From positions 25,110,001 through 25,174,000 of the forward strand of contig OZ249440.1 in NCBI GenBank assembly GCA_965235115.1: a DNA stretch of 64,000 nucleotides, read 5' to 3'. The notes below the pieces were generated by a model that was given only the letters and a program-made list of their open reading frames with translations, was not told where the DNA came from and ran no database searches. Position 1 is the stretch's first letter, and each line of letters starts with the position of its first letter. Positions 1 to 64,000 of this stretch are shown one piece after another. The position numbers and the translations under genes are program-made. Source of the DNA: Laetmonice hystrix (taxonomy: Eukaryota).

Positions 1-2
1 TT

Positions 3-968
3 GTCGTCCTGGGCGGCAGTCAGACTGGTTGTCAGACCACCAGACACGGAGGTCGGAACCTAACGAATTCTGTGGACACAGAACCGGGATCGACACCTGG
101 TGAGGACAATGGAGGCCGAAATGCCCCGAGTGATGATTCAGGTGTCGTAAAACTGGAGGACAGTGGGCCGGCAGGTGTAGGACGGCAGCGGTCAGGTGCC
201 ATCTACTTTGTTCACCTTCTACCTGTCCTGGAGTGGCGCCAGAGTCGGGGGTTGCCAGTTTGGAGTCGGCCGACAGTCGTCGTTCCCGATCTGCAGGTAA
301 AGCACCCAGTGTCCCCACCCGCCCTGTCCCCCCGGCCGCTGTCCCCGCTGACCCGGGACTCTGAGCCCATGGAGCAGGCCGTGCTCCAGTGGGCAAGGCG
401 GGAGACCTCCTCCACGGTGGAGGCCCTGGTTCCCACGTTATCCTGGGTCCTCAGCCGGGGAGGAGGCGGGTGGCCTGCTGGGCAGGAGGAGGGAGCTGGG
501 GCGGGCGGTGACGGCGTAGCTTACCCTGATAGTGATACTGATAGTAACGGCATGAAGTGTTCTCACGTTGTTAAACCTAAGGATTGTGGCACCGTGTCAC
601 AGCCTGAGGTCACGGGACGCTCTGACTGCATGATCTCTGACCATCCTGTCAACTGTCATCCGTCTGTCAGCTTGGATTACCCTGCACGTGTCTGTCAGAC
701 TGACCGAATCCTGTCAGGACATGAAGGGAATGATTCTCAAGTAGAGGACAGTGGAATGACACTAGAGGACAGTGGAATGGCACTAGAGGACAGTGGAATG
801 GCACTAGACACTGACAGCATGAAGTCTACGTTGGACTGCCCCCCTGTCAGCATGGTTCGTGATTCTAACATTATTAATAATTTTTATTCCTTTCATGAGT
901 TTAGCATGTGTTCTTTCGCATTTATTTTCACCACCCAGTTGGGATTCCATTATTACTTGACTGCATGA
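3..968 (+). CDS. Left-truncated low-complexity ORF/exon (open from the window edge); possibly another large variable exon of the TACC locus or a neighbouring gene
   Basis: Frame 3 is open from nt 3 to 968; S/P/G/D-rich like the other large exons; in-frame 21-bp repeat (LEDSGMA x3, 742-806); strong phase-0 donor CAG|GTAAAG at 296/297. No family motif seen. Confidence 0.4.
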   Translation, partial: VVLGGSQTGCQTTRHGGRNLTNSVDTEPGSTPGEDNGGRNAPSDDSGVVKLEDSGPAGVGRQRSGAIYFVHLLPVLEWRQSRGLPVWSRPTVVVPDLQVKHPVSPPALSPRPLSPLTRDSEPMEQAVLQWARRETSSTVEALVPTLSWVLSRGGGGWPAGQEEGAGAGGDGVAYPDSDTDSNGMKCSHVVKPKDCGTVSQPEVTGRSDCMISDHPVNCHPSVSLDYPARVCQTDRILSGHEGNDSQVEDSGMTLEDSGMALEDSGMALDTDSMKSTLDCPPVSMVRDSNIINNFYSFHEFSMCSFAFIFTTQLGFHYYLTA

Positions 969-1132
969 AGATCTATATGTTTTGCGCTCAGGCTGATAAA
1001 CAGACAGCCTTGTCAGTACTGGGTTTCACTTGTACTAGTTGTAGTAACAGTGATATATCAAACAGAACTTCTATAACTTGTACCGGTAATTATAACAATG
1101 TACTTTATGTAGCCTACGTGTATAGCCACCAG

Positions 1133-1302
1133 GCCCCGGTTTCAAGAAAGTGGTTTTAAAAGTTAACTAAGTTGGTTAAAATCATAGTTAACTCTGACTT
1201 TAACCAAAATTGGTTAATTCTCTGTTTCCTGATTAGTTACTTTCTGGTTAAAATTCATCTTAACCAACTTAATTAACGTAACCACTTTCTTGAAACTGGG
1301 GC
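1133..1302. mobile_element. Palindromic MITE, PIF/Harbinger-like
   Basis: Terminal inverted repeats GCCCC(G/A)GTTTCAAGAAAGTGGTT with arms of about 50 bp; flanked by a CAG 3-bp direct repeat (1130-1132 and 1303-1305). Confidence 0.75.
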
Positions 1303-4300
1303 CAGACGTTTGGTGTGTCGGCTCAGCTCGTGCTACGTGATCTAGGCCAATTCTTCTCTTGTTTTATGTAGAGAAACATCCTTGGTTTGATATCAGTGTG
1401 ATATTCTTCCAGCGACCTTACGACTCGTATCATCATGTCAGATACTTTCACGGCGGTTTCATGGCCAGTCGTGTTCAGTGAACAGCGGTCAGGGTCATTG
1501 TGAGAGCACGTGACGGTAAACATGTTTGATCAGCGGCGGGAATTCCTAGATTACACTTCACATGAACATTCCCTTTATTTCCGACTTGAAAACATCCTCA
1601 TTTTGTTTGTATACACTTAGCAGTTTTAGATGAAGCTAGACTTTGCTGTTCCCTGAGCGATCATGGTCGCATTTCTCCCGCGACCCAAAAACATTGGGAA
1701 GATGGGCAGAACTAGGATTTCCGAGATAGGAAGAGGGGAACCATTAGATATCAGTGGCGTCCCAAATGGTCTGATACCAAGGTCGTCAGATATAAGGGGG
1801 TGTATACAAGCCCCCCCCCCCCCAGTTCCCTTCCCCGAGATTCACCCCTGGAACTGGAAGATCTACTGACCAGTATGACGTCAGATTCCGAGTTGTGATG
1901 TCAGATCATGACGTCAGTTGATGACGCACAAAAAGTATTGGGGGTGGGGGGTGGTCCGTGGGGGTCTCTGGAAAAGGGGGGGGGGGGGTCCAACACAGGT
2001 AATTCAGGAAGCTCTATATGGGGAAAAGAGAAAAAGTTAAAGGGCGGGGGGGGGGGGGGGGGGCGTCATGATCCCCCTTGACCCCTCCCGGATCCGCCAC
2101 TGCCCCACACCGGTGGTTTATCATAATGGCAAATATGATTTCTGCATTAGCTACATAAGGACTGCTGAACAGTTGATTGCTCCAGTTTGCTTGTATAATG
2201 TGAGGCACCTGATCAAATTTCTCAGAGGTGATACTTTTTTGACAAGTTTTATTATTACTGATATACCCCCCCCCCCCCCCATCTTCCAAGTAAATAGTTA
2301 AATTCAATACATGTGCTATTAACCTAATTAAATTTAAATTTATCTGCCAGATTTATCTGATAAGCGTTTTCTTTATGTATCAGTGGTATCAAGATTAAAC
2401 TCCTGATATTCTTTACATCAGAACAGATATAGAACATATTTGTCAGGAATAACAACACTTTTTTTTAAGTTTCCCTGGCATCCAGTTCCCAAGGTGTTTT
2501 GTGTAGCCTGTTTTCGATTCATACTCACTCTGTATATATTTTCATAATTCATTGCCAAAATGGATCAGGCCAAACAAGATATCTCCAGGCCATGGTCGTC
2601 CTACCTCCTACATGTCTGAGACCGACAGACCCGAGGGAGAAAGTTGTTTTCGTTTATCACACTAGGTGGAGCTAATGTAGTCTTGCTGATGTTGTTCCAA
2701 GCCCCAACATCATGAAACGGACGTTTTTGAGGTGGCACTCACAGCTTTCCCTTTCAAAGTGGATACAGACAGTACAGTGTGACTGAAACTGAATGTTAAT
2801 TTGTCTATCAACAGAGTTGACTTCAGATAAGCCTGGTTATTGACCCATGTAGTATTTTTATTTTATTCGTATATTCAGTTCAGTGTTTAAAAATAGATTT
2901 TAACACAAAATTTTGTTTACTTACTGGTCAGTTAACTCAAGTACTCAATTTACAAAACCTAAAAACATTTGAATCGCCATAAGGTACTCTTCAGATATAT
3001 CTTAGATCTAGACGTCTAGATTTCCGGTTGAGGAGCCTGATAACTCTAGTTCTATACAAGTGCACGACTTTTGGCTTCTCCGTGAACATAGTTCTTCATC
3101 AGACAGGCCAAGTCTGTTCAAGTTGATGTTCACCAACAATTAATCTTTCTCCACTCGATGCAGCATTCCACATGTTTGGTGCTATTTGTAAGCCTATATA
3201 GCAAACACTAGCATTCCAGGCATGCAGGTAAAAAGCTTTATCATTGCTGGTCAGACTTCCCAGCCGTGTGTTTTGTTGAGTCTAATGGCTGAGTTTATGA
3301 TACCATGTGTTCTGAGAATTCAGTCCATAATCTAGTGGCGGAAACCATCCATATATAAGTTAGTTAACGGGACCACCAGCAAAAAAAAAGCCGGTTGCTC
3401 CATAGATCTTTTTTCCACCTTTCCTTCTATAATGAATCGAGAGAGCTTCTAAACTTATTTACCACGAGACATACATGACGTAGTACATGCAGGCACTCGG
3501 GAGTGGCCCTCGACCAGAAATAACTTGGCTTTCAAAAGTCGCCGGCCTTTTTTTTATTTGTACACGACCTGCCCCCACTCCCAGTGTGAAGCCTGGGAGT
3601 AAAGAGGAACCGGCGGGTGAGGGGGATGCAATGAGGGTGAATCGGCCAGTGTGGAGGATCCAAGTGTGGGTGGGGGCGGGGGGTGTAAGGGGGGTAGGGG
3701 AGACATATGTGGGTATCGGGTGTTAGCTCTAGGGGCAGGCCTCTGTGGCGGCCTTCTCTGATGCCAGTCAGTGAGGGAGTCCTACACAAGCTGCTACCTG
3801 GCCAGCCGCCTCCTGTGTGTAGCGCCCTCCAGTCCCGGCCTGCATGGAGGAGTGGTAGCGGTGCTCATCATTTGGACACATAGGGCTGGAGGTGGCTGGC
3901 ACACTGGAGGTACAGCCGGCGCCTCCTTCGGCCTGCTTGGTATTGCCACACCAACTCAAACTCCTAACTCCAGGCTCAACAAACCTGACGGGGGCAAGGC
4001 TCTGGGCCGGCCGGCTCTGGGCCGGCTGATAATCGTCAACGGTACTTCAACAGTCGAACCCAACATCACAGGTGTAACCCCCTCCCCCTCCCCCGTCCTT
4101 CCCACACCATCACGCTGAGGGCGCTGCAGCCACCACACCGACTGACTGCTGCCAGCGGATAGATTTACGTCGGAGACAAATTCGGCTCTCGCGATCTGTG
4201 GGAACGTTTTTCGAGGCCAGGCCCAGGAGTGCCGGTTGTGGAGGTTGGCAACTGCTTCACCACCGCCGCCGACGATGTGCTTCGTGTCTACAAGGTGGAG

Positions 4301-4338
4301 CGGCGGGGATGTTGACATGGGACTGGGCCAAGCTTTCA

Positions 4339-4412
4339 GCCTACTCCACTGTGTTTGTAACTCAAACTTTCTCCTGCCTACTCCACTGTGTTTGTAACTC
4401 AAACTTTCTCCT
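4339..4412. repeat. Two tandem copies of a 37-bp unit directly upstream of the putative acceptor of the giant exon
   Basis: gcctactccactgtgtttgtaactcaaactttctcct occurs twice, followed by ccgtgtgtag|AGGCC (AG at 4421-4422). Confidence 0.85.
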
Positions 4413-4473
4413 CCGTGTGTAGAGGCCAGGCAAACTGTGATATCAATGTGGAGTTTCATTTGAACATTTCATA

Positions 4474-7400
4474 ATGGGAAACCAGTACGGAAAGGAGGGG
4501 GAAAATGGAGACGCCAGCAAGGAGAGTGGTCAGGTATATAACGACGCTGAAGGGTCAAGTGGTCAAGCCAGTGGTCAGTTGGCGGGAGTGGTCAGTGGGG
4601 TTGGATCTCCGGTTGGAATACCAGTGCGGCCCAGTCGTTTGGCCATATCGCCAGACGTTGACCTTCCTCACGGTGTGAACAATGTGAGGGGAGGCGGGGG
4701 TGTTTATAATAAGGTCAAGGGGTCCGTCTCCCCGGATCACCCGGCCACCTTACATGGCATGTCGGCCCTGGGCCGCTCCCCCGGACACGTGGCCTCCAGC
4801 TCGCCAAGCCTCGCTTCCAGCACCTCCAGCCTCGGTTCAGCATCCCTGCGGAGTAGTGGCAATATTCCCATTCAACCGAGAACCGTGCCAGGCCTGTCAC
4901 GCTCCAATGCCTCCATTCAGATCGTCTCCGCGACCAGTCACGGAGGTACTGTTGGCTTCTCGAAGGATTCACAAACAGGGAAACAAAGACATGAGGATAG
5001 TGGTAAATCAAATAAAAAACTTCCGAATAGTAAATTGTCAGGTGATCTCAAAGGGGAGCCACCTGGTGGTCGTCATTCACAACAAGCTGACAGGGGACAA
5101 ATTGGCAATGCTCTGGTTAGGGGTACTGTGGCCACTGCAACTACAGCAGTCCCGAGGACAGTGAATGTCAGACCTGGGGTGCCACCTGCTGGGCGACAGC
5201 CGCAGCAGGCGGCGGTACAGATGGCCAGAGGGGGCGTGGCCAGTCCCACAGACAACCACCCGTCATACGTCACTGACGGCAGACGACCCAGCACATCCAG
5301 TATCGGCTCAACGTCAACCAGACGGTCAAGTACGGCAAGTATCAGCTCCACCCGCACCACCCCCGGCCTCCACCGGCGCTACCCCCACTCCTCACCCGGC
5401 GGGCGCTCCAAGTCCGGCAGTATATCCTCCGACCATGCTGCCGCCGCCATTGCCGCCATCCTAGGCGATAAGGTGGACTCTAGGACAGGCACAGGGTATC
5501 GCTCAGTCAGCCAGTCACCTATCATCCAAGCCATCCGAAGAACCCCCTCCGAGGACAAAAAGGCCTTTTCAGTTCGAAGGTCAAGTGGTGAGTACGGGTC
5601 TGGGCCCTTCTACACGCCCCCTGGTGGAGAACGAGGCAGCAACACCAGTCTAGCCAGTGCTGGCCAGGGAGAAGCTGATCTAAGGAGTGCAGCTTCCATC
5701 CTGGCAGCCCGCAAAACGTCGCTAGAGCAGCAACGGTCAAACCCCAACCAGGGACATTTCGGAGCAAGAAAACTCTCCCTTGATCAGGCTAAGGCGAGCG
5801 CCATGGCAGCGAAATCTGTCAAATTTAGGAGTCCACAAGAAACACAACAGATTAAACAAAACACAAGGATTGACCCTAAGGTGCCAGGCAAGGAATCAGT
5901 CAAGAAGGAAACAACACAACCAGATAAACCAAGGGGCAAAACGTCAACTCTGCCTTCTTGGGTGAAGCCAGCTGAACAGGACGTCCAACAAACAAAGTAT
6001 ACAGCTAGGCCTAGAATTACGAGGGGATCTCAAGGAGCTTCGCAAGAACACGGCACCATTGGCAACAAAGGTACTTCAGAGAGTGAGATTCTCAAGGGAA
6101 GCCCCAAGAAAGCACCAACTTCTCATGATGCTCAACAGAGTGCTGCAGAATCGAAATCAGGTAATGTCCCAAGTTGGGTGAACCGCGCTGAGGCTCAGGC
6201 ACATGTCAGACTAAGAACATCAAAACCACAGGTTGTTTCAGGACATCCTGGACTGGAACAGGACCAGACAACAGCTGGCTTCAAGGATACTGAGCAACCG
6301 AGTAATGTCAGCAATCAGTCAAAGGTTACAGTTGGACCTCAGTCAAAACTATTCTCCAAAGGTCTGCCTCTGAGGGACACTGTACAGGGGATAAAGGGCA
6401 CAGAGGGTAAACCTGGATTTAAAGTTTCGACAGAACTTCCCAAACGTGGTTCTAAGGATTTATCAGAGAACATTGTAAAACGTGGTTCTAAGGAATTATC
6501 TGAGAACATTGTAAAACGTGGTTCTAAGGATTTATCAGAGAACATTGTAAAACGTGGTTCTAAGGAATTATCAGAGAACATTGTAAAACTTGGTTCTAAG
6601 GAATTATCAGAGAACATTGTAAAGCGTGGTTCTAAGGATTTATCAGCGGGTGTTGTAAAACGTGGTTCTAAGGATTTATCAGATGTCGGTATGAAACGTG
6701 GCTCGAAAGAATTATCAAATGTAGGCATGAATCGTGGCTCAAAAGAAATGACTGACTTTGAGGCATCGTCGCGGGGGAGGGAGAAGGATAAAGAGGATTC
6801 GGCAGAAATGCTGCAGAGAAGATGCCGTGCGCTTTCACCTGATTCGAGCTGGCTGAGGACGGATGAACCTGTAACCTTGCGAACTCACCGTCCTTTAATT
6901 AAACAAACCTGCCACCGTGCATCTCGAGACATCCCAGAACCTGAGAGTAAAACTTTGGAGCAAGGCCAGACGTTCACAATGCCAAGTCGATCGGGTACGA
7001 TTGAGGAGGCTAAGCCTGCAGGGGTTGTAACAGCAGCAAAATCTGCAGAGGTCAAGATATTGAACAGTAAAACGCCTGCAAAACCTGCGGAAGTGAAAGA
7101 AGCAATGCCTGCAAAGCCTGCACAAGAGGAGACGACAGTAGGTCCAAGACCAGCAGTAGCAACGACGCCAACAAGACCTGTAGTAAAGACAAGCGCCACT
7201 CCAGCAGTAATACCTAAAAGGGCAACACCTGCAAAACCTGCACAAGTGAAGCCAGCAATAGTGCCAGCACCAGCGGCAACACCTGCAAGACCTGCACAAG
7301 TGAAGCCAGCAATAGTGCCAGCACCAGCGGCAACATCTGCAAGACCTGCACAAGTGAAGCCAGCACCAACGGCAACACCTTCAAGACCTGCACAAGTGAA

Positions 7401-10400
7401 GCCAGCACCAGCAGCAACACCTTCAAGACCTGCACAAGTGAAGCCAGCACCAGCGGCAACACCTGCACAACTGAAGCCAGCAATAGTGCCAGCACCAGCG
7501 GCAACACCTGTAAAACGTTCACAAGTGAAGCCAGCAGTAGTGCCAGCACCATTGGCAACACCTTTAAAACCTGCACAATTGAAGCCAGCAGTAGTGACAA
7601 CACCTGTAAAACCTTCACAAGTAAAGCCAGCAGTAGTGCCAGAACCAGCGGCAACACCTTTAAAACTTGCACAATTGAAGCCAGCAGTAGTGCCAGCACC
7701 ATCAGGAACACCTTCAAAGCCTCCACAAGTGAAGCCAGCAGTAGTGGCAACACCTGTAAAAACTCCACAAGTGAAGCCAGCAGTAGTGCCAGCACCATTG
7801 GCAACACCTTTAAAACCTGCACAATTGAAGCCAGCAGTAGTGACAACACCTGTAAAACCTGCACAAGTGAAGCCAGCAGTAGTGCCAGCACCGGCAGCAA
7901 CACCTTCAAAGCCTGCACAAGTGAAGCCAGCAGTAGTGCTAGCACCAGCAGCAACACCTTCAAAGCCTGCACAAATGAAGCCAGCAGTAGTGTCAACACC
8001 ATTGGCAACACCTGTAAAACCTGCACAAATGAAGCCAGCAGTCGTCACAGCACCATCGTCAACACCTGCTAAACCTGCACAAGTGAAACCAGCTGTAGCT
8101 CCAACAACAGCAGCAACACCTGCAAAACCTGCACAGGTGAAGACAGGAGTAGTTCAAACACCAGCAGCATCACCACCTGCAAAACCTGCACAGGTGATCA
8201 CAGCAGCAGCTCCAACACCAGCAGAAGTTAAGACAGCAGAAGTTCCAACATCAGTAGCAAGTGCCGCAACGCCTGCTCAGGTGACGCCAACAGTAGGTCT
8301 TCAAACAGGAATACCTGCAAAGCCTGTAAAATTAATGGCATCAGCTTTTGAACCTGCGTCAATACAACAACCTGCAAAAGCGAGGGCCGTTGTAAAGCCT
8401 GCACCTGGGAAGCAACCTGTGAGTAAAGAATCCCTTTCAGAACCTGCTGTCGTTTTAGTAAAGACCCCGGTAGAAGTATCAGCTAAACCTGCACCAGCAA
8501 TATTAAGTTCCTCAGTATCTACAAAGCCTTTACAACAAAAACCTACGGGAGATCCTGCATCAGTATCCACACCTGGTAAGACTACACAAGACTGGTCGGT
8601 ATTAGGACCTGCACAGGGGACAAAACCTGCTCAGATAAAGAATGTTACAAGTTTGGCACAGAATGCAAAGCCTGAGCAAGGTAAGCCAGTTGCAGCACCA
8701 ACAAGACCTGCACAGATAAAGACTATTGTTAGTTCTACATCACAGGCAAAATCTGCCAAAGTAAGAACTACAGTAGCTCCTGCACCAACAACTCCTGGAA
8801 AAGCTACGGCATTGAAGTCTCATAGTCAACCTGCACAAGGCAGACCAGATGTAGGACCTGCATCTGGATATGTAGCACACCTTGCTCAAGTGACTACTAC
8901 ACTTCCAAATCTAAAGCCTGAGCAACAAATAGCAGAAGTGATATCCGTAAAACCTTCACATATAAGAAGGTTTCAATCTCAAGAATCAAGTGAGAATAAA
9001 ACAACAGATAAAACTGAAATCAAGGAAATAATTAAAAATGACGAGAAAGCTTCTGTTGCACAGGTGGTAAAATCTAGATTGGTCAGTGTGGAAGATAAAC
9101 GTCAGGAGACAGTGGGAGTAAAAATAGAAGCAGGGGTTGTTGCCAAAACTACAGCAGCTGACACTAAGCCTCATGAAAAACAGCAAGGAGAAACACCTGA
9201 GGCAGCACCCCAGAAGTCCATGGTCAAAGTTTCAGTAAACACTGAAGCGAAGGTTTCAGAAACGGTGGAGGTGAAAACGGTAGGAACGGTCTCAAATAAA
9301 CCTCAGGTTCCAGCAGATGTCAAATCTACAGCTGAGGTTGATGTGGCAATGTCTCCAGTAACAGCAGAAGTCAGAACTCCAAAAACAGATGTGGCAATGA
9401 CTCCAGTAACAGCAGAAGTCAGAACTCCAAAAACAGATGTGGCAATGACCCCAGTAACAGCAGAAGTCAGAACTCCAAAAACAGATGTGGCAGTGTCTCC
9501 AGTAACAGCAGAAGTCAGAACTCCAAAAACAGATGTGGCAATGACTCCAGTAACAGCAGAAGTCAGAACTCCAAAAACAGATGTGGCAATGACCCCAGTA
9601 ACAGCAGAAGTCATAACTCCAAAAACAGATGTGGCAAAGGCTCAAGTAACAGCAGAAGTCAGAAGTCTAAAAACAGATGTGGCAATGACCCCAGTAACAG
9701 CAGAAGTCATAACTCCAAAAACAGATGTGGCAAAGGCTCAAGTAACAGCAGAAGTCAGAAGTCTAAAAACAGATGTGGCAATGACCCCAGTAACAGCAGA
9801 AGTCAGAAGTCTAAAAACAGATGTGGCAATGACCCCAGTAACAGCAGAAGTCAGAACTCCAAAAACAGATGTGGCAATGGCCCCAGTAAAAGCAGAAGTC
9901 AGAACTCCAAAAACAGATGTGGCAATGACTCCAGTCACAGCAGAAGTCAGAACTCCAAAAACAGATGTGGCAATGACCCCAGTAACAGCAGAAGTCAGAA
10001 CTCCAAAAACAGATGTGGCAATGACTCCAGTAACAGCAGAAGTGGGAACTTCAAAAACAGATGTGGCAATGACTCCAGTAACATCAGAAGTGGGAACTCC
10101 AAAAACAGATGTGGCAATGACCCCAGTAACAGCAGAAGTCATAACTCCAAAAACAGATGTGGCAATGACTCCAGTAACAACAGAAGTCAGAACGGATGTG
10201 ACAAAAGCTTCAGTCAAGGCACCAGCTCCTGTACCAGCTGAGGTTAGAACTCTAGTCACAACTCAGGCAGGTCATCCAGTAACGGTAGAGGGAAAAACAC
10301 AAGTCACAGCAGAAGTCAGTTCTCGAATAACATCTGATGCAAAAACGGCAATAAAATATGAGAGCACACCAGCAACAGCAGGGGTCAAAACTTCACCAAC

Positions 10401-13400
10401 ATCAGAGGTAAAAACATCAGTGACAGTTGAAGCAAAAACTCCAATCGCAGCTGAATTGAAAAAGGTTGAAACAGCTGGCTCCAAACAGGAACCGGAAACT
10501 GCTCCATTGAAAACATCGACGCTTGAAGAGGTCAAAACTCCAATTACGACTGAGGCAAAATCTCCCGCACAACTTGCTGTCATAACTCCAGTACCAAAAC
10601 AAGTTATATCTGTGACATCAGACAACATCCAACATCAAGTAAATACAGAGAAGACTCCGATTATAGCTGAGGTAAAAACTCCTCTAGCAACAGAAGTTAA
10701 AACTCAACTTAAGGTCATAACTCCAGTACCAGAACAAGTTATATCTGTGACATCAGACACCACCCAACATCAAGTAAATACAGAGAAGACTCCGATTATA
10801 GCTGAGGTAAAAGACAAGCAGCTGTCAACAGAGCTGAGTATTCCAGTAGAAAAACAAACGTCGGAGATGATGGCCCATATCAAATCACCAGAGGCTGTGC
10901 AGTTGGAAACGGCAGACCGGGAAAGATTACCTGAAAACATGATGCACATTAAAGAGCAGGAGACTGGGGAAATGTCTGCAGGTACACGAGCTCAAGATAT
11001 GAGAGCGAATTTAGAGGAGCAGACGGTGGGAAGGGCCGATAAAATAGCGGTTGATGGGAGAGAGGCAGGTCGCGTGGTTGGACAGACTGTAGAGGCGGGG
11101 AAGATTGATGAGGCACAGTTACAACATCAGACTCACCCAGGAGAGTCTGAGGAAATCCGCACCGCAGAGGTACAAATTGTTGAAGGAAATAAGGTGAAAT
11201 CGACTGGGAAAGACATGCTGGGACGTATGGAAAATATGCAGGATAGAGAGCGACTAGTGAATGATGCCTGTGAGCAAGGATCCGCAATGCCAGTCGGTAC
11301 TGACAGTTCTATATCAGCAGCAGAAACTGTCAAGATGCCACAGGGAGTGGTACAAAGTGGAGTGGGAGACAAAACACAGGCGGAGTGTCAGGACAAAACA
11401 GGAGGTGTGGAATCGCATGAGAAAATAACGGAGGCGAAATCTGAGGCTCATGTTGCGCTGCCAACCACTTCAACAATGGTTGGGGACGGACTGGGTGTGT
11501 CAGACCCAGTGACTCAAGTAACAACGGTTGTTAAAACACCTGTTGAACAGGTAGTCTCAGGTTCTCCCGTACATGATCGCCAGGAGAGGGTAGACATCGC
11601 AGGGGGTACAAACCCTCCAACCCCAGTGTCACCCAACACCTCCACGGAGGACGCCGCCAAACATGGCTTCCCCAAGAGGTCATCCGTTATCAGGAGGTCG
11701 GTCGTAAAGCTTCGCGAGGTGTCCACAGGGGTGCGCACCTCTCGACGAGCCGTGAAGCGGCGGTCGTGTGATCTGGACGACGATCCAACATCATTTAGCG
11801 ATCCACGTGGATCCCAGGCGCAGGCCCCCGAGGTGCAGGCAGCCTTTACACCCACCACTGTCCAGGTGCAAACAATATTGGGGCGCGGTTTGAGTGTTGT
11901 GTCAGCAGACGTAAAAACAGCCTCTCCTGTTGGCGGTGGCGGTGGTGGTGCTGGTGGTGGTGGTGGTGCCCAGCCAGCCGGAGTACCGGCGGAGCCCGAG
12001 TCAGCGGGAGGACTAGAAAGTACTGGAAAAATGGGTGATGTCAGAGGGGTCGGGTCGGATTCAGCAGGAGCAGGCCCACAGCGGGAAGGGACGACCACAG
12101 TAGTAGAGCCAGCGGTGGTGGCAGCAACAGCAGAGATGGGGCAGGGATTGGCAACGGCTGGCAACGGGCAACTCAACACTGGCAACACTGGTGTAACGTT
12201 ATCTTCTGTGTACAAGACTGCAGGCGGGACTGGACGGACTGGCCAGACACAGGGTGTGGGGATATCAAGTCATACAGTACAGAAACATGGTAATGATACC
12301 CCCCAGAAAAACACCCCCTGCTCCGATAGGGTAGAGGGTGTCTCACCGGGTGGTAGACACGTGAGTCAGCCACTGACTGTCAACTCTACCCGGGGGAGTG
12401 TGTCTCCTGCTGCAGTCGGCCCACGGTTAGTTTTACCGGGAGAGGTAGCAAGTCAACGGCCAGTTACACCTCCAGCGTTGGTCCAGCCTGGCCTGGTGGT
12501 CAGTACACATGTACCTGCAGCGTCCAGCCCTCCAGCTGCAGTTATAGGACCCCCACAGCCAGGAGGGGTCGGGGTAGGGAAGCCAACCCTCAGGGGGGTC
12601 ATACAGGGACCCCCAGTGCCCGTCGTCGTCCTGAAGCCAATCCACCCGGCGCATACACCACAGGAAGCCGGAGGTAAACCTGAGGGAGGTCAAGAGGTCA
12701 ACCAAGACGCCGGCCTCACAACATCAGCCACACCAGTAGGGGATCAACCCAGCACAGTTGTAACCGAACCAGCTCCAGGACAGATGAACCGGTCACTGAT
12801 GGCCTCCATCGTTGGGGGCGGGGCCGCCGCCAGCGCTCCGTATTCACCAGGGTCAGCCGGGGTCAGGCCAGGGGTCGGCCCCATCTGGTCGAAGGCCACC
12901 GTCTCCACCCACACTCCCCATGGACCCCATAACCGGGAGCCGTACCCTGTCACAGCGGGTAAACAGATACAGGGTTCTGTGGATAAACACCTGAGTCAAG
13001 CTCGCGTGATCCACCATCAGATATTACCGGCACCATCCCAGCACCACCAGCCACAGTTACAGCAGGCAGTACCAGAGATCACTCCAGCTACCGCCCCATC
13101 TCAACAGTCACTGAGCCGGATCCACACGACTGTCAGCCCCGGTGGTCAGCGTCCTCCAGTAAGTGACCACTCCGCCATGGGGTCCCTCCAGGGTGTGGCC
13201 AGCCCACCGGTCAGTGATCCGGAGTCTCAGAGCACCACCGTTACTTCAATGGTCAGCAGTGAGGAGGACGCCGTCCAGGTGGTCCAGGTGGCGCCCACAG
13301 TGGTCAGTGGGTCGACGTCGGCTGGGGGTGGGCAGAGACGGCACCGTGTCCGACACATCACAAGGCAGGCGGTGTTCCCGGAGGAACAGTTCACAATGAC

Positions 13401-16400
13401 GCTACAGTCTCAGCAAACTCCTGGCGCTTCACAACATTTACAGTCAGAGATAGCGTCAGAAACACAACGCATGGCTCCAGTACAACAAGCCTGGGTTAGA
13501 CCACAACATCACACAGTGACACCTTCTTCAAGTCCAAGTCAGCAAGGTTTAACAGCACCACAGACTGCTGCTCCCGGGCAACAAATTAGTTCCATGTCAC
13601 AGCAGCCATCTGCAGGCTCCACTCAGCAGGTCCAGGCAGGTTCCACTCAGCAGGTCCAGGCTAAATCAGAACAGCAAATGCCATTCATTCAGAAACCTCC
13701 ACACCAGCTGCATGACCAGGATCATCAGCCAGGTGAACACCGCTCACACACAGGTGCACAGATGACTGCAGGATGGAGAGTGCTGCCTCCTCCCCCTCCA
13801 CCAGCCGCAAGTAACCAGACCGGTCCCCAGGCGACGCTCAGGTACAGTCCAGTGACGGCCCAGGTGAACCACCCTCCCGCCTCGCCCTCGCACACCCCCG
13901 CCGTCCCCTCGGTTCGCGTCACCTCGCCGGGTGATGGGCAAGGGGCCGGGGAGATCACCCTCCACGGCCCAGTGACGAGCAGAGTTGTGCCGCGGGCGCA
14001 GGTGGCCGTCCTCACCTCGTCGTGGGCCCCAGCACCCAGCGGGCTCAGCGTACGCTGCGACTCCGCCGACAGTGTGGGACTCTCCAGCCTCGAGTACACC
14101 AGCTCCACCGAGCCAGGCTCACTGGAGAGTCTGGTCACTGAGAACCTGAGGTATTCTTCCAATTCTCCGTGTGAGATTTTACCTATATCACCAAACCATG
14201 AAGGTAACGTTAAAGTTATTTCAAATACATCTTCGAGTGAGGAGAAAGAGACGTTTATTCCAAGTGAACCGAAACAAGTGAATGAAGTGAAAGTGATTCC
14301 AAGCGCTCAACTGAAGGAAGATACTGTGAACATTTCTGTTGGAGATAACGGTGAGGATCAAGTTATTATAACACCAGGTGAGAATCAAGAGAAAGTCATT
14401 CCAAGTGTGACTGTAGATATGACCACTACACCCAGCTCACCCAAGGTCGTCAAGTATAAGTCAACTGACCAGCAAACATGGATGGCCTACTCGGAATCTG
14501 AGGACAGTCTGTCAGGGTCACCGGGTACAGGCCAGGAAGTTACAGGTGTGTCATCAAGTGGGATGCTTGAACCAGAAGGTGATAAAAAGATGGCCCAGGC
14601 ACCAGGTGTGGTGACTGCGCAGGTAGCAGGACCACAGCCGGAGACTCCGGTCTCACCATTAGCCGCCGCTGGGAGTACCCCGGACCAAACCAGCCCGGAG
14701 AGTAACCAGATAGCATCTCCTCCTGTGTGTGAGACAAAGGTCAATCAGCATGGCACGGGGTCACAGCTCAAGGTCGAGGAAGAATATGGAGCAACGCAAA
14801 CAGTGGCAGATGTTAACACACCTGACGTTAGTTCAAGGACGGCTGTTACTGAAAGATTGTCCCAGGATGACACTCAACGGACAAGTCATGTGATGTCGAT
14901 ACAGGTGTCAAGCAAGGCTGTCCATCCAAATANNNNNNNNNNNNNNNNNNNNNNNNNNNNNNNNNNNNNNNNNNNNNNNNNNNNNNNNNNNNNNNNNNNN
15001 NNNNNNNNNNNNNNNNNNNNNNNNNNNNNNNNNNNNNNNNNNNNNNNNNNNNNNNNNNNNCAATCCCTCACACCAGTTGAATATGTAGGGCAAGGACCTG
15101 CAGGGGTCTCTGCTGAAACCAGACACCAGCACGCTCCCGCCGGCCTATCTAAACAAGTTATCAAAGAACACACTGTTTGTTCGCTTCCCGGAACTCAGGC
15201 CCGAGAAAGGGAGGGGAGGGTGCAACCCGACACCCCCAGACTCAACCAGGTAGTCACCGGTTCACATGACGCTGCCAGCAAAGTTCCACAGGAACAACTG
15301 AACGCATTCATAGGCGATGAAACAAATGAGGCTATGGCGAAGATAACGGTTACAGACATTGAGCCTAGTCAGGGTGCCAGACCTGAACAACCCCCAGGTA
15401 TAACCCCACCTAGCAAAGTTCACGGCCCCCAGAATGTTCCACAGCTGGACACAGGTGCACCCCCCGACCGGAGCCAGGGCGCCGAGGTGCGTCCCAGTCC
15501 TCTGACTGGGGGTAGAGGGGTACTGGAGGAGGCCAGCGCAGGGGGCGGGGGTGGAGGGGTGCGGATGGGGGCGGGCAGTGACATGAGAACGGAATCCGAG
15601 GCAATGACTGCAGCGCCTCCCAGCGATGGCAGTGGGATCTTACAAACAAAAATAACTGAGGCAGTAAATACCGAGCATGACACAGGGATGATACAGCCAC
15701 CTGAGGACCATGCTGTGAATCAGGCCGAGGTTTGGAGTAAACCCGGGACAAACTCTGAATGTGTCACAGTTATTACAACCCACAGTGATACAAACTCTGG
15801 AAGTCTGATAAATACACGCCAATCTCACGTTGTAGTGGGTGAAGCTGATATCAACCATTCCCCGACCCCCCAGGCTGGAGAACGTGACGTCACTCGAGAA
15901 CGTGACGTCACCGGAGAACGTGACGTCACCGGAGAACGTGACGTCACCAGAGAACGTGACGTCACCGGAGAACGTGACGTCACCGGAGAATCTGACGTCA
16001 CTGGAGAACGTGACGTCACTGGAGAACGTGACGTCACTGGAGAACGTGACGTCACCGGAGAACATGACGTCACCGGAGAACCTGACGTCACTGTCGCCCA
16101 ATCAGTGGAGCAGTATGATAGTAAAACACAAGAAGTGACTGTAAGCCAGACAGGAGCACCCCCTGGTGGCCAGGTTGTACAATCAGCAGTTTCTTCTCCA
16201 AGTGAAGACACTGCCAACTTTTCGGGGCCAGACGGGGTGACCGTGCAGACCGAGTCAGTCCTAGTTACAGCTCCCATTTCAGAAACTGCCTTAGAGCACA
16301 TTTCTAAGGAAATAATAGAAGAAAAAGACACCAAAACAGCAGAAAAGGACATTTCAGGACCAGAAACTAGGGTTGAAGGTGCAAACAGTGAAATAGAGGA

Positions 16401-17529
16401 AGCTACACGTGAAGTCAAAGGGGGCGAAGTTTCCGACATATCAAAGGGTGGTGAAACAATAGTGACTGAAACTGAAGGAACAGATAAAAAGGTTGATTCT
16501 TCTCTCCAAGAAAGTGATAAAAATAAAGTAATTGAATCAGAGCCAGGAAGTCATATTGAAGAAAACAAAAGCTCAGAGGCAGATGGTCAGACGGACATCG
16601 TTGAGAAAGAGAGTGTAGGAAATGATGCATGTAAAGCAGAATCAACTGGGCCAGAACCAGAGAAGGCTGAGGAGGAGGAGGAGGAGGAGGGGGAAGTGGA
16701 GGAGAAGGAGGAGGAGTATATCTGTGCCGCTGACGTCCAGACAGCGTTTAAAATCCGACCACGACCTGTCCGTACTCCGCCGTGGGTGCTGCAGGTCCCG
16801 CCCGTCAACATTGAGGAGATAATATCGTCCTCATCAGAAGAGGAGGAAGAGGAAGAGGAGATCTCAGAGAGTGAAGAGGATGAGGAGGTTGGCGCGGCCT
16901 GCAGTACGGCAGACATGGGTGTTGGTACCAGTGAGTTAGCAGCCGACACTGTGATCTACGAGGGCATGGAGCCAGGCACCACACTCTACAGCACCATCAC
17001 CGTGGAGACAGCTTCCACAGCCCCAACGGTGGAGGAGTTCCACCACTACCACCAGGCCTGGTGGACCGCCACCAAACGGTCCATCGGGGTCCAGTTCCCG
17101 GAGCGGGTCACTGTCGGCATCCACGTCTACCCGGCTCACATCGTCGGCTCACAGTGCCCGGAGAAATGTGACGTTGGCACGTGTGTGAATCTGGACAGGG
17201 AGGAGTCGGAGATGTCGGAGGATGAGGATTATGAGAGCGAGAGTAGTTGGGAGGAGTGGTGTGACGACGAGTGGTCGGATGGGAGTTCTGGGGAGTCTGA
17301 GTTAGGGGCCACAGGTTACACACGGCCTGGACACACACTGGGTGAACACACACTGGTCGGGCACACATCCAGGGCCGAGGAGGCCAGCAGGGGGGTGGTG
17401 AGAGAGAGAGCTCAGGCTCTCGGGGATGGAGGTCTCCCGGTACAACCAGTCCAGGACAAGGGTTGGACGGTAGACGTGACAGCCATGGGAGGCGGTGTAG
17501 TCAGGTCATCCAATTATGGCCACAATTGA
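4474..17529 (+). CDS. Giant single-exon ORF (4351 aa) for an intrinsically disordered, repeat-rich protein region starting MGNQYGK; probable variable N-terminal exon of the TACC locus or a stand-alone neighbour
   Basis: About 13 kb with no stop codon; the frame is conserved across a 128-N gap; the well-defined internal tandem repeats have units divisible by 3 (36, 48, 18 bp); Met-Gly start resembles vertebrate TACC2 long isoform (MGN...). The join to the constant TACC exons is not demonstrable. Confidence 0.8.
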   Translation: MGNQYGKEGENGDASKESGQVYNDAEGSSGQASGQLAGVVSGVGSPVGIPVRPSRLAISPDVDLPHGVNNVRGGGGVYNKVKGSVSPDHPATLHGMSALGRSPGHVASSSPSLASSTSSLGSASLRSSGNIPIQPRTVPGLSRSNASIQIVSATSHGGTVGFSKDSQTGKQRHEDSGKSNKKLPNSKLSGDLKGEPPGGRHSQQADRGQIGNALVRGTVATATTAVPRTVNVRPGVPPAGRQPQQAAVQMARGGVASPTDNHPSYVTDGRRPSTSSIGSTSTRRSSTASISSTRTTPGLHRRYPHSSPGGRSKSGSISSDHAAAAIAAILGDKVDSRTGTGYRSVSQSPIIQAIRRTPSEDKKAFSVRRSSGEYGSGPFYTPPGGERGSNTSLASAGQGEADLRSAASILAARKTSLEQQRSNPNQGHFGARKLSLDQAKASAMAAKSVKFRSPQETQQIKQNTRIDPKVPGKESVKKETTQPDKPRGKTSTLPSWVKPAEQDVQQTKYTARPRITRGSQGASQEHGTIGNKGTSESEILKGSPKKAPTSHDAQQSAAESKSGNVPSWVNRAEAQAHVRLRTSKPQVVSGHPGLEQDQTTAGFKDTEQPSNVSNQSKVTVGPQSKLFSKGLPLRDTVQGIKGTEGKPGFKVSTELPKRGSKDLSENIVKRGSKELSENIVKRGSKDLSENIVKRGSKELSENIVKLGSKELSENIVKRGSKDLSAGVVKRGSKDLSDVGMKRGSKELSNVGMNRGSKEMTDFEASSRGREKDKEDSAEMLQRRCRALSPDSSWLRTDEPVTLRTHRPLIKQTCHRASRDIPEPESKTLEQGQTFTMPSRSGTIEEAKPAGVVTAAKSAEVKILNSKTPAKPAEVKEAMPAKPAQEETTVGPRPAVATTPTRPVVKTSATPAVIPKRATPAKPAQVKPAIVPAPAATPARPAQVKPAIVPAPAATSARPAQVKPAPTATPSRPAQVKPAPAATPSRPAQVKPAPAATPAQLKPAIVPAPAATPVKRSQVKPAVVPAPLATPLKPAQLKPAVVTTPVKPSQVKPAVVPEPAATPLKLAQLKPAVVPAPSGTPSKPPQVKPAVVATPVKTPQVKPAVVPAPLATPLKPAQLKPAVVTTPVKPAQVKPAVVPAPAATPSKPAQVKPAVVLAPAATPSKPAQMKPAVVSTPLATPVKPAQMKPAVVTAPSSTPAKPAQVKPAVAPTTAATPAKPAQVKTGVVQTPAASPPAKPAQVITAAAPTPAEVKTAEVPTSVASAATPAQVTPTVGLQTGIPAKPVKLMASAFEPASIQQPAKARAVVKPAPGKQPVSKESLSEPAVVLVKTPVEVSAKPAPAILSSSVSTKPLQQKPTGDPASVSTPGKTTQDWSVLGPAQGTKPAQIKNVTSLAQNAKPEQGKPVAAPTRPAQIKTIVSSTSQAKSAKVRTTVAPAPTTPGKATALKSHSQPAQGRPDVGPASGYVAHLAQVTTTLPNLKPEQQIAEVISVKPSHIRRFQSQESSENKTTDKTEIKEIIKNDEKASVAQVVKSRLVSVEDKRQETVGVKIEAGVVAKTTAADTKPHEKQQGETPEAAPQKSMVKVSVNTEAKVSETVEVKTVGTVSNKPQVPADVKSTAEVDVAMSPVTAEVRTPKTDVAMTPVTAEVRTPKTDVAMTPVTAEVRTPKTDVAVSPVTAEVRTPKTDVAMTPVTAEVRTPKTDVAMTPVTAEVITPKTDVAKAQVTAEVRSLKTDVAMTPVTAEVITPKTDVAKAQVTAEVRSLKTDVAMTPVTAEVRSLKTDVAMTPVTAEVRTPKTDVAMAPVKAEVRTPKTDVAMTPVTAEVRTPKTDVAMTPVTAEVRTPKTDVAMTPVTAEVGTSKTDVAMTPVTSEVGTPKTDVAMTPVTAEVITPKTDVAMTPVTTEVRTDVTKASVKAPAPVPAEVRTLVTTQAGHPVTVEGKTQVTAEVSSRITSDAKTAIKYESTPATAGVKTSPTSEVKTSVTVEAKTPIAAELKKVETAGSKQEPETAPLKTSTLEEVKTPITTEAKSPAQLAVITPVPKQVISVTSDNIQHQVNTEKTPIIAEVKTPLATEVKTQLKVITPVPEQVISVTSDTTQHQVNTEKTPIIAEVKDKQLSTELSIPVEKQTSEMMAHIKSPEAVQLETADRERLPENMMHIKEQETGEMSAGTRAQDMRANLEEQTVGRADKIAVDGREAGRVVGQTVEAGKIDEAQLQHQTHPGESEEIRTAEVQIVEGNKVKSTGKDMLGRMENMQDRERLVNDACEQGSAMPVGTDSSISAAETVKMPQGVVQSGVGDKTQAECQDKTGGVESHEKITEAKSEAHVALPTTSTMVGDGLGVSDPVTQVTTVVKTPVEQVVSGSPVHDRQERVDIAGGTNPPTPVSPNTSTEDAAKHGFPKRSSVIRRSVVKLREVSTGVRTSRRAVKRRSCDLDDDPTSFSDPRGSQAQAPEVQAAFTPTTVQVQTILGRGLSVVSADVKTASPVGGGGGGAGGGGGAQPAGVPAEPESAGGLESTGKMGDVRGVGSDSAGAGPQREGTTTVVEPAVVAATAEMGQGLATAGNGQLNTGNTGVTLSSVYKTAGGTGRTGQTQGVGISSHTVQKHGNDTPQKNTPCSDRVEGVSPGGRHVSQPLTVNSTRGSVSPAAVGPRLVLPGEVASQRPVTPPALVQPGLVVSTHVPAASSPPAAVIGPPQPGGVGVGKPTLRGVIQGPPVPVVVLKPIHPAHTPQEAGGKPEGGQEVNQDAGLTTSATPVGDQPSTVVTEPAPGQMNRSLMASIVGGGAAASAPYSPGSAGVRPGVGPIWSKATVSTHTPHGPHNREPYPVTAGKQIQGSVDKHLSQARVIHHQILPAPSQHHQPQLQQAVPEITPATAPSQQSLSRIHTTVSPGGQRPPVSDHSAMGSLQGVASPPVSDPESQSTTVTSMVSSEEDAVQVVQVAPTVVSGSTSAGGGQRRHRVRHITRQAVFPEEQFTMTLQSQQTPGASQHLQSEIASETQRMAPVQQAWVRPQHHTVTPSSSPSQQGLTAPQTAAPGQQISSMSQQPSAGSTQQVQAGSTQQVQAKSEQQMPFIQKPPHQLHDQDHQPGEHRSHTGAQMTAGWRVLPPPPPPAASNQTGPQATLRYSPVTAQVNHPPASPSHTPAVPSVRVTSPGDGQGAGEITLHGPVTSRVVPRAQVAVLTSSWAPAPSGLSVRCDSADSVGLSSLEYTSSTEPGSLESLVTENLRYSSNSPCEILPISPNHEGNVKVISNTSSSEEKETFIPSEPKQVNEVKVIPSAQLKEDTVNISVGDNGEDQVIITPGENQEKVIPSVTVDMTTTPSSPKVVKYKSTDQQTWMAYSESEDSLSGSPGTGQEVTGVSSSGMLEPEGDKKMAQAPGVVTAQVAGPQPETPVSPLAAAGSTPDQTSPESNQIASPPVCETKVNQHGTGSQLKVEEEYGATQTVADVNTPDVSSRTAVTERLSQDDTQRTSHVMSIQVSSKAVHPNXXXXXXXXXXXXXXXXXXXXXXXXXXXXXXXXXXXXXXXXXXXQSLTPVEYVGQGPAGVSAETRHQHAPAGLSKQVIKEHTVCSLPGTQAREREGRVQPDTPRLNQVVTGSHDAASKVPQEQLNAFIGDETNEAMAKITVTDIEPSQGARPEQPPGITPPSKVHGPQNVPQLDTGAPPDRSQGAEVRPSPLTGGRGVLEEASAGGGGGGVRMGAGSDMRTESEAMTAAPPSDGSGILQTKITEAVNTEHDTGMIQPPEDHAVNQAEVWSKPGTNSECVTVITTHSDTNSGSLINTRQSHVVVGEADINHSPTPQAGERDVTRERDVTGERDVTGERDVTRERDVTGERDVTGESDVTGERDVTGERDVTGERDVTGEHDVTGEPDVTVAQSVEQYDSKTQEVTVSQTGAPPGGQVVQSAVSSPSEDTANFSGPDGVTVQTESVLVTAPISETALEHISKEIIEEKDTKTAEKDISGPETRVEGANSEIEEATREVKGGEVSDISKGGETIVTETEGTDKKVDSSLQESDKNKVIESEPGSHIEENKSSEADGQTDIVEKESVGNDACKAESTGPEPEKAEEEEEEEGEVEEKEEEYICAADVQTAFKIRPRPVRTPPWVLQVPPVNIEEIISSSSEEEEEEEEISESEEDEEVGAACSTADMGVGTSELAADTVIYEGMEPGTTLYSTITVETASTAPTVEEFHHYHQAWWTATKRSIGVQFPERVTVGIHVYPAHIVGSQCPEKCDVGTCVNLDREESEMSEDEDYESESSWEEWCDDEWSDGSSGESELGATGYTRPGHTLGEHTLVGHTSRAEEASRGVVRERAQALGDGGLPVQPVQDKGWTVDVTAMGGGVVRSSNYGHN
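6442..6750 (+). repeat. Coding 36-bp tandem repeat (KRGSK[D/E]LSENIV), 9 units
   Basis: aaacgtggttctaagga(t/a)ttatcagagaacattgta repeated in frame. Confidence 0.95.
7222..8150 (+). repeat. Coding Pro/Ala/Thr/Lys repeats (ATPAKPAQVKPAVVPAP-type)
   Basis: Degenerate in-frame tandem units such as gcaacacctgcaaaacctgcacaagtgaagccagca. Confidence 0.9.
9337..10200 (+). repeat. Coding 48-bp tandem repeat (MTPVTAEVRTPKTDVA), about 18 units
   Basis: atgactccagtaacagcagaagtcagaactccaaaaacagatgtggca repeated in frame. Confidence 0.95.
14933..15060. other. Assembly gap (128 N) inside the giant ORF
   Basis: Run of N characters. Confidence 1.
15879..16092 (+). repeat. Coding 18-bp tandem repeat (ERDVTG) x12; every unit contains the palindrome TGACGTCA
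   Basis: gaacgtgacgtcaccgga units; TGACGTCA starts at 15885 and recurs every 18 nt to 16083. Confidence 0.95.
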
Positions 17530-17908
17530 AACTAGCAATATGTTATCTCGCAAACACTGGCCAAAGTAACATTACAAAAATTCTAAGGAGGAAGGGTGGG
17601 GGCGTATGATAATATCGCACTTTTGTGTATGTATATTTTCGTTGCGAACGTAATCGTAAAAAAATCTTATTTATGTTGTTTACATGTGACAAGTTAATGT
17701 GATGCTAGTCCTTACTGATACGTACCGATTTATGACACCTTTGTCTGCCAGAATAATTAGTCACAATTAGATTACTTATAATGACCATCCAGTTGGTAGG
17801 TCACCCGCTTTGTATTCATTCCTCATACCTTCAGTTACAAACATATTCACAGCAGTTACCAAATTAACTACGCAGTACCAGGAAAGGGCACATTCCCTGT
17901 GACCCGAC

Positions 17909-17934
17909 TGACCTTATGACCTCTCACAAGGTCA
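17909..17934. promoter_or_regulatory. Cluster of nuclear-receptor half-sites (DR2 plus everted repeat)
   Basis: TGACCT-ta-TGACCT-6nt-AGGTCA; sequence match only. Confidence 0.3.
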
Positions 17935-18739
17935 CCTTGTCACGTCTGTTGTGGCATGTGCCAAAACACCAGTTCATGTAATGAAATTTCATGATCGTGT
18001 TTCGGTCTGTAAGTAGTATATAAAAACAGGGGCACTAACCGGGAACATTAGTGTCGGTATCAGCCAATAAGTTACACGTAATAACCTCAGCTGATCAGTT
18101 ACACGTAATAACCTTGGAGCTTGGTCAAGGGGTGATCAGTGAGGCCGTTTCGGATGACCGTTTGGTGACCCCCCCCCCCCTTTTTTTTTGGGTCAAGAAA
18201 GAACAGCTCTCCTTGTAACGTCAGTATCAAAGTGATCTTAGAGAGGTGTTTATATTTAGATTCAGCCATGGAAAGAAAAACTTCTCTGATTTGCAAGCTG
18301 AGCTGATTTACAAGCTGATGTCTGAAGCCCACCCAGTCAGAGGTACGGTTTATAGCATTCCTGTCGGTATGTCTGGATATAGTGACTGGGCTGTGGGAGT
18401 GGTATGTTAGCAGATAGACCTCAGATGAACTTGATGGGAGCGGAGAGCCTGTAACTTTGGTATGTGGGGTAGTTTGGACCGGTGCCAGGTAGGCTGATGG
18501 TTACCCCCACCTATGTACCCCCACAGCCCTACATTTACTGTGACCCAGGCTGCCGTTATATATCGAGTCTGTACCTCACACCAGATCCCAGCGCCGTATC
18601 ATTGGTCCTGAGGGCCACACGCTGGGAACGAGCTATGATGGTGATGATGAATCAAGGCGCTCAGACAGATAGCGTGGATGATGGGTGGACGGGCAGGTGC
18701 GGCATCTCCTACCAGGATGCTGAGGCTGAGAGTGCCCAC

Positions 18740-18753
18740 ATAACCATGGCAAC
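18740..18753 (-). promoter_or_regulatory. RFX X-box-like site upstream of the MGQEG exon
   Basis: Reverse complement reads GTTGCCATGGTTAT. Confidence 0.45.
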
Positions 18754-19509
18754 AGATTAAGGCCGAGTTTGTTTAGGTGTAGGGTAAAGCCGGGGTGAAC
18801 GGTGAGGTATAGGATCCTAGATATAGGAGGGCGGGGGTGGGAGTGACGAATGCTGTACTAAAACTCTGTAAATACACCCACTCAGATAGAGATGGCAATG
18901 GACCAAGTTAACAAGTCTGAGAGTATCTGCCAAGGGTGTCCATCACAGATTACCAACCAATGCCCATCCTCTACTGCGTACACAGCCCTCGCACACACTC
19001 ACTCATATATTTATATATACACACACACCTAACACAAAAACTGGGCTCAGGCTCGAGCCTCTTGACGCCTGCTCTGAGGTGAGCATGCTGACGGCAGACG
19101 GTGAGAGGTGATGGTGTTTTGCTGGAGGCTGCGCGCGCCAGGAGGACCTGACTGTATAGATAGGCGGGCTCAAGGTGGGCTCAAGCTGTGACAGAATCAG
19201 GCAGAGTGAGCTGAGGCTAACACCGCGCCTACCATACGAATGACCAGACAATCCGGGCAGCAGCTAACACGGGATTCGTACACTCGTACTGTGTATTTGG
19301 AGTACTGTTGAATTCCAGTGGACACAAATTGATAGTTGTAGCGAGATCTGCTTTTAACCCGGATCTAGTGAAATCGCCACCAGGTGGAGCGACGTGTCAG
19401 GAGAGATGAGGTACGCTCATATCGGGCTGCTTGATTGAACTCTACATGTTTATGACAGGGGGATAGAACTTGACAGGTCACATTCCACGATCCAAACGGA
19501 CAGGTAGAA

Positions 19510-21654
19510 ATGGGACAGGAGGGATCCAAAGCTGAGGAGGGTGACCCCCTGGAGGGCAGGCCCCCTCCAGCATGTCCTCCAGTGGACAGACGCCGTCCTC
19601 CAGGAATGGCCCCGTCGTCTCTTCCCATCCCGCCGGGTACTCCGGCCGGAGACCCGGGCGGGTTCTGGGGCGGGGCGGCCGTAACCGCCGGTACTCCAGC
19701 CATCACCCCAGGGGGTACACCGGCCCTGGAGCGGCGGCCCAAGATCATGGCCGGGGACACTAACAACCTCTCTCGGTCAACGCCCCGCCTAGCCCCGTCC
19801 CCACGGCTACCCAGGGGCACGCCCTCCACCCCGCGCTCCGCCAGGGGGCGCTCTACACCAGGCGTCTACAGTCCGTCAGGGAGCGTCCCGGCAGGATGGG
19901 ACCCGGCCATAGGGGGCGCCACCGGTGACACACCGGGTACTCCCGGTACTCCGACCCCGACCGGTAAGGTGAGGATAGTACCAGCCAGCCAGGCCGGAGC
20001 CCAGAGGGAGCCGCCCACACCTGGCACTGCCGTCACGTTTACAACAGACAGAGAGCGGGGGGAAGAGGGCGGCTGGGCTACAGCAGCTGGCCACGCCCGC
20101 CAGAGGGAGCCACCACCACCACCACTGCTCCAACCACCACCACCACCACCACCGAGTATTACAGGAACACCACCACCAGGAGCACTACTCGCTGGGAGTA
20201 ACTCAGCGTCCCACGCAAGACCTCCAGATTCTTCTCAGTCGGTGTCAGAGAATCCTCCACCATCCTCAGAGTGCAGTGGGTTCACACAACTGACCCCGCC
20301 TGACCCGGCTGTGGTGGGGGGTACAACCCAGCATCCGGACAGGATGAACCCTGAAGAAGAGGCTATCGTGGAAGGTGGTTTAGGTCGGGAGAACAGACGC
20401 GGAGAGACTCCCACTCGTGAAGAAAGTGAAATATGCTCCAATAATACGGAGGCGTCCAGAGATTACGTTCCAACAGGTGACGTCATACTCGGAGATAACA
20501 GAACACTGGAAGTCCCGGATGTGACCGAAGCGACCCCTGGTGGTGGAAGTGATGTGACCATCCCTTGTTGCCATGGTGACCTGTCTTTAGCTCACACAGC
20601 CGGCAGGGTTCCTAGTGTCGACCAGCCGTGCCAGGAGGACCCTAATGAAGCCCGTACTGTTGTACCTGACACTGACATACCTGAAGACGGTGCTCAGACC
20701 CGGGACCTACGTGAACTCTCACCTCAACCACAACACAGTGAGGTGAACGCTGGGAGTCCCGTACACTGGGACAATGAAGGCCGTGGACGTGTGAAAGTTA
20801 GACCTGAGGAAGGTAATGAGAAACCACCTGGCGGTGAGCGTCACAGTGACACACCTCAGTCAGACACTGGGCAGGAGGAGACAGCGCCAAGCAGGCAGGA
20901 CAATACTTCTCCTGGACCTGAGATCATGACGACATCACCTGAGGAGGGTGAACTCAGTAAGGTGCCCCTCAGTGAGGATGAGGGTGAACTCAGTAAGTTA
21001 GCCCTCAGTGAGGATGAGGGTGAACTCAGTAAGTTACCCCTCAGTGAGGATGAGGGTGAACTCAGTAAGTTACCCCTCAGTGAGGATGAGGGCGTCGACC
21101 ACCCAGCGGGTGGGGGATTACGAAAACAAGACACCGGGATGGGACCTCCAGGAGATGTGGTCGCTGGTATAAGTGAAGAGATTGGATCATTACGTGGAAA
21201 CCCTAACAGTGGCAGTAACCGGAGTATCCGGCAGGAGGTGGTCCTGGCGGCTGACGCCAACCTCCTACCTGACGGTGATGAGGAGCAGGAGGAAGGGGAG
21301 AGAGGTGTTTACCAATCAACAGCTGACGGAGAATCTCCAGCGGATCGCGGCGTACACCAGGCAAGCGTCCACCACCCCCACCACCACCACACCCCACAGT
21401 GGGTGGGAGGGAGGGGTGTTATACTCTTCCTAATCATCATTACCCTATTAACCCAGATACGTCCTCCGCCCTGCATGGTGTGGCCCTGTTGGCATCAGTT
21501 TGTGCTCCTGTTCTGGGTCATTCTACGTCTTGCTATTTTTATTTTACTAACAAACCTCAGAGACGTATCTGAAGCCAGTGAAGGAGTTATTTCAAATGTT
21601 GAAACAAGGCATGACAAGACCGTTAAATATGATTTCATTGATTTGTATTTGTGA
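19510..21654 (+). CDS. TACC: Large disordered ORF starting MGQEGSK (strong N-myristoylation context); probable variable TACC exon, true 3' donor uncertain
   Basis: Coding-like composition to about 21390, then T-rich intron-like read-through; in-frame 36-bp repeat (LSEDEGELSKLP, 20941-21091); candidate acceptor ttgacag| at 19476; candidate phase-0 donors AAG|GTGAGG (19968) and TGG|GTGGGA (near the end of the coding-like part). TACC assignment is by position only. Confidence 0.55.
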   Translation: MGQEGSKAEEGDPLEGRPPPACPPVDRRRPPGMAPSSLPIPPGTPAGDPGGFWGGAAVTAGTPAITPGGTPALERRPKIMAGDTNNLSRSTPRLAPSPRLPRGTPSTPRSARGRSTPGVYSPSGSVPAGWDPAIGGATGDTPGTPGTPTPTGKVRIVPASQAGAQREPPTPGTAVTFTTDRERGEEGGWATAAGHARQREPPPPPLLQPPPPPPPSITGTPPPGALLAGSNSASHARPPDSSQSVSENPPPSSECSGFTQLTPPDPAVVGGTTQHPDRMNPEEEAIVEGGLGRENRRGETPTREESEICSNNTEASRDYVPTGDVILGDNRTLEVPDVTEATPGGGSDVTIPCCHGDLSLAHTAGRVPSVDQPCQEDPNEARTVVPDTDIPEDGAQTRDLRELSPQPQHSEVNAGSPVHWDNEGRGRVKVRPEEGNEKPPGGERHSDTPQSDTGQEETAPSRQDNTSPGPEIMTTSPEEGELSKVPLSEDEGELSKLALSEDEGELSKLPLSEDEGELSKLPLSEDEGVDHPAGGGLRKQDTGMGPPGDVVAGISEEIGSLRGNPNSGSNRSIRQEVVLAADANLLPDGDEEQEEGERGVYQSTADGESPADRGVHQASVHHPHHHHTPQWVGGRGVILFLIIITLLTQIRPPPCMVWPCWHQFVLLFWVILRLAIFILLTNLRDVSEASEGVISNVETRHDKTVKYDFIDLYL

Positions 21655-22503
21655 CTTTGTATCTTTTAATAATGACTTTTAGATTTTAACTACAGAGGTG
21701 TAAGTTGACAGTGCGTAGTAGCATTTATTTTGGGTCACTCCTCACTTTACCTGGGGTGGTTTATGGTAAACAGACAGCACAGATCGTCCTATCTGTCAGA
21801 GTTGGCTGCGATCTCCCTAATAACCCGCTTGGGATGGGGTAATTTGGACAGCCAGGGTTCACGGCGTCCAGGGGGTAGGAAGGTAGGATGGTAGGATCGG
21901 CAGACGTACAAACTCTAGCCAGATCAGTGCACAAATACTGGAGGATGAAGCTGTGCTGTTGGCGGCCGGCTGACCGAGGTGAGGGGAGGGGAGGCCGGTA
22001 CCCGCGCCCCGCCTCAGACGGGAGCGGCTGTCGGCGGGCCGGGGGGTGGTACCCAGAGCCCGCCCGGGGGTACCTGGGCAGGTATCGGGTTTCACGCCCC
22101 ACCCCTCCTCCACGGTACAGAGAGGGGCCCAGATAGGAGGGGGTTACTGCATATTCCAAACTCTACTTGTACAACCCGACTCTTAATGTAGGGGAGGAGT
22201 CGTAACAGTATGGCTTAACATAGTTCACAATTTACATGGCTTAACATAGTTCACAATTTACATGTATACATGTTGTTGAAGGCATTTTAAAAACATTTAT
22301 TGAGAATGAAGGGGGAAGGTAGTAATTTGAAGGCAGCTTCAAAAATAAATTCCTTTGCACAGTTTACTGTAAAATCAGTAAGTCAAAATGATCATTTATG
22401 GCTTGAAAAAGAAAGGTATAGGTATGATGGCAAGGTAGTGGCAATGCAAGGTGTACCTCTGTCCACCTTTTAAAACTAGTCAGTAGTCACGATGTGTATT
22501 CAG

Positions 22504-22616
22504 GGCCCAGTTTTTTTCAGAATTCTCAAGTTGAGTAAAGCTTATACCTAAGTAAGTTACTTAAGTTTACTTAAGTAAGCTTTACTCAAGTTGAGAATTT
22601 TGAAAAAAACTGGGCC
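22504..22616. mobile_element. Palindromic MITE, same GGCCCAGTTT terminal type as the 1133 element
   Basis: Inverted arms of about 41 bp (ggcccagtttttttcagaattctcaagttgagtaaagctta); flanks CAG and GAG. Confidence 0.75.
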
Positions 22617-22893
22617 GAGGAGTACCTCTGTCCACCTGTACTATAAATACGGTGTGTATTCAGGTATAGGCACCTGGATTCACATCACGTTCACTGTTGC
22701 TACCTTCTTAGGTGGTTGGGAGATAGATCATAGTGAAAAAAATAAAAAAGAACTCCTTTGTTGCAACCACCGCCAGTGAAATAGGATCTTTTTTTTATCA
22801 CGTTTATAAATATGATAGAGGCAGTTTTCAGAGACAGATGCAGGAAGACTGTATGTGAAACCTGTTCACTGATAATCACTGAAATGTTTTTGA

Positions 22894-23630
22894 TATTGCT
22901 GCAGTAACCCCGACATTCATGAATAGATCCAGCAGTCATATATTATAGAGATTTTGAGAGAAACACTCAAAGTGAAACCTGTTCAATGATATGTTTTTGA
23001 TATTGCCGCAGTAACCCTGACATTCATGAATAGATCCAGCAGTCATATAATATAGAGATTTTGATATTGCCACAGTAACCCTGACATTCATGAATAGATC
23101 CAGCAGTCATATAATATAGAGATTTTGATATTGCCACAGTAACCCTGACATTCATGAATAGATCCAGCAGTCATATAATATAGAGATTTTGATATTGCCA
23201 CAGTAACCCTGACATTCATGAATACATCCAGCAGTCATATAATATAGAGATTTTGATATTGCCACAGTAACCCTGACATTCATGAATACATCCAGCAGTC
23301 ATATAATATAGAGATTTTGATATTGCCACAGTAACCCTGACATTCATGAATAGATCCAGCAGTCATATAATATAGAGATTTTGATATTGCCACAGTAACC
23401 CTGACATTCATGAATACATCCAGCAGTCATATAATATAGAGATTTTGATATTGCCACAGTAACCCTGACATTCATGAATACATCCAGCAGTCATATAATA
23501 TAGAGATTTTGATATTGCCACAGTAACCCTGACATTCATGAATAGATCCAGCAGTCATATAATATAGAGATTTTGATATTGCCACAGTAACCCTGACATT
23601 CATGAATAGATCCAGCAGTCATATGTTATA
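22894..23630. repeat. 64-bp minisatellite, about 11.5 copies
   Basis: atattgccacagtaaccctgacattcatgaatagatccagcagtcatataatatagagattttg repeated. Confidence 0.95.
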
Positions 23631-25268
23631 GAGAAATACTCGAGAACTTACTTTCATAGGATAGCTATGTCCGTGTAAATGCTATAAACTTGTTTGTGGC
23701 GCGCAGTTCGTCACGGTATGGCAGTTATGGACAGTGATTGCGTTCCTGGCCCAGGGAGTCCCGTCAGTGCCATCACGGCCCGGGTGGAGGTGATCAAATC
23801 TGGCCGTGGGACAGGGGCGCCGACACACTCCCATACACACACACACAAACATTCACAACCATCTAGAGCAGTTTGATCTGGAGCAGTGAGCAGAGAGAGA
23901 GACAGAGAGTGGGCAGGGAGGTGCCACCAACTATACCTGCGGGTACCATGAGCTACATACGGGTGTAGGGATAGTAGTCACTGTGTCACCGACTGGTTCT
24001 CAGTGCTCAATCATCCCGTCTACCGATGCCAGGTGAGACAGTGAGACCGTCTGGTCGGACCTCCCTCCGTCAACCAGCGAGGGGCGGCGGGGACAGATAC
24101 CAGATACCGATTACAACCCAGGTGTAACGAGTTAACATCACAGCAGTTACCCACCCACCCGGCATCCACCGACACACATTGTGGATTACCGTCTTACTGT
24201 CACTACTGATCCACTCAGCCACCGGCGGGTCCCCATTCAAATACTGGATCACGTTCTAACAGACAGGCAAGGATCATCACCACAGACATCGCAAAGTTCT
24301 ACGGACCGGGGTTTTTCTTCTACTCCCATCGAATACAATTACGAACGTGTGTCTGACTTCAACACTCGTCATGACAAAGGGCATTATCTAAGACAAAACT
24401 CACTTGGCAAGGCTGGTTCGGAGAAAGAGAGCGAGAGCAACCGAGGGTTGAGTGGTGAACCATTTGTATCTAATCAAGACAGTCCTGACTACTGAGTAAA
24501 CCCAATCTCAGGATCAGACACACCAAGGGTTGCTAACCTGCTACATTGGGTTTTCAGACACGGCCAGGCTGGCTTTTATATCATATTCAGACACGCCCAG
24601 TCCGGATTGGGACCCCAAAACGACCAATCTAACGGTGGAACGACCCAAGGCGTTTACTGACCTCAAACCCGGGCCAGAGCCAAGATCTCCGACGGGAGTA
24701 TTCAGTTGCCATCAGGTCAAACACTGAGTTTACGAAGTGAATTTGTTGTGGGATCATGAAATGACCTGTCAGGGATCCAGCAGGAGGCTTGCACAGTGTT
24801 GACATTAAAGTGACCAGTCATAAGATCTGTGTATGTTCTAGGCAGGATTGAGGATCAATTCATTCAGGCACTGACCATGCCTCAGTGACCATACTGATGA
24901 CCGGTGGCTACATTGAAGTCACTCCCCCAGTCACGTGATGCATACATGAATCCGTGTTCAGACAGTGGACTATTATAGAAAGTATGTCTGGTGGTGGGGC
25001 AGGTATTCCCGCAGTCAGTCTTGGCACAGTGACAGCGGAGAGCCAGGCCCCTCGGTCGGTATGTGGGTCAGATGGCGTAGAAGTGGCGGTGTCGTCATTA
25101 GGAGTAGGGAAGCGTGACTTGACTGAGGAGAGCCAAGCTACGTCGTCGTCGTCGTCGTCGTTGGTGTCTTCAGCATTGCCAGGTGAACGTGACAAACAGA
25201 CGGAAGGCCCCGCGGGCAGGTTGGATCCACGTGTCATTGTCTCCGCCCCAGGTCACCTCACGGTCACT

Positions 25269-27500
25269 ATGGGCAACGTGGAGGGTGGAGAAACAGACCC
25301 CCAGGGTCCTGTGGGAGCGGAGGGGTTGATCCCTTCACCACAGGGTGGTGGGCCGCTGACGTCGACAGGTGGGCAAGGTACGGGAGCCAGCGGGGAGGAG
25401 GCAGCCGCCGCCGCTATCCAGGTGGGACACACTGAGGATGACATGAAGTCGTCAGGGGATGAATTTGAGGACGCCGCTGATAGCTTTGTCTCAGGTCAGC
25501 CGTCAGAGGTCACTCCAGGGGTCAAAGGTCAAGTTGTAGGAGTAAAGTCGTCAGATGACGGGGAGGGTAGGACGGTTGGAGCGGAGCAAACAACTGCGAC
25601 ATCTGGGAAGGAAGGAGTTACCGTGAGTGACATGAACACATTAGGTGACACGCCACAGGCTGCAGTGGTCCGTGATAAACCTGGTGATGGTACAGAAACC
25701 GTCAAACCAAACACCATGGTGGGAAATGATCACACAGGTATGACCTATCAATCACCGGACGCAGCCCACCAATCAACTCAAGCTGCTGCTGGTGCTGCCA
25801 AGGCAACCCCCCAGGAAATCAGCCGATTGGAAACACCATCTGATGTGGAAGGTAACATTACGTCTGATGTTAGGGGTGAGCCAGGGGTTGGCGGCAGTGA
25901 TCACTGTATGGGTGATGTAGGGACTGGCGGGGAGGAGACCAAACAACCACACACTGGAGATAGCCAGGACGATGGTAAACAGGCAGCTCCGGTAGGTTCG
26001 GTTTCTCCAGGAGAGGAGACAAGAGCTACTACTGCTGCGCAGGTCGGTGCCAGTCATAACAACCCTGGAGGAGGTACTGGAGGTGGGGTAGGGTGTGAAC
26101 CGGCTACCCCCCACCAAACACCGACACCGCCGACTCACAGCGAACCACCCAACTGCGAACCACCCAACCAAGGGGCCCGGGATGACGGTGATCCTGAGGC
26201 TGGCTTTGTGTTTGGTGAACCTACTGGAACCGTAGTAGTTCCTGATAGTCCATCTCCAGTGGACAACTCTCAGTCCGAGTCTGAACCAGGTCTGTCGGAG
26301 GGTGGTCAGTCCGCCACCATGGTGCAGGAGTCGGTGACGTCAGGTAAGGCTGACCACAACCAGAACGTTGTGTCTGAGGTCACCGGCCCCCAGACCACCC
26401 CGGCCGTCCACAAGGAACCGCCGGCAGAGATCACCAATAGACCGTCCCCCGATACCAGAGGACGACGCCATGAGGACGCCCCACTCGCTAGGGGGTCATA
26501 CAACCTGGACTTCCTGGACCACATGGGGGACAACTTCAATCCCTTTGCCAGCAAACCAAAGGTGGCCACCACCCCGCCCCAGGGGCGCGGGTACCTGTCT
26601 GGTGACAAACCACCCGCCCTGTCTGACAGCTTTACAACGGAGCCCCAGCCTAGGGTCGTCCAGGCCTCCTGTCTGGAGTATAATCAAAATACAGTTGAGG
26701 TTTCAGGAGTTGAGGGAAAAGTGAAAAACCTAGGATCTGAAACCGAAAAAAATGATCAAGAGGAAGCAATCTTGCCTAAGTCCGCTGTGAGACTTGACAG
26801 TAAGGATGCTGGAGAAATAGGTTTTCAATCAGTGCCCCCTGGTGGTGATGGGGTATCACCAGCAGATGGCGCTGTCTCAGACACGGCACGAACACCGAAC
26901 TCTGCCCACGTGTCTGAATCCGTCTCACCGAGTCAAAACGACCGTGTCGATCAAAGTGAGGAGGCGACAAATCTCTGCGGATCTGACAGGGAGCAAATTG
27001 AAAAACAGCCAGCCCGGGGCAGTCCGGCGGAGCGGAGTGACAGAGGTCGTGACTTGGCGGGTCATCCGACAACTGATAGAGGATTACCTGGAGAAAATGA
27101 CAGTACACATGAACGTGTTGAGGAGAATGCACATGAACGTGTTGAGGAGAATGTATTGGGAGTACGTGATGGTGGCGGGAAGAAGGATGTCCCTGCCTCC
27201 ACGGAGCAGGGCCTGCAGGAGGATGGAGATGGGGAGACTCCTGTCAGTGCCTCATCACAGGGAGGGCGTCCTACTAATGGGGAGCCATCCAGGGTGGGCG
27301 CTGGGGGTGATGACGCCCAGAATGAAGGTACCAGGGAGGATGTCTCCAGGGGTGAGCAGGAGTTACCTGGAGGAGAACGTGTCCCCAGGGGTGAGCAGGA
27401 GTTACCTGGGGGAGAACGTGTCCCCAGGGATGACCAGGAGTTACCTGGGGGAGAAGGTGGAGAGAGGCAGGTAGATCTCCGCGGGGAAACACCCACCCAG
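25269..27500 (+). CDS. TACC: TACC variable exon starting MGNVEGG (744 codons) with its own SDP-type motif, ending in a phase-0 donor
   Basis: Motif ARGSYNLDFLDHMGDNFNPFASKPKVATTPP (26484-26579) resembles the TACC SDP repeat; donor CAG|GTACGT at 27500/27501 is in phase with the acceptor at 39962; acceptor tcattgtctccgccccag| at 25251. The frame is also open upstream to 24954 (in-frame ATG at 24984). Confidence 0.8.
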
Positions 27501-28544
27501 GTACGTGACACTCTACCAGGTACTATTCGGATAGTCACCAGCCTAAACCGTCAAAAACAGGTTTATTTTGAATAAGGTACAGGGAAAAAATCCTCTATTG
27601 AAATAAGGTGTTCATTTTCCCAATGGTTTTGAATTTGAAGAAATCCGATCCTTTTAAAAGAAGTACCATGTATTCAGATCTGAGAAGCCAAACTCTCGCA
27701 CTCGATTATATATAAATTATATCCATTATATCCTTTCTCCAGCACCACAATCCGGCCAGCACGATCAATGCCCGCTCCCTATTCTATACCTCTGTGTGAG
27801 GTATATTTGCACACAGGTCATTCTGTCCCACACAACTAGTCATATAGCCAGTCATGCATGGGGAGGGAGTCGAGGTTGACTTGAAAAGGGAAGCTCGGCC
27901 GGGGGGGGGGGGGGGGTGCCGAGCCTGACAGGAGAAAGGGTTTGGTTCAACTGGTGGCTTGTTTGTTGTTGAGCAAGGGCTGTCAGCTGATAGACACAGC
28001 TGACAGCCCTTACAGCTGTCCTCATTTACTTCCAGCTGTATGTTTAGCTGTGAGTGATGGAGTTACTGGCCAGCTTCTAGTTCAACCACAGACTGGTTTT
28101 AGCCTTGCATCTGTCCTGTTGGTTGACCTCCCTACTTACTGCTACTCTGCTGAAGTTGATCTCTTCTCTGATCCCTACTCTGAAGTTAGATTTTATGAAG
28201 GAGTTTGTAAAGAAAATGAATTGAAAGCTTGTCTCTGAACGACGTACAGATCAAAAGACATGTTATTTGAGCTTGAGTGGACTTGTATAATCAGTCGTAG
28301 CTTTTTGTTTATTTTTTTCCTTGTTTGCTTTCAGTATATAGATCACAGATATATATCATGCTGTTCTTAAAAGAAGCGCAAAAAGTTGAAGGCCTATCTT
28401 TTGGAAGGGAGGGGGTGAGAAATTTCTAAGGTAATTTACAGTATTTAACCAGTGAATGTAATGTATGACCCCAATAGATTGCGTACTCGGTAGGAATATA
28501 AATAATGTGAAGGTCTTGTATTCGAATTAACCCTGATCATAGAA

Positions 28545-28799
28545 CAGGGTTCCCAGCCACTCTGGAAATCTCTCCTAAAAACTCTCAAAAAAACTCGGGG
28601 AAAACTCAGGGAATTTAACAGTGCGAGACTAATTTGTAGAGTGGCTCTTTAGTGTTTATACAGTGTGAAGAATACACCTCTCTAGACCATTATAGTCGGC
28701 TATGCTCTCTATAAAACACAGAATATTTCTCATGGAATTTTGGAAGTTTCTCAGGGAAAACTCAGGGATTTTGATTTTCACAAAATGCTGGAAACCGTG
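28545..28799. mobile_element. hAT-like MITE (CAGGGTTCCCAG termini)
   Basis: Imperfect TIRs cagggttcccag / ctggaaaccgtg; subterminal repeats ctcagggaa; no clean TSD. Confidence 0.55.
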
Positions 28800-29745
28800 G
28801 AGAAGGTGGGCCTGAGTGGGAGTGAACGACCAGTGTTCAGTGTTCACGGCCAGTGTTCACTCGGTGTGTGCTGTCAGCCGTGACTGGGGCCTACCGACTC
28901 GCCTGCCTGCCTACCGATCAGTACTCACATTCCGGGACATCAAACGATCCTCAACATGTAGCTGTGGGACCCAGGTCGAGATCAGGTGGTGTTACATTGT
29001 GACAGCGGGTGGGGGGTGGGGGCAGGCAGCTGTGAAAATACCCATAGATCCTTGAAGGTTGGCTCTGACTAATTACACGGTCAGGCAGTGAGAGGAATGT
29101 ATGCCAGGAATTTACCATACATTTTACATAATTGATTGCACGTGATGAGGTGGTGTGCAGTATGGTAAATGAAGATACAACTTTTTCTTATGTAATGGAT
29201 ACACGACCCAGTTCCGACAGAAGCGTGACTATGAAAATACCGCTGTAACTTTTACTCACCTGTTTAAATCAGGAGGCATACCTATAAAATGCCGGAGTCA
29301 GAATTTGATGAGGTTTTGGTGGAACGTTCCAGGTCGTACACAACTTTTAGTGATGGTTCCAACTTGGCTGGTGTATAGAAATATCCTACCTGTCTGACAT
29401 TTTACAGCAGTTCACTTCACATACATCAGTTCTGAACTCTGCTCAGTCAGCAGTTCCAACGAGTCTATGGGCACTCATCTTGGCCGCTTGAAAAAGATGT
29501 GAGCCAGTACATGTTTTATAGGGGGTCTGTGAAGTATGCCCCTCCCCCTCCCCTCCAGACCACTAGGGACCCCACGGGTGGGGGAGGGGTGCGGAGGGGA
29601 GGGATTGGACTGTAGGGGCCGGAAGGTAGCTCAAACTTTCTGAAGCCTGGTTAAGTTTTTAAGTGAAAACTTATAAAGGTTGTACATGTCCTAAAGTTCG
29701 CTTCAACTCTGAGCTGTTACTAAGTAAGCCCCGGTAAACTAAAAG

Positions 29746-31216
29746 CAGGGATGAAAGTTTTCAGGAAATTTCCTGAAATCAGGAAATTTGAAAAAATCCC
29801 CCCCCCCCCCAAGAAATAACACCCAAAAAAGGAAATAGGCCTAGATCTATAGGCAAAAGAGGTAGGCCTAAGCCAAGGCTAAGTATTGCCCTGGACTGTG
29901 TGGTGGGCAATTAATATCAAATGAAACAATATCCCCTTCCAGGACGTTTTTTAACACCATGCAGCTCAATATATCTCTACCTGCCAAAGTTCGTTTATAG
30001 ATGGGGATATTAGAGTGTCTCAAACCCGTTCAGTGTCACGGGTGCCACCGTGCATAGGCCGGTCTGCCGGGGGTGCTGGTCCCTGTAGCTGTGGTGACAT
30101 CGCTCACATAGACCGGCCCGCGTGGGCTGACTTCTACCGGCACGCGGTGGCGTCTGTCCCGTCTGGCAGGCACGGCCCCGTGTCGCTGTGGTGAGAGCGA
30201 CTCACCTCAGGTAATGACTTCAGGCAAAATTGATGGTCAGGCAGCTGCGAAGCCCGTTGATTCAGGCTTGCCATTATGCCATATCCATGCGCGAATTTTG
30301 CCTGAGCGCTCACTTAGTGAACGAGACTATAGTATAGACAGACCGGTCTGTCTAGTCCCGGCGTTGGTGATAGTGATTAGGCTGACGAACTATGCACCAT
30401 CACAATGTCACTCCTCACAGGAAACTGGGTCAATTTAGTTCTATGAATCTGCCTAGTATATATGTCAGTAAGTTCTCATAATGTGTTCTTGCATATAAAT
30501 TTGAGGATAGTGGCATTACGTAAGTGGTTTTCACTGAAGTTTTGGGGTTGTCAGGACTTTTCATTACATTTGTCGATCAGTGCAGGTGTCCTGATAAGAC
30601 CGGAAGTGACAATTTTCACAACAACATGAGTGGCACATGGACACACGGGCTGAACCACTCGACTCAGCGAAGCCTGTGTTGCTTGGCTGAGAGCCGCTGA
30701 GGGTCGTGACTGCTGAGGGTCAAGACTGATGGACAGCCTGTGTGGTCAGTCTAACACATGGAAGCTGTTTGACAACGTAATCGGTTGCATTTTGGACGCT
30801 AAAAGCCGACTGGATTCCAATGTTGGAGAGAGACGGCAGAGCCAGGCAGAGGTTGACATGCACTGACTGTGACTGAGTGACAGGCAAGCAACAGCCTTGA
30901 ACAGGGGCATGGACTGATGAGTGATGGAGTCTATCCAGCAAATTTGCAGGGGTGGGGGGTTGAGGGGGGGTGGGGTGGGGGGGGGGGTGGCGACTAAATA
31001 CTGAGGGCTAGGCCCTATAATATATAATAGCTATAGGGGGCCTTATCGGATCATGATTGTCTGCTGTTCCTAGCCTGACTTTTTTTAAGGGGGGGGGGGG
31101 GGGGGGGTAAGCCTTGGATGTGCGCATGAACAAATATTAATTATGGACATTGGCCCCCGCCGCTCCCCCCCGGTCAGGATTTCAGGAAATTTTACAGCTG
31201 GCCACTTTCATCCCTG
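29746..31216. mobile_element. Non-autonomous hAT-like element (1471 bp) with 6-bp TSD
   Basis: TIR CAGGGATGAAAGT / ACTTTCATCCCTG; TAAAAG on both flanks; subterminal TCAGGAAATTT repeats at both ends; no transposase ORF. Confidence 0.75.
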
Positions 31217-31578
31217 TAAAAGGGATTATTTGTATTCCTGAATGAAGTTATTTTGAGTCCCCCATTAACGAGATTACATGTCCCCAAATGGCGTTTATTT
31301 TGTATCCCCTTGGCTGTGACCAGCCGAGGTCATCGCGGCGTCTGACTGACCCGGGGTCATGATACTGACCTCAGGTCAACATGCTTACCGCTGTGTATTC
31401 ATTAATAGCTGACCCGTAAACCCACATATGTTGGCAGTTGGTGTACATATGAAGTCATGCCAGGTGAGGAGTGATCCAAAGTTTTAACACCTGTGTACAT
31501 TCACGTATTGACACATATATAACCCATCCTGTGGTAGGTTCAGGGTTACGTATTGGAAACCAAGGGAGTTATACATAA

Positions 31579-31927
31579 GGCCACTTAAAATTAATAAATT
31601 GTTTTACATGACTCCAACTTCTGAAATGTTGGTGAGTAGGGCATTTTATATTTTATATTTTATATTTTTCCTCGACAAGAAGAAGGACAGCAGAGATCAC
31701 CAATACTGGAAAAATACTTTTAATTTCTCAATATCTCAACATTTGTACAGCCCTTCTATACCTTGAGGGTCACTTTAACTGTAACACCCTGACAGAACTG
31801 TGGGAGACGGTTTTGGGGATGAAAAAAACAGACTTTTTGAAAAATATAAAATATAAAAAAAATCGAGGCGGCACCAAAAAATTGAGGCGGCCGGCCATGT
31901 AAAACAATTTATTAATTTTAGGTGGCC
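31579..31927. mobile_element. PIF/Harbinger-like MITE with TAA TSD
   Basis: TIR ggccac(t/c)taaaattaataaattgttttacatg; TAA on both flanks. Confidence 0.8.
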
Positions 31928-32531
31928 TAATGATCTGTAGTGTGTAGTTACTCTATATTCTATGCTACAGGAAGAGGTCAAACAGTCGGACACGTTTAGT
32001 CTTAAGGATTCATGTAATCCTCATTGAAGTGCACTTTTATAGAAACCTCTGCATAATTTATGATTCGGATTGGAGTTTTTAAATGCTCCCTGGAAGGAAC
32101 TCTTGGAAGCAATTATTATATCATTATATGCTATCTGACAGGGCATGACCCGGTTTGAGAGCCAGCCACGTGTGTGTGAGCGTGTGTGACGGCGCGTTCT
32201 CCACCCCCTGACGAGTTCTCCCCTCCACCCCCTACCCCCAGCCACCCCCACCCGGGGCCCCCTGCTCACAGGTGGTGTCCAGTTACCCACGCCCCCATTT
32301 ACTGTGTCAGCTGCTGTAGAAATAGTCGGCGGGTACAGACGGGGGTCCAGTGCTGCACCGTGGACCGATCTCTGAGTGAGAGTCGGGCTGTGGGCACGTA
32401 CAGCAGTGTCCAGTCAGTCAGTGGGTACACGGCCCAGGTGGACGGACCGGCTGGGAGGGAGTGCTCTATGGGATATTGTCACGTCATAGCCCGCCAGTCC
32501 CACACACGGTGACAGTAGGACCAGGTCAGGG

Positions 32532-32558
32532 ATGGCCATGTACAGGAGCACTGCGCAG
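32532..32558 (+). CDS. TACC: Candidate short alternative first coding exon (MAMYRSTAQ)
   Basis: Good Kozak context GGGATGG; 9 codons then CAG|GTAACT, a phase-0 donor compatible with the acceptor at 39962; preceded by a GC-rich UTR-like tract. Confidence 0.4.
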
Positions 32559-32644
32559 GTAACTGTCGGGTTTCTTATCTCGGAATCAGGGCTGTTTATC
32601 TTCGCTGAATCTCACTTCTAAATACTTTTTATCAAAGTGAGCGA

Positions 32645-33240
32645 TCAGGCAGTGAGGGACATTGTACTTGGAGGTCCTGTTTGTAGAGAGACACCAACCC
32701 GGCATGGATCAGGCAGTGAGGGGTTGTTGTACTTGGAGGTCCTGTTTGTAGAGGGACACCACCAGCATGGATCAGGCAGTGAGGGGTTGTTGTACTGGAG
32801 GTCCTGTTTGTAGAGGGACACCAACCCGGCATGGATCAGGCAGTGACGGGTTGTTGTACTTGGAGGTCCTGTTTGTAGAGGGACACCACCAGCATGGATC
32901 AGGCAGTGAGGGGTTGTTGTACTGGAGGTCCTGTTTGTAGAGGGACACCACCAGCATGGATCAGGCAGTGAGGGGTTGTTGTACTTGGAGGTCCTGTTTT
33001 TAGAGGGACACCACCAGCATGGATCAGACAGTGAGGGGTTGTTGTACATGGAGGCCCTGTTTTTAGAGGGACACCAACCCGGCATGGATCAGGCAGTGAG
33101 GTTCCTGTTTGTAGAGGGACACCAACCCGGCATGGATCAGGCAGTGAGGGTCCTGTTTTTAGAGGGACACCAACCCGGCAGTGACAGGGTTGTACTTGGA
33201 GGTCCTGTTTGTAGAGGGACACCAAGCCGGCAGTGACGGG
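32645..33240. repeat. Minisatellite with 62-64-bp units
   Basis: ggatcaggcagtgaggggttgttgtacttggaggtcctgtttgtagagggacaccaccagcat variants. Confidence 0.95.
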
Positions 33241-34893
33241 TAGTTGCAGGGCCCTGTTATCACGTGAGAGATTGGCCTACGATACCGGAGCGGTAGTAAC
33301 CCGTGTTATACCCCGGAGTTGGTCAAATCACTTCCACGTGTGAGGACAGAGACTGGGTCAGGGTGTGTCCCAGACGTGAGGCCGATGACTGATTATAGCA
33401 GGGAGTTGTAAAGGTAGTGGTAAACTCGGGATAGACAGAGTGGGAACTTTTCCCCCCAGATCGTTGTGACAATGATTATTTTCTCAGACACAGAACAGAA
33501 TGTTACCATCATTATGTAGTCCTACTGTCCCCACGATCCGTATATAATCACAATGATACAACCCCAGCGGGCATACCGTGCTGGTTTTACTGAGGAGTGG
33601 GTCCATCCGTTAAACCGTTGGTTGAACCAGGTCCTACACCAATGGTCCCCGAGGGCTGCCCATGTACACGACTCTGTGCCAGTGGATGGTAGAGGCCAGG
33701 TGACTGTAAATATTGACAGTGCTTGGCATGTATATACTTCAGACAGGCGGAGTCATCGTTCAGCTTAGTGTAAAGGCGATATTTGGGACAACCCTGGCCC
33801 GTATCCTTGGGTTGTGGAGGACTCGTACTGGCAGGGAGTCTGGCTACCCCACTCTGCTCGGGTAGGCCTAGTAATACATGTACTATGTAGGACTTCACAT
33901 ATTCCTGCTGCAATATCATGAACTGCAAACTCTGCTCAATAACCCGGAAAGGCTAGTACAATTATACAGAATAAGATACATTTAGGAGTAAACATTTCTT
34001 TAGTTTTATGTATTATCTATAGCCAAATATAAACCACTGAATTTGGTAGAAGTACAATCTTTTCTCATTATGCTGACTTGCATCAATTCGCGCATAGGGG
34101 ATTTTCGTAAAGCTGCGTTGAAAAGCGCTTTGAACAGGAAGAGTTAAAGACATTTATAAACACCAGATGGCAGCAGCGGGACTCTCGTTGAAGGTGACTG
34201 GATCTGGAAGAATTGTTAGAAATAAAAGCAGACTTTGAAAAAGAGGTATGTCATGAAATTGAATGCTTCCGACTCAATCCAGAGAACGAACTTACAGGGT
34301 TCTCTTCTCTTCAACATTGAGTTTTTCCTTCAGAGGAGTTATTTAAAGGTCATTCATGAGAGACATAAACATTGAGTATTATGTCGGTATAGCGATGTCA
34401 ATCATTGTTTTGCTTGTTTATTTTTCACTTTGTAGCCTGTAGTATATTTGTTAAGGTATCGCGGTAATAAGTGCAGGAATATCCCAGTGGAGGGGGAGGC
34501 GGGGGGGGGGGGGGGGGGCTGGCAGCTGGTGTAGGGGCGTCTACCGGGAATCGTTTAGTCATGGATGTTTTCACACAGCTGGGAACAGGGGTCCTGCTCT
34601 TGGAATCAGGGCTCACTCGGACCCCCCCCCCCCACTCCCAGAGGAAGGAGTGCTCTCGGCCCCCCCCCCCTCCCAGAGGAAGGAGTGCTCTCGGCCCCTC
34701 ACCACTTGGTAACGGCAGTGATAACTGTTGATGAGAACGTGATCCCGGTACTAATATCTCGTGGATCCTTGATGGTCCCAATGTCTGGGACAGGGAGGGA
34801 GTGATCACTAGGTGGTCGATAAATAGCCATGTGCTAATTAAAACTACCGCCTCCCTACAGGAGACAGAGGGTTGATTTTCTATACTCTACCAG

Positions 34894-34920
34894 AGGTCAG
34901 AGGTCAGGGGTGAAAGGTCA
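34894..34920 (+). promoter_or_regulatory. Four nuclear-receptor hexamers spaced by 1 nt (chained DR1)
   Basis: AGGTCA g AGGTCA g GGGTGA a AGGTCA. Confidence 0.35.
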
Positions 34921-36348
34921 TGATCCTGCCGCCCACACCAGAACCGTGATATCATGAGCAGTGTATGTCCGAACGGACGCTATGTATGTACGTCCGGAGT
35001 GACCTAGTTATTGGGTTGTGATGTCACGGGTGGTGGTGGTGGTGGTGCTGACGGAGTGCTGTAACACTGACGGCCGATCTCCACCACAGTGGAAAGCTCG
35101 CGTGTGTTGTGGGGCCGGACTGGTTCGTTGTTGTCGCCCTTTACCCGCTGTTGTTTGGATATAATCCCACTGCAATCAGTCAGCTGATGACCATGATCAT
35201 GGCCTGTACGGAGGGAGGCCTGTACGGGGCTGGGTAAGACCGTACACCGTTTGGATCAGGTCGGCCTGTCTGAGATAGACACGGCTCGGACGGTAAGACA
35301 ATTGTGTGTGTGTGTAAACTGTACTAGATTGTCGGTGGATTTCCCCGTTTATATACTGGTATAGGATGGAGTAACCAAGGCTGCAGTCACAGCATAGCGT
35401 ATATATGTACACACAGTAAGGCAGGTTACCATGGGGGCAGACAGGGGTACGAGATCAAACACAGTGTCAGTGACGATCATACCAGGGGTAAATATTGGTG
35501 CTGGTTTGTGGAGGTCACATCAGCAGCTGTCAGTCGGCGGAGGGACAACACCGTCAGGGAATGAAGATGTCGTACTGTATTGACGCCACTCATTATACGG
35601 CTGTCCTAACCAGTCACTGGCCGTAATCATTCCATGGAGAATATTTCAGAGGGCCGGCTGACGTGACTAGCACTCATTACTGCCTGAAGGAAGGCGTTGA
35701 ACAATCAGCCCAGACACTCACCACCGGCCCGAGGGGCCGTGGATCCACTAACCGACCATGACAGAGACAGTCTGTGACCCAGTAAAAAAGGAAGCATACT
35801 CACATATAACAGAATGAGGGTCAGTAGACGAAGCAGGAAACATCCTGATAAGATTACTGAACCCAGTACCAGGTCAGAACCAGTGAAGTGAACCTTTAAT
35901 TTGTCAGTGTTTTAGTGTGAGAAGGGAAGTGTGTGCAGCCGAGTTTGATACAACAAATGTGCCACTAGTTGAGCTCAACACGCCGGGGAAAGCCCTATGT
36001 GATCTTCTTTCTTCCAGTGGACTATAGCGGATACTGAAAATAACTCATTGAAATTAAAGGATGACCTGCATGTGGTAATTTTCACCCGAGTCAGATTGAG
36101 CAGTGTCAGAGCCTCAATGAGATACGGTGGTGTCGTTTAAAACGAAGATTGAAGGGTTTACCGGCACAAGGTGAGCTGACTGAGACGGTGAGTCACTCAG
36201 AAAGACTGAGGGAGAGACTCATGGTGTAAATATAAACATGCTGGTAGGGGCCACGTGTCTGAGTGGCCATAGCGTTCTGCACAGACACGGCGACTTGTAG
36301 GAATCATGAATACATGTCTGCCTCAAACACTGTACACAGCGTTCGTCT

Positions 36349-36680
36349 GGGCCGGGAGAGCCAGAGTGTTCAACTCTCGCACATTTCTGTCTGCAGGAAG
36401 TATGGGCCGGGAGAGCCAGAGTGTTCAACTCTCGCACATTTCTGTCTGCAGGAAGTATGGGCCGGGAGAGCCAGAGTGTTCAACTCTCGCACATTTCTGT
36501 CTGCAGGAAGTATGGGCCGGGAGAGCCAGAGTGTTCAACTCTCACACATTTCTGTCTGCAGGAAGTATGGGCCGGGAGAGCCAGAGTGTTCAACTCTCAC
36601 ACATTTCTGTCTGCAGGAAGTATGGGCCGGGAGAGCCAGAGTGTTCAACTCTCGCACATTTCTGTCTGCAGGAAGTATGG
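36349..36680. repeat. 55-bp minisatellite, about 6 copies
   Basis: gggccgggagagccagagtgttcaactctcgcacatttctgtctgcaggaagtat repeated. Confidence 0.95.
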
Positions 36681-36818
36681 CTGAGAGTTCATGGCCGTGA
36701 ATACAGTGCGGATAACTGCCTTGATACAACGTTAGATATGTTCACGCTGTTATCCTGTCAGAGATAACAGGTACAGAGAACACCTTGTGCGAACTGTTTA
36801 TGACAACCAGTGTAAACG

Positions 36819-37215
36819 TACTCAGGAAGGTGTTTAATTGTACTCAGGAAGGTGTTTAATTGTACTCAGGAAGGTGTTTAACTGTACTCAGGAAGGTGTT
36901 TAATTGTACTCAGGAAGGTGTTTAATTGTACTCAGGAAGGTGTTTAATTGTACTCAGGAAGGTGTTTAATTGTACTCAGGAAGGTGTTTAATTGTACTTA
37001 GGAAGGTGTTTAATTGTACTCAGGAAGGTGTTTAATTGTACTCAGGAAGGTGTTTAATTGTACTCAGGAACTCAGGAAGGCGTTTAATTGTACTCAGGAA
37101 CTCAGGAAGGCGTTTAATTGTACTCAGGAACTCAGGAAGGTGTGTAATTGTACTCAGGAAGGTGTTTAACTGTACTCAGGAAGGTGTTTAATTGACTTGT
37201 ACTCAGGAAGGTGTT
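36819..37215. repeat. 22-bp minisatellite
   Basis: tgtactcaggaaggtgtttaat repeated. Confidence 0.95.
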
Positions 37216-37499
37216 TGATTGACCCCAGGAGATCATTCATTGGGAGCTCATAACGACGAGGGATATAGAGGATACAGAGTGGGATGGCAGGGATTGTTCT
37301 CGACCTGTCATAGTATGTATCCCGGGACAATCTGTATCCAGGATAAGACATAAACTGGTGATATCCACAGTGATTGATAGTTTCCTCAGTCCACCGACCG
37401 GGCGGCCGCAGTCTGTATTGATCTGTGTGGTCCGTGGTGTTCACACAGCAGTCATCTGATGCAGGACCGTGTTTCCTGATGGCCACGGTCTACTCCGGC

Positions 37500-38055
37500 T
37501 CATCCAGGCAGATGTGGTCTACCAGTACAGGAGAGACCAGTGCACTCTCCAGGCGGTGTATGGGTTGTGTTGGTTACATCCAGGCAGAGGGATGTGGTCT
37601 ACCAGTACAGGAGAGACCAGTGCACTCTCCAGGCGGTGTATGGGTTGTGTTTGTTACATCCAGGCAGAGGGATGTGGTCTACCAGTACAGGAGAGACCAG
37701 TGCACTCTCCAGGCGGTGTATGGGTTGTGTTGGTTACATCCAGGCAGAGGGATGTGGTCTACCAGTACAGGAGAGACCAGTGCACTCTCCAGGCGGTGTA
37801 TGGGTTGTGTTGGATTCATCCAGGCAGAGGGATGTGGTCTACCAGTACAGGAGAGACCAGTGCACTCTCCAGGCGGTGTATGGGTTGTGTTGGATTCATC
37901 CAGGCAGAGGGATGTGGTCTACCAGTACAGGAGAGACCAGTGCACTCTCCAGGCGGTGTATGGGTTGTGTTGGTTTCATCCAGGCCGAGAGATGTGGTCT
38001 ACCAGTACAGGAGAGACCAGTGCACTCTCCAGGCGGTGTATGGGTTGTGTTGGTT
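37500..38055. repeat. 80-bp minisatellite, about 7 copies
   Basis: catccaggcagagggatgtggtctaccagtacaggagagaccagtgcactctccaggcggtgtatgggttgtgttggtta repeated. Confidence 0.95.
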
Positions 38056-38329
38056 GTGAAGGGGTTGGTTTGCTAGGGGAAACCCTGTAGTGAGAAAGAA
38101 TCCAGTGAGTGGGCTGGATGAGTGCTCATCACACATCCACAACCTGGGAACGACAATCTGGGGCTAATCATCGCGGTGTAGAGCAACGCCAACAGGCACG
38201 TTTATTTACAGTCAGATACACGACTTGTTCTCATTTTCCATGCTATTATAATATTAACTGCTAAAATTGGAGTGGCTAGATCGTACGGATGTGAGGGGGT
38301 GGACTGTTGTGGTCCGAAAGGATGAATTT

Positions 38330-39700
38330 TGAGTATGAACAGATCGTTTGTACATTAGATTCAAAAGGTGGGCATCTCGTCTTTGTGATAATAAGGGTAG
38401 CATCTAGCTAGTTTATGTAGGTTAATTATACTAATTCTGTCTCTTATATTGAGAAAGATTCTGAGGCACCTATTCTGAACTCGTTGTAATTTGATTAGGG
38501 ATTTCGAGGTAGCTGCAGCATAAAGTACATCACCATAGTCCAGATAAGGCAGAACCATTGCTTTATATAGTTTCAATGCAGCTTTTGAGGTGAGAAACCT
38601 TCTGATTTTGTTTAACTGGTATGTTTTAGGATTTGCAGTGGCGCTAATCCGTGCAACGTGTGCAGCAAATTGTAAGGGATGGGTTAAGTGTTTACCCCAA
38701 ATATGTATATGTTTTTGCTACTCTAAGTGGTTGGTTGTTAATGATATTTGGTGTATATATGGGCTTTTGAGAGTTTAGATCTTTGCCCAAACATACGCTT
38801 GGTTTTCTGGACGTTCAGTGTTAAAACATCTTTATTACCATTTTGTTAGGTTATCTGTATCTTCTTGGATTTGCTGTCTCGCCAATCAGTCATCAATGTT
38901 TGCTGTGTAAATTACCGTGTCATCATCTGATAATTTTACCTGGGAGTATTTAAGATAATCTGGTAGGTCATAAATATTAGGAACAAACGCGGTCCAAGAG
39001 TTGAGCCCTGGGGCACACCACATGTTATAGGTAAAAGACAGTAGACTAGAGGTTATCGAGTTTGCCACTGTTTTTTCTGTGCTGTTAGTTAGGTAATCAG
39101 TTATCCAACAAGTGGCGGACAGATGAAATCCCAACTTGAATACTTTCTTATAAATATGAGTATGATTAATTGTATCAAAAGCTTGACTAAAGTCGAAAAA
39201 GACTGCATGAGTTAGTAAATTCATATCTGGCCGGTTGCAAGGACATAGTTAGTCTCGAGAATAATCCAATCTGTGGATTTAAGCATATTTTCAGTTTCCA
39301 AAAAGTCAGAATTTTCTAGCCTTTTCCCATTTTTGGAGACTGGCCCTTATTTCGCTGGCCAAGAACAAAAGAATTCCATTAAACAGGACTACCAAACTAA
39401 ACGTACCCAACCTTAAATCTAGGCTAGATAGTAAATTTTAAAGCCATTCGTGGGATTAACTTCACAAAATGTTCTTTCAACCGGCCAATTAAATAATATT
39501 AGTGTTATATTGTCTGCTAGTTCAGCAGCAGTTTAGATACAGGAATGTTGAGGCCTAAAGCCTTCCTGGTGTGAAGTATATATGATTTTCTTAAAGGTGA
39601 CTAAACGTGATTAAAGTAATCTATTTGGATAAGTAGGGATGAAGTGTACATTTTTTGAGAAGTTTGGTTGGGCCATACAATAACCCCTTTGTGCCATCCT
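38330..39700 (-). mobile_element. Decayed non-LTR retrotransposon (CR1/L2-type LINE) reverse transcriptase fragment
   Basis: Minus-strand remnants HQEGFRPQHS, AVFFDFSQAFDTINH, LPDYLKYSQVKLSDDDTVIY (degenerate F/YADD) and LYKAMVLPYLDYGDVLY...KLQRVQNRCLRI; stops and frameshifts. Confidence 0.9.
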
Positions 39701-39961
39701 ATTGGTTAGCATTAAAATGAAAAATGAAGTTTTTTTTTAAAGAATATCACTGCACGTTCGTTGACATTGCTGATTGCCGGGCGCGTCATGTTATGAAGCC
39801 CCTAACCCACTAATACCACAAAACAAGAGTTCTGTCGCAAACACACGGAACTTCTCTGTGTTTCCCCGCCTGGGATGTGTAGTTCTAGTGCTGTGGTCCC
39901 AGCATGTAGCCTCCGTTTGCTGACCTTGTCTTCTGATTGTTTGACCTTTCACCTGTTTTAG

Positions 39962-40059
39962 GTGACCTTCCAACCTCCGGTGAAGCCAAAGGAAGAGACG
40001 AAGGCGTCGGTTGACCTTGATGCGGCCATCGACCTCTTCAGTCAACTGTCCCTGAAAAC
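39962..40059 (+). CDS. TACC: First constant TACC exon (VTFQPPVKPKEETKASVDLDAAIDLFSQLSLK-T)
   Basis: Acceptor acctttcacctgttttag|; donor AC|GTAAGT; phase 0 in, phase 2 out, joining in frame to 41234. Confidence 0.8.
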
Positions 40060-41233
40060 GTAAGTATCCTACAGCATTCTGTCCAGTAGGCATGTGCTGC
40101 TGTTTGAAGAATCATGTTCCGGTAGTACAGGTTTAAAACACATGTATTTTCTGTACATGTATGTTAGTGAACGTATATTTGATCTTATACATTATCTTGT
40201 GTTCACTTATGTTGGATAAGGATGTCAGGATTTGCGGAGGCATTGAGACGGCAGAGCACCACATGGGGTAGCACCGTGAACACCCCCTGCCCCTGGCCAG
40301 GATGTCATGGCGTTTATTTGCCTCACTAGTTCTGGGTGCAGAACTCATGCCCAATTAATCCCAAAGATTTAAAAGGCCTTTGTTTTCAGCATTCTTGGGC
40401 AGTTTGAATAAGTTCATTCCAAGGGAACATTTCTCTAAGAAATTGGACGGGCCGCGGGCGTAATCTGTTAGAGCTGTCTCCTTAGAGTTAAGAATTCTGA
40501 ATGCGCTGGCAGCGTTGTTTTTACCGTCCATGCAGGTACATGTATAAGCCTATGTCAAGTGTGAGGATGTTGGTATAGATGGCATGCAGGTAACAGAAAT
40601 AATATAAACATCACAGCTTGAGCACCGGTCACTGGTGTTACAAGATCTCCACATAGGTCGCTAATCTCCCTCGTGCTCCCTCAGTCCATTCTTCAGGAAG
40701 AAAAGAAACTTTGAATCTCTCACTAAGAGGTCAAAGGCCGTTCGTATTAAAGGAGAGTTGAAACCTGTAGGGCCTAGACGTTCTGGGCACCTGATGGGTC
40801 AACGTTAACAGACTTGAATCAGGTACTGGCTGCAGTAAGTCAGAGTAGTCTTTCCTTGATCCCCCCCGGTCAGTTTTACCTCAGGCATGGACACGGTTCT
40901 CTGATGGTAGGGGAACTTTTGTTTTTGCGTTTTTCCACTGGTGGTGTTTTGCTCCATATGTCCAGAAGTGCGTGTCAGGTCGCAGTATGGGAGCGAATCA
41001 ACATGGGCACTGGACTGCAGTCTGGTGATTCTATTGTACTAACCAGGAAATCTAGGCAAATCATGGAACGTGTGAACCTCTCTTCAACGTGGCATTGACC
41101 GTGTATCTTGATTTGTAAAGGTAGAGAGCTAAGAAAGATCTATCTGAATGCGATGTGTGGGGAAAAATTGAGATGTCTCAAATATTCTCACAAGCTTGTA
41201 AATAATTTTAAGGACTCACCTGTGTATTTGCAG

Positions 41234-43921
41234 GCCCATCAAGCCAGCAACAGACGAAAGCGTACGTGAAGATTCGACGTCGACGTCGGTGAAACCTAAA
41301 GTCAGTGATATCGGAAGCAGCCCAGCCGTTGTCAAGACCTTGCCACCATCCCAGAAGGACATCCCAGCAACTGAAGACCCCCAACCTCCAGTCAAGAAGG
41401 AAGAAGCAACAGCTGCCGAACCGCAGCCTCCAGCTCAGAAGGAAGTACTTCCAGCTGCCGAGCCCCCGGCACCAGCCAAAGAGGAGTTAACACCAGCTGA
41501 CGAGCCCAAGCCACCAGCCCAGGAGTTACCACCAGCTGACGAGCCCAAGCCACCAGCCCAGGAGGAGTTAACACCAGCTGACGAGCCCAAGCCACCAGCC
41601 CAGGAGTTACTACCAGCTGACGAGCCCAAGCCACCAGCCCAGGAGGAGGTACCACCAGCTGACGAGCCCAAGCCACCAGCACAGGAGGAGTTACCACCAG
41701 CACAGGAGAAGTTACCACCAGCTGACGAGCCCAAGCCACCAGCACAGGAGGAGTTACCACCAGTTGACGAGCCCAAGCCACCAGCCCAGGAGGAGTTACC
41801 ACCAGCACAGGAGAAGTTACCACCAGCTGACGAGCCCAAGCCACCAGTCCAGGAGGAGTTACCACCAGCTGACAAGCCCAAGCCACCAGCCCAGGAGGAG
41901 TTACCGGCATCTGAAGAGCCTCCAGCTGAGACTACACAACAAACACTTGATAAAGAACCCAAACAGCCTGTTGAAGATGTGACCTCGCTGGTTGAACCTA
42001 AAGTAGAAATAAGAGAACCAGTGCCAGCAGGAGATGAACAGACTCCTCCAGGTGATCCACATAATGTTCTCCAGGAGGAGAAGTCCTCCAGTGACAAGCC
42101 TCCTGTAGTTTTAAAAGAAGAAGGTTCTGCAGTTGAAGAAGACACCAAACCCCTTGTTGAGGAGCCAGCGGTGAAGCATCTAAAGCCTGGCGATGTGAAA
42201 ACTGGTCAGACCGCCCGTCCTGTTACACCAGAACCTGAAGATGACGACTTTAAAGACTGTGTGACTTCACTGCCGAACTCTCCAGAGAAGCCTCAAGAAG
42301 AGGCCCCTGTGGCAGCGTCACCAAGCGTCGAAGAAGATAACGAGATAGTTTTCAATGTTAAGGACCGAGATGTAGAACCGAAAATCTCATCGGAACAAAA
42401 TCAGCCTGAAGTCTTGGTCACACCGGTGGTGGCTCAGGTAGAGTCTCGGACAGACTCAACTGATGTCCACGCTAAACCGGCAGGTGAGCCTGCTATTGGT
42501 CACGAAATAAAGTCCCCAGCCAAGTCAGCTCCTGAAAAGTCTGACTCGGACACTGTTCAAAGTCCAGAAGCAGCTGCAGCAGAGTCTGCGCCAGTAGAAG
42601 AGGCTGCCCCTCAGGTGACTGAACCTTGTGAATCAGCAGACACAACACCAGCTTCTCATACTGGTGTTGACAAGGAAGAGGAAACAAAAGCTGTACCAGA
42701 AAAATTGGAACCAGAAGTAGTCCCAGAAAAAGTGGTGGAAGAAAATTCTGCTGTCAAAGAAACCTCGGCCAAGCAAGAAGAAAAGCCTGAGCCTGAAAAA
42801 GAAAGTGCACACTCTGAAGATAAGTTAACCGTAGAAGAACCTTCTCAGCCAGAACCTGTCTTACCCAAGAACCAAGAAGAGGAGGTCAAGCCAAAAGAGG
42901 TAGCGCCAGAACCTGCGGAAGTTGTAGAAGAGATTTCTAAACCCGAACCAACTCCTGCACAAAAACACCCAGAAGTTGTGCATGAACAGGATACTTCGGA
43001 GGACACTAAAACCAAACCAGAAGACATCCCTATTGTGGAACAGTCCGTTTCCTTACCAGCTCCCATAGAATCAGAGGAACCTAAGCCAAAGGAAGTACCA
43101 GAGCAGGAGGATATTCAGCCTGCAGCCTCAGAACCTGAGGCTGTGTCTGAGCCAGCACAGGCGCTGAAAACTACGCCTAAACTGGAAGCAGCCACGAAGC
43201 AGATCGCTGATGAGATCTTCTCAGACCTTGCAAAGTCAACGGTTCTTAAAGAGAAGAAACCAGTGATTGAGGTGAACCAATTAACAACACCGGCACTAGA
43301 ATCTGAGCCTGACCAATCAGAGAAAGTAACAGACCAAACGCCGCCCCAGTTGGAGGAAGCCAGAGAGCCTTCAGAAGAGGCAGCCAAGGCAGAACCTCTA
43401 CAGGCGCCGACAGCGGAACCTCAAGCACCCGAATCAGGCGCTGAGGACCCGCTACAAGCGGCTCCAGTTGAGGAGTCTAACGACAACACTGTGGAAGCAA
43501 AGGATTCCGAGCAGCCTCGTAGTGAGGCAGTTCCGATTCCGGCTTCTAACCAACCTGCAGCCATGGACGACAATGTCCAACCTGCATCTCCCCCTATTCT
43601 GCCGAAGGGGTCGTATCAGTTTGATTTCGACAGTTTCGATGAAAACACAAACCCGTTTGCAACCAAAGTAAAGCTTGGCAGTTCACCACCGGTGAACAAG
43701 CCAACCACATTGGACATCAACAGCGGGGACTTTGACCCCTTCAAACCGAGTAAAACTTTGTCTAGTTCACCGCCGTCGTCGCCAAGGACGACGCTAGCTG
43801 ATGCAATAGACAACAATCAGGTGGACAATGTCAACTCGGATAGTAGCAGAAACTTTGGGGAGACTACAACAGTTAGCGATGCAACCGCCATGCCACCCCC
43901 TGAACCAAAGAAAACACCAAA
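41234..43921 (+). CDS. TACC: Large constant TACC exon (2688 nt, phase 2/2): PEVK-like repeats plus SDP-repeat motifs
   Basis: Acceptor tgtgtatttgcag|; donor AA|GTAAGT; PPILPKGSYQFDFDSFDENTNPFATKVKLGSSPP...DFDPFKPSKTLSSSPPSSP closely parallels vertebrate TACC2 IPIAKGTYTFDIDKWDDPNFNPF...VDPFKTSSKTPSSPSKSP (recalled); in-frame ELPPADEPKPPAQE repeats 41470-41900. Confidence 0.88.
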
Positions 43922-44172
43922 GTAAGTGCACCTTTATATATTTAAAAAAAAAAAAAAAAAAAAAAATTGAAGTGAGAAATTATCATTTGCAAGTCTATTT
44001 TAAGAAATACCAGAACCTACATACATATAATGAACCGTATTCTTAAAATGTTGAGTATAAGGAAACAATTTCCGTACATATAAATAAACTTTTACTCGCT
44101 GATTGAACTTTTAGACTGCAGTTTCCCTGAGGGTAACTTAAAATGTTTGGTTTATTTTGTGGTGTGTTTTAG

Positions 44173-44184
44173 ACGAACAGTCAG
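44173..44184 (+). CDS. TACC: Candidate 12-nt microexon (phase 2/2; adds RTVR after ...TPK)
   Basis: ttttgtggtgtgttttag|ACGAACAGTCAG|gtgagt; consensus donor; frame-neutral. Confidence 0.65.
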
Positions 44185-44867
44185 GTGAGTGAACGTAAAC
44201 GATATTCTCCATCCAACCTGGCCTGCTATCAGCACCTGGCCGTAACATTCTCAGTGTCTGTGGCTCTGAACCCAGACACACTGCCATCTGCTCAGAATGC
44301 AATAATTAGCTTGGCTTCAAAGCAAGGCTAAGTAACCAATGCCATGGTCATAATGAGACGCAGTCATATTGCATGAGTTTGGTCCAGTAATCCCGTTTGA
44401 ACCATAGCGCCTCAGGTGTGGCCGCTGAATGCTGGGTGAACGGTACAAACATCCTGCTCTCCACCAAACTAAATTGTGTGGTTTATTTTTGGTGATTTAC
44501 CCTGATTTATCTAGACCTGGTCAAGGTGGATATCCCCTGATTCCGTCAGTTCAGTTTAACACACAACTGATGGATGTCGACTATGATTTTTACCAGCTAG
44601 ACGATGGTCCAGTTGTTTGGAAACCTTATAATCCAGCTTTGGGTTCAGGTTCTTTTCGCACTAACAAAACGCTTTCCCCCAGCAAACACCTATATAAATA
44701 TCAGGTATAAACATTGCGAGCTAGCATTTGAGATTAGAAAGAAGATAGGGAAGGGCACTGCAGTACTGGTTTAAATGTTGAAGATCGAGAAAAGATTCGG
44801 AAAGGAACCCCGAGATAGGTCAACCTTCACAGCTGACGGCCAAACGTCAATGTTTTTGTTTGGGTGA

Positions 44868-45236
44868 ACTTTAGTGAGACATAGAGTGGGCTACGCTGAA
44901 CTTGAGTGAGACATAGAGTGGGCTACGCTGAACTTGAGTGAGATATAGAGTGGGCTACGCTGAACTTGAGTGAGACATAGAGTGGGCTACGCTGAACGTG
45001 GGTGAGATATAGAGTGGGCTACGCTGAACTTGAGTGAGACATAGAGTGGGCTACGCTGAACGTGAGTGAGATATAGAGTGGGCTACGCTGAACTTGAGTG
45101 AAACATAGAGTGGGCTACGCTGAACTTGAGTGAGACATAGAGTGGGCTACGCTGAACTTGAGTGAGATATAGAGTGGGCTACGCTGAACTTGAGTGAGAT
45201 ATAGAGTGGGCTACGCTGAACTTGAGTGAGATATAG
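44868..45236. repeat. 32-bp minisatellite, about 11 copies
   Basis: tgagtgagacatagagtgggctacgctgaact repeated. Confidence 0.95.
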
Positions 45237-45353
45237 ACGGCTCAGCGCAGTGTGGTTAGTTCTTACCTGTGGTACCAGGGGGCAGCAGTGGTTGATGGTC
45301 GTGATGTTGGTGGTGGTGCACCGCAAGCACAACATGGATGTTATTTTGACCAG

Positions 45354-45367
45354 GTTGCTATGGCAAT
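45354..45367 (+). promoter_or_regulatory. RFX X-box-like site
   Basis: GTTGCTATGGCAAT. Confidence 0.45.
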
Positions 45368-45790
45368 GGTCGCTAGGTCCGGGTAGCGAAGGTTAGGGAG
45401 CAGCAATGGTGGATATGAGGTGAGATTGTTGTACTCTTTTTATAGAATGTTGCCAGGCCAGTATTATTCTGACCCTAAGTGAACCCAACCAGAGTTAAAC
45501 TTGTTGGTCTCATCATCACAAGGTGCCGGTTTAGACGGGTCGAGTTCCTGCAGGGTGTCCTGATGGGGGACTGGTACTCGATGAGATAGGACTATTTTAG
45601 TGACTATCAATGTGGGTTTGAGGGTAGTTTTGCACTGACTACCCCAGAGATAGCTCGGGTACTGGAACCCAGGACTTACCATGAAGAATTTCTGTGATCG
45701 TTCTTTCTGTTATTGATGTCAGATCGGGGCATACTTGAGTAACTCATGAATCCGATCACACTTGACATGTGTTATCTTTGGTAGGGGAGG

Positions 45791-46825
45791 CAGGGTTCGT
45801 ACGGGTTTTGGAAAGGTCTGGAAAGTGATCATTGGGTTTTCCACGACCAAAAAGTCTTGGAAAGTTTTCTGTCATGGGCTATGGAAAGGAAAACCTGTTA
45901 ATTTAATAAAGTCTGGGCTTCCGCTAGCCGTTCGCCACGTTCGCATTGGCGAAACAGAAAGCAAGGTGGCGAAGGATATGATCATGAAATAGGCTCTTGT
46001 TTCGCCACACTGGTGACCCTCCCGCCTAAAATGTATGCATACGGGATAGCAAAGATATATCCGTTTACAACCGGACAGATGGTAGTTCGAAAAATGTGGC
46101 TAGAGAAAATCTGATGTGGCTACAGGATTTGGGTGCCCGTTTAGCCACGGTGGCTCAAGTGTGCAGGTCTTAACTGACAACTGCTTTAAACTGACAACAG
46201 TTGTCAGTTTAGATCTAGGTCTAAACTGACAAATAATGATCACTATAGTGCTGGAATGTTAATCACTAATATGAATAGATTCTCCATGACAGGAATGTAG
46301 CCGGCATTGCTTCTCACATCAACCAAAAATATTGGCAGTGCACATTTTGTTGTTTTGTGTGTCGCATCTAACAAAATACTTGGAATACCTGTAAGAACAA
46401 TATTATTAGAGAAAATCATAAGTGGAACCTTTATTTCTATAGTGCCTTTCACAGAGAGCAATTATCGTTAGATACTGTCATCATCTGAATCAGTTCAAAT
46501 TAGTGATTACCATTTCAGCGGCTAGTAATCATTATTTGTCAGTTTAGACCAGGATCTAAACTGACAACTGTTGTCAGTTTAAACCAGTTGTCAGTTTAGA
46601 CCTGCACACTCAAGTAAAATATCGGCAAGCGGGAGCCCAGAGTAGTGTTTCAGCTGTAGTTTTTTTCAGTAATTAGCCGTCGTCATCTCTAAATTAGCCT
46701 AAGTCCAGACAGTTAGGGCACTGTTCTTGGGTTTGAAGGTAGAGGGTATGGAAATTTGAATTTTGTGTTTTGGAAAGTTTTGGAAAAGTTATGGAAATTC
46801 TTCCAGGAAAGCTGTACGAACCCTG
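45791..46825. mobile_element. hAT-like non-autonomous element (CAGGGTTCGTAC TIRs) carrying a nested insertion
   Basis: cagggttcgtacgg ... ctgtacgaaccctg; subterminal tggaaa repeats at both ends; TSD not preserved. Confidence 0.6.
46160..46608. mobile_element. TGT...ACA foldback element with long TIRs and 6-bp TSD (Ginger-like)
   Basis: TIRs of about 125 bp starting tgtgcaggtct and built from AAACTGACAA motifs; CTCAAG on both flanks. Confidence 0.75.
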
Positions 46826-47322
46826 GTCATCTTTGGTTGGGGAGAAGAACAAAGCACCTCTGGCGGCGGCCACCACCTCGTGTTGGTGGTGGCAGTGGTG
46901 CGGGAACCATGGTAGCCGGGAGCACCACCGGAGAGTAGGTCATGAAGGGAGAAGTTTCTCTCTCCATTCAGGATGTGGGTAAACAGTCGAGATGAGATAG
47001 CGATGTTAGATGTAAACACGGGATGCTGCTGGCCGCCCCAGTCAGTGAACTGTTTGTAATCGGTCCCCCAAACATACCGCCGGTACAGGGATCGTCAGGA
47101 GAGTTTGAAAACCTACCTCTGGTGTGCGATCACCTGGTGGGGGCGGTTCACTGAGTCCTGACCGGTCACTCACTGGGCATCATCAGGACCCTGGAGTACC
47201 CGGCCCAAGGCTGCTGGTCCTGTTGTTGTGAAGGTTGTGGAAGGGACAGATATTAAGACAAGGAGGAAGGTTGGGTTGGATTGGGTATTGTGACCCTTCC
47301 TCTCGATGTGTTGGCTTCTCAG

Positions 47323-47334
47323 GAAGAAGAAGAG
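47323..47334 (+). CDS. TACC: Candidate 12-nt microexon (phase 2/2; GAAGAAGAAGAG, adds KKKR)
   Basis: gtgttggcttctcag|GAAGAAGAAGAG|gtaagg; frame-neutral; extends the basic cluster. Confidence 0.5.
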
Positions 47335-47930
47335 GTAAGGGTCCGGGAACTGGAGGACTGGAGGGGGGAGGGTTAATGTCAAGAAGATAATTCATGTGTC
47401 TTACCGGTGACATTAGTAGCTGTCCTGGGATCGTTTTTTTCTTTCGTGAAAGGGTTGTATCTGTAGGAACCTGAACTAATCATCGGAAGGGGTGAAAAAT
47501 CCGTGAAGTATCAAGGTATGCTTCATCCGGGTATTCCGGTTAAAGCGGGAGAGATTTAACCAGATTTGACAGATATAGTAAGATTGAGAGTCGGGGGAGA
47601 CGAGGGAGGGGGGTCGAGAGTTGCCGGTTCTGTCCCGTGCAGGGGGAGACGTGGGGGTGGGGGGGGGGGGGGGTCGAGAGTTGCCGGTTCATAGCCGCAT
47701 GTTTAACTGCTTTAGCAATCCTAACCAAGTCGCTACCGGTACAACATGTTCACTAGTAGAGTGACTTCGTTGATTGTTTAACGTTTGGTAGCAGGAGTTT
47801 ACAGATGTCTCATGGGACTGATTATATATTCACGAAGAAAACGAAAAACAAAAAATTTCGTTTCATGAAAGTTTGAATGTACCACAGTCCAAGAAATGGA
47901 AAAAAAACCGTTGTAATTTGTTTTTATTAG

Positions 47931-48000
47931 GAAAAAGACTGGACCGGCTAAGAAAACGTTACCAAAGAGAACCAAGTTCAGGCCTCCTAGCTTTACACCT
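47931..48000 (+). CDS. TACC: Constant TACC exon (KKTGPAKKTLPKRTKFRPPSFTP), basic NLS-like
   Basis: Acceptor ttgtttttattag|; donor CCT|GTAAGT; phase 2 in, 0 out, bridging 43921 to 48477 exactly. Confidence 0.8.
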
Positions 48001-48182
48001 GTAAGTATCAACACGTACTTGGTCAAATAAATATTAAGGCGAACAGTTGTTATTGTAAACAGTTTTGAAGAAAAATTCATGCCAGCATTTGTGAAAAATC
48101 ATGGCCTCAACTTAGAAATTTCGTTTAATAAATCGTCAATGGCGGTTCGTTAGATGCTCACCCCCATGTATACAATGATTTA

Positions 48183-48395
48183 AGCCGGGAACCCACTATG
48201 CGATTTGAGATCGCAGGCTCTACGATTTTAAAATCGTATGAGCCTGCGACAAAATATCAAACATGTTTGATCTGAAATCGTAGCTGAATCGCAGGGCCTG
48301 CGATCTGGAATCGTAAGTGGCACCGGAACCCATTATGCGACAAATGGTCACGACATGAATCGTACCTGAATCGTACCCCATAGTGGGTTCCGGCT
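48183..48395. mobile_element. PIF/Harbinger-like MITE
   Basis: TIR agcc(g)ggaacccactatg / catagtgggttccggct; TTA/TTT flanks; internal GCGAT/ATCGC/ATCGT repeats. Confidence 0.7.
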
Positions 48396-48476
48396 TTTAG
48401 TCTATAAATTATAATTTTTTCAAGCCAGTAGATATACCAAGCTTGAATTGACTTTTTCACCCTGTGATGTGTTTAG

Positions 48477-48792
48477 AGTGACGGCGGTGACGATGTGCAG
48501 ATATTCGTGCCAGGGGAGCCACCGGCCCGGTCTGAGACGACCCCGCCGGGCGGTGACACCGGCCCGTCCCCCACCACCACCACGGCGGGTCCCACCCCGG
48601 CACAGGTCACCCCGCCTGAGGGCGACGATCACCTTCAAACCTCACCCAGCCCGCCCGCCACCGAGCCTGGATTACCGACTGACGGGACGGCGGTGGCGGC
48701 GGCGGCCGGGGGGCCGTTCGGGAGTACCTTTCCTGATCAGAATGGAGCCCTCGACGAGTTCGATGATGAAGAATTCCTGCCAGCTTCAGAAG
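48477..48792 (+). CDS. TACC: Constant TACC exon (SDGGDDVQIFVPGE...GALDEFDDEEFLPASE)
   Basis: Acceptor gatgtgtttag|; donor AAG|GTGAGT; phase 0 in, 1 out. Confidence 0.8.
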
Positions 48793-49370
48793 GTGAGTCA
48801 AAGTCTATATATCAAAGTGACAATCTATAGACTAGCAAAGTATGTATACATGATTAATGGCAATCGGCTATGTAAAATAAGCAGTGTGTAGGACTTCAGA
48901 GGTGTGAGAAGGATAATTAATCGAGCTCTGTGGTTTGATGGCAAGTCACTATCAACCGTCCAAATACCTTAAAAATGCAAGAATTATTTAATATAACTAG
49001 CAGGAAATGGTTGACAAAATTGGCTAACTAAATTAAACTTTATAAAAACTGTATTGAGAAAATTTCAAGGATGACTCGGTCAATGCACGACCCGAATGTG
49101 ATCTGCTGGCGTCCAGATGTGCCTATGTCGACATTTATATCCATATCTATATTGGTATCCCGAAAGGGGTTTGTTGTGAGAAATAAACTTATTATCAACG
49201 TGGATAAATGGGCAGGTCCTCTTGATGGTGTAATATTTCTTGTTGCCACCTTGTGGCAGCACCATACATATGAGGCCTTCATGAAGGAATATCTCACCTA
49301 AACAACTAGGCTGGTTGTCTTAGTGCTAATTACCTGTGACTAAGCAGGATGATGTTTTGTTTGGCTACAG

Positions 49371-49397
49371 TGTTCCCACCCTCAGCGGAACCTCCCG
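49371..49397 (+). CDS. TACC: Candidate 27-nt symmetric exon (VFPPSAEPP)
   Basis: gttttgtttggctacag|...CCG|gtaaga; phase 1/1, in frame after ...PASE. Confidence 0.45.
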
Positions 49398-49718
49398 GTA
49401 AGATGTGTTTGTCATTGATCGGGTAATGTTGTCTCTCCTCTCCTCCTGTTGTCTGCTGCTGCTGTACCTCCGACTTCGGAGGATGTGCTTGGTTGTGCAG
49501 GATCTCAACTAACGGAACGTTGGGGTAGGGATGTTAAAAAAAACAATTGACAAAGATTGGGATTGGTCATTGGTAAAAACAATCGTGTAGAGGTGACCGC
49601 AGGAACTCGTCATTCTACCAAGGATCCTTGATTCTTCCCATCTCTGCTGTAGCCTTGCTTCTAACACTTACAACCAAGTGTTGTGCAGTCGTCCCTGTGC
49701 GCCCTGTGGAGAGAACAG

Positions 49719-50138
49719 CAGCCCTCCTAACGCTCCTATATTTCGTAGATTTTCCTATACATGTTCTTTAATTTTGTTTCGGTATTTTGAATTTGAGAAA
49801 AGTCCTATATTTCCTATATTTTTGAAAGAAAAAAAAGCGCGAGACTTTGACAGTTTTAAAATAGGTTTGGACACTCCGCTGTTTTTTTGCCTATGGATGA
49901 TTAGAATTTGCCAAATAAAATGGGTAGATCTGCTTTAGTGAATACTGCTGTTATATTTGAGTGTAACAATTCATGTGGGCCATAGATGGCCATTATATCA
50001 AATGTTACTGTACAGTTACATACAAATAGCTCTCTCCAGCTTCTATCTTCCTAAACTTTGTAGAAAAGTTGCTCTTTTTTCCTATATTTTTATAAAGAAA
50101 TCTTTCGCTATTTTTGTGAGGGGCCATTAGGAGGGCTG
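49719..50138. mobile_element. hAT-like MITE (CAGCCCTCCTAA TIRs)
   Basis: Perfect 12-bp TIR; near-TSD GAACAG/GAACCG; subterminal tcctata repeats. Confidence 0.65.
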
Positions 50139-51336
50139 GAACCGTTACCAACAAGCCGCTCTTGCTGTTCGTAGCCAATAGAATGATGATCGTCAATTTC
50201 AGTGGGCACTTCTAAAGGCAGACTTGAGATAAAACGACAAACAATAAGTAATCGATGAAAACAGGAAAATTGCGTACAATGAAGGCTCCTCTTAATGACC
50301 AGAGATGTTTACCTTTGACGGGAGGGAAGCATATAAAGACACAGAGTGAGGGGCCCTTTCAAGCTAACTGCGTCATGTCGTTGATGATGGTGTGTGCACA
50401 TATTAAATTTATGTTTGTTCATTCACTTACAGAAATTTACAAAACAAAAAGATAACAGCGTTGCTTTTATAAGTGGCAGTATTTGTCATTACTCAATGAA
50501 AGGTGTATTGAAATTACTGATTATGGAATGCCTGTTTATGCATCGTCCTTATTGCATGTTCGTCTGTTCCATGTCAGGATTATGACGTTGTAAGCAGTAA
50601 TATGTTGTGAGTTGACGTTGTAAATAATCACAAATCTATAGTATATTGTGATATCTTGGTGGTTTTACGGCCCCAAATGTTCGGCATCTCATGTACAGTA
50701 CCAGTCATCCTGTGATCCATGTCCTGTGGACGTGTGGATTAGTTTGATGACTGTGACCGGAGTATTATTAGCAGCACCCGGTCAGTAGGTTTCGGAGTCT
50801 GGGTTGCGTTTCTCAACTTATTCTGTCGTACGTTAAAATCCCTATTGAAAATGCATTGGCGTTAACGATACGACAAGCTAACGGCATGACGAGAAACGCA
50901 CCCCATGGCTTGTTGTCTCTCACCGTTTGTGACTCCATGCAGTCAGGTTGACATCTTGTCTATCTCAGTCAAGGCGTAGGGCAGGCGATTGTCAGACACG
51001 TTTAACGACATGTCGCAACTTGATGTCACTCTGGATCTCAGTATTTTAATCAATGTTGTTAGTGAGCTGAGACTAGGTTTCCATAACGATCAAGTGTAGC
51101 TGACGTGGAGGAGGGGGCGGGCGGGCGGAGGCTGTTGAATAGATTAAGTGTGGAGGTGGTGATGACAGTAGGTGTCTGTGTGGGGCTGGCTGTAGGTGGG
51201 TGGGTACGGCTACGTCAGCCCCCGTCAGCCCCGAGGTGAACAGTGAGAACCAGAGGTGGGGATCAGACGGGCGGTGGACGGCTACAAGAGCACACTCACC
51301 TTGGGACTGAGCTGGGTGAGCAACCAGACTGGCACC

Positions 51337-51367
51337 ATGTCGGCTACACAGGTCTGCCGGCCAGCAG
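51337..51367 (+). CDS. TACC: Candidate internal alternative first exon (MSATQVCRPA) for a short isoform
   Basis: Kozak ACCATG; donor CAG|GTGAGA in phase 1, matching the phase of the intron it lies in. Confidence 0.35.
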
Positions 51368-52116
51368 GTGAGATCAGGATATATCACTCCAGTGTGTAGA
51401 CTGTCAGCCGTACGAGCTGGAGGTATCGGAGGGGGGTCCTCCAGTAGGCTGCCATCTTCAGCAGGCCGCAACCTGCTGGAGGCAAGACGCCCTGACTGCC
51501 TACCTCCAGGAGCTTTCTTTGTATTCTAATTTATGTTTCTCCAGGAAGGTTGCCAGTGCTGAGTCGGACAGGGCAGCAAGAGATAAATTACTATTGATGC
51601 TTAATGTTATTTTATATGAGGTAATTAGATTACATTCATCGATTGGTGAATCGGTAGGAATGATGAGTATTAGAGAGGTATTGTTTGAGGTCAGACTGAT
51701 CATATTTATTGGCGTCCTATATGTAGACATCCTTCTACCTGCAGGCGCCACTGGATGGCCAGACGTCAGGCCCGGTCAGGTCATGGGGGGGGGGGGGGGG
51801 GGGTGACAATCTCCACACATAATGTGTGGGTATTTAATACGACATTGTCTTCTGGTATCATTGTCCGCTCTTAGCTAAATTCGCTGCATTGGGAGTGGGG
51901 GGTGGGGGTGGGGGGGCTGAGGGATCGATCCCTGACCTTGTGCATGTCGCACTCCTGCCTGCACAGCGGATTATAGCTGACCACCGGCGCCGGGTTCCAA
52001 CTGATACAGCCTCTTGCCCGTTTCCACCTGACGGGAGGGGGGGGGGGGGGGGGGGTCCGGTTGACGGCCACCTGTTGATCCCTGCCTGGGGCGTGACACC
52101 TGGCTCGGCCCCACTG

Positions 52117-52540
52117 GAGCTGGGCCGGGCGAACTATTACCTCGTTAGCTGGGCCGGGCGGAACTGACACCTCCTGAGCTGGGCTGGGCGGCACTGTTAC
52201 CTCTTGAGCTGGGCCGGACGGTACTGTTACCTCGTGAGCTGGGCCGGGCGGAACTATTACCTCCTGAGCTGGGCCGGGCGGCACTGTTACCTCCTGAGCT
52301 GGGCCGGGCAGCACTGTTACCTCCTGAGCTGGGCCGGGCGGCACTGTTACCTCCTGAGCTGGGCCGGGCGGCACTGTTACCTCCTGAGCTGGGCCGGGCG
52401 GAACTATTACCTCCTGAGCTGGGACGGACGGCACTGTTAATTCCTGAGCTGGGCCGTGCGGCACTCTTAATTCCTGAGCTGGGCCGGGCGGCACTGTTGC
52501 CTCGTGAGCTGGACCGGGCGGCACTGGTACCTCCTGACAT
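52117..52540. repeat. 30-bp GC-rich minisatellite, about 14 copies
   Basis: gagctgggccgggcggcactgttacctcct repeated. Confidence 0.95.
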
Positions 52541-52783
52541 GGGCCGGGGGTCAAGGTGACCATCACCACTGGAGTACCGTTTCGGTCACGTCATGATTCG
52601 ACTAGTTCAGACCGTGTCCGACAGGTGGCGCGGCCAGCGGGCCACCTGCTGGCCAGGATGTGTTTAATGAAAGTCTGACGTGTGTTTAGACTGAACCAGC
52701 CGCTGTATGTGATTAACCCGCGAGACATGAGTCTCTGGTCACGCTCCAGGTGAGCACCCCCCCCCCTCCTCATTGTCTCACAG

Positions 52784-52813
52784 GCCCGTACCTCATCGAT
52801 CCCAACCGATCAG
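52784..52813 (+). CDS. Candidate 30-nt symmetric exon (GPYLIDPNRS)
   Basis: ctcctcattgtctcacag|...CAG|gtaatc; phase 1/1 and open. Confidence 0.3.
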
Positions 52814-53632
52814 GTAATCAATACTAGACCCAGATGAATGATGAGCTCCTCTCTCTGCCCGACGAGCTCGGTTCGGGTCTGTGGACAAGGCAGCAACGTG
52901 TGACAGGCTCAGTGAGTGATTATTGATAAACTACAGGTGTGTTGTCCCATTGGTCGGCCGACTGAACCAGGCCACCACCTCTGTGACCAGGCTGTGTTTG
53001 TGAGACCTGTACCAGGAGATGGACTGACGGAGGGGCTGGCTCCCAGTGGACCCTCACAGACAGGTGGCGCTCTGACCGGTGGGCAGGTACAGGGATCTGT
53101 AGATGTCCAGCCGGGACTGGTCAGTCAGGCAGGACACTGACCGGCACACACTGAGGGTCAAAGTCGACGCCGTGAGAGGGATGCACTCAGAGGGCTGTTT
53201 TACCAGGGTGGATAGTGGTCAGTCATCAACTTTTGATCATGTGGAAAAATGCCGGAGACAAGGGAGGAAGGAATTTACTGACAACTTCATGTTAACTGTG
53301 GATTGTTACGAAAGTAGGAATCTTCCACAGTTAACTGTGTTGTTTTGGATGCTAGCACTGGACATTTCACGCCAGCTTCTTTCGAGAACTTCCCCCTCCA
53401 GGATTATGGAAGCTACCGGTGGTACGACCATTGATGCTCAATGGGAACACTGGTAATCAACATATTGATTCCTTCTCGTCCTGCGGTCCCTCTGTCTATA
53501 AGTATAACTGGACGTTTACGGAGTCTCCACATGGCATACCCTACACCTGGTCGCGACATGCCACCAGCTGGACCCGGTTCAAGGTTGATCAGTGTTCGGT
53601 AAAAGTGAAGCCATGTAAGCTGCCCTCGGCCT

Positions 53633-53646
53633 GTTGTCATGGAGAC
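53633..53646 (+). promoter_or_regulatory. RFX X-box-like site with a full CRE about 80 nt downstream
   Basis: GTTGTCATGGAGAC; TGACGTCA at 53726-53733. Confidence 0.45.
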
Positions 53647-55301
53647 CGGTGATGGGCGACCAGTGCCGCGCTGTCAGAGACAGAAGAAAGTTTGACGTTA
53701 TGAAACTTGTCACGACGTCCCCGTCTGACGTCACCACTGGCAGACGATCGTGGAAGGTACGCAGGCGCAATGGTCACACACAGCCAACGGGGCCCATGAA
53801 AGGTACGAGTGAAACCGGGCTGGTATTCTGTCTCCCAAACCACAAGTGGGATTGTAATTCTACAGGAAAGTTATTTTTCCCTACATTATCGACATTTAAA
53901 TAGGTTATGGTCGAAGAAGTGGCTAAACATTATATTATTTATTACCGACACGTAACACATGCTCACACATACTGGCTGCCACTAGTGCCAGGCGAGCTAA
54001 CAACGTATTCATTAAAGTTGAAAAAGGTTGCGCGTGCTCATTATATTGGGGGGGGGGGGGAGAAATCAACATGGACTGAAGGCACAATAATTTTACAGCC
54101 ATGCGAAGTGTGACCTGTTGTTGAGTAGGCGAATTTTAAACGTGGAAAAGAGTAATCAAAACATCAGCTATATTTGTGATGACGACTTTATTATTCTTTA
54201 TGTATTACTCAGTCCATAACCTCAGAGTGCTCGTACCAATGTGACCAGACCCAGCCAGACCATACCACAGGAAGGGCGGCCAGACACAAGTAAAGCAGAC
54301 AGCTGGCAAAGCTTACAATCCAATTAGAAAACTGGCGGCGCTGGCCCATGGAGGGCTTGGTCTTGGTCAAGGGTCGGCGGGTGGGTGCTGTACCTGTTAG
54401 AAATTCCTGTGTATCTGTACACATGGTGATTCCGGTGTTTTAGCCCGGAGTTGTAGGTGTGTGAATCGATCTAATAACCTAATAACCTGACTGGTGGGTC
54501 CTGATGTCAGGTATGCCGGAATGTGTCAAACTGACCGGGATGTGTCAATTCTCGGCCTGTGTGTCGAGTGGGTTGTATTTCATTAACTACAATGTGCTCC
54601 ATGTTGGGACTGTGTGAGGGAAAGTCCAACCTTGGCGGCACTAATGGCTGACGGTACCAGCCGATTCAGGGTTGTTACAGGGAAATTCCTTCAAAGGCGG
54701 GAAGGGTTTCGATGTGATTTGAGACATTGACAAGTCTTTGATTGAATACTCGATACGTTTGTTCTATCAGAGATGGGGTTTTGTTGAGGCCACTTTGGGT
54801 TGGATAAGCATAACCTTGCTGTGCCGCCAATGTCACCAACAGGGGTTGATTTTAACTTTGTATGCTTGACCTTTTCACATCATGGTACTTTAGATGATAA
54901 AGACAATCAATATATGATCGATATTGAAAACCATTATTGCCGTGAACCCGCAATGTGCCTAACTACGTGGGTATTACTATAGTTGAATCATTGGATTTAC
55001 TTTAAAAAATGCAGTTTTGTGGTGTCTGTCTGTTTCGTAAACCGCAGTGGATGTAGCATAATTTTCTCTGGTAATTAAAGTTTTTCAGATTTAACAAACC
55101 CAGGTCTAGTCCCCAAAGCGCTGAGTTGACCCAGGAGAATGGAAGTTGACACACTCAGTGGTATATTATTGTTTTTGAGGAGTGAGATTATGATTTGTTG
55201 ACATGGCAGCAGAACCAATGTTGAGTGCTCATAGGCCAAGCCGGTGGCGCCGACTGGTGTCGAAACGATGTCTGTCGTATTGTGTACGGATGCAGCTGAC
55301 G

Positions 55302-55315
55302 GTTGCTATGGTGAC
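55302..55315 (+). promoter_or_regulatory. RFX X-box-like site in a GC-rich island
   Basis: GTTGCTATGGTGAC. Confidence 0.5.
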
Positions 55316-58300
55316 AGCGAACAGCATGAATGGCCTCATTATGGGTAAACCCGATGGTGGTTCCCCCTAGTGGGCCTGTCCCGCGTTATGTGAGTGCGCG
55401 CGTGATGCCACACCCACACAGCTGGCCACTGTGGCGCTTCAGTCATTGATCGACCCCCCCCCCCCTCCAACCGCCTCCCTGCCAGCCTCCGCGGCATGTG
55501 TAGGCTGTGTAAGGTAGTCTACATCACATGATGTAGCACAGCTCGTGTAGGTAATCTACTTCAACGAGATCTCCATCTCTACAGCCTCTTTCAGCAGCGC
55601 TGTTGTTGAGGTTACTATTACTGCGTATTCATGGATACGACACTGAAAATAGTGCGTTATCTCGATTACCCCACGAAGTTAGTCCCTACACATTTAGTAC
55701 TCCCCACAACAAGAATAAGAAACAGATGGGAAATTTGAAACATTCATTTGATTGACGAATTAACCGGAACTTTCTCTTCCGAACCCCCGATCTTTTAGGC
55801 GGGTGAAGGTATTCCCTAAATATTTATAAAAATCCAAACCTGAGATATTTGATCAGACAATGGAGGAAGCTGTCCGTTTTGCCCTGTGTGTGTGTGTCAC
55901 CCAGAGCCGGAGAGACTGATCACTGTTGACGATATCACACTCCCGTCAGGTGGAATCTCTAACGGTTCTGTCTCAGTGACGGCTGGGACAGACCATAGCC
56001 GAGTTGGGAGCGTGTCAGGACAGAGAGGCAGCAGGCAGTGCGGGTCAGGCGGTGGTGGTCCTCACTGTGAGGGACTCGTAGAGAAAGCCTGTACCGGGAC
56101 AGCATCAGGAATATATGTTATTGTCGCCATACGTCAGGAACAGTTTACAACAACCGAGGACGGACAGGGAGAGGCTAGCCCTGGGGTTTACTGTGGAGGA
56201 ACGCAGTCAGCTGCTGGAGATGTGTTGGAGGTAAGCGCCAGGCGACGCCTCAATGACAGAAACGTTGGGGGAGAATTATTGACAGGCTACGCCTCCAAGA
56301 AACGGCAATGTTTGTACGGTAGTGTGGTCGCCAAGTCGTTGTTGACATTTTCCATAGTCCAGGAAATTACAGAGTTTGGGGCCAGCCATCGAGCAGCAGC
56401 ATGAATCTCTGGAATCATGGTTGAGAGAGAGGAATATTGTTTGGTTGAGATTCATTTGTCGGGGAAGAGATGGATAATTAATGACGTTTGAGGGGTTTAT
56501 GCGTGACATGCAGATGTTTAGATGGATGGCTGGGATGTGCAGATTGTGACTGGCAATTGATGGAGAGCATCTCGAGTAGTCAAATATAGACCACTGGCAT
56601 GTCAGGGAGAGTGGTGTTAAAATACCAGCACTGCATTGTAAAGAGAATGTTACTGGGAGATCAACGGATTGCTGAGATCTATGCAGTGAGGTCATTCTCG
56701 GGAAATGGCCCACATTATGGCCTGGTTGTTGTATGTCGATTGATCAGTATGATACTGGCCCAGCTGTGTCAAGGGTATGCAGTGGGCTCAGAGGCTGGCC
56801 GACCAGGTAAGCGCTGGGCCAGGTATTGGGGTATTTTTTTAAATGTCACCTGCACAGGTGTCTGTGGGCTGAGTACAAAGGTTCGGCTATAATGGCCTGC
56901 AGCAAGCTGAGCTCAGGCACCTGATATCGGTGAGTCTGTGGCGTCGGCTGCTGGCGTCGGCCTGTGGCGTCGGCTGCTGGCGTCGGCCTGTGGCGTCGGC
57001 TGATGGCGCCAGTAGGTCGGACGGCAACGACTGCTAATATAAGGGGAATTCTTGTATATTAGTGGGCGAGGGAGTCCTGGGGAGATGGATTTTTGTGGGG
57101 GGTGCTGGATGACTGGTGTAGATATATTCGATGGAGTATGACTGCAGAGGTAGATCTTAAAATAGCACTCCAAATTCCTTGAATACTTCTTTGAACAGCA
57201 GTAACAGTATGTTAAAATTTCAGGTTTAAGCAATAAGTGAAAGTATTTTAGAGTTACCGTTCGGTCTGACCGCTATTTTCTGAGGCCAGTGCAGGCTGAG
57301 AGCATGCATGATGAGACTTGGAAAGGACAGCGGAGACATATTTTTCCATTCTATTTATTACTTTCACTTAGTGTTCGAACCAGAAATTTTAACATGGTGT
57401 CACGGAGGGTTCAAAGGTAAGTAGTTGAGGAATTTGGGGTGCCAACTGCAAAATGCTTGATTTCGATCTAAGTGCTGACTGGAAAGACACAAGTATGGAT
57501 AATGAAAACACTCAACAGAGGTGAGTTAATGGATGATGACGTGATATTGGAGAGGTTAGGGATTAATGACTACAGAGGAGATACAATGTACGTTAGGCTT
57601 TCTAGACATGTTCGATTTGAGATCAGAATAGATCAGACATGACCTGTCATTCGACTGAAGGATTTCTTGGTTCTCTTTTTGTTCCAAAATGTATCATCCT
57701 CCTTAGTCAAAAATAATTTAGACAGTTAATTTAATAATATAATAATTATTATCTTATTTTCGACATCATCACCATTGAGCGATAAGATATCTATATAGAC
57801 CATCCCTTTAACTTTGACACTAAATAAATTTAGTGGCAGTGCCGATTTTACTTCTGTAAGACAGGATTCTATTATTGTCAACCAATCTATTTTACAACTG
57901 CTAACAGATGCTATCAAGAAGACTTCTACAACATAGAGCTTTTTTTTAGCTCTACAGACCCCTTCCCCCTCCTCCCCGGAGTCAGTCCAGAATGAGCCAG
58001 GGGCAGAGGTCGTTCAACCATGAGTTGATGGAATCAATGTGTCAGTCCGGGGCTGGTTCACCACGATCTCCGCATGTAGCACTTCAAACTTTTATATCCT
58101 ACTCTTTGAGCAATTCCATTTGCCAGTCCCATTAAGGACTCCATTTGCCTAGCTCATTTAGAATTCTGTATAGCGGTCTTAATTTAACTAGCCATTCCAG
58201 AACTAGCACTTTCGTTTTAACAATTCTACTTGGGTGTTTCATTTAGTACCATGGCAGTACCAGGTGATCAGGAACGTAGCATACACCTGACTATGAACTA

Positions 58301-60843
58301 GAGTTTACAAATGTGTTTTCGTGAAATTTTAGGCTGAATTATTTTGATGAGGTAATGCTAATCTTGACTTGTCAGAGAGAAATGATGTCGAATGCCTGTT
58401 TTATGTCGAATTAAATAAACATTGCAAACTTTCCAGAGGTGTACACACGTGTAGAAGGTAGAAATAGCTATGAATAATCAATGGTTTAGGCTATTGATGT
58501 TTTTGTATCAATTATTAAAGTGTCCAATGACCGTATGAAAAACATCCACAAGTTTGGGATCATTTGGAGCGGCGGTAGACAGGTAAATGATTGATTAGCG
58601 TCTCCTAGTTCAGGTGATTGATTATAACTTAGAGGATACAGGTGTGTATGTGAGAAACAGCTGCCTGAAGCCAGGGTCCCAGTAACTAGTGCACACTCCT
58701 GATCTGTTTTTTTTCCAAAGTTAAGTTTAGAGTTAAAAGGTAAGAACTTTGGGTTCGTAAAGTCAGGCTTTGTAGAACCTTGGTGAGGTATTGACAAGTC
58801 TGGACTGTGAGGACAGCTGAACTAGTGCTCAGTCGGTGACGGTCTTATGGGAAGAGAACTGTGGCAGATTGGAGACTGCATACCTGAACACATAGTCAAC
58901 ATCTGTTAGTAAAAAAAAAGTGGCCAAAAATGCGTGTACATCTGAGAGATAGCAACTGTCGGGAATATTTGCTAAGATTTCTTAGTATCAGTTGCAAAGG
59001 GCAGTGGAGAACGTGTCTATATAGTAAAGTTGTAGATCTGGATTTTGATCAGGGTTGGCTGCCAGCAGAAAGAACTGATGAAATCTTTGGTGTAGAATGT
59101 AGACAATATTAGAGAACGTATGCTCACTGTGAACTGTATGAGAGAGCAGGGTTGACACCTTTCTCTCCAGGGTCTCTGAGTCACCGGGCAGGGACCTCCA
59201 GCCGGGAGACATCCGGCCAGAGGTCATCAAGCAGAACCGTCTATAGGCGGAGAGGTCAAACTGCAGACCTCTCTTATCGTACTCACAACATTCCGGGAAA
59301 CTCCGGGAAGAAATGGTCTCCTGCATCGTCCTGGCACAAAGGGGAAAACAGAACTAAATCTTGGACAGTATTTCGTTTGTGGTGATATTTAGGACGTAAA
59401 TTAAAATATCGTTAATTGAGATACGATAATCATAAAACCTGGTCAGGAACAGGCCATGATAATGTTACGGTTTGGAGGCCGACTTTGTGTATTTCGGTAT
59501 TTCACCGTGCTCCTAACATGTTTCCATTAATTTGAGACCTTTTTTTTTTCAAACAAGTAAAAAAAGTTGAAACATTTGCTTTGAGAGATGATAATTAGTA
59601 ATAATTACCGTAATCTGTAATTGTGATAATCCTGATTAGCTCTGTTCCCACTGCTGTAGTCGGATAAAATTAATTATAGCAGTAGGACTTTTAGCTGATC
59701 ATCGGATTGTTGACGTTTTGCCATTTACTATCAGTTACATGAAGATGTATTTATGAAACTAACGATTGCGAATTACATTAAAATAAGGGATTTGTCGAAG
59801 GGATGAAAGGTTACAAAACGGATAAAATTTTCTCCCCGCGAATTATGGCTATATGGTAGTCACTCAGAAAACTTTAATCTACTTAATGGGCAAGTGGCTT
59901 GGCGTTCGATTATAGTTCAATTATCACCAAAACAAATGACTTCATTGATTTCCCTTCAAGTTGGTGTTGGCCGATGCCTTACTAAACTTATCATTTCTTG
60001 ATCTTGGAGAGCTCTGTTCAAAAGCAACGTCATGCTGAATTAAGTACCCCCCCTCGCAATATCAGGCAATAGGACGTAATATTTGCCCCCCCCCCCCATC
60101 TATACTTCTGGAGACTGTTGTCGCCGGTGGGTAGGCGGTCAGTCCTGTATGGAGCTCAGGTCGAACTGACCACTAAGTATGTGTGTGCGAGTATGTATGT
60201 GTGTGAGTATGTATACATGTGTCAGCTGGGCCACTCCATATGTCACTGCAGACCATGCCCCCCCCCCCCTGCCTCCATCCCCCAGTTAGTTGTATTGATC
60301 ATGATATTACTCGGCCTCAGTGCTGTTTGCTGGCCCGTTTTTCTCCGACTGTACACGATGCGGTGGTGAGGTAGCGGTGACGCAGTGAACGCAGTGCTGG
60401 CGGATTTTTTCCTCACACCAGTACACACTCTAGGGTCCGGTTAGTGTAGTTCTGGTTACATTCGGCCTGAGATCTGGAAGTTCAAACGGTTACTGGTCCT
60501 GTCGTGAACGTTTGACGCATACAGGAGTTGGAACACGACGCAGGGTTGGCACGTGACACCCGTGGGTACATGTTAAAGGTAGACTAGAAATTAGTCGGAG
60601 GCAAAATTTCTTTTTAACGTACAGCATGGCTTACTTTTGCCACAGAGCCTTCGGCAAATTGCGGTTTTAATATGTGACCATATAGTGTCAAAGGACTCGC
60701 AAAATTTGCAGCTCTGATTTGTATCCTGGTCACCATTTGTGATAAATCTGTAATTAGTTTACAAGTGTTGCATTCTCTAGAGAAACGGAGCCGCTCAGCA
60801 TTGATTTGTCTGGCCAGAGGAATGTAGGCTATGATTTACCCTT

Positions 60844-61560
60844 GCTTTACCAGAGGCATGCATGGTGGGGTCTGGCTTTACCAGAGGCATGCATGGTGGG
60901 GTCTGGCTTTACCAGAGGCATGCACGGTGGGGTCTGGCTTTACCAGAGGCATGCACGGTGGGGTCCGGCTTTACCAGAGGCATGCGCGGTGGGGTCTGGC
61001 TTTACCAGAGGCATGCGCGGTGGGGTCTGGCTTTACCAGAGGCATGCGCGGTGGGGTCTGGCTTTACCAGAGGCATGCACGGTGGGGTCTGGCTTTACCA
61101 GAGGCATGCACGGTGGGGTCTGGCTTTACCAGAGGCATGCACGATGGGGTCTGGCTTTACCAGAGGCATGCACGGTGGGGTCTGGCTTTACCAGAGGCAT
61201 GCACGGTGGGGTCTGGCTTTACCAGAGGCATGCACGGTGGGGTCTGGCTTTACCAGAGGCATGCACGGTGGGGTCTGGCTTTACCAGAGGCATGCATGAT
61301 GGGGTCTGGCTTTACCAGAGGCATGCACGTTGGGGTCTGGCTTTACCAGAGGCATGCACGGTGGGGTCTGGCTTTACCAGAGGCATGCACGGTGGGGTCT
61401 GGCTTTACCAGAGGCATGCACGGTGGGGTCTGGCTTTACCAGAGGCATGCACGGTGGGGTCTGGCTTTACCAGAGGCATGCATGATGGGGTCTGGCTTTA
61501 CCAGAGGCATGCACGGTGGGGTCTGGCTTTACCAGAGGCATGCATGGTGGGGTCTGGCGT
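60844..61560. repeat. 31-bp minisatellite, about 23 copies
   Basis: gctttaccagaggcatgcacggtggggtctg repeated. Confidence 0.97.
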
Positions 61561-61925
61561 TTTAACAATAAGAGAGGCAATGTATTTCTAGGGTCTGGCT
61601 TTAAAAGAGGCATGTATAGTTAGGACTGTATGGTCTCTCACCAGAAGGCCTTCCCATGGTAGTTTTCAGCGGGACCCGGTATGACTATGATAATTGACTG
61701 TGACCTTGGCCAGGTCACCGGCTGACCCTGACCTTACCGTCTGCCAGTTGTGAGGTGCTGCCTCCCATAATGTTATTATGAGAGGTCATGGTGATGGCTG
61801 ACCACTGGTCATCCGTCATACTCCGTCTGTCCAGCTGGCTACCCTGATAAACGTGCATCATCAGACAAAGTGGATAAACCACTAACACTGACGGTCTGCG
61901 GGCTCTAGAAGATGATGCCAGCTGT

Positions 61926-61939
61926 GTTGTCATGGCAAC
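61926..61939 (+). promoter_or_regulatory. RFX X-box (near-perfect palindrome)
   Basis: GTTGTCATGGCAAC. Confidence 0.55.
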
Positions 61940-62107
61940 ACGCAGCAAGAGTTTATATGCGGCAGTTCGAAAGAGTTCTTTTTAAAGTCGCACAAAGATA
62001 TCATGAATTATGATCAATACGTTTGTATATTGAGGCCTGAATTAATAGTTTCTGCGGGCGTAACCAAAGGAATGGTCGGCTTGAGTGTACAGGACGGGTG
62101 ATTGGTT

Positions 62108-63031
62108 ATGTGGGATTGCTGTGTGATGTGGGATTGCTGTGTGATGTGGGATGGCTGTGTGATGTGGGATTGCTGTGTGATGTGGGATTGCTGTGTGATG
62201 TGGGATGGCTGTGTGATGTGGGATGGCTGTGTGATGTGGGATGGCTGTGTGATGTGGGATGGCTGTGTGATGTGGGATTGCTGTGTGATGTGGGATGGCT
62301 GTGTGATGTGGGATGGCTGTGTGATGTGGGATGGCTGTGTGATGTGGGATGGCTGTGTGATGTGGGATGGCTGTGTGATGTGGGATGGCTGTGTGATGTG
62401 GGATGGCTGTGTGATGTGGGATTGCTGTGTGATGTGGGATGGCTGTGTGATGTGGGATGGCTGTGTGATGTGGGATGGCTGTGTGATGTGGGATTGCTGT
62501 GTGATGTGGGATGGCTGTGTGATGTGGGATGGCTGTGTGATGTGGGATGGCTGTGTGATGTGGGATGGCTGTGTGATGTGGGATGGCTGTGTGATGTGGC
62601 ATGGCTGTGTGATGTGGGATTGCTGTGTGATGTGGGATTGCTGTGTGATGTGGGATTGCTGTGTGATGTGGGATTGCTGTGTGATGTGGGATGGCTGTGT
62701 GATGTGGGATTGCTGTGTGATGTGGGATTGCTGTGTGATGTGGGATTGCTGTGTGATGTGGGATTGCTGTGTGATGTGGGATGGCTGTGTGATGTGGGAT
62801 TGCTGTGTGATGTGGGATTGCTGTGTGATGTGGGATTGCTGTGTGATGTGGGATGGCTGTGTGATGTGGGATTGCTGTGTGATGTGGGATGGCTGTGTGA
62901 TGTGGGATGGCTGTGTGATGTGGGATGGCTGAGTGATGTGGGATTGCTGTGTGATGTGGGATGGCTGTGTGATGTGGGATTGCTGTGTGATGTGGGATTG
63001 CTGTGTGATGTGGGATTGCTGTGTGATGTGG
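62108..63031. repeat. 18-bp minisatellite, about 51 copies, with two interspersed variants
   Basis: tgtgatgtgggat(g/t)gctg repeated. Confidence 0.97.
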
Positions 63032-63545
63032 TACACTTGAGGACATACGGTTGGACCTGACTGGGCCATGTGGCAGGAGTCAGCTGACGGTTAACTGGAC
63101 CATGAGAGGCTGGCTGACCTAAAACACCAATCCATCACTATTTTATCAACTTCGTCTCAACACTCCCACTCAATCAGGGGGGAAACATTCCAATATCGGG
63201 TGCTAAATCCGCCTGGCTACGATTGACTATATTTGTAAGTTTACTCCCATAAATGGGCCTAGTGTATGAGTGTAGTTCGCCCGTTCGAAGCGTACCACAG
63301 ACTGAGGGTAGTGACTGATGGGCGGGGATTGGGATCAATATAGATGAAACCAAGGGGCCAGTAATGGTGGCAGTAGGATCAGCTCCCTGGCCCGGTCTGA
63401 CTGGATCATGGCGGTCTGTTGTTCCTGGAGGGTACAATCAGATGGAGGAGTGGGCGGGGTCAACCCCCCCCCCCACCCCCACCACCACCACCGGATCTGA
63501 CCCGAGCCCCCTGTCAGTCCCCTGCTGACTCCCTAACCAACAGTT

Positions 63546-63660
63546 TGTTATCGGGCACTAGGATGGTAGTGTCAGACATCTGCTGTTATCGGGCACTAGG
63601 ATGGTTGTGTCAGACATCTGCTGTTATCGAGCACTAGGATGGTAGTGTCAGACATCTGCT
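63546..63660. repeat. 38-bp tandem repeat x3
   Basis: tgttatcgggcactaggatggtagtgtcagacatctgc repeated. Confidence 0.9.
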
Positions 63661-63747
63661 GAGATTTGATAAGGTTTTAATAATATCGACATTTCTGGGC
63701 GTTCAGTGATCACCACACTCGGCTAAGTAACAGCTCATGTGAAAAGC

Positions 63748-63925
63748 CTGCTCCTGCTCCTGTTTGCTTCTGCTGCTGCTGCTCCAGCTCTTGCTGCTGC
63801 TGCTGCTGCTGTTTGCTGTTCCTGCTGCTGTTGCTGCTGCTGCTGTTTGCTGTTCCTGCTGCTGTTCGCTGCTCCTGCTGCTGTTTGTTGCTCCTGCTGC
63901 TAACTGCTCCAGCTGCAGCTACTGC
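63748..63925. repeat. Imperfect CTG-rich microsatellite
   Basis: (ctg)n interrupted by gtttg/ttcctg. Confidence 0.85.
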
Positions 63926-64000
63926 AGTGTGCAGTGTGATACACAGGGCTCCCCCGTCATGCGAGGCTTCCGGTCATTCAGACCGTTTTCTAACAACGCT

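What the first reader, a model, noticed from the sequence alone, without database searches (positions are those of the whole stretch)
4474..48792. TACC locus with a protocadherin-like array of giant variable N-terminal exons, each starting Met-Gly, feeding a shared constant region
Seen: three large intronless ORFs start MGNQYGK (4474), MGQEGSK (19510) and MGNVEGG (25269). Each has a candidate splice acceptor 17-51 nt upstream of the ATG (4422, 19476, 25251). A tiny exon (32532) and the 25269 exon both end in phase-0 CAG|GT donors matching the phase-0 acceptor of the first constant exon (39962), and the constant chain closes perfectly in frame to 48792. Established: Met-Gly starts (especially MGxxxS/K) are N-myristoylation signals; TACC proteins are centrosome/microtubule adaptors acting with ch-TOG/XMAP215; vertebrate TACC2-long begins MGN and has a giant exon (recalled). 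Inference: one gene builds a family of lipid-anchored isoforms with disordered N-terminal spacers of very different length (about 10 to 4000 aa) on one coiled-coil C-terminus, chosen by alternative promoters or mutually exclusive exons.
Basis: partly seen in the sequence, partly recalled or inferred. Interest (0 to 1): 0.85.

Follow-up and report, generated by a model that had tools for sequence, protein, structure and literature searches.

The report
Worm TACC gene with giant 5' exons

Summary
The sequence-level observation holds. Three long + strand ORFs are present: 4474-17529, 19510-21654 and 24954-27575. The constant chain 39962-40059 / 41234-43921 / 47931-48000 / 48477-48792 closes in frame. 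TACC_C exons lie 17-19 kb beyond the window, at the only TACC_C locus found in the genome.

A divergent relative (ENA ERZ26222911) keeps the same three ORFs in the same order and spacing. It conserves the starts MGQExSK and MGNVEGGE.

- The three ORFs are not paralogous, so a defining feature of protocadherin or UGT1A arrays is not met.
- Coding in the third ORF begins about 95 codons upstream of its Met-Gly, at a conserved ATG at 24984. MGNVEGG is therefore internal to the long form.
- The acceptor at 19476 is poor.
- The tail of the 13-kb ORF looks coding up to its own stop, so that ORF may be a separate gene.
- All four public runs that hold the locus behave as DNA, so no splice junction could be checked.

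My estimates are: alternative first coding exons on one TACC body about 0.5; the giant ORF as a separate gene about 0.3; one serial giant transcript about 0.15. The assembly gap cannot be judged for frame.

The parts
4423..4473 (+). Putative 5' UTR segment behind a good acceptor (AG at 4421-4422). All three frames are closed before the ATG, and there is a 5-codon upstream ORF.
4474..17529 (+). ORF1. A giant open frame of 3486 codons, the 128-N gap, then 822 codons and a stop. It starts MGNQYGK and is rich in in-frame tandem repeats. It has no Pfam domain. The best-scoring late donor is at 17398 (phase 0), but the tail to the stop also looks coding.
14933..15060 (.). Assembly gap (N) inside ORF1. 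Continuity and frame are not known, and it was not filled.
19510..21402 (+). Exon 2. It starts MGQEGSK. The first ~190 aa are 54% identical to the relative's P0018, which starts MGQEVSK; the rest evolves fast. The coding signal ends near 21403 (phase-0 GT), and the ORF tail to 21654 looks non-coding.
24984..27500 (+). Exon 3. Coding starts about ATG 24984 (the ESMS block is conserved). Other conserved islands are MGNVEGGE (25269), SSGDEFEDAAD and a GSYNLDFLD...NPF motif. There is a strong phase-0 donor at 27501.
25250..25251 (+). Good AG acceptor 17 nt upstream of the MGNVEGG ATG. It could give a shorter Met-Gly form. Its use is untested.
32532..32558 (+). It does not start Met-Gly. There is no conservation or RNA evidence, so its status is open.
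39962..40059 (+). First constant exon. Strong phase-0 acceptor and a GTAAGT donor.
41234..43921 (+). Large constant exon. It is acidic and proline-rich, with in-frame repeats and a second GSYQFDFD...NPF / DFDPF motif.
47931..48000 (+). Small lysine-rich constant exon. It was by far the best candidate with the required phases.
48477..48792 (+). Constant exon ending in an acidic ...EFDDEEF... stretch. The chain carries 1 nt onward. Later exons, including TACC_C, lie beyond the window at 64001+ (about 66.9, 69.7, 75.8, 81.2, 81.5 and 83.1 kb on the same scale).

Best explanation
The window holds the 5' two-thirds of the single TACC gene of an annelid-like animal. The shared body (exons from 39962 onward) ends in the TACC coiled coil, which in other organisms dimerises and binds the microtubule polymerase ch-TOG/XMAP215.

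Upstream of that body lie very large exons that encode disordered, repeat-rich sequence. Most likely they are alternative first coding exons, each with its own start codon and nested promoter or 5' leader. They would join the phase-0 acceptor at 39962 through phase-0 donors at 21403 and 27501, and possibly 17398 and 32559. The result would be isoforms with very different N-terminal extensions on one C-terminus.

Two of the starts carry a conserved N-myristoylation-type Met-Gly signal: 4474 and 19510. A third, 25269, would do so only if the acceptor at 25251 is used. Those isoforms could therefore be membrane-tethered.

Shown: the ORFs, their conservation, the motifs, the TACC_C identity and the phase compatibility. 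Inferred: every splice, the promoters and the lipidation.
For: TACC identity:
- TACC_C exons lie on the same strand, at the only such locus found in the genome.
- The constant chain closes in frame, with phase-consistent candidate exons onward.

The ORFs are real exons:
- The relative keeps ORFs of 4873-4890, 650 and 817 aa at 1.9 and 3.2 kb spacing, against 2.0 and 3.3 kb here.
- The starts MGQEVSK and MGNVEGGE are conserved.
- Indels between the exons are not multiples of 3, and none were seen inside the exons.

Each exon looks like a translation start:
- The ORF1 ATG is a forced N-terminus.
- In exons 2 and 3 the coding or conserved signal begins at an ATG 12-15 codons after an in-frame stop.
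- The only acceptors in that interval are poor (-4.8, 0.7, 0.4, -0.3, -1.1). Four acceptors fixed by the TACC_C match score 1.1-6.9.

Exon 2 joins the constant body rather than exon 3:
- The exon 2 tail after 21403 is non-coding-like.
- A phase-0 join from exon 2 to the good acceptor at 25251 would run into a stop (frame listing). A join to 39962 stays open.

Precedent: alternative promoters giving long and short proteins are documented for human TACC2 (PMC6143958).
Against: - There is no transcript evidence at all. X1-X4 are DNA; X3 contigs lie in the proposed introns and cross 17398 and 19476 unspliced.
- The 43 codons after the 17398 donor score as coding (only 3% of open intronic windows score as high), so ORF1 may end at its own stop.
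- Donor-like GTs are common inside these exons (19 with score >=7.5 in ORF1), so the donor calls are weak.
- The 11 codons before the exon 2 ATG also score coding-like (top 4%, but n=11).
Confidence: 0.5

Rival explanations
1. ORF1 (4474-17529), and perhaps also ORF2, is a separate gene lying head to tail upstream of TACC. It would encode a giant, Met-Gly-initiated, repeat-rich disordered protein that ends at its own stop codon. The TACC gene proper would start at exon 2 or exon 3.
For: - The ORF1 tail from 17398 to the stop is coding-like (3% of open intronic windows score as high).
- Heterozygous sites up to 17370 are 6 synonymous to 1 non-synonymous.
- ORF1 has no TACC-type motif and no similarity to the other exons.
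- The acceptors in front of exon 2 are poor.
- Searches with the ORF1 N- and C-terminal parts found no long homologue joined to anything.
Against: - There is no AATAAA or ATTAAA in the 2.1 kb between ORF1 and exon 2.
- That leaves only 2.0 kb for a 3' UTR plus the next promoter, in a genome with 2-18 kb introns.
- This spacing is kept in the relative.
- A phase-0 donor (7.9) sits 131 nt before the stop and matches the phase-0 constant acceptor.
- The ORF2 tail is non-coding-like and unconserved, so ORF2 at least must splice onward.
Confidence: 0.3
2. The three ORFs are consecutive internal exons of one transcript, giving a single TACC protein of more than 7,000 residues that starts at MGNQYGK. 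The later Met-Gly motifs would be internal peptides.
For: - The frames allow it. Donor 17398 (phase 0) to acceptor 19476 or 19503 (phase 0) stays open through to the MGQEGSK ATG.
- The 11 codons before that ATG look coding.
- Exon 3 is coding upstream of MGNVEGG.
- There is no poly(A) signal after ORF1.
Against: - The acceptors it needs are all at or below the weakest acceptor fixed by the TACC_C match: 19476, 19503, and 24961, 24965 or 24978.
- In exon 3, conservation and codon signal start at an ATG (ESMS), not at an AG. The 15 codons before it look non-coding.
- The 8/8 conservation of MGNVEGGE and the conserved MGQExSK start have no obvious reason if they are internal.
Confidence: 0.15
3. 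The big ORFs are non-functional: chance open frames in low-complexity DNA, or decaying pseudo-exons.
For: - Pfam, Atlas and homologue searches give nothing for most of their length.
- The distal part of exon 2 shows 0 synonymous to 10 non-synonymous heterozygous sites.
Against: - Open frames of 3486+822, 714 and 873 codons are far beyond chance.
- All three are kept open in a relative at 32-54% identity, and on two contigs of that relative's assembly (4890 and 4873 aa).
- Repeat periods are divisible by 3.
- The 3' end of ORF1 shows 6 synonymous to 1 non-synonymous sites.
Confidence: 0.03

Closest known systems
TACC family genes with alternative promoters (human TACC2 long and short isoforms; also TACC1 variants)
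   Same: A shared C-terminal TACC coiled coil sits behind long, acidic, Ser/Pro-rich disordered N-terminal regions. For human TACC2, promoter choice gives a long and a much shorter protein (PMC6143958). Several TACC1 splice variants are described (PMC8665927). From my own recall, not tested here: TACC2-long has one multi-kb exon and starts Met-Gly-Asn.
   Different: This genome has one TACC_C locus, so the gene is a pre-duplication invertebrate TACC and not a TACC2 orthologue. It has three very large 5' ORFs (13.1, 1.9 and 2.5 kb), at least two with their own conserved start. Usage is unproven.
Invertebrate TACCs acting with XMAP215-family polymerases (Drosophila D-TACC with Msps, C. elegans TAC-1 with ZYG-9)
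   Same: One TACC gene per genome, with a conserved TACC domain that pairs with the polymerase (PMC11921806). Repeated 'G-x-Y-x-x-D-F-(L)D ... NPF' modules like those in exon 3 and the 41-kb exon occur in unnamed invertebrate-type proteins (P0002-P0004).
   Different: TAC-1 is little more than the TACC domain. Nothing like a 4,000-residue exon or Met-Gly starts is described for these, as far as I could find.
Clustered protocadherin / UGT1A variable-exon arrays
   Same: Large 5' exons lie in tandem, each possibly with its own start, and their donors are phase-compatible with one constant acceptor.
   Different: The variable exons here are not paralogues of one another, there are only three or four, and they do not encode equivalent domains. 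Promoter choice and cis-splicing to the constant exon are untested.

Membership tests
TACC family | C-terminal TACC_C coiled-coil domain (Pfam PF05010) | tested here: met
   Three exon-level matches score above the curated cut-off at C5:25191211-25193267, on the same strand 17-19 kb past the window end. One exon was re-scored at 32.3 bits. The exon chain from 48792 to there is only partly resolved.
TACC family | Long acidic, Ser/Pro-rich N-terminal region with short conserved aromatic-acidic/NPF motifs | tested here: met
   The exons have net charge -7 to -17 per 100 aa and are P/E/S-rich. GSYNLDFLD..NPF occurs in exon 3 and GSYQFDFD..NPF / DFDPF in the 41-kb exon. That these motifs are typical of TACCs rests on my own knowledge.
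TACC family | Binding of ch-TOG/XMAP215 and localisation to centrosome or spindle | not testable with these tools
   Function known from other organisms (PMC11921806).
Vertebrate TACC2 (orthology) | One of three or more TACC paralogues | tested here: not met
   Only one TACC_C locus was found in the 627-Mb genome. Other agents' notes call the genome annelid.
Protocadherin/UGT1A-type variable-exon array | Tandem variable exons are paralogues encoding equivalent domains | tested here: not met
   All-against-all BLASTP of ORF1, exon 2 and exon 3 gave no hit at E<=0.01.
Protocadherin/UGT1A-type variable-exon array | Each variable exon has its own promoter and is spliced directly to the first constant exon | not testable with these tools
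   No RNA run was found. All four runs are DNA.
Protocadherin/UGT1A-type variable-exon array | Variable-exon donors are phase-compatible with the constant acceptor | tested here: met
   Donors 17398, 21403/21478, 27501 and 32559 are all phase 0, and acceptor 39962 is phase 0. The donor calls themselves are uncertain.
N-myristoylated proteins | Met-Gly followed by the pattern G-{EDRKHPFYW}-x(2)-[STAGCN]-{P} | tested here: met
   The pattern is met at 4474, 19510 and 25269, and in the relative's P0018 and P0001. About 5% of internal Met residues in these ORFs also fit it.
N-myristoylated proteins | The Gly is residue 2 of the translated product | tested here: inconclusive
   ORF1: yes, if it is translated, because all frames are closed upstream. 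Exon 2: likely (stop 12 codons upstream, poor acceptors). Exon 3: no for the long form, which starts at 24984; possible only through the acceptor at 25251.
N-myristoylated proteins | Covalent myristate on the protein | not testable with these tools
   Needs labelling or mass spectrometry.

The most novel reading that the evidence does not exclude
An invertebrate TACC gene makes, from nested promoters, a set of N-myristoylated isoforms. Their conserved Met-Gly starts would anchor a TACC/ch-TOG microtubule-growth module to membranes through disordered spacers of about 600 to more than 4,000 residues. That would be a length-graded membrane-to-microtubule tether, not described for any TACC.
Probability: 0.2. 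Interest if true: 0.7.

Novelty: new variant of a known kind. Interest (0 to 1): 0.45.

Why it matters
TACC proteins are studied almost entirely through their C-terminal coiled coil. Little attention has gone to why their N-terminal regions are so long and variable. If one gene hangs that coiled coil on several alternative giant spacers that carry a lipid anchor, it would link microtubule growth control to membranes. It would also give a natural series for asking what spacer length does.

If instead the 13-kb ORF is a separate gene, the locus is an ordinary TACC gene next to an unknown giant disordered protein. That is of modest interest. Either way, the exons need RNA data to be annotated correctly.

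Tried and rejected
- RNA evidence. Two run searches found only X1-X4, all from one sample. X3 looked like a possible transcriptome: 59 M letters, 0.84 of the words of the 41-kb exon but only 0.24 of an exon-plus-intron stretch. Laying it on 16500-22499 showed contigs inside the proposed introns and across 17398 and 19476 unspliced, so it is low-coverage DNA. No junction could be tested.
- Homologue searches. Searches with ORF1 residues 1-500 and 3900-4351 gave no hit, so the relative's 4873-4890-aa ORF could not be retrieved. The relative's contigs were listed without DNA. Splice-site conservation and dN/dS upstream of the ATGs could therefore not be computed.
- Domain searches. Pfam on all large exons found no domain. 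The Atlas feature search on the ORF1 C-terminal part and the exon 2 N-terminal part gave no usable hit.
- Retrocopy or paralogue search in the own genome, using the first constant exon and the exon 2 N-terminus, found only self matches.
- Other sequence signals. The CpG observed/expected profile as a promoter marker showed weak peaks near 4-5, 19-19.5 and 24-25 kb, but others elsewhere, so it is not decisive. PWM splice scores do not discriminate well, because strong donor-like sites are frequent inside the exons.
- My first reading, a fish TACC2 orthologue, was dropped. The genome has a single TACC_C locus, and other agents' notes call it annelid.
- Still et al. 2004 on TACC gene evolution is not held in the library.

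Full report
WHAT IS IN THE SEQUENCE

The + strand carries three very long open frames: 4474-17529 (4351 codons as written), 19510-21654 (714 aa) and 24954-27575 (873 aa). A fourth large open segment lies at 41202-43925.

The translations are low-complexity, rich in Pro, Ser, Thr, Ala and Glu, and mostly acidic. Every tandem repeat inside them has a period divisible by three: 36, 54, 42, 48, 18, 36, 39, 42/63/105. None has a Pfam domain.

The window is G000:C5:25110001-25174000 of a 627-Mb genome.

THE ASSEMBLY GAP (14933-15060, 128 N)

On each side exactly one frame is open, for 3486 and 822 codons. With 128 N the two frames coincide. The gap length is only an estimate, so the coincidence proves nothing.

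The only indirect argument for one continuous exon comes from the relative described below. It has a single ORF of 4873-4890 aa at this position, longer than either flank alone. The gap could still hide an intron, a stop or a frameshift. I did not try to fill it.

IT IS A TACC GENE, AND THE ONLY ONE

A six-frame search of the whole genome with Pfam TACC_C (PF05010) found three exon-sized matches above the curated cut-off. All lie at C5:25191211-25193267, on the same strand, 17-19 kb beyond the window end. One was re-scored at 32.3 bits.

No other TACC_C locus was found. Other agents' notes on this genome call it an annelid. I therefore dropped my first reading (a fish TACC2) and treat this as the single invertebrate-type TACC.

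Exons 39962-40059, 41234-43921, 47931-48000 and 48477-48792 join into 1057 codons without a stop. Phase-consistent candidate exons follow at about 66.96 and 69.68 kb, and then the first coiled-coil exon at 75.83 kb on the same scale. That part of the chain is not fully resolved.

Exon 3 and the 41-kb exon share a GSY-x-x-DF-x-D...NPF motif. The same motif is repeated many times in unnamed invertebrate-type proteins, P0002-P0004.

THE BIG ORFS ARE REAL EXONS

A profile-free search of 1.8 billion representatives with exon 3 found P0001 (817 aa, 32-36% identity). A word-indexed search with ORF2 found P0018 (650 aa, 54% identity over the first ~190 residues).

Both come from one ENA assembly, ERZ26222911. 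Its contigs carry, in order:
- an ORF of 4890 or 4873 aa;
- a 1.9-kb space;
- the 650-aa ORF;
- a 3.2-kb space;
- the 817-aa ORF.

The spaces here are 2.0 and 3.3 kb. No DNA was returned for those contigs.

In this species' own DNA runs, indels of 1, 2, +2 and 1 nt lie between ORF1 and exon 2, and indels of 9, +14 and +1 nt lie after exon 2. None lies inside the exons. Heterozygous sites at the 3' end of ORF1 are 6 synonymous to 1 non-synonymous. In exon 2 they are 4:2 in the conserved first 190 residues and 0:10 in the rest, which therefore evolves almost freely while staying open.

THE MET-GLY STARTS

All three fit the PROSITE-type myristoylation pattern, as do the relative's MGQEVSK and MGNVEGGE. 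About 5% of internal Met residues in these ORFs fit it too. The pattern alone is therefore notable for the first Met of ORF1 and of ORF2, but not for exon 3.

- ORF1. Behind the good acceptor at 4422, all three frames hit a stop before the ATG. MGNQYGK is therefore a forced N-terminus if the ORF is translated.
- Exon 2. An in-frame stop lies 12 codons upstream, and the relative's called protein starts at the same Met.
- Exon 3. The frame is open 110 codons upstream of MGNVEGG.
  - The stretch 24984-25268 aligns with P0001 at about the same identity as the rest, with the frame kept (ESMS, GIPA and GSDGV blocks).
  - Its codon score (0.24) exceeds all 209 open intronic windows of the same length. 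The 15 codons before ATG 24984 look non-coding.
  - The long form therefore most likely starts Met-Ser at 24984.
  - MGNVEGGE is still one of about five perfectly conserved islands in 840 residues, and a good acceptor (25251, score 3.9) sits 17 nt before its ATG. A shorter Met-Gly form remains possible.

PARALLEL, SERIAL OR SEPARATE?

There is no RNA evidence. The only runs that hold the locus are X1-X4, all from one sample. X3, which I hoped was a transcriptome, has contigs inside the proposed introns and across 17398 and 19476 unspliced. What follows is inference from sequence.

For alternative first coding exons:
- In exons 2 and 3 the coding or conserved signal starts at an ATG within 12-15 codons of an in-frame stop.
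- The only AGs in that interval score -4.8, 0.7, 0.4, -0.3 and -1.1. Four acceptors fixed by the TACC_C match score 1.1-6.9, and 39961 scores 5.2.
- The exon 2 tail after 21403 is non-coding-like, and the AT skew drops there.
- A phase-0 join of exon 2 to the good acceptor at 25251 runs into a stop. A join to 39962 stays open.
- The best-scoring terminal donors (17398, 21403/21478, 27501, 32559) and the constant acceptor are all phase 0.

For a separate ORF1 gene:
- The 43 codons between 17398 and the stop look coding; only 3% of open intronic windows score as high.
- ORF1 shares nothing with TACC.

Against a separate ORF1 gene:
- There is no canonical poly(A) signal in the next 2.1 kb.
- The spacing is short and conserved.

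For a serial transcript:
- The frames allow it.
- The 11 codons before the exon 2 ATG score coding-like, though n=11.

My odds are: parallel about 0.5, ORF1 separate about 0.3, serial about 0.15.

COMPARISON WITH KNOWN SYSTEMS

The C-terminal function can be taken from the family. [quoted passage not shown] Alternative promoters giving long and short proteins are documented for human TACC2 (PMC6143958). TACC1 has many variants (PMC8665927).

The 'protocadherin-like' label fails its defining feature, because the three ORFs are not paralogues. I found no paper linking TACC to myristoylation.

The locus is best filed as a new variant of a known kind: a TACC gene with nested 5' exons. It is unusual for the size of those exons (13.1 kb) and for the conserved Met-Gly starts. 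Its isoform logic and any membrane anchoring remain to be shown.

Noticed in passing
window 1-965, continuing 180 nt upstream into L007: A 382-codon open segment on the + strand (GC 0.64 at its start) that ends in EDSGM(T/A)L repeats. It has no Pfam hit. It may be the last exon of the upstream neighbour. It cannot be fused to ORF1, because all frames close before 4474.
   Followed up: partly
window 22995-23634, 32643-33232, 36348-36680, 36818-37221, 37511-38055, 44865-45237; also 60.8-61.6 and 62.0-63.1 kb: Many high-identity (93-99%) intronic minisatellites with units of 22-127 nt. Several make long spurious ORFs on both strands.
   Followed up: no
window 19510-21402: Exon 2 is split in its constraint. 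The first ~190 residues are 54% identical to the relative, with 4 synonymous to 2 non-synonymous heterozygous sites. The remaining ~440 residues are barely alignable, with 0 synonymous to 10 non-synonymous sites, yet the frame stays open in both species.
   Followed up: partly
window 21403-21500: Just past the likely exon 2 donor, the read-through translation shares spaced residues with the tail of P0018 (GGR ... PP ... CM ... C-HQF, at nearly the same spacing), although the codon score is non-coding. It may be a conserved intronic splicing element.
   Followed up: no
window 19969 and 26344: Very strong donor-like sites lie inside the exons: 11.1 at 19969 (phase 0, right after the conserved PTGK of exon 2) and 11.4 at 26344. 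They could be alternative internal donors or chance.
   Followed up: no
L004, about 3400-5850 (67.4-69.9 kb on the window scale): A long tandem array whose translation repeats YRDTGRVEDGGMIQGYREGRGWWND. It lies inside the large intron between 48792 and the next candidate TACC exons.
   Followed up: no
L006 4184-4594 (+): About 5 kb downstream of the last TACC exon, an ORF starts MSGPITSQELACIYSAAILADDD. It looks like an acidic ribosomal stalk protein (P1/P2 type), judged from my own knowledge only.
   Followed up: no
P0002-P0004 (ENA contigs of 1.5-3.5 kb): Unnamed proteins built almost wholly of 4-6 repeats of a KGAYNLDFLDNLDDPNFNPFETKTKV-type module separated by basic 'PPKRxPPKLG' linkers. 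The window's TACC carries two diverged copies of the same module.
   Followed up: partly

What the first reader, a model, noticed from the sequence alone, without database searches (positions are those of the whole stretch)
4474..17529. A 13-kb uninterrupted exon encoding about 4350 aa of disordered, modular repeat protein
Seen: no stop in about 13 kb, the same frame on both sides of the N gap, and successive blocks (Ser/Arg-rich head, KRGS repeats, PAT/K repeats, 16-aa TP repeats, Gln-rich, acidic tail). No globular domain is visible. No strong donor is found at the 3' end; the best phase-0 GTAAG donor I noticed is ACT|GTAAGC at 16140/16141. Inference: either an ankyrin/titin-style giant exon of TACC, or a separate giant protein that ends at 17529 and keeps its distinctive acidic/motif tail.
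Basis: partly seen in the sequence, partly recalled or inferred. Interest (0 to 1): 0.7.

Follow-up and report, generated by a model that had tools for sequence, protein, structure and literature searches.

The report
Giant orphan coding exon heading TACC locus
A 13-kb open reading frame in an annelid genome is a real coding exon with its own Met-Gly start that encodes about 4,300 residues of disordered, repeat-rich protein with no detectable relatives; it lies upstream of the animal's only TACC gene, and I could not settle whether it is spliced to that gene.

Summary
The open frame 4474-17529 (+) is real: it has no stop in 4,351 codons, while the other five frames carry 4-48 stops per 334 codons. 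Position-1 G is enriched throughout. Allelic differences in its last 2.4 kb are mostly synonymous (8 of 13, P=0.02).

An in-frame stop lies 33 nt upstream. The exon therefore starts translation itself, at a well-placed ATG (MGNQYGK, a myristoylation-type start).

The product is basic at the N end and acidic at the C end. It is poor in aromatic residues, built of in-frame tandem repeats, and has no Pfam domain, no confident fold and no homologue.

The host is an annelid, judged from mitochondrial gene order. TACC exons lie downstream on the same strand. Two further Met-Gly exons lie in between.

The 3' end is unresolved. Probable-RNA contigs from the same sample run unspliced through the best donor (17397/8) and reappear past the stop. 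This favours a stand-alone protein ending at 17529 (about 50%). In-phase donor candidates leave splicing to TACC open (about 37%).

The 128-N gap is in frame by coordinates only.

The parts
4339..4422 (+). Two perfect 37-nt copies carrying a TAAC branch-point-like motif and a CTTTCTCCT pyrimidine tract, ending in gtgtag. This is an acceptor-like site, with the exon starting at 4423.
   Evidence: read from sequence; usage not shown
4438..4440 (+). In-frame TGA upstream of the start. It excludes in-frame read-in from an upstream exon joined at 4423.
4446..4463 (+). Five-codon upstream ORF (MWSFI*) in another frame, ending 10 nt before the main ATG.
   Evidence: read from sequence
4474..17529 (+). 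Giant ORF 'V1': 4,351 codons (4,308 read and 43 hidden in the gap), from the ATG (ttcataATGG, A at -3, G at +4) to the TGA at 17527-17529.
4474..4494 (+). MGNQYGK start. It fits the N-myristoylation pattern G-{EDRKHPFYW}-x(2)-[STAGCN]-{P}.
   Evidence: pattern matched by reading, modification not tested
4474..6441 (+). Ser/Arg-rich basic head with many RxxS/RRxS sites (for example RSVSQSP, VRRSSG, ARKTSL, ARKLSL).
6442..6747 (+). 36-nt repeats encoding KRGSK(D/E)LSENIV, about 9 units.
7221..8222 (+). Pro/Ala/Val/Lys repeats (PAQVKPAVVPAPAATP...) with periods 42/54/150 nt. This is the most basic segment, at +12 net charge per 100 aa.
9340..10193 (+). 48-nt repeats x17.8, 92% alike, encoding DVAMTPVTAEVRTPKT.
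14933..15060 (.). 128-N gap. It is in frame by coordinates only and was not read.
15877..16091 (+). 18-nt repeats x12 encoding GERDVT.
16474..17526 (+). Strongly acidic tail (-10 to -21 net charge per 100 aa) with Glu/Ser runs and a Trp-acidic cluster (SSWEEWCDDEWSD). Predicted disordered.
17395..17403 (+). Donor candidate GTG|GTGAGA, phase 0. It would fit exon C0. Contig 27 of run X4 crosses it unspliced.
17502..17510 (+). Weak donor candidate CAG|GTCATC, phase 2. It would fit exon C4. Contig 27 of run X4 stops matching at 17505, and the GC content drops here.
17530..18090 (+). Single-copy, AT-richer stretch after the stop. Run X4 contigs cover 17742-18090 at depths like those on the ORF tail, so this may be a 3' UTR. 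No AATAAA or ATTAAA is present.
19510..21654 (+). Context: second Met-Gly ORF 'V2' (MGQEGSK). Composition breaks at about 21400, where donor candidates lie at 21399 (phase 2) and 21403 (phase 0).
25269..27500 (+). Context: third Met-Gly ORF 'V3' (MGNVEGG). It carries a copy of the TACC-type GSYxLDF...NFNPFA motif and ends at a strong donor, CAG|GTACGT (27501, phase 0).
39962..40059 (+). Context: candidate 98-nt constant exon 'C0' (ttttag|GTGACC...AAAAC|GTAAGT), phase 0 in and phase 2 out.
41234..43921 (+). Context: TACC exon 'C4', phase 2 in and phase 2 out. Its boundaries and the GSYxFDFDSFDENTNPF...DPFKP block are conserved in another annelid (P0108 / L019).

Best explanation
V1 (4474-17529) is a genuine protein-coding giant exon. 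It carries its own start codon and, most likely, its own stop. It would then produce a stand-alone orphan protein of about 4,350 residues that is disordered throughout.

The transcript would come from the 5' end of the annelid's single TACC locus. It could be a neighbouring gene derived from the locus, or an alternative terminal-exon transcript of it.

Inferred mode of action:
- The Met-Gly start is N-myristoylated. Together with the basic N-terminal third (+3 to +12 net charge per 100 aa) it holds the protein on acidic membrane leaflets, as in MARCKS-type myristoyl-electrostatic switches.
- The RxxS sites and the roughly nine KRGS repeat units are basophilic-kinase sites that could release this anchor.
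- The Pro/Ala/Val/Lys and Thr/Pro repeat blocks act as a long flexible spacer whose length changes by in-frame unequal crossing-over.
- The acidic, Ser/Glu- and Trp-rich tail is the docking end.

Shown here: the ORF, the start context, the repeats, the composition, the lack of a domain or homologue, and some purifying selection in the tail.

Inferred only: the myristoylation, the membrane binding, the kinase control, the partners, and the position of the 3' end.
For: Coding:
- 0 stops in 4,351 codons against 4-48 per 334 codons in the five other frames. G at codon position 1 is 0.30-0.49 in every 1-kb block.
- All repeat periods are divisible by 3.
- Of 13 listed allelic differences in 15061-17529, 8 are synonymous. 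The expected fraction is 0.31, giving binomial P=0.021.
- No indel lies in the ORF, but four lie in 18352-18913.

Own start:
- In-frame TGA at 4438-4440, then ATG at 4474 with A at -3 and G at +4.

Own end:
- GC stays at 0.58-0.68 through the 17398 donor candidate and falls to 0.27-0.40 only at 17505-17560. In V2 and V3 the fall sits at their donor candidates.
- X4 is the one run whose contigs total 58 Mb rather than about 520-600 Mb, with patchy depths of 3-32. Notes by other agents on this genome say RNA from the same specimen exists.
- X4 lies on 16472-17505 and crosses 17397/8 colinearly at depth 12. It reappears at 17742-18090 at depths 14-29, then 18342-18596 at depth 3.2, then nothing in 18823-19020. 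It shows no joint.
- 17535-18600 is single copy in the genome.

Disorder and orphan status:
- No Pfam family. W+F+Y+C make up 2.1% of residues. AlphaFold2 pLDDT is 37 on the tail.
- No homologue was found for the whole protein, the head or the tail. No paralogue of the head or tail exists in the genome.
Against: - X4 is not recorded as RNA, and its data are contigs. Contigs cannot show transcript ends and they drop rare spliced forms.
- X4 has no contig on 15061-16446 or on 17506-17741.
- Its contig 27 stops matching exactly at 17505, with 3 unmatched letters. That is the position of a phase-2 CAG|GT that would be in frame with C4.
- There is no AATAAA or ATTAAA within 2 kb after the stop.
- A phase-0 GTG|GTGAGA lies 132 nt before the stop, where I estimate about a 4% chance of one by accident. 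It matches the phase of candidate exon C0.
- V3 shares the Met-Gly start type, carries a TACC motif and has a strong phase-0 donor.
- The selection signal rests on only 13 sites from one individual.
- The gap could hide a stop or a frameshift.
Confidence: 0.5

Rival explanations
1. V1 is one of three alternative Met-Gly first coding exons (V1, V2, V3) of the TACC gene. It would be spliced near its 3' end, either 17397/8 to C0 or 17504/5 to C4. The result would be a myristoylated TACC isoform of about 5,600 or more residues, in which the giant disordered arm links a membrane to the microtubule-regulating TACC coiled coil.
For: - V1 is on the same strand as, and 22-24 kb upstream of, C0 and C4. 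TACC_C exons lie further downstream.
- Three neighbouring long ORFs start with ATG GGN, with A at -3 (MGNQYGK, MGQEGSK, MGNVEGG). I estimate the chance of this at about 1e-3.
- V3 carries a copy of the C4 motif (E=9e-7) and a strong phase-0 donor.
- The best near-end donor candidates of V1, V2 and V3 are all phase 0, as the C0 acceptor requires. The C0 donor and the C4 acceptor are both phase 2.
- The C4 boundaries are conserved in a relative.
- Run X4's contig 27 ends at 17505, a phase-2 CAG|GT.
- Vertebrate TACC2 has long and short mRNAs that differ by about 5.5 kb (PMC5658375).
Against: - No joint was seen.
- X4 crosses 17397/8 without a break and covers single-copy sequence past the stop at exon-like depth.
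- The composition change-point is not at 17398.
- 17504/5 is a poor donor (GTCATC; score 3.5 against 8-9 for C0, C4 and V3).
- V1 shares no TACC motif and has no similarity to V2, V3 or C4 beyond the first few residues.
- C0 came from a search designed to find such an exon.
Confidence: 0.37
2. The frame is not one ORF. The gap would hide a stop, a frameshift or a misjoin, leaving a coding piece of about 3,490 codons (4474-14932) and a separate or decaying piece of 822 codons (15061-17529).
For: - The gap length is only an estimate, and agreement of the frames has a 1 in 3 chance by accident.
- DNA contigs reach only 17-43 letters into the gap from the right side.
Against: - Both flanks are open right up to the gap, in one frame only.
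- The right piece still shows an excess of synonymous differences and coding-type composition.
- The right piece has no start codon context of its own at the gap edge.
Confidence: 0.08
3. The frame is open but not functional. It would be a young, repeat-driven expansion or a recently dead gene that has not yet acquired stops.
For: - There is no homologue anywhere.
- Repeat copies differ equally at all codon positions.
- The neighbouring V2 shows 4 synonymous and 9 non-synonymous differences, which looks neutral.
Against: - About 10 kb of the ORF is non-repetitive and still has no stop, where about 4% of codons would be stops by composition.
- Synonymous differences are in excess in the tail.
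- There are no indels within the ORF stretch examined.
- The start context is intact.
Confidence: 0.05

Closest known systems
Vertebrate TACC2 long isoform (large alternatively used N-terminal exon; 9.7-kb against 4.2/3.8-kb mRNAs, PMC5658375)
   Same: A very large, low-complexity coding block lies upstream of the conserved motif block and the TACC coiled-coil exons, in a locus with several alternative 5' ends.
   Different: V1 is more than twice as long and carries its own Met-Gly start and a stop. It has no sequence similarity, and its splicing to TACC is not shown. The motif match between C4 and human TACC1/2 is from my memory and was not tested.
Variable-first-exon arrays (clustered protocadherins, UGT1A)
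   Same: Large tandem exons each begin with their own start codon and lie upstream of shared exons. The phases of the candidate donors are compatible.
   Different: There are only three exons, and they are not alike beyond about 10 residues. Each has an acceptor-like site upstream of its ATG. No junctions or separate promoters were shown, and V1 may end at its own stop.
Giant-exon disordered proteins (AHNAK, giant ankyrin-B/G exons, titin PEVK, Futsch/MAP1B)
   Same: A single exon of many kb encodes tandem-repeat, Pro/Lys/Val/Thr-rich disordered polypeptide. This comparison is from general knowledge.
   Different: There is no homology and no flanking folded domains (no PDZ, ankyrin or Ig). V1 is an orphan in searches of 1.84 and 5.8 billion proteins.
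Myristoylated disordered membrane scaffolds (MARCKS, BASP1, AKAP12/gravin alpha)
   Same: They share a Met-Gly start that fits the myristoylation pattern, a basic stretch with basophilic-kinase Ser sites, and a lack of folded domains.
   Different: V1 is 10-40 times longer. Myristoylation is only predicted, and no effector-domain homology was found.
Giant alternative last exon in this genome's CIN85/CD2AP gene (scan note s1-310946)
   Same: It is in the same animal and involves a multi-kb exon encoding a long disordered tail that is used as a terminal exon.
   Different: That exon is spliced onto upstream coding exons, whereas V1 begins translation itself. I did not check that note.

Membership tests
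TACC protein (isoform of the TACC gene) | C-terminal TACC_C coiled coil (PF05010) in the same polypeptide | tested here: inconclusive
   TACC_C exons exist only at window-equivalent 81211-83267, on the same strand. No transcript or junction links them to V1.
TACC protein (isoform of the TACC gene) | Conserved pre-coiled-coil motifs (GSYxFDxD...NPF/DPF block; SLYxKFDPL Aurora-A site) within the sequence | tested here: not met
   V1 has no NPF or DPF and no BLASTP similarity to C4 or V3. The motifs lie in C4, in V3 and in an exon at window-equivalent 66486.
TACC protein (isoform of the TACC gene) | A used splice donor at the exon's 3' end, in phase with downstream TACC exons | tested here: inconclusive
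   Candidates are 17397/8 (phase 0, to C0) and 17504/5 (phase 2, to C4). An X4 contig crosses 17397/8 unspliced and another stops at 17505.
Variable-first-exon array | Several tandem exons, each with its own start codon | tested here: met
   V1 at 4474, V2 at 19510 and V3 at 25269 all start ATG GGN with A at -3. No further such ORF lies within 100 kb upstream.
Variable-first-exon array | Each variable exon spliced to the same constant exon | not testable with these tools
   This needs RNA junction reads. The single read-laying run showed no joints.
Variable-first-exon array | Variable exons are paralogous to each other | tested here: not met
   There are no significant pairwise BLASTP hits among V1, V2 and V3. 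No motif is shared in the 1.2 kb upstream of each.
N-myristoylated protein | Met-Gly start matching G-{EDRKHPFYW}-x(2)-[STAGCN]-{P} | tested here: met
   G-N-Q-Y-G-K, read.
N-myristoylated protein | Myristate actually attached | not testable with these tools
   This needs metabolic labelling or mass spectrometry.
Giant-exon intrinsically disordered repeat protein | Single uninterrupted coding exon of many kb | tested here: inconclusive
   The frame is open over 13,056 nt, but 128 N lie inside it.
Giant-exon intrinsically disordered repeat protein | No folded domain, low aromatic content, tandem repeats | tested here: met

The most novel reading that the evidence does not exclude
The annelid TACC locus is organised like a protocadherin cluster. 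Three giant or large Met-Gly first exons would each give a myristoylated, membrane-anchored TACC isoform. V1 would add a disordered tether of about 4,300 residues (micrometre-scale contour length) between the membrane and the microtubule-polymerase-recruiting coiled coil.
Probability: 0.3. Interest if true: 0.6.

Novelty: new variant of a known kind. Interest (0 to 1): 0.4.

Why it matters
Giant exons that encode disordered tethers are known from a few vertebrate and fly cytoskeletal genes, and their origin is poorly understood. This one is a young, lineage-specific example in a lophotrochozoan, with a myristoylation-type start, at the head of the only TACC gene.

If V1 is joined to TACC, it would be a new way of placing a microtubule regulator on membranes, and it would parallel the vertebrate TACC2 long form.

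If V1 stands alone, it is an orphan protein of 4,350 residues that gene predictors and homology-based annotation would mislabel or merge with TACC.

In either case the locus shows a giant coding exon growing by in-frame repeat expansion while staying open.

Tried and rejected
Homology searches (all blank or noise):
- Whole ORF, 100 words, candidate lengths 2,393-7,614 aa: no hit.
- Head, residues 1-640: no hit.
- Tail, 822 aa against 1.84 billion representatives: 107 hits, all on the GERDVT repeat. The best hit, P0001, is a Tudor protein with an unrelated repeat.
- ESM Atlas on the tail: no usable hit.
- Own genome: no paralogue of the head or the tail.
- Rfam on the window: nothing.

RNA evidence:
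- The run search returned four runs from one sample, none recorded as RNA.
- My single read-laying run (15061-21000) showed no joints. I therefore could not examine the 5' end, C0 or C4.

Readings I rejected or could not use:
- The donor at 16140/1 as the exon end. It scores 5.4, 463 open codons follow it, and an X4 contig lies on 16472-16646.
- A shared promoter motif upstream of V1, V2 and V3. Only chance 10-mers are shared.
- Codon-position bias among repeat copies. There is none, so the copies are young.
- Comparison with the relative's contig L019. Only the C4 motif aligns, and nothing aligns upstream of it.
- Literature and PDB checks of the GSY...NPF motif found nothing, so its link to vertebrate TACC1/2 rests on my memory.
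- The minus-strand 838-aa frame at window-equivalent 67385-69898 has no Pfam family and is open in all three minus frames, so it is a repeat.
Full report
**What is there.** The ORF listing finds a single ORF at 4474..17529 on the + strand, 4,351 codons. My own translation confirms it. The previous in-frame stop is at 4438-4440 and the only N run is at 14933-15060.

In 13 consecutive 1,002-nt blocks the frame has 0 stops. The other two + frames and the three - frames have 4-48 stops each. T is only 15-19% of the strand, but by the ORF's own composition about 4% of codons would still be stops. An open run of about 4,300 codons cannot be chance.

G at codon position 1 is 0.30-0.49 in every block, the usual coding signature. 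All tandem arrays have periods divisible by three (36, 42/54/150, 48, 24, 18 and 3).

**The gap.** Each flank has exactly one open frame: 0 stops against 27-61 in the other frames over 2 kb. With 128 N the two open frames are the same frame. The gap length is only an estimate, so this agreement has a 1 in 3 chance of arising by accident. The hidden letters could contain a stop. DNA contigs reach only 17-43 letters into it from the right. Continuity is likely but unproven.

**Selection.** Runs X1-X3 are DNA-like contigs of one sample and show alternative alleles. Of the 13 listed differences inside 15061-17529, 8 are synonymous and 5 are not. With the observed transition bias the expected synonymous fraction is 0.31, giving P(8 or more of 13)=0.021. 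No indel lies in the ORF stretch, but four lie in 18352-18913.

This is modest evidence from one individual, but it points to purifying selection on the tail. By contrast, copies within the 48-, 36- and 18-nt arrays differ equally at all codon positions. The arrays are therefore young and turn over by in-frame unequal exchange.

**The protein.**
- There are 4,308 read residues. Val, Thr, Ala, Ser and Pro are each about 10%, and W+F+Y+C make up 2.1%.
- Net charge is +3 to +12 per 100 aa over the first 1,400 residues or so, about 0 in the middle, and -7 to -21 over the last 750.
- Pfam finds nothing in V1 or in the other long ORFs of the window.
- AlphaFold2 on the last 309 residues gives mean pLDDT 37.
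- The head carries many RxxS sites. The KRGSK(D/E)LSENIV units repeat a basophilic-kinase site about nine times.
- The tail has Glu/Ser runs and a Trp-acidic cluster.

**Start.** The sequence upstream reads TAAC...CTTTCTCCTCCGTGTGTAG|AGG at 4422/3. This is acceptor-like, and the 37-nt unit that carries the branch point and pyrimidine tract is duplicated at 4339-4412. Then come the in-frame TGA (4438-4440), a 5-codon uORF (4446-4463) and ttcataATGG at 4474.

V1 therefore cannot be an internal coding exon read in from upstream. It is the first coding exon and is probably preceded by a non-coding leader exon. MGNQYGK fits the N-myristoylation pattern.

**Organism and locus.** The window is C5:25110001-25174000 of a 627-Mb, 35-contig genome. 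Contig C35 is a 16.8-kb mitochondrial genome with all genes on one strand. Its gene order is cox1-N-cox2-D-Y-cox3-Q-nad6-cob-W-atp6-R-H-nad5-F-E-P-T-nad4L-nad4-C-(G)-M-rrnS-V-rrnL, the conserved annelid arrangement as I know it.

TACC_C (PF05010) matches above its cut-off at only one locus. That locus is on the same strand, at window-equivalent 81211-83267. An exon encoding ...RQSLYVKFDPL..., the conserved Aurora-A site region of TACCs, lies at 66486.

Exon C4 (41234-43921) carries GSYQFDFDSFDENTNPF...DFDPFKP. This block is 61% identical in a protein from another annelid's assembly (P0108). In that contig the exon has the same acceptor phase and the same EPKK..K|GTAAG end. From memory, this block corresponds to the ...YxFDxDKxDDPNFNPF...DPFK... 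region of vertebrate TACC1/2. I could not verify that here.

A 98-nt candidate exon C0 (39962-40059) has good splice signals. It is open in the frame that C4 imposes: phase 0 in, phase 2 out.

**Neighbouring Met-Gly exons.** Two more long + ORFs lie between V1 and C0:
- V2 starts at 19510 with MGQEGSK.
- V3 starts at 25269 with MGNVEGG.

Both have A at -3 and an acceptor-like CAG|GTCAC 17-34 nt upstream. V3 contains a copy of the C4 motif (E=9e-7) and ends at a strong CAG|GTACGT donor (27501, phase 0), where GC content drops.

V1 has no significant similarity to V2, V3 or C4. No further such ORF lies within 100 kb upstream. Its mention of Met-Gly starts led me to look for the V3 start.

**Where does V1 end?** There are three candidates.

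(a) Stop at 17527-9.
- GC stays at 0.58-0.68 until about 17500 and falls to 0.27-0.40 just past the stop.
- Run X4 has 58 Mb of contigs and uneven depths of 3-32, unlike the 520-600 Mb and even depths of X1-X3. Other agents' notes say that RNA of the same specimen exists for this genome (not checked by me).
- X4 has contigs on 16472-16646, 16893-17222, 17343-17505, 17742-17892, 17903-18090 and 18342-18596, none in 18823-19020, and then 19021-19812. It has no joint.
- 17535-18600 is single copy, so the contigs past the stop come from this locus at exon-like depth.

(b) GTG|GTGAGA at 17397/8.
- It is phase 0, the best donor-like site in the last 1.5 kb, and fits C0.
- I estimate about a 4% chance that a site of this strength and phase lies in the last 150 nt by accident.
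- However, X4 contig 27 crosses it without a break, and the composition does not change there.

(c) CAG|GTCATC at 17504/5.
- It is phase 2 and fits C4 directly. It lies at the composition change-point, and X4 contig 27 stops matching there with 3 unmatched letters.
- However, it is a poor donor, and holes of 120-250 nt are common in X4 coverage.

No AATAAA or ATTAAA follows the stop within 2 kb. Contigs cannot show transcript ends and they drop rare forms. I put (a) at about 50% and (b) or (c) together at about 37%. A mixed situation, with a terminal-exon form plus a minor spliced form, is compatible with all the evidence.

I reject it as the normal end.

**Homology.** None was found:
- The whole ORF against proteins of 2,393-7,614 aa.
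- The head, residues 1-640.
- The tail against 1.84 billion representatives, where only repeat-driven noise appeared.
- The ESM Atlas.
- The animal's own genome.

Outside the motif block, even C4 does not align with the relative. Disordered parts of this locus therefore evolve beyond recognition between the annelids available. A blank here does not show that V1 is new to this species.

**Verdict.** This is a real, probably expressed, giant first coding exon for an orphan disordered repeat protein with a predicted myristoyl anchor, at the 5' end of the TACC locus. It is a new variant of a known kind: giant-exon disordered tethers, and TACC loci with large alternative N-terminal blocks.

Noticed in passing
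window 19510-21654: Second Met-Gly ORF (MGQEGSK..., 714 aa). GC drops and T rises at about 21400, where donor candidates lie. The hydrophobic 'tail' after that point looks like translated intron. Allelic differences are 4 synonymous and 9 non-synonymous, with all 7 in 20681-20866 non-synonymous.
   Followed up: partly
window 24939-27575: Third long ORF. It has an internal Met-Gly start at 25269 just after an acceptor-like CAG|GTCACC, a copy of the TACC GSYxLDF...NFNPFA motif, and a strong CAG|GTACGT donor at 27501. A further 104 open codons lie upstream of the acceptor and are unexplained.
   Followed up: partly
window 39962-40059 and 41234-43921: Candidate 98-nt exon C0 and the large TACC exon C4. 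The phases chain as 0 to 2 to 2. The boundaries and motif block of C4 are conserved in another annelid (P0108, locus L019).
   Followed up: partly
L009:2486 (window-equivalent 66486): An exon encodes ...TPLSRQSLYVKFDPLVKGASP..., the conserved TACC Aurora-A phosphosite region. It lies about 15 kb upstream of the TACC_C exons.
   Followed up: no
window 36263-38090 and 60758-63090; window-equivalent -11225 to -10036 (L011:8776-9965) and 83667-84576 (L012:9667-10000 and L010:1-576): Minisatellite-like tandem arrays that are open in several or all six frames. They are not coding and recur around this locus.
   Followed up: no
window 4446-4463: Five-codon upstream ORF (MWSFI*) ending 10 nt before the V1 start codon.
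   Followed up: no
window 16447-17436: DNA runs X2 and X3 have no contig here, although X1 does. The X4 contig on 16893-17222 differs at 6 of 330 letters. The acidic tail may be unusually polymorphic between haplotypes, or the contigs may have been filtered out.
   Followed up: no
G000:C35 (L015, L016): The mitochondrial genome is 16,826 bp with the annelid gene order. About 2.1 kb of roughly 512-bp tandem repeats lie at its start, in the putative control region. tRNA-Gly sits between Cys and Met.
   Followed up: partly
G000:C12:19359076-19359657 (L007): A weak TACC_C-like coiled-coil hit lies inside another open frame of 2,616 codons. This genome holds other giant open frames.
   Followed up: no
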